Origin: Mayamaea pseudoterrestris
Lineage: Eukaryota
DNA: 64,000 bases
Direction of reading: 5' to 3'
NCBI GenBank assembly: GCA_027923505.1
Contig: BROI01000017.1
Location: 124,001-188,000 of the forward strand
Position 1 is the stretch's first letter. Every line of letters starts with the position of its first letter. This document shows positions 1 to 64,000 of the stretch, piece by piece. The position numbers were made by a program, and so were the translations under genes. The notes under the pieces were generated by a model. It ran no database searches. It had not been told where the DNA came from and was given only the letters and a program-made list of their open reading frames with translations.

Positions 1-54
1 TGCAACTCACGCGCTTGCTTGCACTCTAACGTCCCTCGTCCCTCGCCCCAACAG

Positions 55-715
55 AGAGGAGCATATTCAGCGCAAGATTGATACAGTCGTCGTGGAAGCC
101 AAAGCGAAAATGGCCAAGGGAGACAAGAAAGGTACGAAAGGAAAGAATCATGAAAATGCAGCATGGATGCTTTACTTTACTGCCTATAATATTTGCGCGT
201 TTGACGGACGAGACGACGAGACTGACTCTTGATCATGCAATCTCTGTACAGGCGCTCTTGCATGCATGAAGCGCAAGAAAATGTTTGAAGCCGAGTATGA
301 CAAGATTCAAAACATCAAAATGACATTGGAGACGCAGGTGATTGGTTTGGAGTCGGCGGCACAGAATGCCGAAACCTTTAAAGCCATGGCGCAGGGAACG
401 AGTGCCATGCAAAAGATTAGAACCGAAATTGATGTTGATCAAGCAGAAGACATTATGGAAGGCGTACGAGAGGAGATGGAGCTGGCGGGCGAGATTAATC
501 TTGCCATTTCGGGAGCGGTTGACATGACAGATGAGGACGAGCTCATGGCGGAACTCAATGCGTTGGAGACGGCCGACCTGGAGGCTGAGCTACTTGCGCC
601 ACCAATGACTGGTTTGGAAACGCTACCGACGGTACCCGATTCGAAGATGCCAAAACTTGCAAAGAAGGAGGAGGATGACATGAAGGCGTTGGAAGCGGAG
701 TTGGCCGCGTTGTAG
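55..715 (+). CDS. SNF7: ESCRT-III SNF7/Vps32/CHMP4-family protein, 5'-partial; exons 55-131 and 252-715
   Basis: Splicing out GT..AG 132-251 gives ...EEHIQRKIDTVVVEAKAKMAKGDKKGALACMKRKKMFEAEYDKIQNIKMTLETQ...DEDELMAELNALE, a typical Snf7 pattern. The upstream acceptor (acag) ends at 54; earlier exons lie outside the window. Confidence 0.9.
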
Positions 716-925
716 ATGGACGACACTTGGTTGAAGTGACGCGAGTACGAGACGATCGGATGAGATTGAAACGGAATTGCTGCGTTTTGTAGACCATAGT
801 ATGATTAATTTGACCTTTTTATTATTATAAAAAGTCAAGTCTAATGATTTATTATATACATTTCACGTCTCAAGAGTCTACGCTCGGCAAAGAAATTCGA
901 TCCACTCCACGCCATTCACGCTGGC

Positions 926-2083
926 TCACGCCACGTATCCCTCATCCGCCAGCAGCACTTGCGCCATATTGCCTGGTGGACCATTATCTTGACTCCGCCA
1001 ATGGCTATTGTCATTGACAGCAGCAGATTCGTGGATAATCCCCAAATATGGATGCCAGGTCGCATGTACTTTGCGCGGAAGCAGCATGCTGGCGGCAATC
1101 CGCGACAGTTCAAACTGCGACGGCACAAACGGCGGCCGGGAAAGCTTCATGCCGACGCGCGAAATCTCCTTGAGCGTCAATGAACCTTTGCGTCCGTTGC
1201 AAATTTTGCAGCAGGCGACGCTGTTCTCCCAGTTCAAGCGTCCACCAAGGCATCGAGGCAAAACATGATCCAGCGAAAGATCCTTGCTATTGAATTGAAC
1301 GTTGCAGTATTGGCAGCGATACTCGTCTCGCAAAAAGACGTTTCGTTTCGTAAACGCCGGCGAATGCTTGTGCAAATATTTTTGCGTTGGAACATAGTCG
1401 CGCAAGGCAATCACCGAGGGAAGTCGCACGGCAACGTTGGCGGATCGAATGGTGATATTCGGATAAACGTCCACGACAGTCACCTTTTCCGCGAATACAG
1501 CCTTGACTGCTTCCTGCCAGTGCCAGAGACTCAGTGGCAAATATGACATTGGTTGGTAGTCGGCGTTCAATACCAAAACGGTGCGGCCGTCGAGGCTCTG
1601 CGTACAAGAGGTGCTTGAGGCAGCCGCTCCGCTGTAGTCCCCCTCCATTTTCATCTTTCGAAACAAATTGGAAGATCCGCGCAGATATTGCGAAACATGA
1701 AAGTCGGAAAATCCTTCTTCCGATGGATTTGCTGCATTGGATGAATCGACCCATTTCTTTTTGTTCTTTGGCCCATTCTTCTTTTTGGATCGAGGAGGCA
1801 ACGACGTAGACGGACGCTTACCGGAAGCTTGATTTGATTCATCATCTGTATTAATTGCTGATTGAGCTGCTTGAACAACAAGAGTAAGAAATAACTTGAG
1901 TTAACTCAATGTGCCTGGCGTCGGAATTGTTTCGAATGCAATTCAGTAGTGAAACGTACCAAGCAATTTCAATGTAGCGTCTCGCGGAGAGCTATGAGAC
2001 ACTTGAAACGCGTTCGCCACGCCTTGACTTGATAATTGGAGACTCATCATTGACATCAAGAAGAAAATGCCATTGTTCGTCAT
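926..2083 (-). CDS. HNH endonuclease (McrA-like, Zn-binding) with predicted bipartite plastid presequence; exons 2083-1960 and 1869-926
   Basis: Motifs VLVLNADYQP, FTKRNVFLRDEYRCQYC, DHVLPRCLGG and NSVACCKICNGRKG. The ORF-track start is a TTG. An in-frame 90-bp GT..AG intron (1959-1870; a NAGNAG acceptor 3 nt further on is also in frame) joins exon 1, MTNNGIFFLMSMMSLQLSSQGVANAFQV... Confidence 0.85.
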
Positions 2084-2562
2084 GGTCGCTGCAGTCGGAG
2101 AATCTCGGAACGGAATCTGAATCCAAAATAAAGTTTGCCAAAAAAATTTCGCAAGCAATCTGCTGGCGTCTCTGTGAAACAAGTCCTTCCAGCAGCTCCT
2201 TCCAATATCACTACTACTAGTTGCAAAGCTATTACAGCACTAGTAGACGTCGACACTTGAAGAAACAGCTTGTTGGCGTCTTCGACGAGGCCGAACAAGA
2301 TCCGAAGGAACTTGCGAACAATCTCGATGAGCCCTCGTGACGTGTCCCGGTGAGTCGTGATACGACAGCAGCTAGCTACTGCTAGCCAGAAGCTTCCTCA
2401 TCACATTTAATCTTGTGATCTAACCAACAGTTTGACCATCCATATGACCAGATTATGGTTGAACTAGTTGTTAATGAGTGCGCTCTGCTCTGAAGTACCA
2501 GAGGCTGATGGCTTTAAGCTATTTTTCAAATCCACAGTTAGCAGGCACACTCCATACCTAAA

Positions 2563-2859
2563 TTAGCCTAATTGGGATCTGCCGCTCTGCTGCAGGCTCA
2601 TCTTCATCTCCTCCAATAGCATTGCTTTAAACATGCTGAGCATCTTCTTGGCGTCATTCTGAATATCAAACTCTTCCGCTAGCTCCGTGTGATTGCGAAT
2701 CGTCCGCAAGAGCAGCTCGGGATCGGTTGAATCGCACAACAACCCCAATCGCTTTTCGTTCTTTCCTGCGCCATTAACCACATACAATTTCGCCACTTTC
2801 TTCGCTTGGAAATCAACGCGAGGGATCAACGGGATTGGCGCTTGCGTCTCCATGACCAA
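2563..2859 (-). CDS. Hypothetical 98-aa ORF, possibly a gene fragment or transposon remnant
   Basis: Open frame with protein-like composition at the edge of the repeat domain; no recognised motif. Confidence 0.25.
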   Translation of the reverse strand: MVMETQAPIPLIPRVDFQAKKVAKLYVVNGAGKNEKRLGLLCDSTDPELLLRTIRNHTELAEEFDIQNDAKKMLSMFKAMLLEEMKMSLQQSGRSQLG

Positions 2860-3072
2860 GATTGTCGTCTATCTGCATGCAGAGTGCTACACCTAGTCAT
2901 GAGACGTAAAGGTCATAGGCAAAACGTGCAATTATAATGTATGCCATGGGCTCAACCGTCGGGACCGTTCGGAAGAATATCGGCGGGCCTCGGTGTCTCT
3001 CCTAAGACTCACTGGTCCGGCAGTCGGCTCCTTTACTCCTAGCTAAACGAGTACCGTTGCGTCATAATCTTT

Positions 3073-3711
3073 CATAGCCAAACAGGATTGATGGAACAAG
3101 ACTACAATTGGGGGTATATCTGGAAGGCCATGCACTATAGCACCATGGAGCTGGTTCCTGTGTGGATGTCTTATATGCCCTCCCATACCATAGCTGCTAA
3201 AAATCAGCTATGGATGATTTTTATGCACCAATCTCATCGCAAGCATGTCCCCAAGCATAGCCTAACAGGATTGATGGAGCAAGACAACAATTAGGGTAAT
3301 GTTTGGATGCCATGCACTGTAGCACCATGAAGCTGGTTCCTGTGTGGATGGCTGGATTGCCCTCCCATACCATAAATGCTAGGAATCAGCTATGGATGAT
3401 ATTTATGCATCAATCTCACCGCAAGCACGTCCCCAAGCATAGCCAAACATGATTGATGGAGCAAGACTACAATGGGCGGGTAGGTTTGGAAGGCCATGCA
3501 CTGTAGCACCATGGAGCTGGTACCTGTGTGGATATCTGGATTGCCCTCCCACACCGTAGCTGCTAGGAATCAGCTATGGATGAATTTCTGCACCAATCTC
3601 ACCGCAAGCATGTCCCCAAGCATAGCCAAATGGAATTGATGGAGTAAGACTACAATTGGGGGTAGATTTGGAAGGCCATGCACTGTAGCACCATGGAGCT
3701 GGTTCCTTTGT
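3073..3711. repeat. Tandem repeat family C, about 183-bp unit, about 3.5 copies
   Basis: 'catagcc(a/t)aa...gattgatgga' recurs at 3073, 3256, 3438 and 3621 (spacing 183, 182, 183). Confidence 0.9.
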
Positions 3712-4180
3712 GAATTGCCCCTATAACATGCCCTGCATAAGCCCGAATCACACCAGAATGGTGCCAACATCATTATTCAGTCTGCGCTACAAGATGGCAT
3801 GCCTGGCTGGTGTCTCAGTAGACTGCAATGTGACTGGTGAGAAATTCTCACCAGTCTCAGCCCACAGATGCTGTGACGTATAATTGCCCCTATAACATGC
3901 CCTGTATACACCCAAATTACACCAGAATGGTGCCAACATCATTATTCAGCTTGCGCTACAAGAAAAACTGCCTGGCTGGTCCCTCAGTAGACGGCATTGT
4001 GACTGTTGACAACTTGTCACCAGTCTCAGCCAGCAGATGCTGTTATTTTCAAATGCCCTACCTAGAGCCATGTGCATGCCCAAATCAAGCCAGAATGGTG
4101 CTAACATCCTTATTGCAGGTGCGCTACAAGAAAATTTGCCTGGCTTGTCCCTTAGTAGACTGCAATGTGATTGGTGACAG
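3712..4180 (+). repeat. Diverged monomers (about 2.8) of the 169-bp satellite, inverted relative to the main array
   Basis: 'accagaatggtgccaacatcattattcag...gcgctacaagatgg...ggctggtgtctcag' is the reverse complement of the main monomer. Confidence 0.9.
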
Positions 4181-4539
4181 CTAACCAATATGTTGGTTAA
4201 AGATGGCAATGCTTCAAATGATGGGTCGGCCAAAGTTCTCTGCCTTTTGGTTGTGGAAGGAATTTTTTAAGAGTTTCTTTTACTAGCCTGGCAGGTACCA
4301 ATCTTACATGACATACACGATCAAAGCCTACATTATATGCTAGCTTACAATCATCAAATCTGTACTAGTATACGAGTTTGCTGCAGAGTACTACCGGTAG
4401 GATATGGACCGGGAGTCGAAGGATTGGATAGTGCCTATGGTAGCAGCGCGTCGGCCAAAAAGTACTACCGGTAGCCACTATCATCTTTTTAGCAACCTTA
4501 CACTATCTGAGCCTGGATGCAAATTGTGAGTTCACAGTC

Positions 4540-7210
4540 AAGTACCTACCTGTTCCTTTTACACTAATCACCAGGGTAAGTTTGAGTTGGGTGGTGGCTG
4601 GCAGGGAAATGTTTACAGTCAATGAAACACACTCAATAGCCCTAGCCATGTGCCAGCCAGCTTCAATCTGAGTCTCTTCGGTTGCTAGGCTTTGATCCCG
4701 AAACTTTGAGCAATCAGTTACAGCGCTGGGAGCAGTATGTAGCGCAATGATTTGCAGCAGCAATCTCACAATGGTACTAACCAGTAATGCTGCAGAGTGA
4801 GGCCGACGTAATATGTACGTCTGGCGGTTGCTCGCAACGGTGCGCGTTCGTACACGCAGGATGCCATCTGTCGTGGTTTTACCTTCAAACTACCTCCAGA
4901 AAACGCCAGGAATGTTGTGGTTCGGCATGAGTTGGGTGGTGCTGTGCTGCAGGAAAATGAGATAAAACACACTCAACAGCGCATAAGCCATGTGCCAGCT
5001 CAGCTTCATCTCAGGAGTGTTCATAGACTGGACTAGGAAGATGTAAATGCCTTACCGGCAAGGCCATGTTCTACGGATGCAGACGATGTGCATATATTTC
5101 CACGACCACTGGTACCTTCAAACCCTCGGACGAATGACAACTGGGAGGTCGGAGTACGACAGGTAATTTACCGCATGTATGAAATCAACAATAGCCATGC
5201 CAGCGCCATGCTTCATGAGTCTCGCGGTCGCGACGCATTCATAAGGATGCAGGATGTGCAATCCATTCAATGGTATACCTACAACTCCTCCAGTAAAATG
5301 GCCGGGGTTGGGTGAGGTTTGGTAATGGCTGGCAGACACAACAATTTCAGCTATTCAAACACACTCAATAGCCATAGCCCCGGGCCATCCAGCTTCAATA
5401 TGAGTCTCTGCGGTTGCTAGGCATGCACATAGGATGCAGGATGTGCAATCTAATCAATGGTGTACCATTAAACCCTCCAGAAAAATGACTGGGGTTGGGT
5501 ACAGCAACGTTTTCAGCTATTCAAATACAAACACACTCACTAGCCATGAGCCAGCCTGCTTCAATATGAGTCTCTGCGGTTGCTAGGCATGCATAAAGGA
5601 TGTAGGATGTGCAATCCATTCCATGGTTTACCTTCACACCCTCCAGTAAAATGACCGGGGTTGGGTTTTCAGCTATTCAAATACAAACACACTCACTAGC
5701 CATGAGCCAGCCTGCTTCAATATGAGTCTCTGCGGTTGCTAGGCATGCATAAAGGATGTAGGATGTGCAATCCATTCCATGGTTTACCTTCACACCCTCC
5801 AGTAAAATGACCGGGGTTGGGTATGGTTTGGTGGTGGCTGGCAGGCACAACGGTTTCAGCTATTCAGACACACTCAATAGCCATAGCCATGTGCCAGCAA
5901 GCTTCAATCTGAGTCTCTGCGGTTGCTAGGCATGGAATAAATATGCAGGATGTGCAATCCATTCAATGGTATACCTTCAAACCCTCCAGAAAAATGACTG
6001 GGGTTGGGTTCAGCAACAGTTTCAGCTATTCAGATACAAACACACTCAATAGCCATAGCCATGAGCCAGCCAGCTTCAATATGAGTCTCTGCAGTTGCAA
6101 GGCATGGAATATGAATGTAGGATGTGCAATCTGTTCGAATGGTATACCTTTACACCCTCCAGTAAAATGACCGGGGTTGGGTGGGGTTTGGTGGTCAGCA
6201 GGCACATTGGTTTTAGCTATTCAAACACACTCAATTGCCATATCCATGTACCAGCCAGCTTCAATACGAGTCTCTGCGGTTGCTAGGCATGCATAAAGGA
6301 TACAGGATGTGCAATCCATTCAAGGGTATACCTACAACTTCTCTCCAGTAATATGACCGGGGTTGGGTTCGGCATGGGTCCAGCTACTCAAATATAAACA
6401 CACTCAATAGCCATAGCCACATGCCAGCCAGCTTCAATCTGAGTCTCTGCGGTTGCTAGGCAAGCATAAAGGATGCAGGATGTGCAATCCATTCAACGGT
6501 ACACCTTCAAACCCTCCAGTAAAATGACCGGGGTTGGGTTCAGCCATGGTTTCAGCTATTCAAATACAAACACACTCAATAGACATAACCATGAGCCAGC
6601 CTGCTTCAATATGAGTCTCTGCGGTTGCTAGGCATGCATAAAGGATGTAGGATTTGCAATCCGCTCAATGGTTTACCTTCACACCCTCCAGTAAAATGAC
6701 CATGGTTGGGTGGGGTTAGGTGGTGGCTGGCAGGCACATTGGCGTCAGCTATCCAAACACACTCAATAGCCATAGCCATGGGCCATCCAGATTCAATATG
6801 AGTCTCTGCGGTTACTAGGCATGCATAAAGGATACAGGATGTGCAATCCATTCAATGGTATTCCTACACCTCCTCCAGTAAAATGACTTGGGTTGGGTTC
6901 GGCATGGGTCTAGCTACTCAAATATAAACACACTCAATAGCCATAGCCACATGCCAGCCAGCTTTAATCTTAATCTCTGCGGTTGCTAGGCATGCATAAA
7001 GGATGCAGGATGTGCAATCCATTCAATGGTATACCCTCAAACCCTCCACTAAAATGACCGGTGTTGGGTTCAGCCTTGGTTTCAGCTATTCAAATACAAA
7101 CACACTCAATAGCCATGTCCATGGGCCAGCCTGCTTCAATATGAGTCTTATGAGTCTCTACGGTTGCTAGGTATGAATTAAAGATCTTGGATGTGCAATC
7201 CATTCAATGG
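4540..7210. repeat. Tandem repeat family B with long (about 187 bp) and short (about 156-173 bp) units; degenerate over about 4540-5250
   Basis: The anchor 'gcaatc' has its c at 5259, 5446, 5612, 5768, 5955, 6127, 6312, 6485, 6657, 6844, 7015 and 7196. Shared core: 'cttcaatatgagtctctgcggttgctaggcatgcata'. Confidence 0.92.
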
Positions 7211-10200
7211 GGCTTGCTGTAGGGCGTATGATTGTCACGGCATCTGTGGGCTGAGACTGGTGACAAGTTGTCACCAAATACATTGCCATCCCCTGAGACA
7301 CCAGCCAAGCCTACCATCTTGTAGCGCAGCTTGAATATTGAAGTTGGCACCATTCTGGTGTATTTTGGGCACCTACAGGGCTTGCTGTAGGGGCGTTTGA
7401 ATGTCACAGCATCTGCGGGTTGAGACTGGTGACAAGTTGTCACCAAATACATTGCCATCCCCTGAGACACCAGCCAAGCCTACCATCTTGTAGCGCAGCT
7501 TGAATAATGATGTTGGCACCATTCTGGTGTATTTTAGGCACCTACAGGGTTTGCTGTAGGGCGTTTGAATGTCACGGCATCTGTTTGCTGAGACTGGTGA
7601 CAAGTTGTCACCAAATACATTGCCATCCCCTGAGACACCAGCCAAGCCTACCATCTTGTAGCACAGCTTGAATAATGAAGTTGGCACCAATCTGGTGTAT
7701 TTTGGGCACCTACAGGGCTTGCTGTAGGGGCGTTTGAATGTCACGGCATCTGCGTGCTGAGACTGGTGACAAGTTGTCACCAAATACATTGTTATCCCCT
7801 GAGACACCAGCCAAGCCTACCATCTTGTAGCGCAGCCTGAATAATGTAGTTGGCACCATTCTATTGTATTTTGGGCACCTACAGGGCTTGCTGTAGGGGG
7901 GTTTGAATATCATGGCATCTGCGGGCTGAGACTGGTGACAAGTTGTCACCAAATACATTGTTATCCCCTGAGACACCAGCCAAACCTACCATCTTGTAGC
8001 ACAGCCAGAATAATGCTGTTGGCACCATTCTGGTGTATTTTGGGCACCTACAGGGCTTGCTGTAGGGGCGTTTGATTGTCACGGCATCTGCGGTCTGAGA
8101 CTGGTGACAAGTTGTCACCAAATACATTGCCATCCCCTGAGACACCAGCCAAGCCTACCATCTTGTAGCGCAGCTGGAATAATGATGTTGGCACCATTCT
8201 GGTGTACTTTAGGCACCTACATGGCTTGCTGTAGGGGCGTTTGAATGTCACGGCATCTGCGGGTTGAGACTCAAGTCCCATCCCCTGAGACACAGCCAGC
8301 TGTAGCGCAGCTTGAAATGATGTTGGCACCATTCTGGTGATGGCACCCACCTACAAGTTGTCACCAAATACATTGCCATCCCCTGAGACACCAGCCAAGC
8401 CTACCATCTTGTAGCGCAGCCTGAATAATGATGTTGGCACCTTTCTGGTGTACTTTGGGCTACTACAGGGCTTGCTGTAGGGGCGTATGATTGTCACGGC
8501 ATCTGTTTGCTGAGACTGGTGACAAGTTGTCACCAAATACATTGCCATCCCATGAGACACCAGCCAAGCCTACCATCTTGTAGCGCAGCCTGAAAAATGA
8601 AGTTGGCACCATTCTGGTGTATTTTGGGCACCTACAGGGCATGCTGTAGGGGCGTTTGAATGTCACGGCATCTGTAGGCTGAGACTGGTGACAAGTTGTC
8701 ACCAAATACATTGCCATCCCCTGAGAAACCAGCCAAGCTGACCATCTTGTAGCGCAGCTGGAATAATGATGTTGGCACCATTCTGGTGTATTTTGGGCAC
8801 CTACAGGGCTTGCTGTAGGGGCGTTTGAATGTCACGGCATCTGCGGGTTGAGACTGGTGACAAGTTGTCACCAAATACATTGCCATCCCCTGAGACACCA
8901 GCCAAGCCTACCATCTTGTAGCGCAGCCTGAATAATGATGTTGGCACCATTCTGGTGTATTTTGGGCACCTACAGGGCTTGCTGTAGGGGCGTTTGAATG
9001 TCACGGCATCTGCGGGCTGAGACTGGTGACAAGTTGTCACCAAATACATTGCCATCCCCTGAGACACCAGCCAAGCCTACCATCTTGTAGCGCAGCCTGA
9101 ATAATGATGTTGGCACCATTCTGGTGTATTTTGGGCACCTACAGGGCTTGCTGTAGGGGCGTTTGAATGTCACGGCATCTGCGGGCTGAGACTGGTGACA
9201 AGTTGTCACCAAATACATTGCCATCCCCTGAGACACCAGCCAAGCCTACCATCTTGTAGCGCAGCCTGAATAATGATGTTGGCACCATTCTGGTGTATTT
9301 TGGGCACCTACAGGGCTTGCTGTAGGGCGTTTGAATGTCACGGCATCTGCGGGCTGAGACTGGTGACAAGTTGTCACCAAATACATTGCCATCCCCTGAG
9401 ACACCAGCCAAGCCTACCATCTTGTAGCGCAGCCTGAATAATGATGTTGGCACCATTCTGGTGTATTTTGGGCACCTACAGGGCTTGCTGTAGGGGCGTT
9501 TGAATGTCACGGCATCTGCGGGCTGAGACTGGTGACAAGTTGTCACCAAATACATTGCCATCCCCTGAGACACCAGCCAAGCCTACCATCTTGTAGCGCA
9601 GCCTGAATAATGAAGTTGGCACCATTCTGGTGTATTTTGGGCACCTACAGGGCTTGCTGTAGGGGCGTTTGAATGTCACGGCATCTGTGGGCTGAGACTG
9701 GTGACAAGTTGTCACCAAATACATTGCCATCCCCTGAGACACCAGCCAAGCCTACCATCTTGTAGCGCAGCCTGAATAATGATGTTGGCACCATTCTGGT
9801 GTATTTTGGGCACCTACAGGGCTTGCTGTAGGGGCGTTTGAATGTCACGGCATCTGCGGGCTGAGACTGGTGACAAGTTGTCACCAAATACATTGCCATC
9901 CCCTGAGACACCAGCCAAGCCTACCATCTTGTAGCGCAGCCTGAATAATGATGTTGGCACCATTCTGGTGTATTTTGGGCACCTACAGGGCTTGCTGTAG
10001 GGGCGTTTGAATGTCACGGCATCTGCAGGCTGAGACTGGTGACAAGTTGTCACCAAATACATTGCCATCCCCTGAGACACCAGCCAAGCCTACCATCTTG
10101 TAGCGCAGCCTGAATAATGATGTTGGCACCACATGGCATCCGCTATGACACACCCTACGCTGAATATGATGTTGGCACCATTCTGGTGTATTTTGGGCAC

Positions 10201-13200
10201 CTACAGGGCATGCTGTAGGGGCGTTTGAATGTCACGGCATCTGCAGGCTGAGACTGGTGACAAGTTGTCACCAAATACATTGCCATCCCCTGAGACACCA
10301 GCCAAGCCTACCATCTTGTAGCGCAGCCTGAATAATGATGTTGGCACCATTCTGGTGTATTTTGGGCACCTACAGGGCTTGCTGTAGGGGCGTTTGAATG
10401 TCACGGCATCTGCGGGCTGAGACTGGTGACAAGTTGTCACCAAATACATTGCCATCCCCTGAGACACCAGCCAAGCCTGCCATCTTGTAGCGCAGCCTGA
10501 ATAATGATGTTGGCACCATTCTGGTGTATGTTGGGTACCTACAGGGCATGTTGTAGGGGCGGTTGAATGTCTCGGCATGTGCGGGCTGAGACTGGTGACA
10601 AGTTGTCACCAAATACATTGCCATCCCCTGAGACACCAGCCAAGCCTACCATCTTGTAGCGCAGCCTGAATAATGATGTTGGCACCATTCTGGTGTATTT
10701 TGGGCACCTACAGGGCTTGCTGTAGGGGCATTTGAATGTCACGGCATCTGCAGGCTGAGACTGGTGACAAGTTGTCACCAAATACATTGCCATCCCCTGA
10801 GACACCATCCAAGCCTACCATCTTGTAGCGCAGCCTGAATAATGATGTTGGCACCATTCTGGTGTATTTTGGGCACCTACAGGGCTTGCTGTAGGGGCAT
10901 TTGAATGTCACGGCATCTGCGGGCTGAGACTGGTGACAAGTTGTCACCAAATACATTGCCATCCCCTGAGACACCAGCCAAGCCTACCATCTTGTAGCGC
11001 AGCCTGAATAATGATGTTGGCACCATTCTGGTGTATTTTGGGCACCTACAGGGCTTGCTGTAGGGGCGTTTGAATGTCACGGCATCTGCTGGCTGAGACT
11101 GGTGACAAGTTGTCACCAAATACATTGCCATCCCCTGAGACACCAGCCAAGCCTACCATCTTGTAGCGCAGCCTGAATAATGATGTTGGCACCATTCTGG
11201 TGTATTTTGGGCACCTACAGGGCTTGCTGTAGGGGCGTTTGAATGTCACGGCATCTGCGGGCTGAGACTGGTGACAAGTTGTCAGTTGTCACCAAATACA
11301 TTGCCATCCCCTGAGACACCAGCCAAGCCTGCCATCTTGTAGCGCAGCCTGAATAATGATTTTGGCACCATTCTGGTGTATTTTGGGCACCTACAGGGCT
11401 TGCTGTAGGGGCGTTTGAATGTCTCGGCATATGCGGGCTGAGACTGGTGACAAGTTGTCACCAAATACATTGCCATCCCCTGAGACAGCAGCCAAGCCTA
11501 CCATCTTGTAGCGCAGCCTGAAAAAAGATGTTGGCACCATTCTGGTGTATGTTGGGTACCTACAGGGCATGTTGTAGGGGCGTTTGAATGTCTCGGCATC
11601 TGTGGGCTGAGACTGGTGACAAGTTGTCACCAAATACATTGCCATCCCCTGAGACACCAGCCAAGCCTACCATCTTGTAGCGCAGCCTGAATAATGATGT
11701 TGGCACCATTCTGGTGTATTTTGGGCACCTACAGGGCTTGCTGTAGGGGCGTTTGAATGTCACGGCATCTGCGGACTGAGACTGGTGACAAGTTGTCACA
11801 AATACATTGCCATCCCCTGAGACAACAGCCAAGCCTACCATCTTGTAGCGCAGCCTGAATAATGATTTTGGCACCATTCTGGTGTATGTTGGGCACCTAC
11901 AGGTCTTGCTGTAGGGGCGTTTGAATGTCTCGGCATCTGCGGGCTGAGACTGGTGACAAGTTGTCACCAAATACATTGCCATCCCCTGAGACACCAGCCA
12001 AGCCTGCCATCTTGTAGCGCAGCCTGAATAATGATGTTGGCACCATTCTGGTGTATTTTGGGCACCTACAGGGCTTGCTGTAGGGGCGTTTGAATGTCTC
12101 GGCATATGCGGGCTGAGACTGGTGACAAGTTGTCACCAAATACATTGCCATCCCCTGAGACACCAGCCAAGCCTACCATCTTGTAGCGCAGCCTGAATAA
12201 TGATGTTGGCACCATTCTGGTGTATGTTGGGCACCTACAGGGCTTGCTGTAGGGGCGTTTGAATGTCACGGCATCTGTGGGCTGAGACTGGTGACAAGTT
12301 GTCACCAAATACATTGCCATCCCCTGAGACACCAGCCAAGCCTACCATCTTGTAGCGCAGCCTGAATAATGATGTTGGCACCATTCTGGTGTAAATTGGG
12401 CACCTACAGGGCTTGCTGTAGGGGCATTTATATGTCACGGCCTCTGCGGGCTGAGACTGGTGACAAGTTGTCACCAAATACATTGCCATCCCCTGAGACA
12501 CCAGCCAAGCCTACCATCTTGTAGCGCAGCCTGAATAATGATGTTGGCACCATTCTGGTGTATTTTGGGCACCTACAGGGCTTGCTGTAGGGGCGTTTGA
12601 TTGTCACGGCATCTGCGGTGGACTCTGGTGACAAGTTGTCACCAAATACATTGCCATCCCCTGAGACACCAGCCAAGCCTACCATCTTGTAGCGCAGCCT
12701 GAATAATGATGTTGGCACCATTCTGGTGTATTTTGGGCACCTACAGGGCTTGCTGTAGGGGCATTTGAATGTCACGGCATCTGCGGGCTGAGACTGGTGA
12801 CAAGTTGTCACCAAATACATTGCCATCCCCTGAGACACCAGCCAAGCCTACCATCTTGTAGCGCAGCCTGAATAATGATGTTGGCACCATTCTGGTGTAT
12901 TTTGGGCACCTACAGGGCTTGCTGTAGGGGCGTTTGAATGTCACGGCATCTGCAGGCTGAGACTGGTGACAAGTTGTCACCAAATACATTGCCATCCCCT
13001 GAGACACCATTCAAGCCAACCATCTTGTAGCGCAGCCTGAATAAGGATGTTGGAACCATTCTGGTATTTTTGGGCACCTACAGGGCTTGCTGTAGGGGCA
13101 TTTGAATGTCACGGCATCTGCGGGCTGAGACTGGTGACAAGTTGTCACCAAATACATTGCCATCCCCTGAGACACCAGCCAAGCCTACCATCTTGTAGCG

Positions 13201-16200
13201 CAGCCTGAATAATGATGTTGGCACCATTCTGGTGTATTTAGGGCACCTACAGGGCTTGCTGTAGGGGCGTTTGAATGTCACGGCATCTGCGGGCTGAGAC
13301 TGGTGACAAGTTGTCACCAAATACATTGCCATCCCCTGAGACACCAGCCAAGCCTACCATCTTGTAGCGCAGCCTGAATAATGATGTTGGCACCATTCTG
13401 GTGTATTTTAGGCACCTACAGGGCTTGCTGTAGGGGCGTTTGAATGTCACGGCATCTGCGGGCTGAGACTGGTGACAAGTTGTCACCAAATACATTGCCA
13501 TCCCCTGAGACAGCAGCCAAGCCTACCATCTTGTAGCGCAGCCTGAAAAATGATGTTGGCACCATTCTGGTGTATGCTGGGCACCTACAGGGCTTGCTGA
13601 AGGGGTGTTTGAATGTCATGGCATCTGCGGGCTGAGACTGGTGACAAGTTGTCACCAAATACATTGCCATCCCCTGAGACACCAGCCAAGCCTACCATCT
13701 TGTAGCGCAGCTTGAACAATGATGTTGGCACTATCCTGGTGTATGTTGGGCACCTACCAGGCTTGCTGTAGGTGTGTCTGAATGTCATGGCATCTGAGGG
13801 CTGAGACTGGTGACAAGTTGTCACCAAATACATTGCCATCCCCTGAGACACCAGCCAAGCCTACCATCTTGTAGCGCAGCTTGAACAATGATGTTGGCAC
13901 CATTCTGGTGTAATTCGGGAACCTGCAGGGCCTGCTGTAGGGGGTTTGAATGTAACAGCATCTGCGGGCTGAGGCTGGTGACAAGTTGTCACCAAATACA
14001 TTGCTATCCCCTGAGACTCACGCCAAGCCTACCATCTTGTAGCGCAGCCTGAATAATGATGCTGGCACCATTATGGTGTATATTGGGCACCTACAGGGCT
14101 AGCTGTAGGGGCGTTTGAATGTCATGGCATCTGCGGGATGAGACTGGTGACAAGTTGTCACCAAATACATTGCCATCCCCTGAGACACCAGCCAAGCTTA
14201 CCATCTTGTAGCGCATCCTCAAAAATGATGTTGGCACCGTTCAAGTGTATTTTGGGCACCTACCCGGCTTGCTGTAGGGGCGTTTGAATGTCATGGCATC
14301 TGCAGGCTGAGACTGGTGACAAGTTGTCACCAAATACATTGCCATCCCCTGAGACACCAGCCAAGCCTACCATCTTGTAGCGCAGCCTGAACAATGATGT
14401 TGGCACCATTCTGGTGTATTTTGGGCACCTACAGGGCTTGCTGTAGGGGCGTTTGAATGTCACGGCATCTGCGGGCTGAGACTGGTGACAAGTTGTCACC
14501 AAATACATTGCCATCCTCTGAGACACCAGCCAAGCCTACCATCTTGTAGCGCATCTTGGACAATGATGTTGGCACCATTCTGGTTTAATTTGGGCATCTA
14601 TAGGGCCTGCTGTAGGTGTGTCTGAATGTCATGGCAGCTGCGGGCTGAGACTGGTGACAAGTTGTCACCAAATACATTGCCATCCCCTGAGACACCAGCC
14701 AAGCCTACCATCTTGTAGCGCAGCCTGAATAATGATGTTGGCACCATTCTGGTGTATTTTGGGCACCTACAGGGCTTGCTGTAGGGGGGTTTGAATGTCA
14801 CGGCATCTGCAGGCTGAGACTGGTGACAAGTTGTCACCAAATACATTGCCATCCCCTGAGACACCAGCCAAGCCTACCATCTTGTAGCGCAGCCTGAATA
14901 ATGATGTTGGCACCATTCTGGTGTATTTTGGGCACCTACCGGGCTTGCTAGAGGGGCGTCTGAATGTCACGGCACCTGCGGGCTGAGACTGGTGACAAGT
15001 TGTCACCAAATACATTGCCATCCCCTGAGACACCAGCCAAGCTTACCATCTTGTAGCGCAGCTTGAATAATGATGTTGGCACCATTCTGGTGTATTTTGG
15101 GCACCTACAGGGCTTGCTGTAGGGGCGTTTGAATGTCACGGCATCTGCGGGCTGAGACTGGTGACAAGTTGTCACCAAATACATTGCCATCCCCTGAGAC
15201 ACCAGCCAAGCCTACCATATTGTAGCGCAGCCTGAAAAATGATGTTGGCACCATTCTGGTGTATTTTGGGCACCTACAGGGCTTGCTGTAGGGGCGTTTG
15301 AATGTCACGGCATCTGCGGGCTGAGACTGGTGACAAGTTGTCACCAAATACATTGCCATCCCCTGAGACACCAGCCAAGCCTACCATCTTGTAGCGCAGC
15401 CTGAATAATGATGTTGGCACCATTCTGGTCTATTTTGGGCACCTACAGGGCTTGCTGTAGGGGCGTTTGAATGTCACGGCATCTGCGGGCTGAGACTGGT
15501 GACAAGTTGTCACCAAATACATTGCCATCCCCTGAGACACCAGCCAAGACTACCATCTTGTAGCGCAGCCTAAAAAATGATGTTGGCACCATTCTGGTGT
15601 AATTTGGGCACCTATCGGGCTTGCTGTAGGGCGTTTGAATGTCACGGCATCTGCGGGCTGACACTAGTGACAAGTTGTCACTAAATACATTGCCATCCCC
15701 TGAGACACCAGCCAAGCCTACCATCTTGTAGCGCAGCCTGAATAATGATGTTGGCACCATTCTGGTGTATTTGGGCACCTACAGGGCTTGCTGTAGGGGC
15801 GTTTGAATGTCACGGCATCTGCGGGCTGAGACTGGTGACAAGTTGTCACCAAATACATTGCCATCCCCTGAGACACCAGCCAAGCCTACCATCTTGTAGC
15901 GCAGCCTGAATAATGATGTTGGCACCATTCTGGTGTATGTTGGGCACCTACAGGGCTTGCTGTTGGGGCGTATGAATGTCACGGCATCTGCGGGCTGAGA
16001 CTGGTGACAAGGTGTCACCAAATACATTGCCATCCCCTGAGACACCAGCCAAACCTACCATCTTGTAGCGCAGCCTGAATAAGGATGTTGGCACCATTTG
16101 AGTGTATTTTGGGCACCTACAGGGCTTGCTGTAGGGGCGTTTGAATGTCACGGCATCTGCGGGCTGAGACTGGTGACAAGTTGTCACCAAATACATTGCC

Positions 16201-16788
16201 ATCCCCTGAGACACCAGCCAAGCCTACCATCTTGTAGCGCAGCCTGAATAATGATGTTGGCACCATTCTGGTGTATTTTGGGCACCTACAGGGCTTGCTG
16301 TAGGGGCGTTTGAATGTCACGGCATCTGCGGGCTGAGACTGGTGACAAGTTGTCACCAAATACATTGCCATCCCCTGAGACACCAGCCAAGCCTACCATC
16401 TTGTAACGCAGCATGCAAAATGATGTTGGCACCATTCTGGTGTAGTTTGGGCACCTACAGGGCTTGCTGTAGGGGCGTTTGAATGTCACGGCATCTGCAG
16501 GCTGAGACTGGTGACAAGTTGTCACCAAATACATTGCCATCCCCTGAGACACCAGCCAAGCCTACCATCTTGTAGCGCAGCTTGAATAATGATGTTGGCA
16601 CCATTCTGGTGTAATTTGGGCACCTACAGGGCTTGCTGTAGGTGTGTCTGAATGTCACGGCATCTGCAGGCTGAGACTGGTGACAAGTTGTCACCAAATA
16701 CATTGCCATCCCCTGAGACACCAGCCAAGCCTACCATCTTGTAGCGCAGCCTGAATAATGATGTTGGCACCATTCTGGTGTCATTTGG
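7211..16788. repeat. Main 169-bp satellite (family A), left arm, about 57 head-to-tail monomers
   Basis: Consensus gggcacctacagggcttgctgtaggggcgtttgaatgtcacggcatctgcgggctgagactggtgacaagttgtcaccaaatacattgccatcccctgagacaccagccaagcctaccatcttgtagcgcagcctgaataatgatgttggcaccattctggtgtatttt (169 nt). ORF-track hits also recur every 169 bp. Confidence 0.98.
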
Positions 16789-17117
16789 TGACACGATAAT
16801 ATCAGACGAACCTTTATTCCAGCGACTACAATGGACTCGGAGCGATCAACCTCTTCGTCCAGCGTAAAGCAAACAAACAAACTCAATTGCTAGAATAGTG
16901 GATGTTACTCGCTACTCTACTCGTGCGCTTCTTTCTCGTTCTCACTGGGTTCACGGTCGAGGTTCACGCCTCGATCGTCAGCGATTTCACTCATGTATGT
17001 GAGGATTCGGTCACAAGTGTGACTCAACCCTGCACAGGATTAAATGCATACAAAACACAGGTAGCTAACCGTCTTGTCATAAGACGCAGGTCAACTCAAC
17101 TCAATAATATTGTGTCA
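16789..17117 (-). repeat. 3' LTR (329 bp)
   Basis: TGACACGATAAT...AATATTGTGTCA (TG..CA ends with an imperfect terminal inverted repeat). Only two substitutions seen relative to 21672-22000. Confidence 0.96.
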
Positions 17118-17127
17118 TCCCCCTTGA
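17118..17127 (-). other. Polypurine tract (plus-strand primer)
   Basis: Minus strand reads TCAAGGGGGA directly abutting the 3' LTR. Confidence 0.8.
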
Positions 17128-17128
17128 T

Positions 17129-18440
17129 CTAGGCTTGTGACAACGATCGGTTTGCCGTATCACCCTTCCAGAAAAGAATCGGAATGATCAGGGGTCGGAA
17201 CGTGGCATGCGGCAAGAACTTGGTAAGAACGTCGGCGACGTTCTGCTTGCCGAAGATGTGCTCAAAGTACAGAACATTGCTTGCAATGGCCTCGCGAACT
17301 CGGTGGTAGGCGAGCGCATTGTGTCGCTTAGAAAGTGTGGAGTGCGGGATCGTTGACGACTTCTTGACACTTTCGTTGTCGCCGAACATCCAGGCTGGTC
17401 CACTCAAAGGAACTCCCAACATGCGTAGGGAGTATCGGAAATCCATAATCTGTTCCGTCGCGGTCTTGGCGACGACGAACTCGGATCCGTACGTTGCAGT
17501 CTCGACAGTATTCTGACGCTTGCAGAACCATTCGACGGGCGTCTGGTTCAGGAAATGCAGGACTCCCATTGCGGAACGTCCAGTAGTGTAATCATGGTAC
17601 AGGTTCGCGTCCATAAAGGTAGTTAGTTGCACAGGCTTGCCCTTCGGGATCGGCATGTTCCACGGAAGCTCTTCGCTTGAGTTGCCGTAGACCGATTGCA
17701 ACCAATCATACTTGGTAGGTTCCCCGTGATCGACGATCTTCGTCCGGAAACGAATCGCCGCATCAGGGTACTCAGCTAGGTAACCGCAGACTCGCTTGGC
17801 TCGGTCCAGGTGTCCACGGCGCGGGGCGCAGCGGAATCGGCCAAGTGTCATTACGGCACAATGAATGTCTAGTCGACATAGGGTCACTGCCCACTGGAGG
17901 GCACCGATAAGAGACTGGTACTGTTGAATGCCACGGGCATCCAGCTCTTCGGTAAGGTCAAGTTCGGGGTGGTCCCCCAGTCGTAAAGAATCTTGCCGTT
18001 CGCAAAGGTCGGCTAGTTCGTTGTAGGTAATAAGCTCGTCGACGTCGCCGTCGCCGAGACTCAATCGAAACTTGATAATCTTGTGGTTGGCTTCATCGCG
18101 ATCGTTTAGTTGTTCAATAACCTTGTAACGTCGCGTGGAGCCGTCTTCCTCGTCAAGAAGGACAGTGCGTCCCATCAGTTCAGCCGGAGTAAAGGACGGC
18201 ATGGGTCCGTTGGGATCCAGACCGGCTAACTCGGCAGCGCTTTCCAACGTGAATGCGTCTTCATCCACGGTTCCCCCAGAATCAGGCGCTGGGGTCGGTG
18301 TAAGGTCATGTTCAAACACCGGACCGACTAGGTCATACTCATCGTCAAAATCGTTGACGGTTTCGACTTGGACTCTCCGCGGCCGCGTCGAAGACAGGTT
18401 CCGCGAACAATGGTCGTTCGGACTCGGGTTCAGGGGCGCC
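17129..18440 (-). pseudogene. Copia pol remnant: post-integrase linker joined by an in-frame deletion (near 17980) to the RT C-terminus and an intact RNase H
   Basis: YQSLIGALQWAVTLCRLDI, FMDANLYHD..TGRS, KRQNTVETATYGSEF, FGDNESV and NVADVLTK are present. The RT catalytic core (YVDD) is absent. Confidence 0.9.
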
Positions 18441-18443
18441 AGC

Positions 18444-18802
18444 TTCTGGTGTATTTTGGGGCACCTACAGGGGCTTGCTGTAGGGCGTTGAACGTCATGG
18501 CGTCTGCAGAGCTGAGACTGGTGACAAGTTGTCACCAAATACATACCATCCCCTGAGACACCAGCCAAGCCTACTCATCTTGTAGCACAGCCTCGAATAA
18601 TGAAGTTGGCACCATTCTGGTGTATTTTGGGCACCTACATGGCTTGTTGTAGGGGTTTGAATGTCACGGATCTGTGCGGTTGAGACTGGTGACAAGTTGT
18701 CATCAAATACATTGCTATCCCCTGAGACACCAGCCAAGCCTACCATCTGTAGCGCAGCTGGAATAATGATGCTGGCACCATTCTGGTGTACTCTTTAGGC
18801 AC
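18444..18802. repeat. About two indel-rich 169-bp satellite monomers inside the retrotransposon
   Basis: Monomer sequence including 'ctggtgacaagttgtcaccaaat', with many 1-nt indels. Confidence 0.9.
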
Positions 18803-19433
18803 CAGGGTTCTGGTTCTGGTATCCGCTCGCTCTGTTGGTCACGAATCGCGTAGAATCGCAACAAGGTTTCAACTTGCTTCCCGAGCGCCGCGAGTTACGA
18901 TGAGTATCAGCCAAGTCGACGAAGAGCGCCTCTCGTAATGTCTTCGGCATGTCACTCGGTTCTCAGTGGGTATCCCCTCGTCAGCAAGCTCTTCTTGCCG
19001 ACGAACAGTTGCATCATCTTGCATCCGCCATGGCCGCGGATTCCGTCGAAGGCGGGTTCGGAAAACCAGGTATCTGTCCCGCCGTATGGTCGAAACGAAC
19101 CACATTGGCGAGGGAATCGCGACTCAAAGTGTTGGCGAAATGGGGTGTGTGCCGATGCACGGAAAAGCTGTGTCGTATTCTTAATGGTGCGCTTGACTCG
19201 TTCAAGTGGCGTCTAGGGCAAGCGGGTCGAGGCGCTTGGTCAGGTTTTCTGGCATGCGTCGGGCATTGGCTTGGCGCGTCGTATCAGCCTGATTGCGATC
19301 GACATACTGCACACCACACGTTCCACTGAGTTCATGTTGTTCGTAGGTGGCGTCGCGAAGTCATCCATGCGGGCGTCGACGAAAGGTTCTTCCACCCGCG
19401 GGAGATAAACCAAGTTTTTGTTCTGCAAACGAG
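18803..19433 (-). pseudogene. Frameshifted copia integrase fragment
   Basis: Minus-strand pieces read TDTWFSEPAFDGIRGHGGCKMMQLFVGKKSLLTRGYPL and LGKQVETLLRFYAIRDQQSE...QNP, resembling a copia integrase core. Confidence 0.75.
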
Positions 19434-19597
19434 GAAAATGATGCTGGCACCATTCTGGTGTACTCTTTAGGCACTCAAGGCTTGGTTGTAGGGGCGTTGA
19501 ATGTGTTACCCATCTGTGCGCCTGAGACTGGTGACAAGTTGTCATCAAATCACATTGCCATCCCCTGAGACACTGCCGTTCACCATATTGTAGCGCA
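19434..19597. repeat. One indel-rich satellite monomer inside the retrotransposon, where the protease region is expected
   Basis: 'gcaccattctggtgta...ctgagactggtgacaagttgtcatcaaat...ccatcccctgagacac'. Confidence 0.88.
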
Positions 19598-21452
19598 CCG
19601 ATACCATTGCGCGGTACCGACGGCCGTCGCTTCCCATAAACTCTTGCTGGGTGTTATTCGCAGCTTGAGTGCGAGACGACGCGGCGTTCGCAAGGAAAGA
19701 TCTAATCATGTCATCCGGTGCACCTTGAGTGGCTGTCGTCGGGGCGATCGAGACAGCGTCATTCTGATACAGGATTGTACCAGGCACCGAGGCAGCCGCT
19801 TGTGACTGCTGGTTATTCGCGCGGTTGCCGTTGTTCGCGCGTCTTGTTGTGGCGGGTCTTGGGACGGCTTCGCGTCGAGCCATGAGCTGAGCGTATTCGT
19901 CCTCGTTAAGTCGGCCGAGTCGTTCGTACGACATGTACGACCAGGGGGCCTGCAACAACTGTTCAAAGTTCAGATAATCACCAGGGAATCGCTCCCGATG
20001 CGCTTGGGTGCCGGCTGCTGGTAGTGGCGCGGAAGAGCCTCGTCCTCCGGAACCGCGGCCCGCTTGAGTGCCACGTCCACCGTCTCGTCCAGCGCCGCGT
20101 CCGCCTTGGCCGCCGCGTCCTCCACCACGTCCGGAACCGCGTCCGCTGCCACGTCCTTGGCCGGTAGTGTTCGCGTTGTTCGCTTGGCGGTCGGCGTTCT
20201 TCTTGCCCTTATTCAACTTGGCGTTCTTGTTGTCGATGCGCAAAGCCTGCTGCGACAACATGTCGAAAAGATAGTCATAATCTTCCGTTACGACAGCATC
20301 TGGGTCACCGCCCGCACTGATGATGCGTCGTCGTTCAAATGTCAAGTGCTGGTCGAATGTCGTGCACGTGGGGCCGAATTCTTCGTCGCCTTCCACTGCA
20401 GCTCGGAGCCAGTAGTACTTCTTCTTGTCATCCGTCACTCCAGGACGGAACTCTTCGAGATTCTTCATGAGCTGTTCGATGTAGTTTAGGAACTTGTAGT
20501 GTCCTTTCGTCCAGGTCGAATCTAGGCGAATCGTAGCAAGCTTGGCTTGTAGTTCGTTCGCTTGGATGGTAGCTAACTCGCCGGAACCAAACTTGGTCGC
20601 GAGGTCGCGATAGACGCTCTGAGCGTCAGACTCGTCAGCGTACTTCATTAGGAGCGATTGGTATCCAGGTACTTCGAGACAATTGCGAAACGCAGTGTAC
20701 ATGAAGATTTGCTGCTCCTTGAACTCTTCCTTCTCTTCTTCCGTGACTGGTACGTACTTGCTATTGAGCACGTTAGAACAGCCATGGAGCTTGGCGATTG
20801 CCTTGGTAGACGCGCTCCAACTCAACCACCCGTGGGGATGCTGGAACGTCTTGTAGTCCTTGTAATCTCGCTTCGTCTTGATGTTCGAGAATCGACCCTT
20901 GGCATCCGCTTCCTTTTCGGCCTTCTCAGCCTTCAAGTTCTCATTTTCGAGTTGCTTGGCAAGTAGCTCGGCTTGCTTCTTCTTAGACTCGAGCTCGTAG
21001 TATCCTTCTTCGCGCTTCCGACCGATTTCTTGTTCGGCGAGTATCTCTTGGAATCGCTCGAGCTTGCCTAAATCAAGCAACGCCCACTTCTTGGTGTTCG
21101 GGGGTCCATCGTGCATGGTAAACCATTCGCATGCATCGAGGACAAGGTTCACGTAGACTGGTGCTAGTGTCGTCTCGTATCGTACTGGGGCGGCGGCTTC
21201 TTGCTCTTCGGCCGGTTCTTCGGCCGGCTCGTCGCCCGGCGGCGCATCGTCGGGTTGCGCGCCTTCAGGTTGTCCAACGCCAGCTTGAATGGCGGCTCTG
21301 TCGACCCAGTAGGGGGCTTCAAGTTGCTCCTTGGTCAATCTCAACATCTGGGTAGTGGTGGTTACATTCCAAAACAAGAACGCTTCTTGGATGTCTCGTC
21401 CGAAAACGTTCGTGCAGAGAAGCTGCAAAGCTTCCGCAGTAATCGCAACCAT
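19598..21452 (-). CDS. Retrotransposon Gag-like protein, 3'-truncated by satellite
   Basis: Long open frame just after the 5' LTR, likely ATG at 21452 (MVAITAEAL). It has a capsid-like segment (HGCSNVLNSKYVP...EQQIFMY...DAQSVY) and an RG/RGG-rich basic region; no CCHC knuckle seen. Confidence 0.8.
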
Positions 21453-21656
21453 GATAGTGAATACCTCGCTTTCCGCAAGTCCTTTCTTACACAACAACCG
21501 CTCTCAATGCAGTCGAGCCTTATACGATCCTGTTCTACGCGCTCGTGCCAAGTATTCGGATTGACGACGCCGCAAGGAATCTGCTCTTTCTCTCTCAATT
21601 TCTCGATTCTTTTACTCTCTCTCTTTCGCACAGCTCTCTCAGGTCAAGACAAGCTA

Positions 21657-21671
21657 GCAAGACTGTTAATC
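21657..21671 (-). other. Putative primer-binding site complementary to the tRNA-Asn(GUU) anticodon arm
   Basis: Plus strand GCAAGACTGTTAATC directly abuts the 5' LTR; there is no canonical TGG. Confidence 0.6.
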
Positions 21672-22000
21672 TGACACGATAATATCAGACGAACCTTTAT
21701 TCCAGCGACTACAATGGACTCGGAGCGATCAACCTCTTCGTCCAGCGTAAAGCAAACAAACAAACTCAATTGCTAGAATAGTGGATGTTACTCGCTACTC
21801 TACTCGTGCGCTTCTTTCTCGTTCTCACTGGGTTCACGGTCGAGGTTCACGCCTCGATCGTCAGCGATTTCACTCATGTATGTGAGGATTTGGTCACAAG
21901 TGTGACTCTACCCTGCACAGGATTAAATGCATACAAAACACAGGTAGCTAACCGTCTTGTCATAAGACGCAGGTCAACTCAACTCAATAATATTGTGTCA
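21672..22000 (-). repeat. 5' LTR (329 bp)
   Basis: Near-identical direct repeat of 16789-17117. Confidence 0.96.
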
Positions 22001-25000
22001 CTTGCTGTAGGTGTGTCTGAATGTCATGGCAGTGTGGGCTGAGACTGGTGACAAGTTGTCACCAAATACATTGCCATCCCCTGAGACACCAGCCAAGCCT
22101 ACCATCTTGTAGGGCAGCCTGAATAATGATGTTGGCACTATCCAGGTGTATTTTGGGCACCTACAGGGCCTGCTGTAGGTGTGTCTGAATGTCATGGCAT
22201 CTGCGGGCTGAGACTGGTGACAAGTTGTCACCAAATACATTGCCATCCCCTGAGACACCAGCCCAGCCCACCATCTTGTAGCGCAGCCTGAATAATGATG
22301 GAGGCACCATTCTGGCGTATTTTGGGCACCTACAGAGTTGCTGTAGGTGCATTTAATTGTCATGGCATCTGTGGGCTGAGACTGGTGACAAGTTGTCACC
22401 AAATACATTGCCATCCCCTGAGACACCAGCCAAGCTTACCATCTTGTAGCGCAGCCCTCAAAAATGATGTTGGCACCATTCTGGTCTAATTTGGGCATCC
22501 GGGCTTGCTGTAGGTGTGTCTGAATGTCATGGCAGCTGTGGGCTGAGACTGGTGACAAGTTGTCACCAAATACATTGCCATCCCCTGAGACACCAGCCAA
22601 GCCTACCATCTTGTAGCGCAGCCTGAATAATGATGTTGGCACCATTCTGGTGTAATTTGGGCATCTGCAGGGCCTGCTGTAGGAGGGTTTGAATGTAACG
22701 GCAACTGCGGGCCAAGACTGGTGACAAGTTGTCACCAAATGCATTGCCATCCCCTGAGACACCAGCCAAGCTTACCATCTTGTAGCGCATCTTCAAAAAT
22801 GATGTTGGCCCCGTTCTGGTTTAATTTGGGCATCTACCAGGATTGCTGTAGGGGCGTTTGAATGTCACGGCATCTGCAGGCTGAGACTGTGCACAAGTTG
22901 TCACCAAATACATTACCATCCCCTGACATACCAGCCAAGCCTACCATATTGTAGCGCAGCCTGAAAAATGATGATGTTGGCACCATTCTGTTGTATTTTG
23001 GGCACCTACAGGGCCTGCTGTAGGTCTGTCTGAATGTCATGGCATCTGCGGGCTGTATTTGGTGACAAGTTGTCACCAAATACATTGCCATCCCCTGAGA
23101 CACCAGCCAAGCCTACCATCTTGTAGCGCAGCCTGATTAATGATGTTGGCACCATTCTGGTCTAATTTGGGCATCCAGGCTTGCTGTTGGTGTGTCTGAA
23201 TGTCATGGCATCTGCAGGCTGAGACTGGTGGCAAGTTGTCACCAAATGCATTGCCATCCCCTGAGACACCAGCCAAGACTACCATCTTGTAGCGCAGCCT
23301 CAAAAATGATGTTGGCACCATTCTGGTCTAATTTGGGCACCTACCGGGCTTGCTGTAGGTGTGTCTAAATGTCATGGCAGCTGTGGGCTGAGACTGGTGA
23401 CAAGTTGTCACCAAATACATTGCCATCCCCTGAGACACCAGCCAAGCCTACCATCTTGTAGCGCAGCCTGAATAATGATGTTGGCACCATTCTGGTGTAT
23501 GCTGGGCACCTACAGGGCTGCTGAATGGGCGTTTGAATGTCATGGCATCTGCGGGCTGAGACTGGTGACAAGTTGTCACCAAATACATTGCCATCCCCTG
23601 AGACAGCAGCCAAGCCTACCATCTTGTAGCGCAGCCTGAAAAATGATGTTGGCACCATTCTGGTGTATGTTGGGCACCTACAGGGCTAGCTGTTGGGGCG
23701 TTTGAATGTCATTGCATCTGCGGGATGAGACTGGTGACAAGTTGTCACCAAATACATTGCCATTCCCTGAGACACCAGCCAAGCTTACTATCTTGTAGCG
23801 CAGCTTGAACAATGATGTTGACACCATTTGAGTGTGTAATTTGAGCACCTACAGGGCCTGCTGTAGGTGTGTCTGAAAGTCATGGCAGCTGCTGGCTGAG
23901 ACTGGTGACAAGTTGTCACCAAATACATTGCCATCCCCTGAGACACCAGCCAAGCCTATGATCTTGTAGCGCAGCCTTAACAATGATGTTGGCACCATTC
24001 TGGTGTATTTTGGGCACCTACCGGGCCTGCTGTAGGGGGGTTTGAATGTCATGGCATCTGGAGGCTGAGACATTGCCATCTCCTGAGACACCAGCCAAGC
24101 CTACCATCTTGTAGCGCATCTTCCAAAATGATGTTGGCACCATTATGGTGTCTTTTGGGCACCTACAGGGCCTGCTGTTGGTGTGTCTGAATGTCACGGC
24201 ATCTGCAGGCTGAGACTGGTGACAAGTTGTCACCAAATACATTGCCATCCCCTGAGACACCAGCCAAGCCTACCATCTTGTAGCGCATCTTCCAAAATGA
24301 TGTTGGCACCATTCTGGTGTATTTTGGGCACCTACAGGGCCTGCTGTTGGTGTGTCTGAATGTCATGGCATCTGCAGGCTGAGACTAGTGGCAAGTTGTC
24401 ACCAAATGCATTGCCATCCCCTGAGACACCAGCCAAGCTTACCAACTTGTAGCGCAGCCTCAAAAATGATGTTGGCACCAATCTGGTCTAATTTGGGCAC
24501 CTACCGGGCTTGCTGTAGGTGTGTCTGAATGTCATGGCAGCTGTGGGCTGAGACTGGTGACAAGTTGTCACCAAATACATTGCCATCCCCTGAGACACCA
24601 GCCAAGCCTACCATCTTGTAGGGCAGCCTGAATAATGATGTTGGCACTATCCAGGTGTATTTTGGGCACCTACAGGGCCTGCTGTAGGTGTGTCTGAATG
24701 TCATGGCATCTGCGGGCTGAGACTGGTGACAAGTTGTCACCAAATACATTGCCATCCCCTGAGACACCAGCCCAGCCCACCATCTTGTAGCGCAGCCTGA
24801 ATAATGATGGAGGCACCATTCTGGCGTATTTTGGGCACCTACAGAGTTGCTGTAGGTGCATTTAATTGTCATGGCATCTGTGGGCTGAGACTGGTGACAA
24901 GTTGTCACCAAATACATTGCCATCCCCTGAGACACCAGCCAAGCTTACCATCTTGTAGCGCAGCCCTCAAAAATGATGTTGGCACCATTCTGGTCTAATT

Positions 25001-25250
25001 TGGGCATCCGGGCTTGCTGTAGGTGTGTCTGAATGTCATGGCAGCTGTGGGCTGAGACTGGTGACAAGTTGTCACCAAATACATTGCCTTCCCCTGAGAC
25101 ACCAGCCAAGCCTACCATCTTGTAGCGCAGCCTGACTAATGATGTTGGCACCATTCTGGTGTAATTTGGGCACCTATCGGGCCTGCTGTAGGTGTCTGTG
25201 AATATCATGGCATCTGCAGGCGAGACTGGTGACAAGTTGTCACCAAATAC
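22001..25250. repeat. 169-bp satellite, right arm, about 19 more heterogeneous monomers
   Basis: Same monomer and orientation as the left arm; the variant 'gtaggtgtgtctgaatgtcatgg' predominates. Confidence 0.97.
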
Positions 25251-25500
25251 AAGAATATTAGCATCATTCTGGCTTGATTTGGGCATACACATGGCTCAAG
25301 GTGTGGACGTTGGAAAATTTGGGCATCTGCTGGCTGAGTTCTCACCAGTCACATTGCAGTATACCAAGGGACCAGCCAGGCAATCCATCCTGTAGCGCAC
25401 CTGAAAGAAGGATGTTAGCACCATTCTGGCTTGATTTGGGCATACGCATGGCTCAAGGTATGGGCACTTGAAGGGCATGGCAGCTGCTGACTGAAATTTG
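25251..25500. repeat. Strongly diverged border monomers of the 169-bp satellite
   Basis: 'tgtagcgcacctgaaagaaggatgttagcaccattctggcttgatttgggcat' is the inverse match of 4077-4130. Confidence 0.85.
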
Positions 25501-25862
25501 GCACATCTACTTCCACAACTTTTCAAAAACTTGAGCTTCCCAGGTTTGTTTGGGCTAGTTGGCCTCATTAAAATCTTGGCCCATGGTGGCAATGTTTGTA
25601 ATTGATGGGGATGTTCAGGGGACCTATCAGTGTGGTGTGGCAGGTTTGGTTTGGTGGCACAATCCTCAGCTTTGTTGGAAGCTAGCAGGTCTATTCCCAA
25701 AATAATGGCCATAAGCTGGTCTGGATTCTGAAACAGTCCTTCCTTTCTATCTGGCACATCTACTCCCACAACTTCCCAAAAATTTGAGCTTGCCAGGTTT
25801 GTTAGGGTTTGTTGGCCTCATTGACATCTTGGCCCGTGGTGGCAATGTTTTTAATTGATGGG
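25500..25862. repeat. Imperfect direct repeat of about 110 bp with about 253-bp spacing
   Basis: 'ggcacatctact..cacaactt...ggcccRtggtggcaatgttt.taattgatggg' at about 25500-25609 and 25753-25862. Confidence 0.8.
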
Positions 25863-25899
25863 GTTGTCTATAGGACCTGGGGTCAAGATAAGTTTACTG

Positions 25900-26055
25900 G
25901 CTAGTGTCTCAGTGGACTGCTATGTGATTGATGATAACTTGTCACCAGTCTCAGCCAGAAGCTGTCATGCCTTTCAGTAGCCCACACCTTGAGCCATGTG
26001 TATGCAGCCAGTCAACTTATCTTGTAGCGCACTTGAAATAAGAAAGTTAGCACCA
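25900..26055. repeat. Scrambled satellite remnants in both orientations
   Basis: 'gtgtctcagtggactgc...aacttgtcaccagtctcagcc' (inverted sense) is followed by 'tcttgtagcgcacttgaaataagaaagttagcacc' (array sense). Confidence 0.7.
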
Positions 26056-26463
26056 GCATCAACTGCCCAAAGAATCACCCTGCCAAGCAGCAACTGAAAG
26101 GAATGCCTATTCATTAGCCTGTCATTGTTGCAAGCATTATTGGGTGCCACAAGGGATGCTCAGCATTGCCCAAGAATCATCTAATTTACTATCAGCAGCT
26201 TGTTAACAGTGGCTGCAGAATGAGGCAGAAAGTAGATTGATGATAGTGACATAAACAGTGAATAAGTGCAGTTAGCAACTCTTTTGACATATCTAGCTAG
26301 TGGGTGTGAGTTCACCTCTTTAAACATGCATTGAAAAATAAATCACTGATTAGTTACTTTGTGGGCATGTTAAGTAGATCAGAACCATTCAATATATTTG
26401 CGCGCCAATGCTTTTAAACTTACAACTCCTACCGGAAGTTATCTCTCTCAACTTATTGTAAGC

Positions 26464-28125
26464 TCAGCTCTCTCCTAATGGATCCAGAATCTCGGCCAAG
26501 TCTCTATTTTTCCGTTGAAGCCGCCGTGCAATGTCGATGGGTCGCTCGTTCTTGTCGTTGTAAGTGGTCACTCCGTCTGCATGATTCCAAACGAGAAACT
26601 GGATAATCTTCATGTCAGCGTTCGTTAATACTGCAACGTGAAGCGGTATATTCCCTTCCTTATCAGCAATGGACAGGGCCCGATCGGGTTCGGAGAGAAA
26701 GAGAGCTTCAATGATTTCTAAACGGCATCCTCGATGGACAGCAAGATGCACGGGTGTCTGTCCATTTGTCTTGTTCTTGACAACAACAGCCTTTTTGTTC
26801 TTAATCGCTAACATATCGACAACGTCCAAATCGGCGTCTGCATGGTCGCACGCATAATGGAGCGGTGTATTACCGTCCTTGTCAACGCGCGCTAGTCCCT
26901 GCTTGTACTCGTCAATCAACATTTTCAACGAGGCAACGGGAGCTTGCGCCATGCAAGCCAAGTGGATTGGAAGTCGAAACATGTGATTCGTTGACCAAAT
27001 CATGGAGTTCTTGTCAGCATCGGACGAGCCTTTGCTGCTACCGGAACTGCTGCTGCTCGACTCGTCATCAACACGTACTTCATCAATCAGGAATTTCAAC
27101 ACCTCTGCCGGTGCGCGATAGTTGCAAGCGTAATGCATGGGCGTACCAATAAACCCATCGTTCCATGCGGCTGCATGTGGATACGCCTTGTAGCATTCCG
27201 CCAGCGTCTTTGCGCTGGCGCCGAGGGCGCAAAGGACGCTGAACGGATAAATCTTGTCCTTGGCAAAGTCGAGGCTAATCTTTTTGCGACAAACTCTAGA
27301 GTTCTTTCGAATGAAGTCATAGGTAAGCTCGTCGTCATAGGTTTTGTTCCTGTGATTCAGCCAAGGATCATGATTAAGGAGAACTAGAAATTGGTCCTTT
27401 GGCGACGCATTCTTGTCAAGCACGACTCTCTTTTTCAAATCCTTGTCAGTTTCCATTTTTGACTTGAAATCCTTTGCAAAAGCTCTAGAATCGGAGCTTG
27501 TTCCAACATCATCAAGTATTTGCTTTGTCACACTGGCTTGTCGCTCCTGGCGGCGCTCCTTGGCAAGTTTTGCGGCGATGCCAAGGCCAACTACCTTGTC
27601 CTCCGAATTGTTTTGCTGGAACATCCAATCGGGTGTCTCGTCAAACTGCGGCAATGGTTCCTTCGGCCGTTGATTCCGTGAGATTGTACTTCGTTGTCTG
27701 GCGGTAGATGCGTTCGACTTGGTCGGGTCTATGGTTATATATCGGCTGTTGCTGCTAGCTGGCGTACTAGCCGGTTCGACGACGGCCGGTTGCGAAGCTG
27801 ACCCATTAGTGGTCTTGTGATTGTCAGCTGCGGATCCTTCGGAGTCGGATGAGTGACTGTCCGCGTCCTTCTTTTTCTTCTTTTCCTTCTTCTTGGCCTT
27901 TTTCTCCTCCTTTTTGGCTTTCTTCTTTTCCTTTTTCAGTCGTTTCTTTTCGTCGTCGGATTCGGTTACTTCATGATGTTGCTCCTTGTCTTCCTTCTTG
28001 CTCTTTTTCTCCTTCTTTTCCTTCTTCTCTTTCTTTTCCTTTTTCTCCTTCTTTTCTTTCTTCTCCTTCTTCTCCTTTTTCTTCTTCTTGTCTTGTTCAG
28101 TCGAAGATTCCGAATCTGATGCCAT
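26464..28125 (-). CDS. Ankyrin-repeat protein with a Lys/Glu-rich low-complexity N-terminus
   Basis: GTPMHYAC, LPIHLAC, GNTPLHYAC, GQTPVHLAV, GNIPLHVAV; (KKE)n tract. Confidence 0.9.
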   Translation of the reverse strand: MASDSESSTEQDKKKKKEKKEKKEKKEKKEKKEKKEKKEKKSKKEDKEQHHEVTESDDEKKRLKKEKKKAKKEEKKAKKKEKKKKKDADSHSSDSEGSAADNHKTTNGSASQPAVVEPASTPASSNSRYITIDPTKSNASTARQRSTISRNQRPKEPLPQFDETPDWMFQQNNSEDKVVGLGIAAKLAKERRQERQASVTKQILDDVGTSSDSRAFAKDFKSKMETDKDLKKRVVLDKNASPKDQFLVLLNHDPWLNHRNKTYDDELTYDFIRKNSRVCRKKISLDFAKDKIYPFSVLCALGASAKTLAECYKAYPHAAAWNDGFIGTPMHYACNYRAPAEVLKFLIDEVRVDDESSSSSSGSSKGSSDADKNSMIWSTNHMFRLPIHLACMAQAPVASLKMLIDEYKQGLARVDKDGNTPLHYACDHADADLDVVDMLAIKNKKAVVVKNKTNGQTPVHLAVHRGCRLEIIEALFLSEPDRALSIADKEGNIPLHVAVLTNADMKIIQFLVWNHADGVTTYNDKNERPIDIARRLQRKNRDLAEILDPLGES

Positions 28126-28507
28126 GCTGCTGAATGCTGTGGTCGTTCGTTGGAACGAGTGGCGGTGCGTTTGGATGCTCGACTAGTTTCGTTGCTAATC
28201 TATACTTCTATCTCTCCAAGTATTCAAGTCGTCAAGCGCGAGACTTTTTTAACGAACTGATAGAATACGCAATGTGCTTCTGTTGCGAGCGTTGGCTTCT
28301 TGCACTGTGGCCGAGTCATAAAGCACCGCTGTCGATTGTCCCATGGTGAACGCGAAACGTCTGAACGACTGGCCGGCGCGCTTGCACGTGTCATTATGAC
28401 GTCACGCTGACAAGTTGAAGTGATGCATGGACGACCATGACGGATTTGCGCTTGCTGCTTCCATCACTTCGTCGTCCGAATGTCTCTGCTGGCTTCTCGA
28501 TACTGCC

Positions 28508-30400
28508 ATGGGACGCATCATTGACAAGATTATCGAGCGACGGAATCGCCAAAGAAAGTCTAATAATGACGAGCCATTATTTTGGAGCTTTGAATTCTTT
28601 CCACCCAAAACCGAGGCCGGATTGGAAAACTTGTTGACGCGGATTGATCGCATGACAATGCGATTAGATCCGCTCTTCATCAATGTTACTTGGGGAGCTG
28701 CTGGAAGTACCGAATGGAGGTCTCTTCATATTGCGCAACATGCTCAAAAATACTTGGGAGTTGATGCAGTGCTGCATTTATCGTGTCAAGGAATGTCGAG
28801 ACTTGAACTGATCCGCGTTTTGCAATTAGCCAAGGAGTCGGGTACAAGGAACATTTTGGCGCTGCGAGGAGATCCACCAGTGGGGAAGCGTTCATGGGAT
28901 ATTGATGAAGTGAGTGGAGGCGACTGCGATCGAGCCATTGACTTGGTCAAGTTAATTCGAGCAGAATTTGGTCAATACTTTGGCATTGCTGTTGCTGGAC
29001 ATCCTGAAGGTCATCCGTCGTCTACTAGTCGTCAAGTGGAGCTTCAGCATTTAAAGGACAAGATTGACGCTGGCGCTGACTTTATCTTGACGCAATTCTT
29101 TTACGATACTGATGTCTTTCTCGATTTTGTCAAGCTGTGTCGTGCGATTGGCATTTCCTGTCCAATTATTCCTGGCATCATGCCCATACAAAGCTACAGC
29201 GTTTTTGAGAAAATGACACGCTATTGTAACATTAAGGTTCCGCAGGAAGTCTGGGATAGACTTGATCCTGTCAAAGATGACGATGAAGCAATCAAGGAGA
29301 TCGGCTGCGACATTGCCTCGGAAATGTGTCGCCGCATTATCGGTCAAGGCAATGGCGTCGAGGGCATTCACTTTTATACGCTTAACCTGGAGCGGAGTGT
29401 CACTCAGATACTCATGCGCCTGGGCGTCGTAGATCTTGTTCGTCCGGTGAATAACGAACCAACTGCCAAGCCGACGGCTAAGGGTTCCTGTGACGATGTG
29501 CGCACCAATTCACAACGTCCATTTCCATGGCGACCGTCGGCACTAGAAAAGCGATCGTTGGAGGAGATAAGGCCGATTAACTGGGCAAATCGGCCCAAGA
29601 GCTATGTTTTACGCACCGAGGATTGGGATGAGTTTCCAAACGGTCGTTGGGGTGACGCGACATCGCCAGCATTTGGAGAACTTTCGCAACTCAGTCACTT
29701 TTACCAATTCTCTTTGGGGACGATGGAAGACCAACGCGCCATGCTTGGCCATCATCCAACGGAGCCGAAAGAAGTTTACGAAGTTTTTGCCAGATACATT
29801 GAAGGAAAACTACCTCACATACCTTGGTGTGAGGCTGCGCTTCAACCTGAATCGTTTCTAATCCAGGACAAGCTTGCAGCATTAAATCGAGCTGGCTGTT
29901 TAACAATCAATAGTCAACCGTCTGCGAATGGCCTTTCCAGTTCACACAAGACTTTTGGCTGGGGTGGACCGAATGGATATGTCTACCAGAAAGAGTATTG
30001 TGAGTGCTTTTGTAGTCCAGAAAATTTGGAAAAGCTTGTTACTTTAGTGCGGAGCCATCCCTCCATGAATCTTTACGCTGTCAACATTGATGGTCGGTTA
30101 GTACAGGAAGGGGCGGAGCCTGGCGGAGTCACGGCTTTGACCTGGGGCGTCTTTCCCAACCGTGAGATTCTACAACCAACTATATTTGATCCAGATATCT
30201 TTATCGTCTGGGCGGAAGAAGCCTTTTCACTTTGGACAACCATGTGGTTGAATCTGTATGACTTTGATAGCGAAAGTTATACCCTGATTGAAACGATACG
30301 AGATACTTACTTTCTTTGCGCAATCATTGAAAATGATTACCTTGGCGCAGACGGAGCAGAACCCTCACTGTGGGAAACGATGCTTTCATCGGTTAGCTAG
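28508..30400 (+). CDS. MTHFR: Methylenetetrahydrofolate reductase, eukaryotic type with C-terminal regulatory domain
   Basis: SFEFFPPKT, VTWGAAGS, ILALRGDPP, AGADFILTQFFYD, HFYTLN, WDEFPNGRWGD, TINSQP, TWGVFP. The likely ATG is 28508 (MGRIIDK); the frame is open from 28427. Confidence 0.97.
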   Translation: MGRIIDKIIERRNRQRKSNNDEPLFWSFEFFPPKTEAGLENLLTRIDRMTMRLDPLFINVTWGAAGSTEWRSLHIAQHAQKYLGVDAVLHLSCQGMSRLELIRVLQLAKESGTRNILALRGDPPVGKRSWDIDEVSGGDCDRAIDLVKLIRAEFGQYFGIAVAGHPEGHPSSTSRQVELQHLKDKIDAGADFILTQFFYDTDVFLDFVKLCRAIGISCPIIPGIMPIQSYSVFEKMTRYCNIKVPQEVWDRLDPVKDDDEAIKEIGCDIASEMCRRIIGQGNGVEGIHFYTLNLERSVTQILMRLGVVDLVRPVNNEPTAKPTAKGSCDDVRTNSQRPFPWRPSALEKRSLEEIRPINWANRPKSYVLRTEDWDEFPNGRWGDATSPAFGELSQLSHFYQFSLGTMEDQRAMLGHHPTEPKEVYEVFARYIEGKLPHIPWCEAALQPESFLIQDKLAALNRAGCLTINSQPSANGLSSSHKTFGWGGPNGYVYQKEYCECFCSPENLEKLVTLVRSHPSMNLYAVNIDGRLVQEGAEPGGVTALTWGVFPNREILQPTIFDPDIFIVWAEEAFSLWTTMWLNLYDFDSESYTLIETIRDTYFLCAIIENDYLGADGAEPSLWETMLSSVS

Positions 30401-30518
30401 TAACAACGATGCCCACAACGATAATCATTTATACCCGTAGCTACGCAATGCGCATAATCTACATACATCTAATTAGTTGGTTTATCTAAATTGCTGGTAC
30501 GATTTTTTGTGATTTTAT

Positions 30519-33197
30519 TTACTCAGCAATGGTTTCGTTAAACTCCCAATCTGGTTTGACAGCCATCGCCCAATTAAACTTGTCGCGAAGTGTTTTCGAA
30601 AAGATCTTTTCAATGGGAACTTCGTTACGTTTGCACCACGCTACAGAGATACGGGGGTCCATGTAGTTTATCTTCGACGTTCCAAGCGACACCTCTTTAT
30701 TGTCGTCCTTGTGCTTTAGATCCATCTCGGCCTTGTTGATCTTGGCGGTCCAATTCTCAATACGCTTCTTTACTTGATCAATCGTCGGCATTTTCTCCCA
30801 AAGATGTGCCTTTTGAAACTTGATATCCGCAAGATCGCGACGCTTCTGTTTGGCGGCTTCGTCAGCTTGCGTCGCGGCAATCTTTTCTTCGTTCGTTTTC
30901 GCCTTATCTTTTAGCTTCTTGGCTTTTTCAATCGCACTCTTAACATCCTCCTCCGCTTTTGTAATTGACTTTCGCAACGGAATACTGTCCGTCTCGCCTT
31001 TATTCAGTCGTTTTAAAATGGCTTTGAGTGCATGCTTTTGCTTCTTGAGGACCTCCACCTTCTGGCCAATGTTCTCGAGCTGCGTCTCCTGCGCTTTGCT
31101 GACGGACTTTTGATGATTGCAGAGAATGGCAACTTCACGATTGGCATTATTGTATTCCGTAACCTTTTCGGACGCAGAAAGACTTTTCCAGGAAGGCGAT
31201 GCCTCGTGCTTACGCAGCTCGGACTGCAACGTCTTACTTGCATTGTAAGTACGAAACACTTTGGCGCTCAAGCCGTCCATGAACTGCTTGAGGTGGTTGT
31301 TTAGCAAAGTCGGGTTGATGTTTCCAAATACCTCGTCCGTAGGCTTTTTGCCCTTGCAAAACGACTTAAAATTATCGTAAACTTTGGTGCCCATGCCATT
31401 CTCCTCGTTGTAAATGTGCGATCCAAAATCAATGGTCTGTTTGTAAAGCATCGAATCCTTACCGAGGAACTCAAGTTCAATTTCGCGATTGTCTCCCCCT
31501 TCTTGATTCGGATCAAAGTGCAAGTGCTCGACGCGCAAGGAGCAGCATCCGACAGTATCAGCTTCTTCATCCGTATCCTTTTCGCCGCCGACACGAAGCG
31601 CCAAGCGATCGATTACCCAAACTGCAGTCGCAAGCTCTCGTTCTTCGATGTCCTTCGAGCCAAGATCTTTCTTAACCACTTTGCGGATTTTCTCTATGTA
31701 TTTGCAAAGCAAACCAGCCTTTCCGTACTTGGCTCGGTCAGATTTACCTTTGAAGGAGCTAGAAGCTGCAAGCTGCATATATTTGTTCTGATTGTTAATG
31801 TTTTCCTTCCAAGACGCGAGCCATTGCCCGCGAGGGTCGTGGCGAATGTCGCTCCAAGCATGACCAGGCAAGCCGCATCGTGGAACGGGGGCTGCCTCGC
31901 TCAAATTTAGGGAAACTTGCTCTGGCAAGACGCGCTGCTTTAGTTTTCCCATTTTTGGATGCGCACCGCGTCCACGAAAAGTTCCAGGAGGTTCCATATT
32001 GTAGTTACCCACGCGTTCCAGGTGGCCATCAACAATGGCGAAACCATATTGGAATAAAGCCTTGTCGCGTTCCTCCTTGTTTAGCGAGCGCTCGGCGTCA
32101 GTAATAGCCTTCTTGACAATCTTTTGCTCGTTGAGATGGCGGCGAATCGGCTCAAAATCACATTTAGCAAAATCCTTGATCTCGTGTCCCTTTCCCAGCA
32201 CGAGCTTGAAGTCGGCGAAAAAATTGCTCGTAAAAATTTTGGCCGTTTTTTGGTTGCCGAGATGCATGCCGTCCGGATCCGTCGCTGCCATGAAAGTAGC
32301 CGCTTCCTCCTGCAACGCCGTTAGCGTTACCTCTTTTCCGTTGTATTTCATTTTGATGCCATGAGGCTTGTACGCCTCAGGAAAGCTCAAGCCAGCATGC
32401 TCCAGCTCGGACCAATTGTATCCAGACGGAGGCTCCTTAGCATTCCACCACAGAAAAGATTGCATGGCGTACTGCAAACGAGCTGTACGGTCCAATTCCT
32501 TGAGGCCTTTGGACTTCGTGGACACTAACTCAGACTTGACCTCGTCAGGTTTCACCTTTTTCTTCTTGACGGGCGTGCTGTCCAACTCTGGCGCCTTCTT
32601 TCGTTTCTTGCTTGATTCGCTTTTAATTACTGGCTCTTTCGCCTTCTTCTTTTTCTTCTTTTTCAAAGATAAGTCTTCGTCATCAAACGAGTCGTCATCC
32701 TCATCCATGTCGCCGTTGCTCGATTTGCGTTTCGCCTTGGACCTTGACGATGATTTCTTCTTCGGCAAGGAACCATCGTCCGAGTCACTGTCGTCCTTCT
32801 TAAGCTTACGTTTGGACTTTGCTTTCTTCTTTTTCGGCGCCGCGTCATCATCATCATCCACAAAGTCATCGTCATCAGAGTCGCTGTCTTCCTTTTTTGA
32901 CTTTGATTTAGACTTTGACTTCTTTTTCTTGGGTGTAACGTCGGTATCATCAATAAAATTGTCGTCGTCCGAGTCATTCATGGTCGCTTTTGCTTTCACT
33001 TTCTTTTCTACTGCCTTTGGCTTTTTCGCTTTCAGTTTCTTAATGGGCTTTTCTTCGTCCGAATCTACTTCCATGTCATCGTCGTTGTTGTTGTTTGAAT
33101 AAGCTGCATCGCTTTTGTGGACTTTCGATGAATGTTTGGCCGACGGGTTTTTCTCCGCCTCTTCAAACACAAACTCTTCTTCTGAGTCGTCCGACAT
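30519..33197 (-). CDS. TOP1: DNA topoisomerase I (type IB)
   Basis: [54 protein letters not shown] and the catalytic SKINYMDPR. Confidence 0.98.
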
Positions 33198-33559
33198 GAT
33201 AGGAAAAGGCTTCGTTCGCTAAATGCGACTTTGTGCGGTTAAGATGATTGAAATTGTGCAGCGTTGCGGCGGCGAGGCGTTTGTTGTTGGCTGGGTTGTG
33301 ATTGTGGCTGAGAGGCAAATCGCATGGTCGACGCTTTGCTGGCAATCAATTTAACATCGTATCGGTACTCGCGTTCCCGATGGCGACTGCTGCCCCACCA
33401 AGCATAGAAAGTCAGGCAGAGCTGTTAACACAACTTATTTAAAGTTGAAGGGCTATATCTGACGAGAAACTGTCGCAGATTGATTTACAATAAGCCGGTC
33501 CTTTCCTGAGCATGTACAAGAAATTCTAATCCTGCACAGCTACATGCCGAGGATGGAGC

Positions 33560-34318
33560 TCATGAACTATTTCGCTTGCGTCCTTTGAGCAACAATTCCT
33601 TTGCCTCATTAATCTTTCCCGATAGGTAGGTTGAACCTCCAGTATCAGGATGGTTCAACACTAGCAGACGGCGATGCGCATCGCGAATCCGTTGCGGCGA
33701 GCTCGATTGCCGCACTCCAAGAATCAATGCAGCCTCCTGCTTGGTCATGATATCCTCAAAGCCACCTTCGTAGTAGGAAGCACCAACATCAACGGCAAAC
33801 CACTTTTTGAAAAAGTTTTCTCGCGCCGTTTGCTGCTTTGTTTCCTTCCCCTTTGGTTCGCTTGCCTTGTCCGTAGATTCGCTAGCACCTTGCGACTTTT
33901 GCGTTGCTTCCTCCTTTTGCCGTTTCAAGTCTTCCTCCGTGACTTCCGGCAGACTGGCCTGGAACTCCTTCCATGCGCGCACGGCCGAGGCGCCCGCGTA
34001 GGCAGTTGCTGAGACGGCTCCCAATCCAAGAATAATGGCAACGGCACTACGCTCATCTCGGGCATTACTATGGTATTGCATGTTCGTTGGTGATCTTGTC
34101 AATGACAATTGACTTGTGCGAATTCGTTGTTCATCATCGTCGCGACGCCGATCAAACGGATGACAGAATGTGACAAAGGTTTGCTGTGACGGAAAAAGGT
34201 ATCGTCGCTCATTTTTCCATCGAAAGTTCGCGTAGTTGCCAAGTGATGACGTTTCGCCTCCATTCAACGTGGCTTTTCGAAGTGTAACACCTACTCTTTG
34301 TCGTCCCAGGCTCATCAT
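33560..34318 (-). CDS. PAM18: Mitochondrial import motor J protein (PAM18/TIM14-like)
   Basis: C-terminal [19 protein letters not shown]...[29 protein letters not shown]; one transmembrane segment and an Arg-rich N-terminus. The start codon is uncertain. Confidence 0.88.
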
Positions 34319-34522
34319 TATGGAGGTTTTGTGCGTTTCAATTTGTGGAGCAACGAGTGGAGGCAGCGTGACGCGAAGAAACGACGTCATCTAGTAACGC
34401 TACGACACGACGACGCGAGTAAAGTGACTCACCATGAAGATCATCACTCGAGATCCATCATCAATATACAGTCCTTCTGCAACATCCACAGAACTCCCAT
34501 CACTAACACTCGAGGCATCAAC

Positions 34523-35173
34523 ATGAATCAATATAGCCGCCGTTTTCTCCTTCTATTGGCTGTAGTCTTGACTTCAGCGCTTGCCTTGTCGCCATCGGAA
34601 TCATCACGCCGCGCCTTTGTTCGTGATGGACTTGCACTCGGAGGTGCCGCTCTAGCCTTTGGCTCTTCCGCAAACTCTGCTGTGGCGGCAGTCCCAAACG
34701 CCGGAGCCAAGGCACCTGCATTTGAGCTTCCCAATAGCCGTGGCGAAGGAACGACCTCGCTGCAGTCGCTCACCAAGACTGGCAAGTATACTGTTCTTTA
34801 CTTTTATCCTGGCGCCTTTACGTCGGGCTGTACGCTGGAAGCCCGAGCCTTTCAGCGCGACATGGACTCTTACCGCAAGCTGAATGCTCAGATTGTTGGT
34901 GTTTCCGTCGATCCTGTTGAGAAGAATGCGCAATTTTGCTCGGCGGAGGGACTGGATTTTTACATGCTTTCGGATCAAGGTGGAATGGTCAGCAAATTGT
35001 ACGGGAGCGCCCTTTCCATTCCTGGCTTTGGCACCTTTAGCAACAGACAAACGTATATCATTGATCCCAAGGGAAACTTGAGGTGGGTGTTTACGGATGT
35101 GGAGTCGCACATTGCCAGGCATTCACAAGAAGTCTTGGACAAGCTTGCCGAGCTGACAACGGCAACTGTCTAG
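34523..35173 (+). CDS. Peroxiredoxin Q/BCP family with plastid (thylakoid lumen)-type targeting
   Basis: LYFYPGAFTSGCTLEA (PxxxTxxC), GVSVD, RQTYIID. Signal peptide ...SALAL followed by SRRAF and a hydrophobic stretch ending AVA. Confidence 0.92.
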   Translation: MNQYSRRFLLLLAVVLTSALALSPSESSRRAFVRDGLALGGAALAFGSSANSAVAAVPNAGAKAPAFELPNSRGEGTTSLQSLTKTGKYTVLYFYPGAFTSGCTLEARAFQRDMDSYRKLNAQIVGVSVDPVEKNAQFCSAEGLDFYMLSDQGGMVSKLYGSALSIPGFGTFSNRQTYIIDPKGNLRWVFTDVESHIARHSQEVLDKLAELTTATV

Positions 35174-35275
35174 AGACATGGGTCTTAAATCGGTACTTAG
35201 TAGCTAAGCCTTATTTGCTAAAGTTTTTCATCGTTGTTGTATGTATATCGGTATTGCTACAATGGCTTCCAGTAG

Positions 35276-35923
35276 TTAGCTACTTCGTCCCATGAGGAAC
35301 TCATCAAACTCATCCTCCGATTTGGTCGATGTGACTTTGTCTCCTGCATCATCATCCCCCAAAGTGAGCTGATCCATGGCAGCTTCGTTATCAAGATCCA
35401 GCAAGTCGTCTAGATCCTCTCCCGTTGTTTTCGGTCCGCCCGTGGCAGGTTCGTCCATTGTCGCGGCAGCTGACGTAGCAACAACAGCTGGAGCTAGCGG
35501 ATTATCAAAGTCTTCCATGAGAAGCAAATCTTCGTCCCCTCCCTCCTCCTGAATGGTAAACTCCGGTTCCGAAGGCGCAGCAGCAGGATCAGCTGTATTA
35601 TTACTATCAAAATCAATTTGATAATCCACGTCGCTCAAAATCTTGGTGAGTCGATCATTCACCTGCAAGGCTTCCATCAAAACTTGCTCCGACAAGGCGC
35701 CTTGGGCAGCCGCTTCCACCAACTCAATCATGCGAGGCTGACAAGCTTCCAAGAAGCCTACAACGGCCAATAGTTCCTGTGAGGCAGTCTTGCTTGACTG
35801 CATTAACGATTCGCATCCGTTCATCTTGTCGACAACGATTTGCAAATCATTGTGAATTTTTTGGTTGACATTAATTGCTGACGACGTTGATTCCGAGGAT
35901 GAGGAAATGGCGGATGTGTTCAT
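35276..35923 (-). CDS. GAT-domain (TOM1-like) protein with acidic tail
   Basis: Helical segment FLEACQPRMIELVE...EQVLMEALQVNDRLTKIL; tail ends DEFDEFL. The 5' end is uncertain. Confidence 0.65.
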   Translation of the reverse strand: MNTSAISSSSESTSSAINVNQKIHNDLQIVVDKMNGCESLMQSSKTASQELLAVVGFLEACQPRMIELVEAAAQGALSEQVLMEALQVNDRLTKILSDVDYQIDFDSNNTADPAAAPSEPEFTIQEEGGDEDLLLMEDFDNPLAPAVVATSAAATMDEPATGGPKTTGEDLDDLLDLDNEAAMDQLTLGDDDAGDKVTSTKSEDEFDEFLMGRSS

Positions 35924-36415
35924 GGTGATCAATAATTGGCTTTGACAATTGGAACGCGGCTTGTGAGAATGAGGGTGTAGTATGGAGGCAGATGAGATAG
36001 CAACGGATCGATCTCATGGTGAAATAGCGCGCGGTCGTGGAACGCCTGCGTTTAACCCCATCGCTAAGAAAGTTGCTCATTTTGTGTGTCGGTTGGCGGT
36101 TGCAGTCACGCCGCGCGCGCTCGGCGGAGGCGCAAAATCACGCCGACGATGGACATGAGGTTTGCTTGACACTCTACCAACGCTCTTTCTCTCTCTCAAC
36201 ATTCACATCATTCAACACGACAGCGTCGACTCGCTGAAATTGTGAGACGAACAACATTCAGCGATAGATTCGTAACGTTCCTAGCTTGCAGCGAGAATCA
36301 ACGCTCTTGTCACGCAGTGGAGACGCTCCTCCCGGGCTCGCAGAACAGCAACCATTGTACTCTAACTGCACACTGACATTGTCACTAGCGAGCTCGACGG
36401 CCAAATAAATTCACA

Positions 36416-39400
36416 ATGGATTCGTCATTGAGCTACAAGACTCCCAATGATCGCGGTCGCGCATTGCTTGAACAAGACTCGGAGAGTGAAACAGATTCCT
36501 ACCAAAGTCCTTCAGCCATTCACCCAATCAGTCATATTCGCGTCGTTGCTCGCATACGACCCATGAATCAGGAGGAAGCCAAGCGAGGCGGCAAGCGAAG
36601 TATACGCATTCAGGAAAGCGCAGCTACGGAGCCGCCCAGAGCTGAGACTGGAATCTTGTCGAGACTGCGCAGCTCATTTTCATCGCCGACGGCAACGCCG
36701 ACCAAGATGAAGGAGTCGGAGCATTGCTTGGACGAGGGCATTGTCCTGACCATGCATTGTAGCGACTCGAAGATTGGCTACAATAATTATTCTAGTAATC
36801 AGCAGCAGGAGCAGCAGCTGCTACCTCTACCGACGATTGTTGCTACGGAATCGTCGTCGGGTCATCGAGAGTTTGAAATGGACGCCGTCTTTGGTCCGCT
36901 TTCGACGCAGCAATTTGTTTATGAACATTCGCTACCAAACATGGCGGAACACTTGTTTCAGGGATACAATACGACCATTCTAGCCTATGGACAGACTGGA
37001 TCTGGAAAGGTGAGAGTGGCATGAGAGATGCGAGTGAATTGACGATGAAGATTCGGACTCACATTCATCCTCATAATCCCTATCATTTGCTGCGCACACG
37101 TTGCTACCGATAGACATTTACAATGGGAGGTCAAAAGGACGCGCGAACCCTCGCCGGCGACGACTACCTTGCTGCATCCAATAGCAGCCTTTTGGATTGC
37201 TCGGATGAGAATGACGGCATTATTCCTCGCGCTGTCCGCGACATTTTTCAATTCAAACACGACTATGAAGACCGGCAATTCTCAGTACAAGTCAAGCTTA
37301 GTTGCTTGGAAATTTATCAGGATGAGTTGCGCGACTTGCTACCGAATGCACCTGCTGGATCGACCACGGCCTTGAAGATGCAGGACCATGGCCATGGCGT
37401 GTCTATCCGCGGCCTGCAGACATGCAATGTTCACACAATGAGTCACATGCACAACTTGATGGAGCAGGCGACGCTGCGACGAACGACGGCGAGCACGCGA
37501 CTCAATGAACGATCAAGTCGATCGCATGCCGTTTGCACCGTGTCTATTACTGTAGCGCCTCCGTCCTCCTTAAACACGAAACGAGACGCGGTGGTGACGG
37601 CGAAACTGACGCTGGTTGACTTGGCTGGAAGTGAACGCATCAAGGATACTGGAGTAGTTGGAGTGCAGCAGCAAGAATCAATCAACATTAACAAGGACTT
37701 GTTTGTGCTAGGCAAGGTAGTGTCAGCGCTCTCGGACCGGGCCAAACGCGGCGGAGACACTGGCAGTCACATTCCTTATCGCGATTCAAAGCTTACAAGG
37801 CTTTTACGAGACTCACTCGGTGGAAATTGCCGGACAGTACTGATTGCTTGCGTCTCTCCAGCAGACGTCAATGCGGAAGAGTCGATTAATACCTTGCGAT
37901 ACGCTGAAAGGTCGCGGACAATTGCAAACGTTGTCAAGCAAAACCTGATCAAGGCGGTCGTTAGCCCATCAGAGCATGCGGCACTGCGCGCGGAGAATAA
38001 GAAGTTGCGAAACATGGTGCTTCATTTGAAGAAGGCCTTGGGTGGCGCCAACAAGGCCAGCGACGACATATTGGGCGATCAATTATCAGGTCTCCAGGAG
38101 AAGCTCAAGGCGGCCGAGTGCGAAGCAAAAATGGCTCGCGATCTGTCCGTCGCTGCAGTCGACCAAGCCAATCGAGCGAAAGCGCGCGAGTCTTGTGTTT
38201 CACCGCTCCTGACATACGAATTATCGATGAGTCACGCGGATGATGACGATTTGGAAAGTCTAATTGATGACACGGAGTCCCTTTGGAGTGTCGACGATGG
38301 TGCAAGACAAGATGCTTCGCTCTTACAAAACCAAATCGCTTTACTCAAAGACGAAAAGAAACTTTTGGCAGATGAGCTTTGTAAACTGTCAAAGGAAGTT
38401 GCCGCCAAGCAGTCGTACTTGTCAGAACTGCGAACGAACGTCCATACGGAAGTGCAAAAACGTGATACAGATGCTGCACTTATAGGCATGGCCTGTCAGA
38501 TGAATGCTCATGAGCTTGTGGAGTCTCATGAGAAGAGACATCAAGACAATGACTTGAATGGCCTAGTGCAAGAGCTTCGTTGCGAACTGCGAGCGTCTCA
38601 AGCTACGAACGATCGACTTGAGCTACATAATGCCGATCTCCAACGAGAGTTGGCACAACTTCGGGATCATTGCAAGCAGGAGTCGTTGAAACTTGAGATT
38701 AGTCAGATTGAGCGGAGAATCGAGCAAATGCAAGGGTCCAAATTGGTGCCTCCAGCTGAATCTTCTCGTTCGCCAGGTAATGTGTTACAAGACGCCATTG
38801 GCGAGACGAATAAGCCTGATGAAGCAATTTCTGCGACGCCTACTACGAGCATCAAGAAACGATTTCTCTCTGCCAACTGCGAGGAAGAAAAGAAAAGCGA
38901 AGATCTGACATTTATCGAAAACAATAATCCGCTGCAGCCGCTGCTCGATGAACTGTCCACATGTTCCTGCGAGTTACCTTACAATGATGGCGAGGATGAA
39001 TCGTACATTCTTTCTAAAAGTGCGTCGCCTGCGGAGCATCTTGATGTTGCTGTTGTGCCGAGTGAATCTATGAAGGATGTAGTCAATGGGTCGTCGAATG
39101 AGATTAAACAAAAGGCTGAGGAGATACTTGATGCTGCAGAACGTATCTTTCTTGACGGTAGCAGCCGTGCGAGTGTGGCGGCATCCGCCGTGTCGTCGAC
39201 TGGGACATTTTTTCTTCCAGGAAATGGTCGCGATGACTCGCAAGAATCGAATGGAAAAATTATTATCAGCAACATTGGTGTTGCCGATCAATGCACCTGC
39301 GAAGACTCCTTGTTTGGTGTCCGAAAGGATCATGTCGAGTTTTACCTTCCCGAGCTTGGCGTCGCTTGCAGCTGTGGCAGAGGCAAACCTGCTAATGCTC

Positions 39401-39774
39401 TGAAGGGCGATCCTTTCTCGCTATCCAACATTTTGCGAACATGGCAGTGCGACTTTCTTGCGTCAATTGGCATTTACGGCGCAAAAGAGTATGTTAAAGC
39501 CTTCAAGGAGCGAGGGCATGGCATTGCCGCTGACATGCGGCGATGGAGACGAACCAATGGCTTTCTTTCCGTCAAGACCAAGTCGTGCGTCATTGCTCTC
39601 CACATTTGGTCAAAAACGTGTCGAACTGTGGTTCAGTCGGTCCGCGAACAACGAGCTCGGGGAGTCGCGAAACCTGAGCGGCCAGACTTTCTACAAATCG
39701 CCATTAGCCATGACGCTGCATCGGTGTCAACCATGGGCTTTGGGTCGGTTGTCAACGCCAGGGCTGAAATCTAA
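36416..39774 (+). CDS. Kinesin (N-terminal motor, kinesin-4-like); exons 36416-37009 and 37114-39774
   Basis: IRVVARIRP; the P-loop AYGQTGSGK|TFTMG is restored by intron 37010-37113; NERSSRSHA, LVDLAGSER, HIPYRDSKLTRLL; coiled-coil stalk. Confidence 0.95.
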
Positions 39775-39801
39775 AATGCACACTAATTATATGTATGATA
39801 G

Positions 39802-41100
39802 CTAGTTTTTAAACTTACGTATTTCCTCTGCTAAATCCGGACAATGGCATTGCATCCGCGAGTAAAGATCGTTGGCCATTTCCGGTTCAGCGTCAACCAT
39901 TGCCTGCCAGAGCCTTTCAATGGAAGGTTGCGCTGTTGCGTAGTTGTGTGTAATCGCTACACTAGTCTCAAGGTTTAACACTAAATGCGGCCAGCCCGCA
40001 GGAACGTAGACTGTTTCGCCTGGTCGCTGTAACACTTCCACTGCATCTAAATGCTCTGGCTTGACTTTATCGTAGTATTCGCGGAACCATATAGCCGATG
40101 GAATTGCTGGGTCCTGCATGCTAATTGACGCTTGATCGGTACCATACGGAAACAGTACCCATCGCTTGAGGCCTTGCACAAGCGTCACCCAAGCGTGGGT
40201 ACCAACTGGGTCAATGTGCAAGCCAGTTCCAGATCGAGCTGGTCCAATGAGTATCCATCGAAATGGTGGTCGCTGGTCGTCAGGCAAAAGGTCAAACAAG
40301 TCGGACCGAAAACAAGTCGGCACTGAATATTCGTCAAGCAAACAAACTCGTTCATCATTGGCAAACTGCGAGTCATAGACTGCCAATGGTGCATCGTCCA
40401 GTCTGCCTTCCCATTGAATGTATTTGTAGTAGGTGCTCAAGGTCATGGTTTCGGCGTGCGTATCGGAAAATCTCCACTGCAAGTCTCCAAATCGCTGCAC
40501 CAAACGTTCCAATGTACACGTTTCCATGGCAGACCAGTCTTTAGTGCAGCCGTGAATAATAGCGGGCAAGTTATCTCGCTCAAACCACGGTGACGAAGAA
40601 TGCAAAGTAAATTGTGTCTTGCTACATGTTTCGTTCACTTTGTCAAGATGTGTTGCAATGGCTGTACGTAAAGGCGGCTCCAAAAGTTTCGCTCGCAACT
40701 CCTTCCACTGACTAGCCGCTCCCGATGAAATGATCGGAAGCTGCCGTTCTCGTCGCAGCAAGGTGCATCCATAGCCAACGTTCAAAAGTGCTCGCGTGGG
40801 AGAATCCTTCGACAAGGCAGCTGCAAGGCCATGCGTTCGCCAGTTTAGCAAATCGCAGCCATCAGTTAGCGGGAGCACACATTCCTCTTCACCTTCTGTT
40901 TTGCATGAATCGCCTTGATCACATTTAAATTCCTTATCTTTATCGGATTGGTGGGCGTGTTCGGTCTTCGTTCGCTCTAGCAACTCTGGTCGTTCAACTC
41001 TTTTCACCACCCAAACGTCATAGCGCTCATCAGGTGACAAGAAAATGTCTCTTGCTGCGCGAAAGTTTGATTCTGTACTGCTGCACTCGCCTTTGCTCAT
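39802..41100 (-). CDS. JmjC-domain 2-oxoglutarate oxygenase (JMJD6-like)
   Basis: PPFRWILIGPARSGTGLHIDP, KRWVLFP, QRPGETVYVPAGWPHLVLNLE (HxD...H triad). Likely ATG at 41100. Confidence 0.9.
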   Translation of the reverse strand: MSKGECSSTESNFRAARDIFLSPDERYDVWVVKRVERPELLERTKTEHAHQSDKDKEFKCDQGDSCKTEGEEECVLPLTDGCDLLNWRTHGLAAALSKDSPTRALLNVGYGCTLLRRERQLPIISSGAASQWKELRAKLLEPPLRTAIATHLDKVNETCSKTQFTLHSSSPWFERDNLPAIIHGCTKDWSAMETCTLERLVQRFGDLQWRFSDTHAETMTLSTYYKYIQWEGRLDDAPLAVYDSQFANDERVCLLDEYSVPTCFRSDLFDLLPDDQRPPFRWILIGPARSGTGLHIDPVGTHAWVTLVQGLKRWVLFPYGTDQASISMQDPAIPSAIWFREYYDKVKPEHLDAVEVLQRPGETVYVPAGWPHLVLNLETSVAITHNYATAQPSIERLWQAMVDAEPEMANDLYSRMQCHCPDLAEEIRKFKN

Positions 41101-41324
41101 GGTACAGTCAATGAAACGTACTACGGTTGCCAAAGAAAAATGAGGCGATTGATGATGGGCGAGCGACGCATGTCGCATGCGACAGCTTTGAGTCTCGTTG
41201 CGACTTTTGCATCAGGATCATCCTCACCGATTCGATGCGCTGTCGTCCATCGGCCACTTTTTGTCTTCCAAAAGATTCCATTTCTGGCCGTCTTGTCTCT
41301 TTCATCTCTGCTCCATCAAGACGA

Positions 41325-42506
41325 ATGATGCAAATGAGATTTCTCATCATTGCCTTGTCTGCTACAGTGACAGCAGCATGGACGAATCAAAGGATATCAA
41401 GGACGCAGCAGCAGCAGCACATCGGCAGCACTCGCCTTAACATGGCTACTACCCTTCCGTCCAAAGTCAAACAGACGGTGAATCGAGTCAAGGAAAGTCT
41501 TACTAGTCAGGAACGAACCGATAAGGACTTGAAAATTGGTATTGCTGGTTTCTACGATCGATCCTCCAAGCTTTGGGAAGGTGCGCTGAAGCAACGGAAG
41601 TTCAGGGAGCGTGCCCCTTCATACACATATCGTAAACTCATTCCCTTCTGTCTATATCATTCAGACGTATGGGGCGAGCATATGCATCATGGCTACTATG
41701 TTCCATCCGATCGCGTTGACCACCAGCAGGCGCAGATTGACTTGATCGACGAAGTTTTGAAATGGGCCGACGTCAAGTCCATTCGCAACATGGTCGACGT
41801 TGGATGCGGCATTGGCGGATCGTCCCGACACATTGCTCGCGAGTTTGGTTGCAGCACCAAGGGAATTACGTTGAGTCCATACCAAGCGAATCGCGCCAAT
41901 GAACTCGCCGTGACGCAAAACGTTGCCGACAAGTGCTCCTTCCAAGTCGCCGATGCATTGGACATGCCCTTTCGCGACAATTCGTTTGACCTTGTTTGGA
42001 GTCTGGAGAGTGGCGAGCACATGCCCAACAAGGCTACCTTTGTCAAGGAACTCTTTCGCGTCGCCCAGCCGGGTGGACGCATACTCATTGTCACCTGGTG
42101 CCACCGCGACTTGGCGCAGGGTGAAACTGGATTGACGCGAAGCGAGGAAAAGCTACTGCGCAAAATCAATCGAGCCTACTACTTGCCGCGATGGTGTAGT
42201 GTCATAGATTACGTTGATTTGTTGACGCAAGTGGGAGCCAAAGATGTTCGGACGGAAGACTGGAGTTACATTATCGCTCCGTTTTGGAAGGCTGTCATCC
42301 GATCGTCGTTGAACGTTAAATCTGTGTGGGGATTGCTCAAGTCGGGTTTCAGTACGCAACGAGGAGCCTATGCCATGTTGCTCATGCTGCGAGGGTTCAA
42401 CAAGGGACTCATCAAGTTTGGTCTCATTACATGTGTCAAGCCGGAGGCGAATGATTCATTCAATAAAACGTCGGACGCCGTTCGATCCATTGCGGATATT
42501 CAATAA
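41325..42506 (+). CDS. VTE4: Gamma-tocopherol methyltransferase, plastid-type; in-frame intron 41581-41664
   Basis: GIAGFYDRSSKLWE|DVWGEHMHHGYY after splicing; VDVGCGIGGSSR, FDLVWSLESGEHM, VTWCHR; signal peptide ...VTAAW. Confidence 0.93.
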   Translation: MMQMRFLIIALSATVTAAWTNQRISRTQQQQHIGSTRLNMATTLPSKVKQTVNRVKESLTSQERTDKDLKIGIAGFYDRSSKLWEGALKQRKFRERAPSYTYRKLIPFCLYHSDVWGEHMHHGYYVPSDRVDHQQAQIDLIDEVLKWADVKSIRNMVDVGCGIGGSSRHIAREFGCSTKGITLSPYQANRANELAVTQNVADKCSFQVADALDMPFRDNSFDLVWSLESGEHMPNKATFVKELFRVAQPGGRILIVTWCHRDLAQGETGLTRSEEKLLRKINRAYYLPRWCSVIDYVDLLTQVGAKDVRTEDWSYIIAPFWKAVIRSSLNVKSVWGLLKSGFSTQRGAYAMLLMLRGFNKGLIKFGLITCVKPEANDSFNKTSDAVRSIADIQ

Positions 42507-42874
42507 GGGTGATTGTATACTACGGCTACATCTGATTCCGTTTGCTACGCGGTAAAGAAGTATCAGTGCGAGTATGTACAGAAACGCTACATAAGACACG
42601 AAAGTACTGTAAAATATTGTTCGCGTAGCCGTGTTGTTGTTATTATGAATCATATGTGGACTTTGGCACCTTCTAGAACCAGTGCTTTTGGTTACAGCCG
42701 TCTCGAATGGCTGCTTTCGAAGAAAGAAATGGTTTAACTTGGCCTTGTCTACACTGCATAGCCAGGATGACCGCTCATTTTGAACAGGGCCATGCTGTGA
42801 CCATTTTTTTAACATATCGGTAAAGCAGAAAGCTTTGTTGCTGCGTCACGACAGAACAAGTCCAGGTTTGTCGA

Positions 42875-44311
42875 TTAGGTAAAGAGCTTGCTGCTGACCG
42901 CAAGCGAGAGTGAGCCACCAACCAGTAGAAGCATCTGAAGCAACGACATGCCGACGCCAAAGATGCGCCCAATGACGTCTCGTCGGAGTTTCTCCACATC
43001 TTCCGATAGTGCATCCATGTCACCTGCACACAAGGAAGGATATTATTGCGTTAGTACAATAGCCTTCAGCTTAAGCAAACAAAATGTTTTCACTTTTAAC
43101 CTACCAGTATTCCAAATGACAATATCAGCCCGTTTCAACTTTTCTTCCATTGGCATTTGACTATTGATACGATGCCAGCACTCTTGCAAGCTGATATCAG
43201 GATTGCGCTTGCGAAGGCGTTCGAATTGAAGTTCTTTGGGGGCCGCCACACAGATTGTCAGTGCAAACAATCGACGAAGTTGGCCGCTCTCAAATAACAA
43301 TGGTATATCGGCACAGATAATGTCCTTGGAGCCGACAAAAACGCCACGAGCAATTTTTCGCAACAGTAGAAACAAGATCCGAGGATGGGTCAATCGGTTC
43401 AGCTGCAGTCGCAGCGAGTGGTCTTGAAAGATGACAGCCCCGAGTTTGCGTCGATCAATCATGCCGTATTCGTCAAGAATGTCATGATTTTCAAAGACTT
43501 GGACAATTTGCTCGTATAATGAATACTCTGGTGGTGTAGTGTAAGGTAATTCGACATCGGGCGCCGGATCGTCTCCTTTCAGGACCGACGGCGGGAGAAG
43601 CACTTCATGTGCAATTCGATCCACATCAATCACGTCAAAGCTTCCTTCGTCGTCCCCTTCCACAAAAGAGGACAAACCGCTCGCGGTCCCGCTTCCCGAC
43701 ATGGAGCCTAATGTGTTTCCACTGCTACCTGTCGTGCTCTTTTGCTTCTTTCTCCGACTACTTTTCTGTGCGTAGAGTCGTTTGGGATCTTGCAAAAGTT
43801 GCGCAACTGTTGTTTTTCCCGATGCGATTCCTCCCGTAAGAGCAATTGGAACGAAGGCTTCACCAAGATAGACACCGACACACATGAAAATCAAGCGAAT
43901 CGTCAAAAGTGTGCCGACTGCGTCCGTGGTTAACAATGCCTCTCTACCAAGGTTTGGTGGGCATTGAAAGCCCCAAGTTTGACTCAACCACGCAATGTAG
44001 GACATGTCGTTTTGCATCGGTTGATCCATCGGTAGGCATTGGAGCGACGGCAACAGTATCTCGAGAAAAATATCTCCAACTATCGTTATCAGCATTGTCG
44101 TGTAAATGTCGCTCCGTATGAATGGAATCGACTTGGCAGCAATCCGGATCGTCATGGCTGCGAGAATCATGCTCAATGGAAAGACGAGAAAGATATTCAT
44201 AGCAATCTCTTCAACTACCAATGCTTTGTCCAACTGACGCGTCCCAAAGGCAAACACATTGCGAGACAACGGTCTGCCGACTAGTGCCTGAACGGTCGAT
44301 AGAAATACCAT
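42875..44311 (-). CDS. Dephospho-CoA kinase with a membrane-spanning N-terminal extension; exons 44311-43105 and 43023-42875
   Basis: IALTGGIASGKTT, VIDVDRIAH, IDRRKLGAVIF, LNRLTHPRI, DIPLLFE, RINSQMP. An 81-bp GT..AG intron (43104-43024) adds GDMDALSEDV...LLLVGGSLSLAVSSKLFT*. Confidence 0.9.
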
Positions 44312-44836
44312 GGTGAATCTATTCGAACAAAAAATGATCGGTCGCTGGGTCGCCGAGAAAGATGAAGCGCATGTCGCACCGAATTCCCGCATGCGTCATC
44401 ACTCCTCGGCGCGCGTGATCCACTTCTAATCGTGTTGATGTCGTCGACCAAGGCAGGCGTCCCTTGAAGTTGACTCGTTTGACGAGACTTGATTGGCCGT
44501 TGAATTTTCTTTGCTGCGGGAGTGCAGTTCTTTATGGCCCAGAGAGAGGTCGCAATTCCGAGTTGAACAGCTACACAGTGACCGCATGGGCAGTTGAAGC
44601 TCATTTACTGCTATTGAAAGACAGCTAAATTGATCGCTACACATTCTTGCGGTTCGTTTCGCGGATTCGACACTTGCGATACTCCGACGATCCAAGACCG
44701 GCGTTCGTGCTCCAAATCTTGCTTCGTTTTGATTGGCTCGTCGCAAACGAGCGTGAAGAGCAAGCAAAAAGGGCCGCACTTCCCCATGACTCTTCACTTT
44801 TTTAAAAACCAGCCATCCACCAAGCACGTTTACACC

Positions 44837-45730
44837 ATGACAATTTCCAAACAACTTACCAGCAATTCTGCTTGCCACCGTTCTCGGCCATGCCAATCAA
44901 TTGAAACCGTGCGATTAGCTACTGTACTTGCGACGCTTGTCATGGCTCTCGTACCAGACTCGGCGTTGGCATTTTCAGGCGTCACTCGTTCCACCTCCAA
45001 GCAGGCTTGTGTTTTTACGGCTTTGACCCGCTCGGCGGTTCGCGACGCTGCCTCCGAGCAATACAGTCAGGACTCGCGCTGGTGGAAACCATCTGCTACC
45101 ACCACTACTGATGTTCAGGACGACAGCTCCAGCGTTGATGATTATCTTCGTTTTCTGGAGCGTCGCTACACGAGACTTTATGAGGACGAACCGGAAGCCG
45201 CGGCCAAGTCGTTCAACGTCATGGACTGGCTCAAGCAGGGAGAGGCGGATCACAAGGAACTACAGGACAATCACGATGCTTTCTATGCCTTGGGTGTTGC
45301 CGGCCTCGCTGGAAAGGAAATGCTGCAGACACATGATGGCCATCAAATGGCTCCCTCCAATATTGCTGCTCGAAACATGGAGCCTACTTTGCCAACTGAC
45401 CAAACTACCTCTATTACTGACAGCCAAGTCAGCATGAAGGACAAGACTGTGAGTCGACATGTTCGCTCTTCGGCTTTGGCTGCCGCCGTGTCGGTTCTCA
45501 TGAGTCGGGTTTTGCAGCAACGACGTTTCTTGTTGCAGCTGCAGACGCGTCGCGCGCATGCTCTCCTAGTTGCAGTCGCCAAGACTATCAAGACTGCGCC
45601 GAAAACATTGGCCAAGCAACTGTGGAACTTGGGAGGTGGCAAGCAAAATGTCATTGCGACTCTCTCCGTTGTTGCGGCCGTTACGTTAATGGCTCTCCAC
45701 CTGGTGGTCAAGGAAGGTCTTGGAGCATAG
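44837..45730 (+). CDS. Hypothetical protein, probably plastid-targeted, with a C-terminal hydrophobic segment
   Basis: Long ORF; hydrophobic LATVLATLVMALVPDSALA followed by F (ASAF-like). The true start or an upstream intron is unresolved. Confidence 0.6.
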   Translation: MTISKQLTSNSACHRSRPCQSIETVRLATVLATLVMALVPDSALAFSGVTRSTSKQACVFTALTRSAVRDAASEQYSQDSRWWKPSATTTTDVQDDSSSVDDYLRFLERRYTRLYEDEPEAAAKSFNVMDWLKQGEADHKELQDNHDAFYALGVAGLAGKEMLQTHDGHQMAPSNIAARNMEPTLPTDQTTSITDSQVSMKDKTVSRHVRSSALAAAVSVLMSRVLQQRRFLLQLQTRRAHALLVAVAKTIKTAPKTLAKQLWNLGGGKQNVIATLSVVAAVTLMALHLVVKEGLGA

Positions 45731-47250
45731 TTTCGACCCTACTTTGATCGTTGGCCGCAAAGTACTTTGTGCGGCAATGAGCCACTGGGCATTTGTGTTA
45801 CATGTGATGTGTGGAATGTGCACGTGAATCCATTTTATACAAGAGCCGAGCGACTGTATTAGTCGCCGGATACAACAAGATACAAGACAAGATACAAGAT
45901 ACGACAAACTACAATAGAAAACTGCATACAAATTACAACAATGATTGATCGAAACAAGGAATGGAAGGCCGCTCTAAGCTACTACGGTTGGCGCTTGGAG
46001 AGGCTGAGTACGGGGGCCCAACTACTCGCGTCCTTGCATTTTTTCGATTACTAATCTTTATAATAGATACATTCTTAACAATAATTATTGGTACTAGATA
46101 TGAAGCGCAGTACGCTGCATCAGCAGCACCAAGATGGTCCCGCCGACTCGTGGGAGCCAAGTCACTAAGGAACTATTGGCTCCTGCAATTTCGGCGAGGC
46201 GGCGGCTGGAGGTCATCGGATCTTTGTCGGCGTGACTAAATTGCTAGCACAACGGTCCATGTGCAACCTGAATTCGTCGTTCCAATGGGACGCAGCAAGT
46301 TCTTTCGTCCACTATTAGATTGCATTGGTCTTGCGCATCATAGGTGCGCAGTGTTGCTCAAGGTAGAAACTGGCGTTGAATGACTATCTTGGGAACAAAA
46401 ACTAAATATCCAGCCACAGATTCTTCCGCTTACTACACAAAGACGGCGTTTGCTAAAACTTGGGTAGCTATGTGTAGCAACCCAAGCACCCCCGCTGGGC
46501 TAGCAGAGCAGGGCTAGATCCGCGCTAGAGAGCGGGATGCTTGCCAGCTGCAGTGTGCTGCTGCTGAACCCAGGGATGGGCTAGGGTGGGAACTTTAATC
46601 TATCTTACAGTCCTCGAACAAGAGCTTCGAGGCAAACAGACCAAAAGAATGACAAGCAAGCCGCAAGCTTGCTTCGCAATCCTTGGAGAGGACCCATGAC
46701 CTCTGGAACCAATGCGCCAATGCCGTCATCCGATGACGTCATCGTTGGCCAATCAAATCACCGCTTTCCTCCGGCTCTCCAGAATCCCACATTACGGAGC
46801 GAGGTCTTTCACTCAATGCTTCAGGTTACGAACACTGTCCTAACTACTCCTCTTTGTGTGAAGCAGATTTAACTACTAATAAGATACTAAACCAGCGTAC
46901 CTATTAAGTTGAGACTCTCATTGCGCCCGAATAACGTTGTCTTTGTACTCGGTACCAGTATCATAGCTAATGAGACTGCATTTTGACGGGCACGCGCCGA
47001 AATATCAGTTTTTGATTGACACGACCCCTTTATGACCACTCCAACGCCGATCGATTATCAAAATGACTGGGCGCTCGGAACGCTGTCGAACTCCCAATGA
47101 CGAAAGAAGACGCGCTCACTCACGACACATCATTGTTCTATTTGCGCGAAAACGATGCGTCAAAGACAGAGTCAACATCATCCTCTCTTTGGAGACGGAA
47201 CATTTCTCCACTTGACGCGCTGTGATTGAGTTCTACTACAATCTCCAAGC

Positions 47251-48903
47251 ATGAAACCAACCGACTCGTCCCGACTTCAGCGGGCCTTTGCGGTTCTTGC
47301 GATCCTTGCGATTGCAGTGCAATGCACCTTTCGCAACACGTATCTGCTTCACCTCTTTGACTCGACCATTATCGACTCGTTTCAGGACCAGGAGAACCAT
47401 TGGCGTTCCAACGTTTATTTGCAGGGCAACTATGCACCAGTGTCGGAGGAGCACGTACATGTACCGGTCGAAGGGAGTTTACCGTCTGATTTGAATGGCT
47501 TGTTCCTTCGAAATGGACCAAACAACGGGTTTGCGACGACGAAGAAACGCTACCATTGGTTTGATGGCGATGGAATGATTCACAGTCTTCGCATTGTCGA
47601 TGGCAAGGCCTACTACAATAACCAATTTATACCGACTCCAAGATACAAGACGGAGCAGAGCTATGGAGAGGAACTTTTCATGCGACTGGGCGAAATCACA
47701 GGAATGACTGGTTTGTTCAAGCTTTTGTTTGTATCGCCAAACATGCTGCGAAACAATGGACTTACAGATCTGACTGCGGGCCAAGCGAATACGCACACAC
47801 TCATGTACAATGACAAGTTTTACGCCTGCTACGAGTCTTCGCTTCCATTCGAGTTAATCCTGGACGACAAGGGAGCTGTCCAGGCTGCGGTGGGGTACGA
47901 CACGTTTGGTGGAACACTCAACTATCCGGTTTCAGCACATGCCAAGATTGACCCTGTGACAAACAGTCTCTTGTTTCACTCGTATAGCGGTGATGCGGAG
48001 ATGGTTAAGCGCGATGGACCGATCAAGGTGGGCGAGTACCATGGGCCTTCTGACACATTTGGAGTGTACCAAGGCATTTCCTTGAACCATTTTCCATTTG
48101 CGCATGATATGGCCTTCACTAAGAACTATTTGATTGTCTACGATGGATCTGTACATTTTCAGAAGGAAAAATTGATGGAATTTGGAGCTTCCATATTTGG
48201 CTGGAACTCTAGCCATACCATGAAGATTGGTTTAATGTCGCGAAGCGACGGACACTTGGACTGGTTTGAAACTAACAAGGCCATGTCCATTGTTCATACC
48301 TTGACTGCTTGGGAGGAAGAAGATGGTACCGTTGTCATGTGGGCGCCCGCTAGCGACAAGGTTGACCTTGGTTTGGAAGACCACAATAACGAATTTTTCA
48401 TGACAGAGTTTCGAATGCGTCCTGGCACTGCCGAAGCAACCATGGTTGTCGCTTCAGCGGAGCACAATGTCGAGTTTCCACGCGTCCGCGACGAGTGTTT
48501 GGGCAAGCCCTGTCGATTTGGATATGCTGGATGGATGACTAAAACGACTGGTGCCGGACAGTTCCAGGGATGGGCGCAGTTTGATTTGCAGGCGAAGAAG
48601 GTGAATCAAGTGGTGCACTTTGGCGAGGGCGAGAATGGAGGCGAACCTGTAGTAATTCCCAAGCCCGGTAGCACTGAATCAAATCAAGTTTATATCGGAA
48701 CCTTTATTCACAACGATTCCGAGAACGCCGACTACTTTGTGCTGTACGATGGCGAGACTACGGAACTGGTCACTCGCATCAAGATGCCTTACCGAATTCC
48801 ATTCGGCTTTCATGGTCAGTGGGTGAATGGCGAGTCGCTTGACGCACATGTTGCGTACCATGAAGCGAACAATAGCACCAAGAATGCAACTGCGGTCATG
48901 TGA
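47251..48903 (+). CDS. Carotenoid cleavage oxygenase (RPE65/CCD family) with an N-terminal signal or anchor
   Basis: GNYAPV, FLRNGPN, HWFDGDGMIH, SAHAKIDP, FAHDMAFT, IVHTLTAWEE, EFPRV, GEPVVIP, IPFGFHG; four Fe-binding His positions are present. Confidence 0.93.
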   Translation: MKPTDSSRLQRAFAVLAILAIAVQCTFRNTYLLHLFDSTIIDSFQDQENHWRSNVYLQGNYAPVSEEHVHVPVEGSLPSDLNGLFLRNGPNNGFATTKKRYHWFDGDGMIHSLRIVDGKAYYNNQFIPTPRYKTEQSYGEELFMRLGEITGMTGLFKLLFVSPNMLRNNGLTDLTAGQANTHTLMYNDKFYACYESSLPFELILDDKGAVQAAVGYDTFGGTLNYPVSAHAKIDPVTNSLLFHSYSGDAEMVKRDGPIKVGEYHGPSDTFGVYQGISLNHFPFAHDMAFTKNYLIVYDGSVHFQKEKLMEFGASIFGWNSSHTMKIGLMSRSDGHLDWFETNKAMSIVHTLTAWEEEDGTVVMWAPASDKVDLGLEDHNNEFFMTEFRMRPGTAEATMVVASAEHNVEFPRVRDECLGKPCRFGYAGWMTKTTGAGQFQGWAQFDLQAKKVNQVVHFGEGENGGEPVVIPKPGSTESNQVYIGTFIHNDSENADYFVLYDGETTELVTRIKMPYRIPFGFHGQWVNGESLDAHVAYHEANNSTKNATAVM

Positions 48904-49108
48904 AGCTCGTATTGTTAATAGTCTGGGCGAGATTGTTGCGCTGTGAAGTTGCTTGTATATAGTAACGTGGCTTACAAAATAAAGTATCTAATTTATAGAA
49001 GTAACGAAAAAAGTAGCAATTTTGAACGCTACAAAAACTATTAACATAGGTAAGAATCTCTTAATTGCGAGTGCAGAGGCATCGTAAGGTAACCGAGTCT
49101 CGTTCGTG

Positions 49109-49628
49109 TTATTCAACATAGTGCACTTGCTCCTTGGTCTCTTCCCAATCGCTCGACAAGCTCTGGAGCTTGAGAGCTAGCTGATCGACTTTGATCGAAT
49201 GATGCCATTCTTCCTCCGTCGCATCTGCTCCTTCCTCGGCAACTTTATCAGCTTCTGCATCAGCTTCCGGAGGAAGTTGTCGTATCTGTTTCTCGATGGG
49301 AATTTCATGTATTGTATCAAGAGCGCATGCTGTTCCCAATCCGCCATGTAACGGACCGGCATCTTGTGCTTTGATTCCAGAGTCAATCGTGTCCGTACTT
49401 GCCGCAGAGGATTTACAATTACAACCTTCACACTTGTTAGACTGGTGAAACCAGAAACGAATAGTGATAAGGAAAGATAAGCATTTCTCTTACTTAACGA
49501 ACGCCGCCCTCCTCTCGCGAAAGCTGAAATGAAAAAAATATGAGCGACCATCTTCGTACCTTTTCGCCTTCATTTGCGACGGAGTAATTCTTGTCGACGG
49601 GAACAGCTTTACTTGCTTGACAACCCAT
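49109..49628 (-). CDS. Hypothetical 133-aa protein with an N-terminal MGC acylation motif; exons 49628-49560 and 49441-49109
   Basis: MGCQASKAVPVDKNYSVANEGEK joins in phase 0 across a GTACGA...CACCAG intron to SNKCEGCNCK...EQVHYVE*. Exon lengths are 69 and 333 nt. Confidence 0.65.
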
Positions 49629-49878
49629 CGTTTCAGTATTAGTTGGCTACAACTGCTCGCACTGGTCCTGGCGGTTGCAAACAGTGCGATGCACATCGCG
49701 TCGCTCGTTCCACCGTCATCTTCTTCATCCGTCGGTCACACTCGACGTCATCAATTGTCGCACCGGTTAAATTGCGACATGGCTCAGAACCCAAGATCCG
49801 CTGAATGCGGCGGCACAATGGAGATTGTAAATCGCCGGTCTGCCGTTGTCTGCTTCCCTTTACATTCACATATCAATC

Positions 49879-50472
49879 ATGGCATCCATTAGTCGCTTTG
49901 CGGAAAAGGCCTTTAGCGCTTCCTACTACAAGACGCAGTGGCAAAACATTTTGACGCGCTCGTACGATTACTACCACCCGCTCTTTCGTCAGGGAAGGTA
50001 CGCCGACTGCTCGCTTGCCTGTCACTATGTCTGACGATCACTGCGGCTGTATTTCACAAAAGTACTTGATGCAATTTGAAATTGATATGATAAATTGTTG
50101 CCTCAGGATTTCGGTCCTTGCGAAATGGTTTTCATAGAGGCGCTAGTCAGCGAACGAATTGGAAGTCGACTCACCCTCGATGTTTCTCTTAATTTCACAC
50201 AGCGCCACGCCACTTTGGCACATGATGATGGCCGTATCGGCAATCATGTACACGACGAGCTACCTGTCTCGCGATCGTAAGTTCATTGGAATATGAGATT
50301 TGGCGATATTTCTGCGTGATTAGCGCGTGTGTTGAACATGATACATGATGCTGACTGCTACGTACCTTTCTCGTTGTAATATACAGTCAGGGCAATGCAG
50401 CACAAGCATGAAGTTGAAAAGAAAGTCCTTCATGATTACTATGAACAGCATGGAGGCGCTCCCCATCATTAA
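49879..50472 (+). CDS. Probable mitochondrial ATP synthase subunit f (ATP17-like), 92 aa; exons 49879-49997, 50203-50276 and 50387-50472
   Basis: Two canonical introns give MASISRF...YHPLFRQGSATPLWHMMMAVSAIMYTTSYLSRDLRAMQHKHE...QHGGAPHH*. The S..PLWH motif, one TM helix and His-rich tail resemble fungal and plant subunit f. Confidence 0.65.
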
Positions 50473-51147
50473 ATGGGTGCGTCGTGAGCACAGCAAGCAG
50501 CAAGCAAGCGAAGGTCGTTGCTGTTTCGCTTAGAAGGTAGGTAACAAACTGATAAGGTCTGGAACTACTTCTATAGCTCTATTATTATCATTACGCAAAA
50601 GAAGACGTCGATATATAAACGATCTTTTATCATCATGACATAGCCTGCGCTTAATCACATCCGAGCATGTCCGGGTTTACCAAGTGCTATTCCCACACAT
50701 TTTAGTCCAATAGCAAAACTAAATATCGGGCTGCTTCCTTTTCCGACACACGGTTACTGTTCATACAACCTGCCCGTCTGTCGTCGCACTAGAGCCACAT
50801 AGCAAGGACATCAAGGCAGTCCGTTGAAGACACAAAACGGATGATGTTTGATGGTGTCTTAACGGTACTAAACAGCCGGTGCGACACATTCACGACCGAA
50901 AAACTTCCGACTGCTTTTTCATTTATTACCTCGACCAGGTTTCACGTTTCGTGGCAATATCAAGGCTCACCTCTAAGCTAAGCGTTGCAACAACTCTCGG
51001 CTGTTTTAGCTAAAAAAATCTACGGACTTGCTCCGTGTTCTGAGCAAAAGAGGTGGATTTGAAGTTGCTGGTTGCGAAGTTCTTGTTCACGTTTCGCGTT
51101 GGCATTTTGCACTTTTGCACCTACGACTGCCAAGAGAACTTTTTCGC

Positions 51148-54100
51148 ATGGCACGAAGAACCAAAAAAATTCAATCCATGATATTGACAGTTCTAGTTGC
51201 TTCCCGTCGAAACGTTCGAGCGTTTCGGGCATCTTCCTCTTTACTTGTTCGACCGATTGTCAGAGACCATCGTTGGCAGCATGCTCTTGCTTCTTCGGCA
51301 CTGACAAGAAGCAAATTATTGCGCACTAAAACATTCTCATCTTTGGCTGTCTCTGATCTATCTGTTGTCGATGACATTGAAGGAGTAGCTCCGCCTCTTT
51401 TCCAAGTTCATTCCAAATTTGAACCAACTGGCGATCAACCATATGCCATTGAACAGCTTTCGCAGCAACTGCAGGACGGCCAGAAATTCAACGTACTAAA
51501 GGGCGCCACAGGTACTGGCAAGACGTTTGTCATGTCCCACATTATTGCCCGGCACGGCAAACCAACCCTCGTGTTGGTGCACAATAAAACGTTGGCCGCT
51601 CAATTGGCGCGCGAGCTTCGATCGTTCTTTCCCACTCACGCCGTGGAACTCTTCATTAGTGCCTTTAAAACGTATCGACCAGAGTTTTACAAGGAAACAA
51701 CCGGAACGTATTGCGCCAAGAAGAGTACGACGGACGCTGACATTGAGGCCTTGAGACACATTGCCACGCGATCGCTCGTGACGCGCAAGGATGTGGTAGT
51801 CGTGGCCAGTGTTAGTTGCATTTTTGGATTGGGCTTGCCGAGTGATTATTTGGAAGCTAGTACGCATTTGAAAGTCAATCAAGTGCTCGATCATGAATTT
51901 ATTGACGATTTGGAACGAATGTTATATCAAGACGTCAAGGACGAACACGACAAATTTGCCCGAGGGTCGTATGAATGGCGTGAAACGATGGACGACAGCG
52001 GGCGGAAAGAGTTTATATACACATGTTGGCCTCCCCAGGAAGGGTTTCCCATGCGTGTCGAGCTGCAGCAAGTTGGGGCAAAGACGTTCAAAGTGACGGC
52101 TTTGTACCAGGGTGACAATTCTGGAATGGAACCTGTGCGCGAATTAACGATATTTCCAGCACGACACTACGTCGTTCCTGACCACAAGCTGCAGGAAGCA
52201 ATGTCGAGAATCGAAGAGGAACTGCGGGAGCGAGTTGACGAGCTCATGTTGGATGAGAAGGTGGATCAGAGAGAGACGGCAGCGAGGTTACAGAAACGGA
52301 CTTGGAATGATCTCATGATGATGCAGGAGCGAGGCTTTTGCAAGGGCATGGAAAATTATAGCCGTCATTTAGCAGGACGCGCAGCAGGTGAGCCACCGGG
52401 AACCTTGATGGACTACATGGGAAAGGAGTGGCTGTTGATTGTTGATGAAAGTCACGTCACAGTGCCGCAGCTTCAAACCATGTATCGAGGGGATCAGTCG
52501 CGAAAGGATGCATTAATCAAACATGGATACCGACTCCCGTCGGCACGCGACAATCGACCATTAACCGACCGAGAGTTTTGGAGCGGCGTGAATCAAACAA
52601 TATTCGTGTCAGCAACTCCATCGAAACGCGAATTATTGTTGTCGGAGACACCACCAGTGGAAATGCAGATTCGACCAACCTACGTTCGCGACCCGGCAAT
52701 TCACGTTCGGAGCCCTGAAGGCCAGCTCGATGATTTGCTGAACGAAATTAGGTCACGTGCATTGGTCAATGAACGCACGCTTGCGATGGTACTCACCAAA
52801 AAGGATGCCGAAGATTTGGCATCGTACTTGGAAGAGAACGACGTGAAAACGACTTACATTCATTCAGGGCTTGGTACACAGGAGCGGTCGTCGGCCTTGA
52901 AAGCTTTGCAGACAGGTGAGATCGACTGTCTTGTCGGAGTCAATTTGCTCCGCGAAGGACTCGACATTCCACAATGCTCGTTGGTGGCCGTTTTCAACGC
53001 TGATGCCGACGGAATGTTTCGCAGTCAGACATCACTTTTGCAGATTATTGGACGAGCTGCTCGAAATACCAGTGGCACAGCAATTTTTTACGCCAAGAGG
53101 GTGACCGAGAATATGCGCAAATGCATTGAAGAGACAGCCACAAGGCGTGCTCGTCAACTGGCGTACGTCGAGGCGAATGATGTGCAGATGGTTTCTTCGG
53201 TCGGATCATCTATTCAGTCGCCTTTTGATCTCCTCCGCGACAAGATTGATGAAGAACTTGCCTCCGGTGACCAGACTATTGCAGGATCACGCACACTACT
53301 TGGTTCGGGCAGCCCGAGTGGGCCTAACTTATCTGAAAAACACACTGCGATATCAGTCAGTGACAAGTCGAACTTGGAGACGGACCACATCCCAAATTTC
53401 CCAGGTATTTATTACTGGAAAGATCCTGGTGGCCAAATCTTATACATTGGAAAGGCCAAGAGCCTGCGGAGCCGCATCTTGTCGTACCTTACCTCAAGCG
53501 CAAATCGCAGTCACAGAATAAATACAATGTTAGGAAAAGCAAGTTCGATTGAATTTGAAATTACCCCCTCGGAGCGAGACGCACTTGTCCTTGAATCGAA
53601 GCTTATTAAACACCACCAGCCGCCATACAACGTACTGCTGAAAGACGACCATCATTATCCCTACATTTGCGCGAGAGTCGGTGATAAACTACCAGCTTTT
53701 ACGGCAGCGTCGTACAAGCAAGAAACTAACCAATCTCGTCGACACTATCGATATTTTGGACCATACACCAGCTATCAGGAAATTAACAGTATTCTGCAGG
53801 CTATTGAAGAGAAGTATGATTTGCGAGCACACTCCTTTTTAGCACGCCATGGCGGGGGATCACAAGATGAGTACAATGCCTTGTTTCAGCGAGCCTTACA
53901 AGAAATATTTGTTGACGGTTTGGACGAAGACCTTCAGCAGAGGCGGTCAGAGTATGAAGAAGCTAGCCACTTATTTGAGTCGCCTTTAAATACCTGCAGA
54001 GATGTAGTCGTGGCAGTGCCCCTTGGCGACGACGATCAATCCGCCGTGGTCCAAGTTGTGCAGCTTCGAAAGGGAATGGTGGCGCGACGCTTCTCGTATA

Positions 54101-55065
54101 CCTGTCAACTGCCATCTGGATTCGTCTCGCACGAGGACTTTGGAGACGTCATACACGATGTATTAGAGAAACTACACTATCGTTCAGGACAAGAGTCACC
54201 TGAAGGTTTCTCTTTCTTTCCGGATGAAATACTGCTATCCCACTCGCTAGCCGACATGGCAGCCCTACAATCTGCAATCGACATGGCTCGAAAAGATTTG
54301 GAGCCGTTGCGTAAGAAGCGTGTCGTCATCAAGACGCCCGCATCACGTGGCGAGCGAAAGGTCATCGATGCGCGAGCAATTGAATTTGCCATGAGTAATG
54401 CCCAGCAATCCGCACGCGATGTCCAACGAAAGTTAAAGGGAGGAGTGGCAGACTTTACTTTAGACAAATCTGCCGAAGAGCTTGCGACAATGCTCTCTCT
54501 CGAGGACATCCCTAGAGTAATCGAGTGCTACGATGTAAGCCACACGCAAGGGGATTTTCCTGTTGCAAGCCGGGTTGTTTTTGTAGATGGGAAACCGGCA
54601 CCACAGTATTACAGAACCTTTAACATAAGATCCGTCGTGGGTGTTGACGATTATGCGAGCATACAGGAGGCTGTATACCGACGCTTTCGACGATTCTGGA
54701 CATGCGCCGGTAACGATGAAAAGGTTGATGCGTCATGGGACGTGCCAGATCTTATCATAATCGATGGTGGTGTTGGGCAGCTATCGGCTGCTATAAAGGG
54801 AATGGCGCAGGCAAACGTTTTACCAGGGAATGCGACGCATGTTCAATTTGCAACGAGCGCCGCTCCACACTATGCGACGGTGCCTATTGCCGCTTTGGCG
54901 AAGGAGCATGAACAGCTCTACGTTCCGGGAGAAAAATTGTTTGTGAATCAGTCACCCGACTCTCCTGCCATGCTACTGCTCCGAAGTTTACGCGATGAAA
55001 GCCATCGTTTTGCATTGAAAGGACATCGCAGGAGACGTTCCATAACGAAAGCGTATCGCTTGTAA
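51148..55065 (+). CDS. UvrB-UvrC fusion protein (SF2 helicase + GIY-YIG nuclease + RNase H-like nuclease) with a putative organelle presequence
   Basis: One intron-free frame. UvrB (about 51400-53185): FEPTGDQP, GATGTGKT, HNKTLAAQL, VASVSCIFGLG, GMENYSRHL, IVDESH, RLPSARDNRPL, VSATP, GVNLLREGLDIP, QIIGRAARN. UvrC (about 53389-55065): PGIYYWK..LYIGKAKSLRSR, ALVLESKLIK..PPYN, YFGPY, IECYDVSH, DDYA, IIIDGGVGQL, RDESHRFA. The first ATGs are at 51148 and 51178; the ORF-track start at 51028 is not an ATG. Confidence 0.95.
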   Translation: MARRTKKIQSMILTVLVASRRNVRAFRASSSLLVRPIVRDHRWQHALASSALTRSKLLRTKTFSSLAVSDLSVVDDIEGVAPPLFQVHSKFEPTGDQPYAIEQLSQQLQDGQKFNVLKGATGTGKTFVMSHIIARHGKPTLVLVHNKTLAAQLARELRSFFPTHAVELFISAFKTYRPEFYKETTGTYCAKKSTTDADIEALRHIATRSLVTRKDVVVVASVSCIFGLGLPSDYLEASTHLKVNQVLDHEFIDDLERMLYQDVKDEHDKFARGSYEWRETMDDSGRKEFIYTCWPPQEGFPMRVELQQVGAKTFKVTALYQGDNSGMEPVRELTIFPARHYVVPDHKLQEAMSRIEEELRERVDELMLDEKVDQRETAARLQKRTWNDLMMMQERGFCKGMENYSRHLAGRAAGEPPGTLMDYMGKEWLLIVDESHVTVPQLQTMYRGDQSRKDALIKHGYRLPSARDNRPLTDREFWSGVNQTIFVSATPSKRELLLSETPPVEMQIRPTYVRDPAIHVRSPEGQLDDLLNEIRSRALVNERTLAMVLTKKDAEDLASYLEENDVKTTYIHSGLGTQERSSALKALQTGEIDCLVGVNLLREGLDIPQCSLVAVFNADADGMFRSQTSLLQIIGRAARNTSGTAIFYAKRVTENMRKCIEETATRRARQLAYVEANDVQMVSSVGSSIQSPFDLLRDKIDEELASGDQTIAGSRTLLGSGSPSGPNLSEKHTAISVSDKSNLETDHIPNFPGIYYWKDPGGQILYIGKAKSLRSRILSYLTSSANRSHRINTMLGKASSIEFEITPSERDALVLESKLIKHHQPPYNVLLKDDHHYPYICARVGDKLPAFTAASYKQETNQSRRHYRYFGPYTSYQEINSILQAIEEKYDLRAHSFLARHGGGSQDEYNALFQRALQEIFVDGLDEDLQQRRSEYEEASHLFESPLNTCRDVVVAVPLGDDDQSAVVQVVQLRKGMVARRFSYTCQLPSGFVSHEDFGDVIHDVLEKLHYRSGQESPEGFSFFPDEILLSHSLADMAALQSAIDMARKDLEPLRKKRVVIKTPASRGERKVIDARAIEFAMSNAQQSARDVQRKLKGGVADFTLDKSAEELATMLSLEDIPRVIECYDVSHTQGDFPVASRVVFVDGKPAPQYYRTFNIRSVVGVDDYASIQEAVYRRFRRFWTCAGNDEKVDASWDVPDLIIIDGGVGQLSAAIKGMAQANVLPGNATHVQFATSAAPHYATVPIAALAKEHEQLYVPGEKLFVNQSPDSPAMLLLRSLRDESHRFALKGHRRRRSITKAYRL

Positions 55066-55227
55066 AATAATCATATAGAAAATAGATAGAGATATATACA
55101 TTGTATGGCAATTATTGCAGTATATCACTAGCATGATATTCACCGATGTTCGTCACCGATCCATGTCGGATCCAGCAATGCCAATAATCGCGGCCACGGG
55201 TTGAACATATCATCCAACGATGGTATC

Positions 55228-56796
55228 TCAGCACAGCATCCATAGTGCAAACAAAAGGGACGCCAAACCTGTCATGGGAGCAAATCTTCGTGAACTATTT
55301 GATCGATCCAACACTGATGCAGTCGGCGCAGATGTGGACGACGTTGCTGATTCCTTTTGAGTCGGTGAAATGGTTGCGCCCGCCCCGCAATCAATGACAC
55401 ACTCTGTTGTATCTTGAAACGAGCAGGAGACGAACGATTCGACGTCCGATTGACAAGTTCCACAAGAGCAGGTATCAATGCCGGAGCATACAGCATCGCT
55501 GAGCTCCTTGCAATCGACGAACGAGGACGGAAAGGATGCAGCGACGCATGCGTCGCATGAGCTAGCTTCATCGAGACTCAGATCTGAATCAAAGCATTTT
55601 CGCAGATTCTCGCGAGCGTCGTCACAGGTCTTGGTGTCGGTGACTGGTTGTTGCGTGGGCGCTCCAATCTCGTTGGCGCAATCCAAGTGACAGCTATTTG
55701 TACTGACAAAGGCGCAGTTTAGCAAGTCTTCAACGGCCTGACCGCACGGTTCGCAGCCGCAAGTAGAAAGAGCAGGACAAAGGTCGGTTTGAAACACGGA
55801 ACAATCCGTTTCCTGTGGACCAGGAATGGTACCTGCAATGCAGGCATCGCAAGAAAGTGAATCACTGGAATGTAGATTGTCAGAGTAACACTTTTGTAAA
55901 GCTGCTTGCACACTGTCACAGTCTGTGATTGTTGAAGGGGACGACGTCGCAGTGCTCGGTGCGTCTACAGAATTGGTTGGCTGGGGCGAGTGCGAGGAAG
56001 TTGTCGTACTCGGAGCATCCGTCACCGTCGAAGTAGTTGGGGCACCGGTTTTAAACAAGTCACATGCCAATGTACATCCAATGGACTCCTCAAAGGCGCA
56101 ATTGAGTATTGTCTGTACATTCGTTCGACAAGGACCGCATGGACACTCAGTAATGGCTGTGCAGACGCTGGACTCAACGTCGTTGCAGGAAGCACTGGGC
56201 GAGGGAATGGCGTCGGCGACGCAGGCATTGCAGGTCTCCGCTTGCGTCTCATTCAAGTTAGCAGCAAAGCAGGTTTGTAAGTCATCTTGAGCATTGTTAC
56301 ATTGCGTGTTTGTCATGTTTTCAGGACCAGATGCAGTGATTGTGGGAGCAGCCGTTGTCATGAAGGCGACGGAGGGTGTCATGGTTGCGAATTCGCAGCT
56401 GATGCCGCATCCAAAAATCTCCTGCATGCCGCAGTCCATGAGCGCTTCCAGTGAACTTTTGCAGGCATCTCCGCACTTGCAGTCAGAGTCAATAGCCGTG
56501 CATACGTTGGAGCTGAGAGAATCACAACTCTCCGTTGGGGCGACGAGGATTGCTCGCGCCATGCAAAAGTTGCAGACCCCCAGCTCGTCACTGGACAGCT
56601 CATTAGAGGCGCATGACTCAAACGCGAGTTGCAAGTCGTCGCAGTCAGTATTTGGTAAAAGACTTGTCGAGTTTTGGGCGGCAACTGGTTGAATGAATGC
56701 TGCTACTAGGAGCATGAGGCAAGGACCGAGCAACCGCACTGGTGCGTGTGGCTGCACCGCTCGTACGGCGCCATTGTTTGCTCGCTCCCGCCGCAT
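55228..56796 (-). CDS. Secreted or cell-surface protein with four 12-Cys repeat domains and a possible GPI signal
   Basis: Signal peptide (...LLVAAFIQPVAA|Q), four repeats of about 82 aa, T/S/P-rich linkers and a hydrophobic C-terminus. Confidence 0.8.
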   Translation of the reverse strand: MRRERANNGAVRAVQPHAPVRLLGPCLMLLVAAFIQPVAAQNSTSLLPNTDCDDLQLAFESCASNELSSDELGVCNFCMARAILVAPTESCDSLSSNVCTAIDSDCKCGDACKSSLEALMDCGMQEIFGCGISCEFATMTPSVAFMTTAAPTITASGPENMTNTQCNNAQDDLQTCFAANLNETQAETCNACVADAIPSPSASCNDVESSVCTAITECPCGPCRTNVQTILNCAFEESIGCTLACDLFKTGAPTTSTVTDAPSTTTSSHSPQPTNSVDAPSTATSSPSTITDCDSVQAALQKCYSDNLHSSDSLSCDACIAGTIPGPQETDCSVFQTDLCPALSTCGCEPCGQAVEDLLNCAFVSTNSCHLDCANEIGAPTQQPVTDTKTCDDARENLRKCFDSDLSLDEASSCDACVAASFPSSFVDCKELSDAVCSGIDTCSCGTCQSDVESFVSCSFQDTTECVIDCGAGATISPTQKESATSSTSAPTASVLDRSNSSRRFAPMTGLASLLFALWMLC

Positions 56797-57304
56797 ATCG
56801 ATTGCAACTAGCTTATTTAATCAAGTGCTTGTCTTAGCTGCTTGGGGCTAGTGATCAATTACTACATGTAACATCCGTCTGCTTACATGAATCGGTTGAC
56901 GATGCTGCTTGTCGTCGGATGCTCGAGCAATGATGTCATGTGAGTAACGGAACGACAAATTTTTCTGGTACAAATTTCACGTAGAATCTACGTGAGGTTC
57001 TTAAGGTCATTCGTGTCCAATCATCGTGAATAGTAACGAGGCATATATAGTGATGACTCTGATTGACGTTTCGATTCGGATCGAAAATTTGATTGCCACC
57101 ATGGACGAAAGATACGGCGGCCAATTCGTCGACATGACGAGCGCCGGTAGCAGCGGTCGACTAAATATGGATCAAGGAACCAGCTTTAGTGCGTGACGCT
57201 CAGGAGGGAAAGGTTACAAGATATTTGACTGTAGAGTAGTGTGCGTCGTCATTCGTCATCCCAGTCAGCCATCCGATTCCGATTACCGATACCTGAATAA
57301 TTCT

Positions 57305-58258
57305 ATGCGACCATCGCGACTCAGGGCGCTACATATCCTATTACCCGCTTCTCTGCGCTCTCTTGCTTCTTCTGCGTTTTCTCGTCACATCGGAACAGCT
57401 TCGTGGCGTCGGCTTGGTTCAATGTCTGCATCATCGCATTTTGAGCAACAACAGCCTAAAACGATCGAGGATGACAATAGTGTTCACATTATCAGTCCTC
57501 TTGCAGCTGCATCAGCAAACGAAAACGGTTCATCTACTTTGATCATTCTCAATTCACCTATAGCATGTCCACCCAGTCCATTATTCGATTATTTGTGGAA
57601 CTCGAGCCAAGTGCGCATCTGTGCCGACGGTGGAGCCAATCGACTACACAATGCCAATCCCAAATACTTGCCGAATCTCATTGTCGGCGATTTGGATAGC
57701 TTGAACGACTCGGTGCGCGCCTACTATTTACATCAAGATGTTAACATTGAGCAAGATTTTGATCAAGACTGCAATGACTTGGACAAGGCATTGCAGCGAT
57801 GCAGTCAGAAGTCACGCGTCGTGATATACGGGGCCTTTGGCGGACGATTTGACCAGGAAATGGCAAGCATGCAGGCACTGTACAAGTGGGACTCCCACTT
57901 CCCAAAGGGTTTATGGCTTTATAACGATGAGACTTGCGCATGTTTGGTGGGAGGAAGGAGAGCCGTAGAAGACGCATCGTCGCAACGAAAGTATGTAGTG
58001 ACGATGAAACTACCAAATGACGAAATGGATGAATCCAGATTTCCTTGCGAGGGACCAACCTGCGGGCTCATTCCATTGGCGACTCCATGTAGGCGCGTTA
58101 CGACTGATGGATTCAAGTGGAACCTTGCGAATCAGCGGAGCGAGTTTGGGCGCGATGGAATCGTCTCGACATCTAATCACATGATGGGTAAAGCAGTTAC
58201 CATCGAGTCTTCTGACCCTCTGGTCTTTACGGCTGAAGTTCATTCTGGTAATACATGA
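57305..58258 (+). CDS. TPK1: Thiamine pyrophosphokinase
   Basis: LIILN, ICADGGANRL, IVGDLDS, DQDCNDLDKAL, GAFGGRFD, CGLIP, VTTDGFKWNL, VSTSN; Arg/Ser-rich presequence-like N-terminus. Confidence 0.93.
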   Translation: MRPSRLRALHILLPASLRSLASSAFSRHIGTASWRRLGSMSASSHFEQQQPKTIEDDNSVHIISPLAAASANENGSSTLIILNSPIACPPSPLFDYLWNSSQVRICADGGANRLHNANPKYLPNLIVGDLDSLNDSVRAYYLHQDVNIEQDFDQDCNDLDKALQRCSQKSRVVIYGAFGGRFDQEMASMQALYKWDSHFPKGLWLYNDETCACLVGGRRAVEDASSQRKYVVTMKLPNDEMDESRFPCEGPTCGLIPLATPCRRVTTDGFKWNLANQRSEFGRDGIVSTSNHMMGKAVTIESSDPLVFTAEVHSGNT

Positions 58259-58392
58259 GCTTACAATCTTACGTGACTGCTGTTGAAAGCTTTTAAACGT
58301 ATAATTTATTAGGTCAATGAGCGAGCAAGTACGCGACGACGAAAGGACAAGTATATATTATCATAGTCAATTAAACTTTATCGCTTTACTGT

Positions 58393-58944
58393 CTAACCAA
58401 AGAAGGTAGTTGGGCGCTGCGTCGTGAAGGTACGGTCACTGAGCGCCTTTTGTCCGCGCTTGCCCGACATGACTTGATGCGCCAATGGAAACTTGACATC
58501 CTTCTTGGCGTACTGCATGGGGTTGAGACGCTTCAAGTCGGCCGCCTTGACGGTTCCGGTGCGGATGATTTGAATGGAACGAGGTCTGGTGCGGTGTCGG
58601 CCGGCCATTTCATCGTACAGCTGCGTGACGGCTCCCGTGAGCTTCACGTCGCGAAACTCGCGGTACATGTTGTGCGTGCCGGATCGGCTCGAGTATCGCA
58701 ACCAAATGCCATAGTTCTTGACAATTCGGCTGTTCTTCTCAACAATTTCTACGCAGTCAAGAATCTCACCAGTCGTCTTCTTCATTTTGCGAAATTGATG
58801 CATGTAGTACCAGAACTTGGACTTGGCAATCACTGCGTTTGGCGCGAAAATGATCATGCGGTATGCCTCTGGGTTTGGGTGGTCGTCCGTCGCAGCCTTG
58901 CGGCCAACGACTTGGAATTGTTTCATAATACCAGCGACAGTCAT
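58393..58944 (-). CDS. RPL18A: 60S ribosomal protein L18a (eL20)
   Basis: YRMIIFAPNAVIAKSKFWY, KNYGIWLRYSSRSGTHNMYREFRD, MAGRHR. Confidence 0.97.
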   Translation of the reverse strand: MTVAGIMKQFQVVGRKAATDDHPNPEAYRMIIFAPNAVIAKSKFWYYMHQFRKMKKTTGEILDCVEIVEKNSRIVKNYGIWLRYSSRSGTHNMYREFRDVKLTGAVTQLYDEMAGRHRTRPRSIQIIRTGTVKAADLKRLNPMQYAKKDVKFPLAHQVMSGKRGQKALSDRTFTTQRPTTFFG

Positions 58945-59640
58945 GGTTGTATTCTAAAATATCAAGGATATAAAAAACTGGATGAGTTAATGTGGCGCAT
59001 GGCAAAGAACCCCTACTTTCATCAGGCAAATTCCCCAAAGGATCGCTCGAAGGGATCATATATCTAATATCATGATCTGTCATTCAAATACCCTCTCGTT
59101 TGCATCTCCTATTAGCAAATGGACTCGTACCTACAGTATGTAACTGATGAGACAACGACAACAAGCAGGGAGGGTCGACTGCAGCACTTGGTTGTCGAAG
59201 GAGGACGAGAGTTTTAGTAACGCGGTAACTCGATTCGGGGGTTGCGTTGGGGGCGAGATGTTATACCGGTGCGACTGATCACGTTTGATTACCCCTGCGC
59301 CTTCACTTGACAGCCACCGAAATTTGCGCGACGGAACAATCTGCTCGCCTTTCTTCGTCACGTCCTCCAAGCCATCATCCTGCTGCCGTCAGTCTTTCGC
59401 TCATCTCTGCTGTATTTCAATTGACTTTTGACGTTGCATAAGGAGTCTTTTGTCTCTTTCGCTAACGTACAAGACAACACACAAGCTTTGTCCAAGCAAT
59501 CGTTTGCCTTATTCGCCAGCCATCAAGAATTTGAAAGGATCACTTCCTTATCGACAAAAAGACGCCAGTATCTACCAACCCGCTGACAGCACGTTTGTAT
59601 GATTTCATCTCTTCGAACACAACAGTTTTTGTATCTCGTG

Positions 59641-62082
59641 ATGCTCTCTAGCAGTCGCCGCCTCTTGGCAGCCGCCTTTCAGGGCGCTGGAAGGACCTCG
59701 AGTGCGAATGCGAGGTATGCTTTGAAAGGAGGCATGATTGCACCGGCTGCTGCTTCATACCTTGTGTCACCGTTTGATTTGCAATCACGTTTATTTTCGT
59801 CGACTGTCGAGTCGGATCAAGAGCTTGATGCGGCCCTCGAAAATCTCTTTGACCAAATTAAGGTGGAAACCGACCGCGAGGTCGGCGCACATATTCCCAA
59901 TTCCAAGCCCTTTCCGGACAGCTTGACCAAGACGGAACCAGAACTCAGCATGAATGATCTTAGTATTGATCATCCTCAGTGGCACGAAATTGGAATTGAC
60001 GCCAAGATTTTGAACGTGTTAAAGTCCAAGGATATATCACACTTCACTCCAGTCCAAGCGACAGCCATGAAACCTGTTTTGGCTCGTCGCGACATTATTG
60101 GAAGAAGCCGGACAGGAACTGGCAAAACGCTGGCGTTTGGCATCCCAGGAATATTGCGTGTCGTTGAGTTTGCGCAGGCCACTGGCAAGCGAGACGAATC
60201 TGGCCGCATGAAGCGAGGCCGAACGCCGTCCATGATTGTATTGTGCCCGACGCGAGAGCTGGCGCGACAAGTGTATGAGGAACTAGATGAATTTGCCAAG
60301 CTTTTTGGACTTTACTCGACAGTCTTTCATGGCGGAGTCAGCTATGATCCTCAGGCACGCGACTTGAAGGCGGGTATTGATATTCTCATTGGAACACCAG
60401 GTCGCATTATGGATCACCTGAACCGCGGCACATTGAGTTTGGATGCATGTGACATTGCTGTCCTCGACGAGGCGGATGAAATGCTTCGCATGGGCTTTGC
60501 TGAAGATGTGGAAGTAATTCTCGACGGCGTCGGCCAAGACAACCCACAAAAGACCCAATGTCTCTTGTTTTCTGCCACAACACCCAGCTGGGTCAAGGAC
60601 ATTGGTCGCAAGTACCAGCAAAACGTTTTACACATTGATTCGACCGAGGATGAAGGTGGTGCTCGCGTCGCCAAGACAGTCAGACATCTTGCTGTCCAAG
60701 TTCCGCCTGGTATAGAAGCCAAAAAATCTATTTTAGAGGATATCATTGCCGTTGAAATTTCCCGCGATGCCAAGATTGCAGAAGTTTACGGCGAGGAGGA
60801 GGAAGAAACAGTCAGTATGATTGCCATGCGAAAGAAGAAAGCCAACGCGGTCAATGCCTTTCAACAAAAGCTTTTTGGAAAAACTATTGTATTCACGGAA
60901 ACGAAGAAAGTCGCCGACGAAATTGTTTCGGGTGGAGTCTTTAAGAGTCTCACGGCGGCAGCACTGCATGGCGATGTGGGCCAGAAGCAGCGCGACGCTA
61001 CTTTGAATGCCTTCCGAGCTGGCGCGTTTAATGTTCTTGTGGCAACAGATGTCGCTGCGCGTGGAATCGACATCAAGGATGTTGATCTCGTTGTTCAGTT
61101 GGATCCACCTCGCGATGTGGATACATACGTTCATCGAAGTGGGCGAACGGGCCGCGCGGGAGCATCGGGCGTTTCCATCATGCTATTCAGTCCTCAGCAA
61201 GCACGTGACGTTGTTCGAATTGAGCGTGATCTTGGAAAGGGCTTCACGTTTAACCTCGTTGGACCTCCATCCACTGAGGCTGCGTTGCATGCAGCGGCAA
61301 AGACTTCTGCTTTGGCTTGCAAAATGATTCCTGAAGAGACCGCGGAATTTTTTAAGGAATCCGCGGCGCTGCTTCTTGAAGAGAGTGACGATCCAGTTGA
61401 TGTTGTCTCACGGTGTCTTGCTGCCATATCTCGGCGATCAAGAGAAGTCGAAAGTCGGTCGTTACTGACTGGAGAGCTGGGAATGACCACTGTCGAAATG
61501 TCCAACAGTCGAGGACGAATAGTTTCTCCAAACGATGTGGTTTACACTATTAGCAAGCTGGCCAGCATGAGCCGCCGCGAGGAAGGATTGTCTTTCGAAA
61601 GTGATATTGGAAGGATTGTTCCCAATGCAGAAACTGGCGCTGCCGTCTTTGATATGGATGTTGATAATGCGAAAAAGCTAGTTGCCTTTTGCGAAAAGAA
61701 TGATTCTGGGGGCAATGAGTTTAAGATTTTACGCGAGCTTGAGGTGGAGCGTGGCATTAATTTTGGAAAGCAAGGCGGCCGAGGCGGTGGTGGCGGTGGC
61801 AAATTTAGTGATCGCCGTGGCGGTCCTGGCGGCGGATACGGTGGTTCACGGGGACCTTCCAGAGGATACGACTCGCGAGGACGAGGCGGGCCTCCGGGTA
61901 GGAGTACCTACAACAAGTATGATCGAAATGGGAGCAAACCAGAGAGGAGCAGCTTTTCCTATGGAAATCGTCGACCGGATCAGGGTGGCGAACGAGGTGG
62001 ATACAAGGCACGTTATGAACGAGGCAGCTCTGGCACTTCGTTTAGAGACTCGGAAACTAGGCAAGGCTCAGGCGGATGGTAG
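59641..62082 (+). CDS. DEAD-box RNA helicase (DDX21/RH3-like with GUCT-like region and RGG tail), mitochondrial-type presequence
   Basis: SRTGTGKT, PTRELA, TPGR, DEAD, SAT, ARGIDI, HRSGRTGRAG, SRSLLTG; N-terminus MLSSSRRLL...RLFSS. An alternative ATG is at 59599. Confidence 0.93.
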   Translation: MLSSSRRLLAAAFQGAGRTSSANARYALKGGMIAPAAASYLVSPFDLQSRLFSSTVESDQELDAALENLFDQIKVETDREVGAHIPNSKPFPDSLTKTEPELSMNDLSIDHPQWHEIGIDAKILNVLKSKDISHFTPVQATAMKPVLARRDIIGRSRTGTGKTLAFGIPGILRVVEFAQATGKRDESGRMKRGRTPSMIVLCPTRELARQVYEELDEFAKLFGLYSTVFHGGVSYDPQARDLKAGIDILIGTPGRIMDHLNRGTLSLDACDIAVLDEADEMLRMGFAEDVEVILDGVGQDNPQKTQCLLFSATTPSWVKDIGRKYQQNVLHIDSTEDEGGARVAKTVRHLAVQVPPGIEAKKSILEDIIAVEISRDAKIAEVYGEEEEETVSMIAMRKKKANAVNAFQQKLFGKTIVFTETKKVADEIVSGGVFKSLTAAALHGDVGQKQRDATLNAFRAGAFNVLVATDVAARGIDIKDVDLVVQLDPPRDVDTYVHRSGRTGRAGASGVSIMLFSPQQARDVVRIERDLGKGFTFNLVGPPSTEAALHAAAKTSALACKMIPEETAEFFKESAALLLEESDDPVDVVSRCLAAISRRSREVESRSLLTGELGMTTVEMSNSRGRIVSPNDVVYTISKLASMSRREEGLSFESDIGRIVPNAETGAAVFDMDVDNAKKLVAFCEKNDSGGNEFKILRELEVERGINFGKQGGRGGGGGGKFSDRRGGPGGGYGGSRGPSRGYDSRGRGGPPGRSTYNKYDRNGSKPERSSFSYGNRRPDQGGERGGYKARYERGSSGTSFRDSETRQGSGGW

Positions 62083-62159
62083 TCAACAAATATAATTAAT
62101 TATTATGTAATGAAAAATGTAGAGCACACTAAGGCTTGTCACGTTAGATTTTGCTCGCC

Positions 62160-63716
62160 TCACATTCGAAAGGAGTGTCGTTGGTACATGCACGATGTCT
62201 TGAAATAACGACGGCACAAGAGAAACATCATGGCTCCTAGTAGCAACGCTCGGGATGCAACAATGGTCGCTGTAAGGGCGGCAGACTGAGTTTGGCCAAT
62301 CATATGGTCAACTGGAGACGCCGCACCCCGGTAATTGACGCACACCCATTCGCTGTTCGGCAAGGCATGCAAGAGCGACTCCTTGGCTAGATGAAAGTCA
62401 CTGCTGTCGACGGATGCGCCATAAATAGTTTCCTTTCCAGATAACTGAGCCAGACTCAGCCTGGCTGACAGAAGAGATTTACCGTCCTCGCCGATTGATC
62501 GAATCGACACTGACTGCTGGTCCCAGTCAAACTCTAGCTCGCCAAAATTCTTCTCGAGACTGAACTGCAGACCTTGCTTCGAAGCTTCGGCCCCGCCATT
62601 CACAAACAATCCTTTCGCCACATCTTCCGTCTGCGACTCGAGGAGCTCAGTCCACGGACATGTCGCATGCATGGTGGACATGAGCGTCTTGGCCGCAAAG
62701 TGTTCAAAGCGCGCAACCATGGACGCTGATTGAGTCGCCGCAAACAACGGTGGACTCGTCATGGACCCCCACGAGTGCGTCATGCCAGACGTGGTTAATT
62801 CGAGCAAGGGACGGGGAGCGTCATTCGAGTCAACCTTGACGCAGTCCTTGCGCATGAGCTGCGACATGTGCACGTCACCAGAAATCAATATGGGAGACTG
62901 GACGTTCTCCTGCAAAATGGCGTCGAATAGGCGACTGCGGCTGCGTGGAAACTTGTCCCACGACTCGGCAATGTGAGCGTTAGGAAAACGGCTTGCATGA
63001 ACTTGGAGTCCATTCACAACCACATTGACTGTGGCTTGTGAGCGACTGATGGCTTTTTCGAACCATTGCCACTGCTCTTCACCAAGAAAGTCTCCCTCAA
63101 AGTCCGAACGAAAAGCTGCAGATCCCTTCTTCCATGGCGACTTGTTCGTGCGTACGTCGAGCACAAAGATTGCAACCGTCTTGTTGGAGTAAGCTGGCAT
63201 GTAGGGTGCATTCATGGGGCAAGCATCCGGATCGAGGCACGCCTCCTCGTCGGGAATCTCCTGATACCCGACAGGCCGATCAAAGTCGAATAGCTTGACT
63301 CCGTAAACGCCAAGTCCTTCCTGGGTTCGGCGACGCATCGGCGACTGCGCTGGCTCACCCAAAAAGTCAACAAAGGCGAGTCCACTCTCGTGGCGATACT
63401 TGTACGTCGAATCTCCATTGTTGCAGCCAAAGTCATGGTCATCAAACGTGCCAAAAACAGTAATATTGGTCTCCAGCAGGCGTTTGTAGCCAGGCACCGA
63501 CTTTTGAAAGCGATAGAGCGACCGGATTCGTTGAGGCGAGGCGCATGTAGTAGTTGACTTTGGTGGGTAGGTGCTCCAGTCAATTGGCTTGTGTTCATCG
63601 GCGTATATTGCATCGCCGCCCCAGATGAAAGCTGTCGGTGACCTTGACGTGATGACCGGCCAGAGCTTGTTGGTCAAGTCCTGATTGTTGCACGAGCCAA
63701 ATGCGATACGATTCAT
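62160..63716 (-). CDS. PhoD-like alkaline phosphatase/phosphodiesterase with a C-terminal membrane segment
   Basis: IAFGSC, WGGDAIYAD, FDDHDFGCNNGD, LDVR, LGEEQWQW, ESW, ISGDVH, ELTTSG, NFGELEFDW. The 5' structure is unresolved. Confidence 0.9.
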   Translation of the reverse strand: MNRIAFGSCNNQDLTNKLWPVITSRSPTAFIWGGDAIYADEHKPIDWSTYPPKSTTTCASPQRIRSLYRFQKSVPGYKRLLETNITVFGTFDDHDFGCNNGDSTYKYRHESGLAFVDFLGEPAQSPMRRRTQEGLGVYGVKLFDFDRPVGYQEIPDEEACLDPDACPMNAPYMPAYSNKTVAIFVLDVRTNKSPWKKGSAAFRSDFEGDFLGEEQWQWFEKAISRSQATVNVVVNGLQVHASRFPNAHIAESWDKFPRSRSRLFDAILQENVQSPILISGDVHMSQLMRKDCVKVDSNDAPRPLLELTTSGMTHSWGSMTSPPLFAATQSASMVARFEHFAAKTLMSTMHATCPWTELLESQTEDVAKGLFVNGGAEASKQGLQFSLEKNFGELEFDWDQQSVSIRSIGEDGKSLLSARLSLAQLSGKETIYGASVDSSDFHLAKESLLHALPNSEWVCVNYRGAASPVDHMIGQTQSAALTATIVASRALLLGAMMFLLCRRYFKTSCMYQRHSFRM

Positions 63717-64000
63717 GTTGCACTAGAGAGGCGCAGAGTTGAAGAATGAGACTGAAAGTTGCTCTGTCAAAATCTTGAGCTGTAGGCTCACTTACGAATG
63801 GTAGAATCTACTAGCAACCGAGGTTCGAACGAGCAAAACTAAGGCAAGTGATCCAACATGTGCGTATTGCAACAGCCAGGAACATTAACGTCATTTGCCG
63901 CGATGAAGAATCTCAAAGGAGATTCGATCTCCCATTAGCTTTGCGTATCAAGGCGAAGAATCTGTCGGCATCTCGAGGATCGACTATAACGAATCTCGCG

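Follow-up and report, generated by a model that had tools for sequence, protein, structure and literature searches.

A 169-bp satellite block of the diatom Mayamaea pseudoterrestris is one of about a hundred satellite islands dispersed between gene-dense stretches

The window considered here is a stretch of 64,000 nucleotides of the Mayamaea pseudoterrestris genome (contig BROI01000017.1, hereafter C17, positions 124,001 to 188,000). At 3073-26055 it contains a satellite island, flanked by a gene with an HNH domain on the left and a gene with ankyrin repeats on the right. The features are as follows (positions are those of the window).

926..1900, minus strand: left flanking gene with an HNH domain, outside the island
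3073..3712, plus strand: 182-bp tandem repeat, 3.5 copies, no kinship with the 169-bp monomer; CpG o/e 0.09
3713..4182, minus strand: copies of the 169-bp monomer, inverted and diverged (74-83%)
4625..7210, plus strand: family of ~172 bp (units 156-186 bp), decayed on its left side, no kinship with the 169-bp monomer; CpG o/e 0.22
7210..16788, plus strand: main 169-bp array, ~57 monomers, same consensus as arrays of several other contigs
8855..8873: example of the 19-bp dyad (arms of 9 bp, centre of 1 base), one per monomer, the most conserved stretch of the monomer
16789..17117, minus strand: LTR of 329 bp, TG...CA, adjoining a polypurine tract
17118..21671, minus strand: copia-type internal region, with a gag-like frame (19545-21503) and an RNase H-end frame (17129-18574)
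21672..22000, minus strand: second LTR, 2 of 329 bases unlike the first
22001..25251, plus strand: right 169-bp array, ~19 monomers of a subtype (88-95% to the core, 5 consensus differences)
25252..26055: relics of the 169-bp monomer, decayed (71-83%) and lying in either orientation, island edge
26464..28182, minus strand: right flanking gene with ankyrin repeats, outside the island, 412 bp from its edge

A preliminary description of this block had spoken of a gene-free, 23-kb satellite domain with about 75 copies of a 169-bp monomer, about half GC in composition and near-identical in the core, and had proposed it as a candidate centromere. Much of this agrees with our analysis: the two arrays bring the 169-bp monomer to a total of ~76 copies, the GC content is 0.515 for the monomer and 46-55% along the block, the core copies at 8841-10022 are mutually 98.8-100% alike, and, apart from three copia frames and two chance frames in repeat sequence, the block contains no ORF of at least 150 aa, the nearest such ORFs outside it lying at a distance of 1,173 bp on the left and 412 bp on the right. 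The satellite nature of the domain stands as well, but its part at 3073-7210 is mostly made of the other two families. As to the divergence, which was described as rising toward the edges, it forms no smooth gradient: identity in the left array drops to 92-93% near 13.6-14.6 kb and then recovers to 97-100%, and the right array represents a subtype of its own.

The copia element was likewise described as young and nested; its two LTRs are nearly identical, but it is not an intact young insertion. No target-site duplication was found across the element, whose flanks differ; it has a 1.15-kb internal deletion near 17975, lacks the RT region and contains many indels, and satellite replaces two of its internal segments (18444-18803 and 19437-19597). 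At the junctions of these patches short-read contigs continue into ordinary copia, and they contradict several of the indels; the patches are probably assembly patchwork. We take the domain order of the family, from its motifs, to be gag, protease and integrase ahead of RT and RNase H. The TG...CA LTRs, this order and the many copies are also found in the CoDi-type Ty1/copia elements of diatoms, whose clade A carries a putative chromodomain (PMC2774666). The copies examined here are broken or mis-assembled, and Pfam returned no domain, chromodomain included, for the frames tested; the frameshifted pieces of the L188 copia gave no Pfam match, and the chromodomain region is deleted in the window copy. 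The outer flanks of the LTRs lie in satellite or CpG-depleted DNA at 19 of 30 loci: this young family favours satellite islands.

The island is not alone on its contig. Mapping of the whole of C17 revealed nine islands, in which satellite makes up 82,348 of 724,790 bp (11%), with genes within 0.1-1.9 kb of them. Three 169-bp arrays are present, one of which (496.7-510.4 kb, ~80 copies) is bigger and more uniform than that of the window, and there are six unrelated families overall, with units of 169-182 bp or dimeric. Pairwise comparison of the six gave no significant similarity, and the longest words common to two, three or four of them did not exceed in length those of shuffled sequences (P 0.49, 0.60 and 0.43, respectively), which leaves a common box of the Meloidogyne type unsupported. 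The gaps between the islands are irregular (4.6-316 kb), the mean genome-wide spacing being consistent with a few hundred kb.

Across the genome, 4,712 exact matches to the motif of the 169-bp monomer were found (none to the reversed control), which scales to an estimated ~5,900 monomers and 1.0 Mb. They form at least 75-80 separate loci on 35 of the 41 contigs, with two or more loci on 22-23 of these 35 and a maximum of six per contig, reached on the 975-kb contig C12. Array sizes are 3-23 kb, and the estimated 92-136 loci in 30.6 Mb correspond to one per 230-330 kb. The consensus of the window array is the same as that of arrays on at least six other contigs. The motif had no match in the metagenomes searched, and summed contig depth on the satellite was 60-100 times that on copia, a figure which does not represent copy number. 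The 169-bp block is one among ~100 dispersed satellite islands of 1-45 kb lying between gene-dense stretches. The preliminary description had held that one array per chromosome would support its proposal and had itself named many sites per chromosome as grounds for giving it up; since the 169-bp satellite occurs at many sites per contig, the reading of the block as a unique satellite centromere fails.

Within the monomer, conservation is strongest in a 19-bp palindrome, with 3.05 variants per site against 8.66 (P 8e-9), and among the variants listed both arms are changed in just one of 410 monomers. In one of the inverted copies at 3713..4182 the palindrome is altered in both arms. Self-repair was considered as the sole cause of this conservation and rejected: unbiased arm-to-arm conversion would be expected to erase one half of the changes and double the other, leaving the per-site divergence as it was, while the divergence observed is 2-3 times lower. 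The folding of the whole monomer is unremarkable (z -0.68), and four of the six C17 families have no long palindrome. The constraint on the palindrome, and the fact that six families have converged on a common unit length, suggest a function beyond that of inert DNA.

All these families are strongly depleted in CpG (o/e 0.09-0.32 versus 1.09), and on C17 each of the 38 2-kb windows with CpG o/e below 0.6, out of 362, overlaps satellite. Divergence at CpG sites is threefold that elsewhere (15.6% versus 4.7%). Repeats of Phaeodactylum are CG-methylated by DNMT5a (PMC9998398, in part). The islands appear to behave as CG-methylated heterochromatin, the methylation being read from this loss of CpG.

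One divergent CENH3-like H3 gene was found at C2:130 kb; in it Q68 is replaced by A and F84 by W, and loop 1 is longer, features that we take to be diagnostic of CENH3. Phaeodactylum tricornutum is monocentric by ChIP, with short, low-GC centromeres devoid of satellites (10.1101/096016, in part), and one low-GC centromere per chromosome was proposed in Fistulifera solaris (10.1101/2021.11.10.468027). By a Phaeodactylum-type criterion (at least ten 100-bp windows at no more than 32% GC within 3 kb), no low-GC centromere was detected on the whole of C17, where the maximum was three such windows and the lowest 1-kb GC 42.6%, nor at the four complex AT-rich matches of a genome-wide screen. This screen covered 100 of its 106 matches, leaving out the flanks of eight simple-repeat matches, and has limited power, and none for centromeres of 36-42% GC like those proposed in Fistulifera. 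The block resembles the centromeres of both diatoms in its host group, in its intergenic position and in the presence of a CENH3 gene, but it is 51% GC and tandemly repeated, in contrast to their short, low-GC, satellite-free sites, one per chromosome. Thus, of the centromere type different from that of Phaeodactylum which the preliminary description had supposed, a unique satellite centromere at this place is lost, but the wider idea, that the centromeres of M. pseudoterrestris may not be of the Phaeodactylum type, gains some support.

In our opinion the data are best explained, with a probability of roughly 60%, if the chromosomes are monocentric and the islands scattered along them are CG-methylated heterochromatin. 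Unequal exchange would lengthen the arrays in nucleosome-sized steps, and ectopic copying would start them at new sites; methylation of the DNMT5 type would silence them and wear away their CpGs; intact monomers would be favoured by a protein, or by a cruciform, at the palindrome, and copia elements would insert or persist in the islands. Each chromosome would keep a single centromere, like those of other diatoms, and CENH3 would sit on one epigenetically chosen island per chromosome or at an unrecognised site. As a candidate for the CENH3 site, the window island ranks no higher than the others. In holocentric Luzula, most arrays, those of centromeric satellites included, are without CENH3 (PMC11538461, in part), and arrays alone are therefore no proof of centromere units. 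Against the heterochromatin explanation one may set the failure to find another centromere on C17 or at the four AT-run matches, the constraint on the palindrome, the agreement of array size and spacing with Tyba holocentromeres, and the probable cost to a compact chromosome of keeping about a tenth of its length as useless satellite.

The same agreement underlies a second possibility, that the chromosomes are holocentric or polycentric, dozens of islands per chromosome set, belonging to several families and colonised by the copia family, each loading CENH3 with the help of the palindrome in place of the low-GC centromere of relatives; we consider this unlikely, yet worth weighing at length. 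The 169-bp monomer compares with Tyba units of 172 and 182 bp, and the 3-23 kb arrays every 230-330 kb with Tyba arrays of ~20 kb every ~400 kb (PMC10954556, in part). Like Tyba of Rhynchospora, the arrays are many, interspersed with closely adjacent genes, and carry one sequence across chromosomes; Tyba is methylated, as our islands would be to judge from their sequence; on the other hand, Tyba is one family of fairly regular spacing and shown CENH3 binding, while six or more unevenly spaced families are involved here, in a 30-Mb stramenopile genome (10.64898/2026.01.17.700053; PMC10954556; both in part). The CENH3-like gene, the lack of a detected low-GC centromere on C17 and at the four AT-run matches, and the satellite or CpG-depleted flanks of the LTRs also fit holocentricity, as does the palindrome, since dyads mark centromeric satellites (PMC5889037, in part) and are richer in the functional Lusy1 arrays of Luzula (PMC11538461, in part). 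What speaks against it is the uneven spacing on C17, with its 316-kb gap, the number of families, four of six being without a long palindrome, and the monocentricity of the sole ChIP-mapped diatom (10.1101/096016, in part); moreover, contigs with one telomere tract among them are not whole chromosomes, and the AT screen is powerless at 36-42% GC. The requirement of one dominant family is not strict, since Luzula employs two; Luzula sylvatica, with Lusy1 and Lusy2, also resembles our case in its dyads and in the irregular distribution of its arrays, which number hundreds (PMC11538461, in part). Its functional arrays average 94-189 kb, unlike ours, and 11-35% of arrays bind CENH3; arrays of the window type have the size of its non-functional class, ~20 kb (same source, in part).

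That the window island is the sole satellite centromere of its chromosome is improbable. Human alpha satellite and the 178-bp repeat of Arabidopsis form one large array per chromosome in monocentric species. The nucleosome-length unit, uniform core, decayed edges and LTR elements inside are common to them and to the block, which is among the larger islands of C17. The difference lies in the many small arrays per contig: C17 has two further 169-bp arrays, one of which exceeds that of the window in size and uniformity, besides six other islands, the window array is undistinguished, as its consensus equals that of at least six other contigs, and the nested element is partly an artefact.

Still less probable is that the islands are assembly joins of small-chromosome ends, or of unrelated loci, via satellite and copia. 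Telomere repeats are almost missing from the assembly, satellite stands at 8 of the 40 contig ends read, and the subtype switches from one side to the other of a copia that is poorly assembled and lacks a target-site duplication, which makes a misjoin at 16.8-22.0 kb quite possible. However, some arrays measure just 0.7-7 kb, and others are separated by no more than 4.6 and 12 kb, with ordinary genes around them, and long reads would normally be expected to span these; misjoins of one array per chromosome cannot yield several arrays per contig. Fused chromosome ends were rejected, just one interstitial telomere-like tract being present in the assembly. A synteny check was uninformative as to a misjoin: none of the 34 metagenome loci that contain an MTHFR relative shares a neighbouring gene with the window region. 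The least probable explanation, inner tandem repeats of a Helitron/MITE-type mobile element or selfish knob-like drivers without a host role, draws on near-identical arrays at many unlinked sites, implying recent movement, and on palindromes as conceivable hairpin signals, but the 17 edges of the nine C17 islands have no flank in common, nor is a terminal repeat or a target-site duplication evident at them.

To our knowledge, diatom centromeres are known in very few species and are assumed to be short, low-GC and repeat-free, and the design of episomes and artificial chromosomes builds on this picture. Here, in a compact diatom genome, about a tenth of one contig consists of satellites with nucleosome-sized units in a layout like that of plant repeat-based holocentromeres. 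Our literature searches found no earlier report of a holocentric or polycentric diatom, so this would be the first, if true. If CENH3 sits on no island, the genome would hold a large dispersed heterochromatin system; if on a single island of each chromosome, the centromere would be a satellite array picked among look-alikes; if on many, holocentricity would have arisen in a stramenopile. Either of the last two outcomes, if true, would alter the view of diatom chromosomes.

The 169-bp satellite of the island is widely dispersed in the assembly of Mayamaea pseudoterrestris (G000; 30.6 Mb, 41 contigs). A 24-base motif of the monomer gave 4,712 exact matches and its reversed control none; scaled by the capture rate on contig C17 (140 of ~175 monomers), this corresponds to ~5,900 monomers, or 1.0 Mb. 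Arrays were sampled through two rare monomer variants (50 and 60 matches, both sets complete), pooled with further matches and 11 positions, which yielded at least 80 loci at a merge distance of 30 kb, or at least 75 at 50 kb, on at least 35 of the 41 contigs; at least 22-23 contigs have two or more loci, and the 975-kb contig C12 has at least six. Capture-recapture gives 92-136 loci with the 169-bp repeat, some of which may be single monomers. The 181-bp family is likewise dispersed (1,601 exact motif matches). The preliminary description had named the island a candidate satellite-type centromere, to be supported by a genome-wide map with a single array on each chromosome; as this mapping revealed many arrays per contig, the single-centromere reading is rejected.

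Contig C17, to which the window belongs, was read end to end (724,790 bp). It has nine satellite islands with a satellite share of 11.4% and inter-island gaps of 4.6 to 316 kb. Its arrays are as follows.

75-78 kb: 169-bp array
127-150 kb: 169-bp array
497-510 kb: 169-bp array, bigger than the main array of the window and of equal or higher uniformity
G000:C17:484619-492075: 347/348-bp satellite, an old dimer of ~174 bp
G000:C17:585305-604429: 347/348-bp satellite, likewise
elsewhere: two 181-bp and two 174-bp arrays

Outside the islands of C17, ORFs of at least 150 aa cover 78.5% of the sequence, the nearest of them lying 0.1-1.9 kb from the islands, and no common flank sequence was found among the 17 island edges. 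A dispersed 42-bp minisatellite forms short arrays on this contig (at 21.0, 48.1, 63.3, 90.4, 109.4, 123.4, 574.7, and 579.2 kb) and, unlike the nucleosome-length families, is not depleted in CpG (o/e 1.4).

The features of the window are listed below.

3073-3712: 182-bp satellite family, no significant relation to the 169-bp unit
4625-7210: ~172-bp satellite family, no significant relation to the 169-bp unit
7210-16788: main 169-bp array, ~57 monomers
16789-17117 (-): copia LTR
17118-21671 (-): copia internal region
21672-22000 (-): copia LTR
22001-25251: right 169-bp array, ~19 monomers
37114-39774 (+): kinesin motor gene, 11 kb away from the island, probably by coincidence
51010-55065 (+): UvrB-UvrC fusion encoded in the diatom nucleus, one 1,351-aa frame whose helicase domains are UvrB-like and whose GIY-YIG and RNase H domains are UvrC-like

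Fragments of the 169-bp repeat also occur within the copia element, and inverted or decayed relics at both island edges. Thus, the array reported in the preliminary description is real, but the block is a composite of several unrelated families. Its monomer is indeed about half GC (51.5%), and the near-identical core was reproduced, the copies at 8841-10022 being 98.8-100% alike. Divergence does not form a single smooth rise toward the edges: since the right array is a separate subtype (five consensus differences), the profile is that of two arrays joined via copia. Within the right array, a run of variant monomers at ~22020-22620 recurs at ~24530-25130, ~2.5 kb apart, as a higher-order duplication. 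The 169-bp repeat is also present in short-read contigs from four runs of two studies, of which the top-matching run may be the source sample. That the host is a diatom follows from six full-length PF03842 (silicon-transporter family) matches encoded in its genome; a single 1,445-aa frame (G000:C1:2970661-2974680) contains the silicon-transporter domain three times in tandem.

All eight satellite consensus units tested are depleted in CpG (o/e 0.09-0.32; 1.09 in the rest of C17, 1.2 in the copia), and CpG sites are more divergent than the others across 410 monomers (15.6% vs. 4.7%). Long-term methylation is the likely cause of this loss, because in Phaeodactylum CG methylation on repeats is maintained by DNMT5a (PMC9998398).

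Each 169-bp monomer contains a perfect 19-bp palindrome, whose arm length was reached by 1 of 300 shuffles. This is the most conserved 19-base window of the monomer (1.2% vs. 5.3%, in an alignment not anchored on the palindrome), with fewer distinct variants per site (3.05 vs. 8.66, P = 8e-9) and fewer singletons (2.5 vs. 5.8, P = 2e-6) in 25 array samples. The 347/348-bp families have a 27-bp palindrome in each half, with arms altered in step between the halves and the central nine bases in common with the 169-bp palindrome. On the other hand, a long palindrome is absent from four of six satellite families, and words shared across families do not reach significance.

The copia had been described as a young insertion inside the array. 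Its 329-bp LTRs do differ at two sites only; however, this figure dates the family and not the insertion, because identity is 99-100% throughout the family's best 41 matches (40 of 130 candidates scored), and no target-site duplication was found around the element. Compared with another copy (L188), it lacks 1.15 kb, and satellite takes the place of two internal segments, with 46 gap openings in the affected 1.8 kb vs. three in the 2.4-kb gag part. Contigs of two short-read runs (X3 and X5) continue at 18439, 18803, and 19589 as ordinary copia sequence, the indels at 18824 and 19110 are contradicted by every covering short-read contig, and no short-read record among the matches listed bridges a copia-satellite junction. 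The stretch at 17.9-19.6 kb is probably an assembly patchwork. Copia copies on C26, C16, and C19 (L045, L034, and L049) also have the 169-bp satellite on the internal side or nearby; satellite-in-copia mosaics are thus found more than once, whether through genuine nesting or through an assembly error made several times. The outer flank of 30 LTR loci was named satellite in 12 cases, CpG-depleted in 7, in or beside another copy in 6, and elsewhere in 5. Un-nested loci lie in satellite or CpG-depleted flanks in 19 of 24 cases against a safe-haven expectation of 0.39 (P = 7e-5; P = 0.18 for the strict count of 12/24, named satellite alone), the paired LTRs of one element not being independent. 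Targeting of copia to satellite islands is likely.

One histone H3 variant encoded by the assembly (L095) bears what we take to be CENH3 marks. The centromere signature of Phaeodactylum (at least ten 100-bp windows at <=32% GC per 3 kb; 10.1101/096016) is absent from all of C17, where the maximum is three windows and the lowest kilobase has 42.6% GC. A genome-wide screen for A/T runs of 30 bases, tolerating one mismatch, gave 53 positions; among the matches listed, 12 clusters comprise eight simple repeats and four complex ones, the latter in DNA of 44-51% GC. The simulated power of this screen per 3-kb region is 38% at 28% GC, 12% at 32%, and ~0 at 36%, so that it would overlook less extreme centromeres, such as the ones put forward in Fistulifera (36-42% GC; 10.1101/2021.11.10.468027). 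No telomeres were found on C17, which may be a chromosome fragment. Only one telomere tract is present in the assembly. It opens C11, and copia sequence, an LTR, and 180/352-bp satellite all come less than 4 kb after it (G000:C11:1-4048; locus L041, 719-4048); the sole interstitial telomere-like tract found has four units (G000:C30:219806-219829). Satellite occurs at 8 of the 40 contig ends read. The 181-bp family is at seven of the 40 (starts of C4, C9, C17, and C20, ends of C10, C18, and C6; L054, L059, L066, L069, L080, L088, and L076), with the same polarity toward the end in six, which hints at a subtelomeric role in addition to interstitial arrays.

In our opinion, the best reading, with a probability of about 0.6, is that the islands are methylated heterochromatin, scattered over chromosomes that are monocentric. 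Arrays would grow through unequal exchange, in nucleosome-sized units, and new sites would be seeded through ectopic copying. Samples of six or more other contigs, albeit picked for likeness, have the same consensus as the array in the window. On each chromosome, one of the islands may serve as the centromere. The boldest alternative, though an unlikely one, is that of repeat-based holocentric or polycentric chromosomes: in unit length, array size, and spacing the islands come close to Tyba arrays (units of 172/182 bp, 10.64898/2026.01.17.700053; ~20 kb, one every ~400 kb, PMC10954556), and judging by sequence layout alone the system looks like a Tyba-type one. However, in Luzula CENH3 can be missing from the majority of the arrays that a centromeric satellite forms, and non-functional arrays average ~20 kb (PMC11538461). 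That the window island is the single centromere of its chromosome is very improbable, given the many sites of 169-bp arrays per contig, general misassembly is slightly more improbable still, and a transposon-borne or selfish repeat is the least credible.

The satellite-island layout of this genome is unusual and apparently undescribed, as no report of diatom satellite islands or holocentricity was found in the literature searched (few subscription journals, no supplements). What is new is the map of many arrays per contig, the missing low-GC centromere, one contig read whole, and the constrained palindrome.

Follow-up and report, generated by a model that had tools for sequence, protein, structure and literature searches.

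The window analysed here, the whole stretch of 64,000 nucleotides from the diatom Mayamaea pseudoterrestris, carries on its forward strand a complete, intronless coding sequence (51148..55065; 1305 aa plus stop) in which UvrB and UvrC, separate proteins in bacteria, are joined. The open reading frame extends from 51028 to 55065, giving 1345 aa from a TTG and 1305 aa from the first ATG (51148); a second ATG at 51178 (MILTVLV...) would yield 1295 aa and aligns with the starts of several orthologues. The protein is a genuine single-chain fusion with intact catalytic residues, and the single uninterrupted frame described by the first-pass annotation holds over 1305 open codons with all catalytic motifs intact. 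The corresponding NCBI model, MPSEU_000776200, is annotated as a "hypothetical protein"; its residues 35-1339 are identical to the 1305 aa of the fusion, while the extra 34 N-terminal residues look like a mis-model. Elsewhere in the databases the fusion gene is found under automatic names such as 'excinuclease ABC subunit B' and, again, 'hypothetical protein'.

The nuclear location proposed for the gene is borne out by its surroundings, since the neighbouring genes are eukaryotic (RPE65, thiamin pyrophosphokinase, a DEAD/GUCT helicase and others), some have spliced introns, and the GC content of the fusion gene matches that of the surrounding window. A contig of 6811 nt from a DNA run spans positions 49871-56681 with 0 differences. 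Four sequencing runs, all from one study, were used; in two of them, X2 and X4, a neighbouring gene is present in GT..AG-spliced form, and from these joints we infer that both are RNA, the kind of run not being on record. Colinear X2/X4 contigs (52499-55038 and 52907-53434) bridge the junction between the two halves (53150-53420), although contigs cannot prove a single transcript. Moreover, MMETSP transcripts of other algae encode the same fusion.

The UvrB moiety (residues 85-697; 51400..53238) comprises the Walker A motif GATGTGKT, DESH and helicase domains 1a/1b/3, and is matched by the Pfam families ResIII (91-167), Helicase_C (530-640) and UvrB PF12344 (647-678), as well as by NCBIfam TIGR00631 over residues 85-680 (E 1.7e-211); residues 85-692 align with a solved UvrB (PDB 9gy7_E, E 6e-160). 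Nevertheless, the "full UvrB helicase core" of the first reading stands only as regards the ATPase core, since the moiety lacks the C-terminal UVR domain (domain 4) and its domain 2 has diverged strongly. The UvrB profiles TIGR00631 and NF003673 are matched only up to position 582-598 of 653-658, and the scores lie under both equivalog cut-offs (704 vs 750.1 and 702.2 vs 743). The UvrC half is recognised by TIGR00194 (E 9.4e-86) just above its equivalog cut-off, by a marginal 288.7 bits vs 285.45. It is composed of a GIY-YIG nuclease domain (residues 745-837; 53380..53658; PF01541 at 752-828, E 4e-9), a helical middle region (residues 838-960; 53659..54027) and RNase H-like modules (54028..55014; UvrC_RNaseH PF22920 at 961-1088 and UvrC_RNaseH_dom PF08459 at 1114-1289, E 8e-40), the last with a diatom-specific insertion of about 19 aa. 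Both nuclease domains align with solved structures, 1yd6 for GIY-YIG and 2nrr for the RNase H-like fold with its ECYDVSH, IIDGG and DESH motifs; in bacterial UvrC the former domain makes the 3' incision and the latter the 5' incision. All the UvrC motifs named at first pass are present in the translation (PGIYYW, LYIGKA, SLRSR, VLES, PPYN, ECYDVSH, DDY, IIDGG and DESH). When 23 fused homologues were aligned, G753, Y755, Y766, G768, R774, E816 and N828 of the first nuclease site and D1129, H1132, D1167, D1168, D1206, G1207, G1208 and H1286 of the second were invariant, and the UvrB motifs GATGTGKT and VDESH were conserved. AlphaFold predicts that both halves fold confidently (mean pLDDT 87.6), with disorder in the tether only; the pTM of 0.61 means that the relative arrangement of the two halves is not defined.

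The two halves are connected by a variable Ser/Gly-rich tether of 38 aa (residues 704-741; 53257..53370), shorter than the linker of about 70 aa first proposed, and pLDDT falls below 50 for residues 701-733 only, the part with predicted disorder. All 16 diatom-clade sequences have a tether of 31-43 aa, and it occupies the place of the UVR domain of UvrB, which it replaces in 10/10 fused forms shown, a red alga and seven bacteria retaining the domain. Four modules are gone in all aligned fused forms, namely the UvrB UVR domain, most of the UvrC UVR hairpin, the UvrC Cys-rich block and the UvrC (HhH)2 tail. Each of the 7 bacteria shown has the three UvrC elements, of which the 9 fused forms shown retain at most vestiges; for comparison, a Nostocales UvrC has its UVR at 216-249 and its HhH at 571-623. 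In Mayamaea the Cys-rich block is deleted from the middle region, where EYEEASHLFE remains of the UVR hairpin, and the (HhH)2 domain is lacking, since the protein ends 16 residues after PF08459. Pfam found no match to PF02151 (UVR) in the Mayamaea fusion, and neither UVR nor HhH families are among the 25 commonest Pfam families of the 23 fused proteins, a set whose rarest family shown matches 2/23. This joint loss of both UVR domains, Cys block and HhH tail had been overlooked at first pass.

Two further parts of the UvrB moiety depart from the bacterial pattern. Domain 2 (residues 252-338; 51901..52161), which in bacteria binds UvrA and Mfd, has a predicted fold (pLDDT about 85-94), but the Pfam family UvrB_inter (PF17757) goes undetected in Mayamaea and is matched by only 7 of the 23 fused proteins. 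In Mayamaea, domain 2 is 19.6% identical to cyanobacterial UvrB vs 52.8% for the remaining core, and across the fused forms the values are 18-29% and 52-57%, so that the ratio of domain 2 to the rest is 0.32-0.52, compared with 0.69-0.89 in unfused UvrBs. Owing to this divergence, the canonical hand-over from UvrA may not operate. In the beta-hairpin region (residues 170-190; 51655..51717) Mayamaea has SAFKTYRPEFY in place of the SYYxxYxPE of most fused homologues and of bacteria; two aromatic residues at the hairpin base are replaced, giving AFKTY, or SFKSY in its closest relative. YYxxY is found in 17 of 23 aligned fused forms and FYxxY, HYxxF or HFxxY in four others, the hairpin of solved UvrBs being YYDYY.

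Database searches found the same fusion widely across diatoms and also in a green alga. By our count, both UvrB-type and UvrC-type Pfam families occur in 85 of the 120 best database matches, and the carriers include at least six other named diatoms (Cyclotella, Cylindrotheca, Nitzschia, Epithemia, Amphora and a Bacillariaceae MAG are listed) as well as the green alga Pycnococcus provasolii. Trees were built separately for the two halves by quick searches, SH-aLRT being the one measure of support, and the fused sequences come together as one clade for either half (support 100 for UvrC; 80, then 99, for UvrB), with the same internal groups in both. Among named matches, cyanobacteria rank first for both halves, and a branch with support 96-100 has the fused sequences and cyanobacteria on the same side, joined in the UvrB trees by an unfused red-alga UvrB; for the bacterial sample, the 80 best of at least 594 pattern matches served as the source, only 5 cyanobacterial UvrB being included. 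A single fused clade per half, grouping with cyanobacteria, points to one fusion event of plastid-derived genes.

Taken together, the locus is probably a transcribed nuclear gene for a plastid-targeted UvrB-UvrC enzyme, both halves of which would derive from the cyanobacterial uvrB and uvrC of the plastid ancestor. In bacteria, UvrC is recruited to UvrB by a non-covalent UVR-UVR handshake, and in the fusion the flexible tether of about 38 aa would stand in for it. With such a replacement, the protein could do without either UVR domain, without the (HhH)2 tail that binds DNA and without the Cys-rich block, which would account for their loss. After import into the plastid, the UvrB moiety, with its ATPase and beta-hairpin, would clamp and verify the lesion in plastid DNA, and the tethered UvrC moiety would then cut on both sides, the GIY-YIG domain at 3' and the RNase H-like domain at 5', the lesion being found first either by a UvrA partner or without one. 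A bolder version, which we consider somewhat unlikely, holds that the fusion needs no UvrA, works as an excision nuclease on its own and provides all the nucleotide excision that the plastid has; here too tethering would have removed the need for the UVR handshake, for the HhH tail and for the Cys block, and the loss of domain 4, which in bacteria restrains ATPase and DNA binding until UvrA acts, would together with the decay of domain 2 free the UvrB moiety to load itself on damaged or stalled plastid DNA. The protein searches turned up no fusion exceeding 2284 aa, which is weak evidence regarding UvrA.

The destination of the enzyme has to be read from its N-terminal extension (residues 1-84; 51148..51399), in which MARRTKKIQS is followed by the hydrophobic MILTVLVA, by SRRNVRA and FRASSS on either side of a putative cleavage site, and by a stretch rich in S/R/L/T with few acidic residues. 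The extension is of organelle type, as first proposed; as to the choice then left between plastid and mitochondrion, the plastid is now favoured, since the diatom N-termini show a hydrophobic stretch and then AxA before F, W or Y, the ASAFAP-type pattern of diatom plastid import. Under a simple rule of our own (a hydrophobic 8-mer, then [ASGC][FWY] within 14 aa), the pattern is present in 26 of 42 extended orthologue N-termini vs a shuffled mean of 6.5, and the residues at -3 and -1 are small (VRA, VAS, CVA, ALA and ASA before F; SSA before W). We therefore read the extension as a putative bipartite plastid signal. The same enzyme might instead be imported into the mitochondrion, or into both organelles, a possibility that we regard as unlikely, although dual targeting of organellar nucleic-acid enzymes is known in diatoms. 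It is raised by the shortness of the hydrophobic stretch (7-9 aa) and by the Arg just ahead of the putative cleavage site, which is atypical of signal peptides, by the R/S/L/A-rich Mayamaea N-terminus, which has no acidic residue before position 40, and by the 16 of 42 N-termini that fail the plastid rule, many of them in models from metagenome gene callers. Nevertheless, besides the excess of the plastid pattern over shuffled sequences, both halves are cyanobacterial rather than alphaproteobacterial in affinity, and the green-alga orthologue has a Ser-rich leader of chloroplast type.

Another reading concerns what the enzyme does. Lesion excision could have been lost and the fusion recruited to another plastid DNA transaction, such as UvrA-independent structure-specific cutting or unwinding at stalled forks, R-loops or recombination intermediates. 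The divergence of the UvrA/Mfd surface in domain 2, the loss of the auto-inhibitory domain 4, the altered hairpin aromatics of Mayamaea and a UvrB score under the equivalog cut-off would all suit such a change, but it is distinctly unlikely: both nuclease sites and all ATPase motifs are invariant in the 23 homologues, which fits retained, coupled dual-incision chemistry, the YYxxY hairpin is kept in most diatom orthologues, and no result indicates an alternative partner or substrate. An artefact, be it bacterial contamination, mis-assembly of two genes or a decaying pseudogene, is effectively refuted by the DNA-run contig without differences, the eukaryotic, spliced flanking genes, the matching GC content, the open frame with intact catalytic residues and the recurrence of the architecture in dozens of independent assemblies and transcriptomes, nothing having been found in its favour save the mis-model look of the extra NCBI residues.

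The presence of the fusion in many algae with a chloroplast-type import signal suggests that algal chloroplasts may excise damaged DNA by a bacterial-type route, while the organelles of flowering plants are not known to do so. With a conserved UvrB-UvrC chain in diatoms and other algae that bears a putative plastid address, organellar excision repair can be tested directly in tractable species, e.g. Phaeodactylum. It also represents a natural experiment in protein evolution, in which two partners were fused, the domains by which they held each other vanished from both, and the length of the tether became fixed. If the fusion acts independently of UvrA, this one polypeptide would do the work of three proteins in bacteria and of about thirty in the nucleus; no smaller dual-incision repair machine would be known, and it could be of use as a reagent. 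No published description of a UvrB-UvrC fusion was found in a literature search, and what is new is the recognition and interpretation of the architecture; the sequence itself is not new, because the gene is already in databases under its automatic names.

Compared with bacterial, and specifically cyanobacterial, UvrB and UvrC, both halves of the diatom protein can be aligned along the entire catalytic cores, and the active-site residues for ATPase, GIY-YIG and RNase H-like activity are kept, but the diatom form is one polypeptide instead of two, lacks the UvrB UVR domain, the Cys-rich block and the (HhH)2, has a vestigial UvrC UVR hairpin and a diverged domain 2, and is encoded in a eukaryotic nucleus with an import leader. 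The UvrB of the red alga Cyanidium caldarium (P0093) is likewise nuclear, of cyanobacterial ancestry and N-terminally extended, and adjoins the fused clade and the cyanobacteria in the trees; it differs in being unfused, in keeping a UVR-type C-terminus and in its recognisable domain 2 (PF17757, E 1e-24; identity ratio 0.74). The Pycnococcus provasolii protein (XRB01906.1, 'exonuclease uvrABC') shares the domain order and all four losses, and lies inside the fused clade in both half-trees. Nevertheless, it is only about 37% identical, its tether is longer (66 aa), Pfam still recognises its domain 2 (E 1.8e-9), unlike that of Mayamaea, and its Ser-rich leader is of the chloroplast type of primary plastids, whereas the diatom leader is of signal-peptide type. 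Finally, the UvrB* of E. coli, a UvrB from which the C-terminal domain 4 is absent, and the 'UvrBC' incision that pre-melted substrates undergo without UvrA offer a biochemical parallel, the diatom UvrB moiety also being without domain 4. These are laboratory truncations or special substrates, whereas the diatom truncation is natural, conserved and coupled to a covalently attached UvrC.

The UvrB-UvrC fusion lies in a single unbroken frame on the + strand (51028..55065 in the ORF listing of the window), which, when translated from its first ATG at 51148, gives a protein of 1305 residues; the second ATG is found at 51178. Pfam places ResIII at residues 91-167, Helicase_C at 530-640 and the UvrB-specific PF12344 at 647-678, followed by GIY-YIG at 752-828 and by two UvrC RNase H-like families, PF22920 at 961-1088 and PF08459 at 1114-1289. 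Among the NCBIfam profiles, UvrB TIGR00631 (positions 2-582 of 658) matches residues 85-680 with 704 bits, below its cut-off of 750.1, and UvrC TIGR00194 reaches 288.7 bits, marginally above its cut-off of 285.45. Moreover, residues 85-692 can be aligned with solved UvrB structures (9gy7_E, E 6e-160) and both UvrC nuclease domains with 1yd6 and 2nrr, the catalytic motifs being in register; the ESM Atlas matches are bacterial UvrB clusters only, at 0.86. The claim of the first-pass annotation that one open frame joins UvrB to UvrC was thus confirmed by the frame, the profiles and the structural alignments, and all the GIY-YIG and RNase H-like motifs which it had named were found in the protein.

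The translated product is identical (100%) to a part, residues 35-1339, of MPSEU_000776200, which NCBI lists as a 'hypothetical protein' of the diatom Mayamaea pseudoterrestris. The stretch is covered by four public sequencing runs (among them X1, X2 and X4), all of one study and with no kind of run on record. Bacterial contamination or mis-assembly as the source of the fusion was rejected, since a 6811-nt contig of X1 (49871-56681) shows no differences from the window, the GC content is level throughout the region around the gene and the neighbours are eukaryotic, some of them spliced: they include a carotenoid oxygenase of RPE65 type, thiamin pyrophosphokinase, a DEAD-box helicase with a GUCT domain, a PhoD-like phosphatase and dephospho-CoA kinase. 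In the small gene immediately upstream (49900-50500, +), X2 and X4 carry GT..AG joints from 49995 to 50201 and from 50276 to 50387, two introns (49996-50200 and 50277-50386) having been removed. Because of these joints, and because their contigs lie on genes and not on spacers, X2 and X4 were taken to be RNA. The earlier reading of a joined gene held across the junction at 53150-53420 in these two runs, RNA-like as judged from the joints, since both cross it colinearly, X2 with a 2540-nt contig (52499-55038) that extends from the last part of UvrB through the tether almost to the end of UvrC, and X4 with a contig at 52907-53434.

With regard to the start of the protein, the NCBI model has a 34-residue N-terminal addition (MIGGFEVAG..., window 51046-51147), reached via an implied upstream mini-exon. 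This addition was rejected, as it is not conserved among orthologues and an X2 contig (51001-51369) runs unspliced across the implied acceptor site; 51046-51147 therefore probably belongs to the 5' UTR and was annotated as coding by mistake. The start codon is taken as the ATG at 51148 or at 51178.

Several further observations were made in the surroundings of the gene. Contig depth is 86 and 43 over the small upstream gene, versus about 5 over the fusion gene, and a CT..AC joint (about 49423-49560) points to an intron on the minus strand close by. Short spacer contigs at 49465-49900 and 56606-57003, next to contigs that match perfectly, have 16 differences each from the window and resemble what a second haplotype or allele in a diploid diatom would give. 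The convergent neighbour (55228-56796, minus strand), on which RNA-like contigs also lie, encodes a 522-aa protein without any Pfam match, in which a hydrophobic, signal-like N-terminus is followed by four Cys-rich modules of about 100 aa each, separated by Ser/Thr/Pro-rich spacers, and by a hydrophobic C-terminal tail; these features suggest secretion or a GPI anchor at the cell surface. Elsewhere, at 8001-18000, the GC content is near constant (0.514-0.516) in five successive 2-kb bins, unlike the remaining window.

UvrB-type and UvrC-type families occur together in 85 of the 120 best whole-protein matches, as counted from their Pfam lists. Fused forms were found in Cyclotella cryptica, Cylindrotheca closterium, a Bacillariaceae MAG, Epithemia clementina, Nitzschia sp. 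Nitz4, Amphora coffeaeformis and an MMETSP transcript flagged as complete, with remoter ones (34-41% identity) in a second MMETSP transcript and in Pycnococcus provasolii, where the protein is named 'exonuclease uvrABC'. Since Pycnococcus is a green alga, the fusion is not confined to diatoms. In the red alga Cyanidium caldarium, UvrB is unfused. As for UvrA-UvrB-UvrC or other larger fusions, the protein search gave no match longer than 2284 aa, which is weak evidence against them.

Both halves point to cyanobacteria. For UvrC, the closest named unfused relatives are cyanobacterial (Nostocales, Sphaerospermopsis, Phormidium, Cyanothece, Acaryochloris; about 33% identity), with Chloroflexi and Bacillota next in line; for UvrB, cyanobacteria (Leptolyngbyaceae, Nostoc, Spirulina) are on top at 47-49% among the best 80 of at least 594 matches, in a scan that took a single genome for each prokaryote species. 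Separate trees were built for the two halves, with UvrC sequences taken from 30 of the genomes behind the loci of the UvrB scan: in these quick, unrooted searches, with SH-aLRT support only and a small bacterial sample selected by similarity to the query, each half forms one fused clade grouping with cyanobacteria. For UvrB under LG+G4 (99 rows), support was 80 for the fused clade and 99 for the branch uniting it with cyanobacteria, a set which also includes the unfused red alga and two mis-called rows (L032_B and L056_B, wrong-frame ORFs produced by a longest-ORF rule, with branch lengths of about 4). Under LG+C20 PMSF, with a 48-row subset from which these two had been dropped, the values rose to 99 and to 100, the latter for 17 fused forms, five cyanobacteria and the red alga. 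For UvrC the fused clade obtained 100 under both models, and the branch separating all non-cyanobacterial bacteria 96 under LG+G4 and 98 under LG+C20 PMSF. The homologue P0091, long-branched wherever included, was excluded from the PMSF trees of both halves. Furthermore, the same four sub-groups appear in the UvrB and UvrC trees, namely a 13-sequence diatom clade, Pycnococcus with P0126, P0122 with P0084, and P0091, and this agreement argues for a single fusion event, the product of which would afterwards have passed on in one piece, by inheritance or by transfer.

Alignment with cyanobacterial and other bacterial proteins revealed four modules missing from all the aligned fused forms. The C-terminal UVR domain of UvrB (domain 4), kept in Cyanidium and in bacteria, is gone, as is the Cys-rich block of UvrC; the UvrB-binding UVR hairpin of UvrC is mostly gone, diatoms retaining just a vestige of its first helix; and the (HhH)2 tail is wholly gone, the proteins stopping 10-30 residues past the last RNase H-like motif. 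In Pfam terms, UVR and HhH are present on Nostocales UvrC and on a bacterial UvrB, and not on the window protein or that of Pycnococcus; neither is among the 25 commonest families of 23 fused proteins, of which the rarest shown occurs in 2 of the 23. The variable segment between the halves measures 31-43 residues throughout the diatom clade (16 sequences) and 64-106 in the other seven. AlphaFold2, run on a 128-row alignment, modelled both halves confidently (mean pLDDT 87.6, only residues 701-733 falling below 50), with a pTM of 0.61 that leaves their relative placement undefined. The simplest reading of these losses would be that the covalent tether took over from the UVR-UVR handshake and that the interface domains of both partners then decayed.

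Two other structural features of UvrC were observed. Diatoms have an insertion of about 19 residues (approximately 1225-1243; window 54750-54810) in the RNase H-like domain, directly after IIDGGxGQ, which is present neither in bacteria nor in Pycnococcus or the P0122/P0084 group. In addition, four bacterial loci (L105, L107, L108 and L109, from Omnitrophota, Saccharibacteria and Planctomycetota) have short UvrC open frames of 474-497 aa, and since the UvrC profile matches them in two separate pieces, natural loss of the middle region is suggested for some bacterial lineages too.

In bacteria, UvrA and Mfd bind to domain 2 of UvrB, and domain 4 holds UvrB in check until UvrA acts. In ten fused forms, domain 2 retains 18-29% identity to cyanobacterial UvrB and the remaining core 52-57%, which gives ratios of 0.32-0.52; in the unfused red-alga UvrB and in four bacterial UvrBs the ratio is 0.69-0.89. 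Pfam UvrB_inter is detected in 7 of 23 fused proteins and is absent from the window protein, domain 2 of which is nonetheless predicted by AlphaFold2 to fold. At the base of the hairpin, two aromatics have been replaced in Mayamaea and its closest relative, most orthologues retaining YYxxY. With domain 2 diverged, these aromatics altered and domain 4 lost, the fused enzyme may no longer be UvrA-dependent, a possibility that would concern the manner in which damage is first detected.

Residues 1-84 precede the conserved UvrB core. Diatom plastid proteins typically carry a signal peptide with an aromatic residue at +1 (the ASAFAP motif). The P.GDQP landmark is present in 64 homologues, of which 42 leaders were retained (Met start, more than 1100 aa, extension of at least 35 residues), with one gene counted twice, as P0001 and as its NCBI model. 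In 26 of the 42, a hydrophobic 8-mer has [ASGC][FWY] within the next 14 residues, versus a mean of 6.5 in shuffled leaders. The putative sites, VRA|F in the window protein and VAS|F, CVA|F, ALA|F, ASA|F, SSA|W and GHA|W in others, have small residues at -3 and -1, in agreement with that diatom plastid motif, and the same pattern is visible by eye in several more sequences below threshold; the Pycnococcus leader is Ser-rich, like primary-plastid transit peptides. Together with the cyanobacterial ancestry, this pattern makes the plastid the fairly probable destination, even though the hydrophobic stretch is short, Arg stands before the putative cleavage site, and the pattern was scored by a simple rule rather than a trained predictor, on gene models many of which are metagenomic.

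In the full-text literature within reach, which excludes paywalled papers and supplements such as the inventories of bacterial-type genes in diatom genomes, where the gene may figure, no paper was found that describes a UvrB-UvrC fusion in a eukaryote. In PMC7705064, the only mention is of a gene with a 'UvrB/uvrC motif'; a 2006 survey of the GIY-YIG superfamily (PMC1564403) counts 318 members in the UvrC family and no eukaryotic one among them; and a 2020 review describes NER as apparently absent from organelles and flowering plants as being without UvrA, UvrB and UvrC. The fusion sequences themselves are already public, under automatic names.

The results bear directly on the intact gene with its preserved catalytic residues, on the continuity of its transcript, on its distribution and ancestry and on the lost modules, whereas localisation, activity and the first detection of damage are inferred. 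According to the mechanism proposed, the fusion protein would be imported into the plastid stroma, where its UvrB moiety would lock onto the lesion with ATP and the beta-hairpin. Of the tethered nuclease domains, GIY-YIG would then make the nick on the 3' side and the RNase H-like one that on the 5' side, both as in bacterial UvrBC, and a helicase, a polymerase and a ligase would complete the repair. Such a system would combine an apparently undescribed architecture, the single chain conserved in algae, with a chemistry already known.
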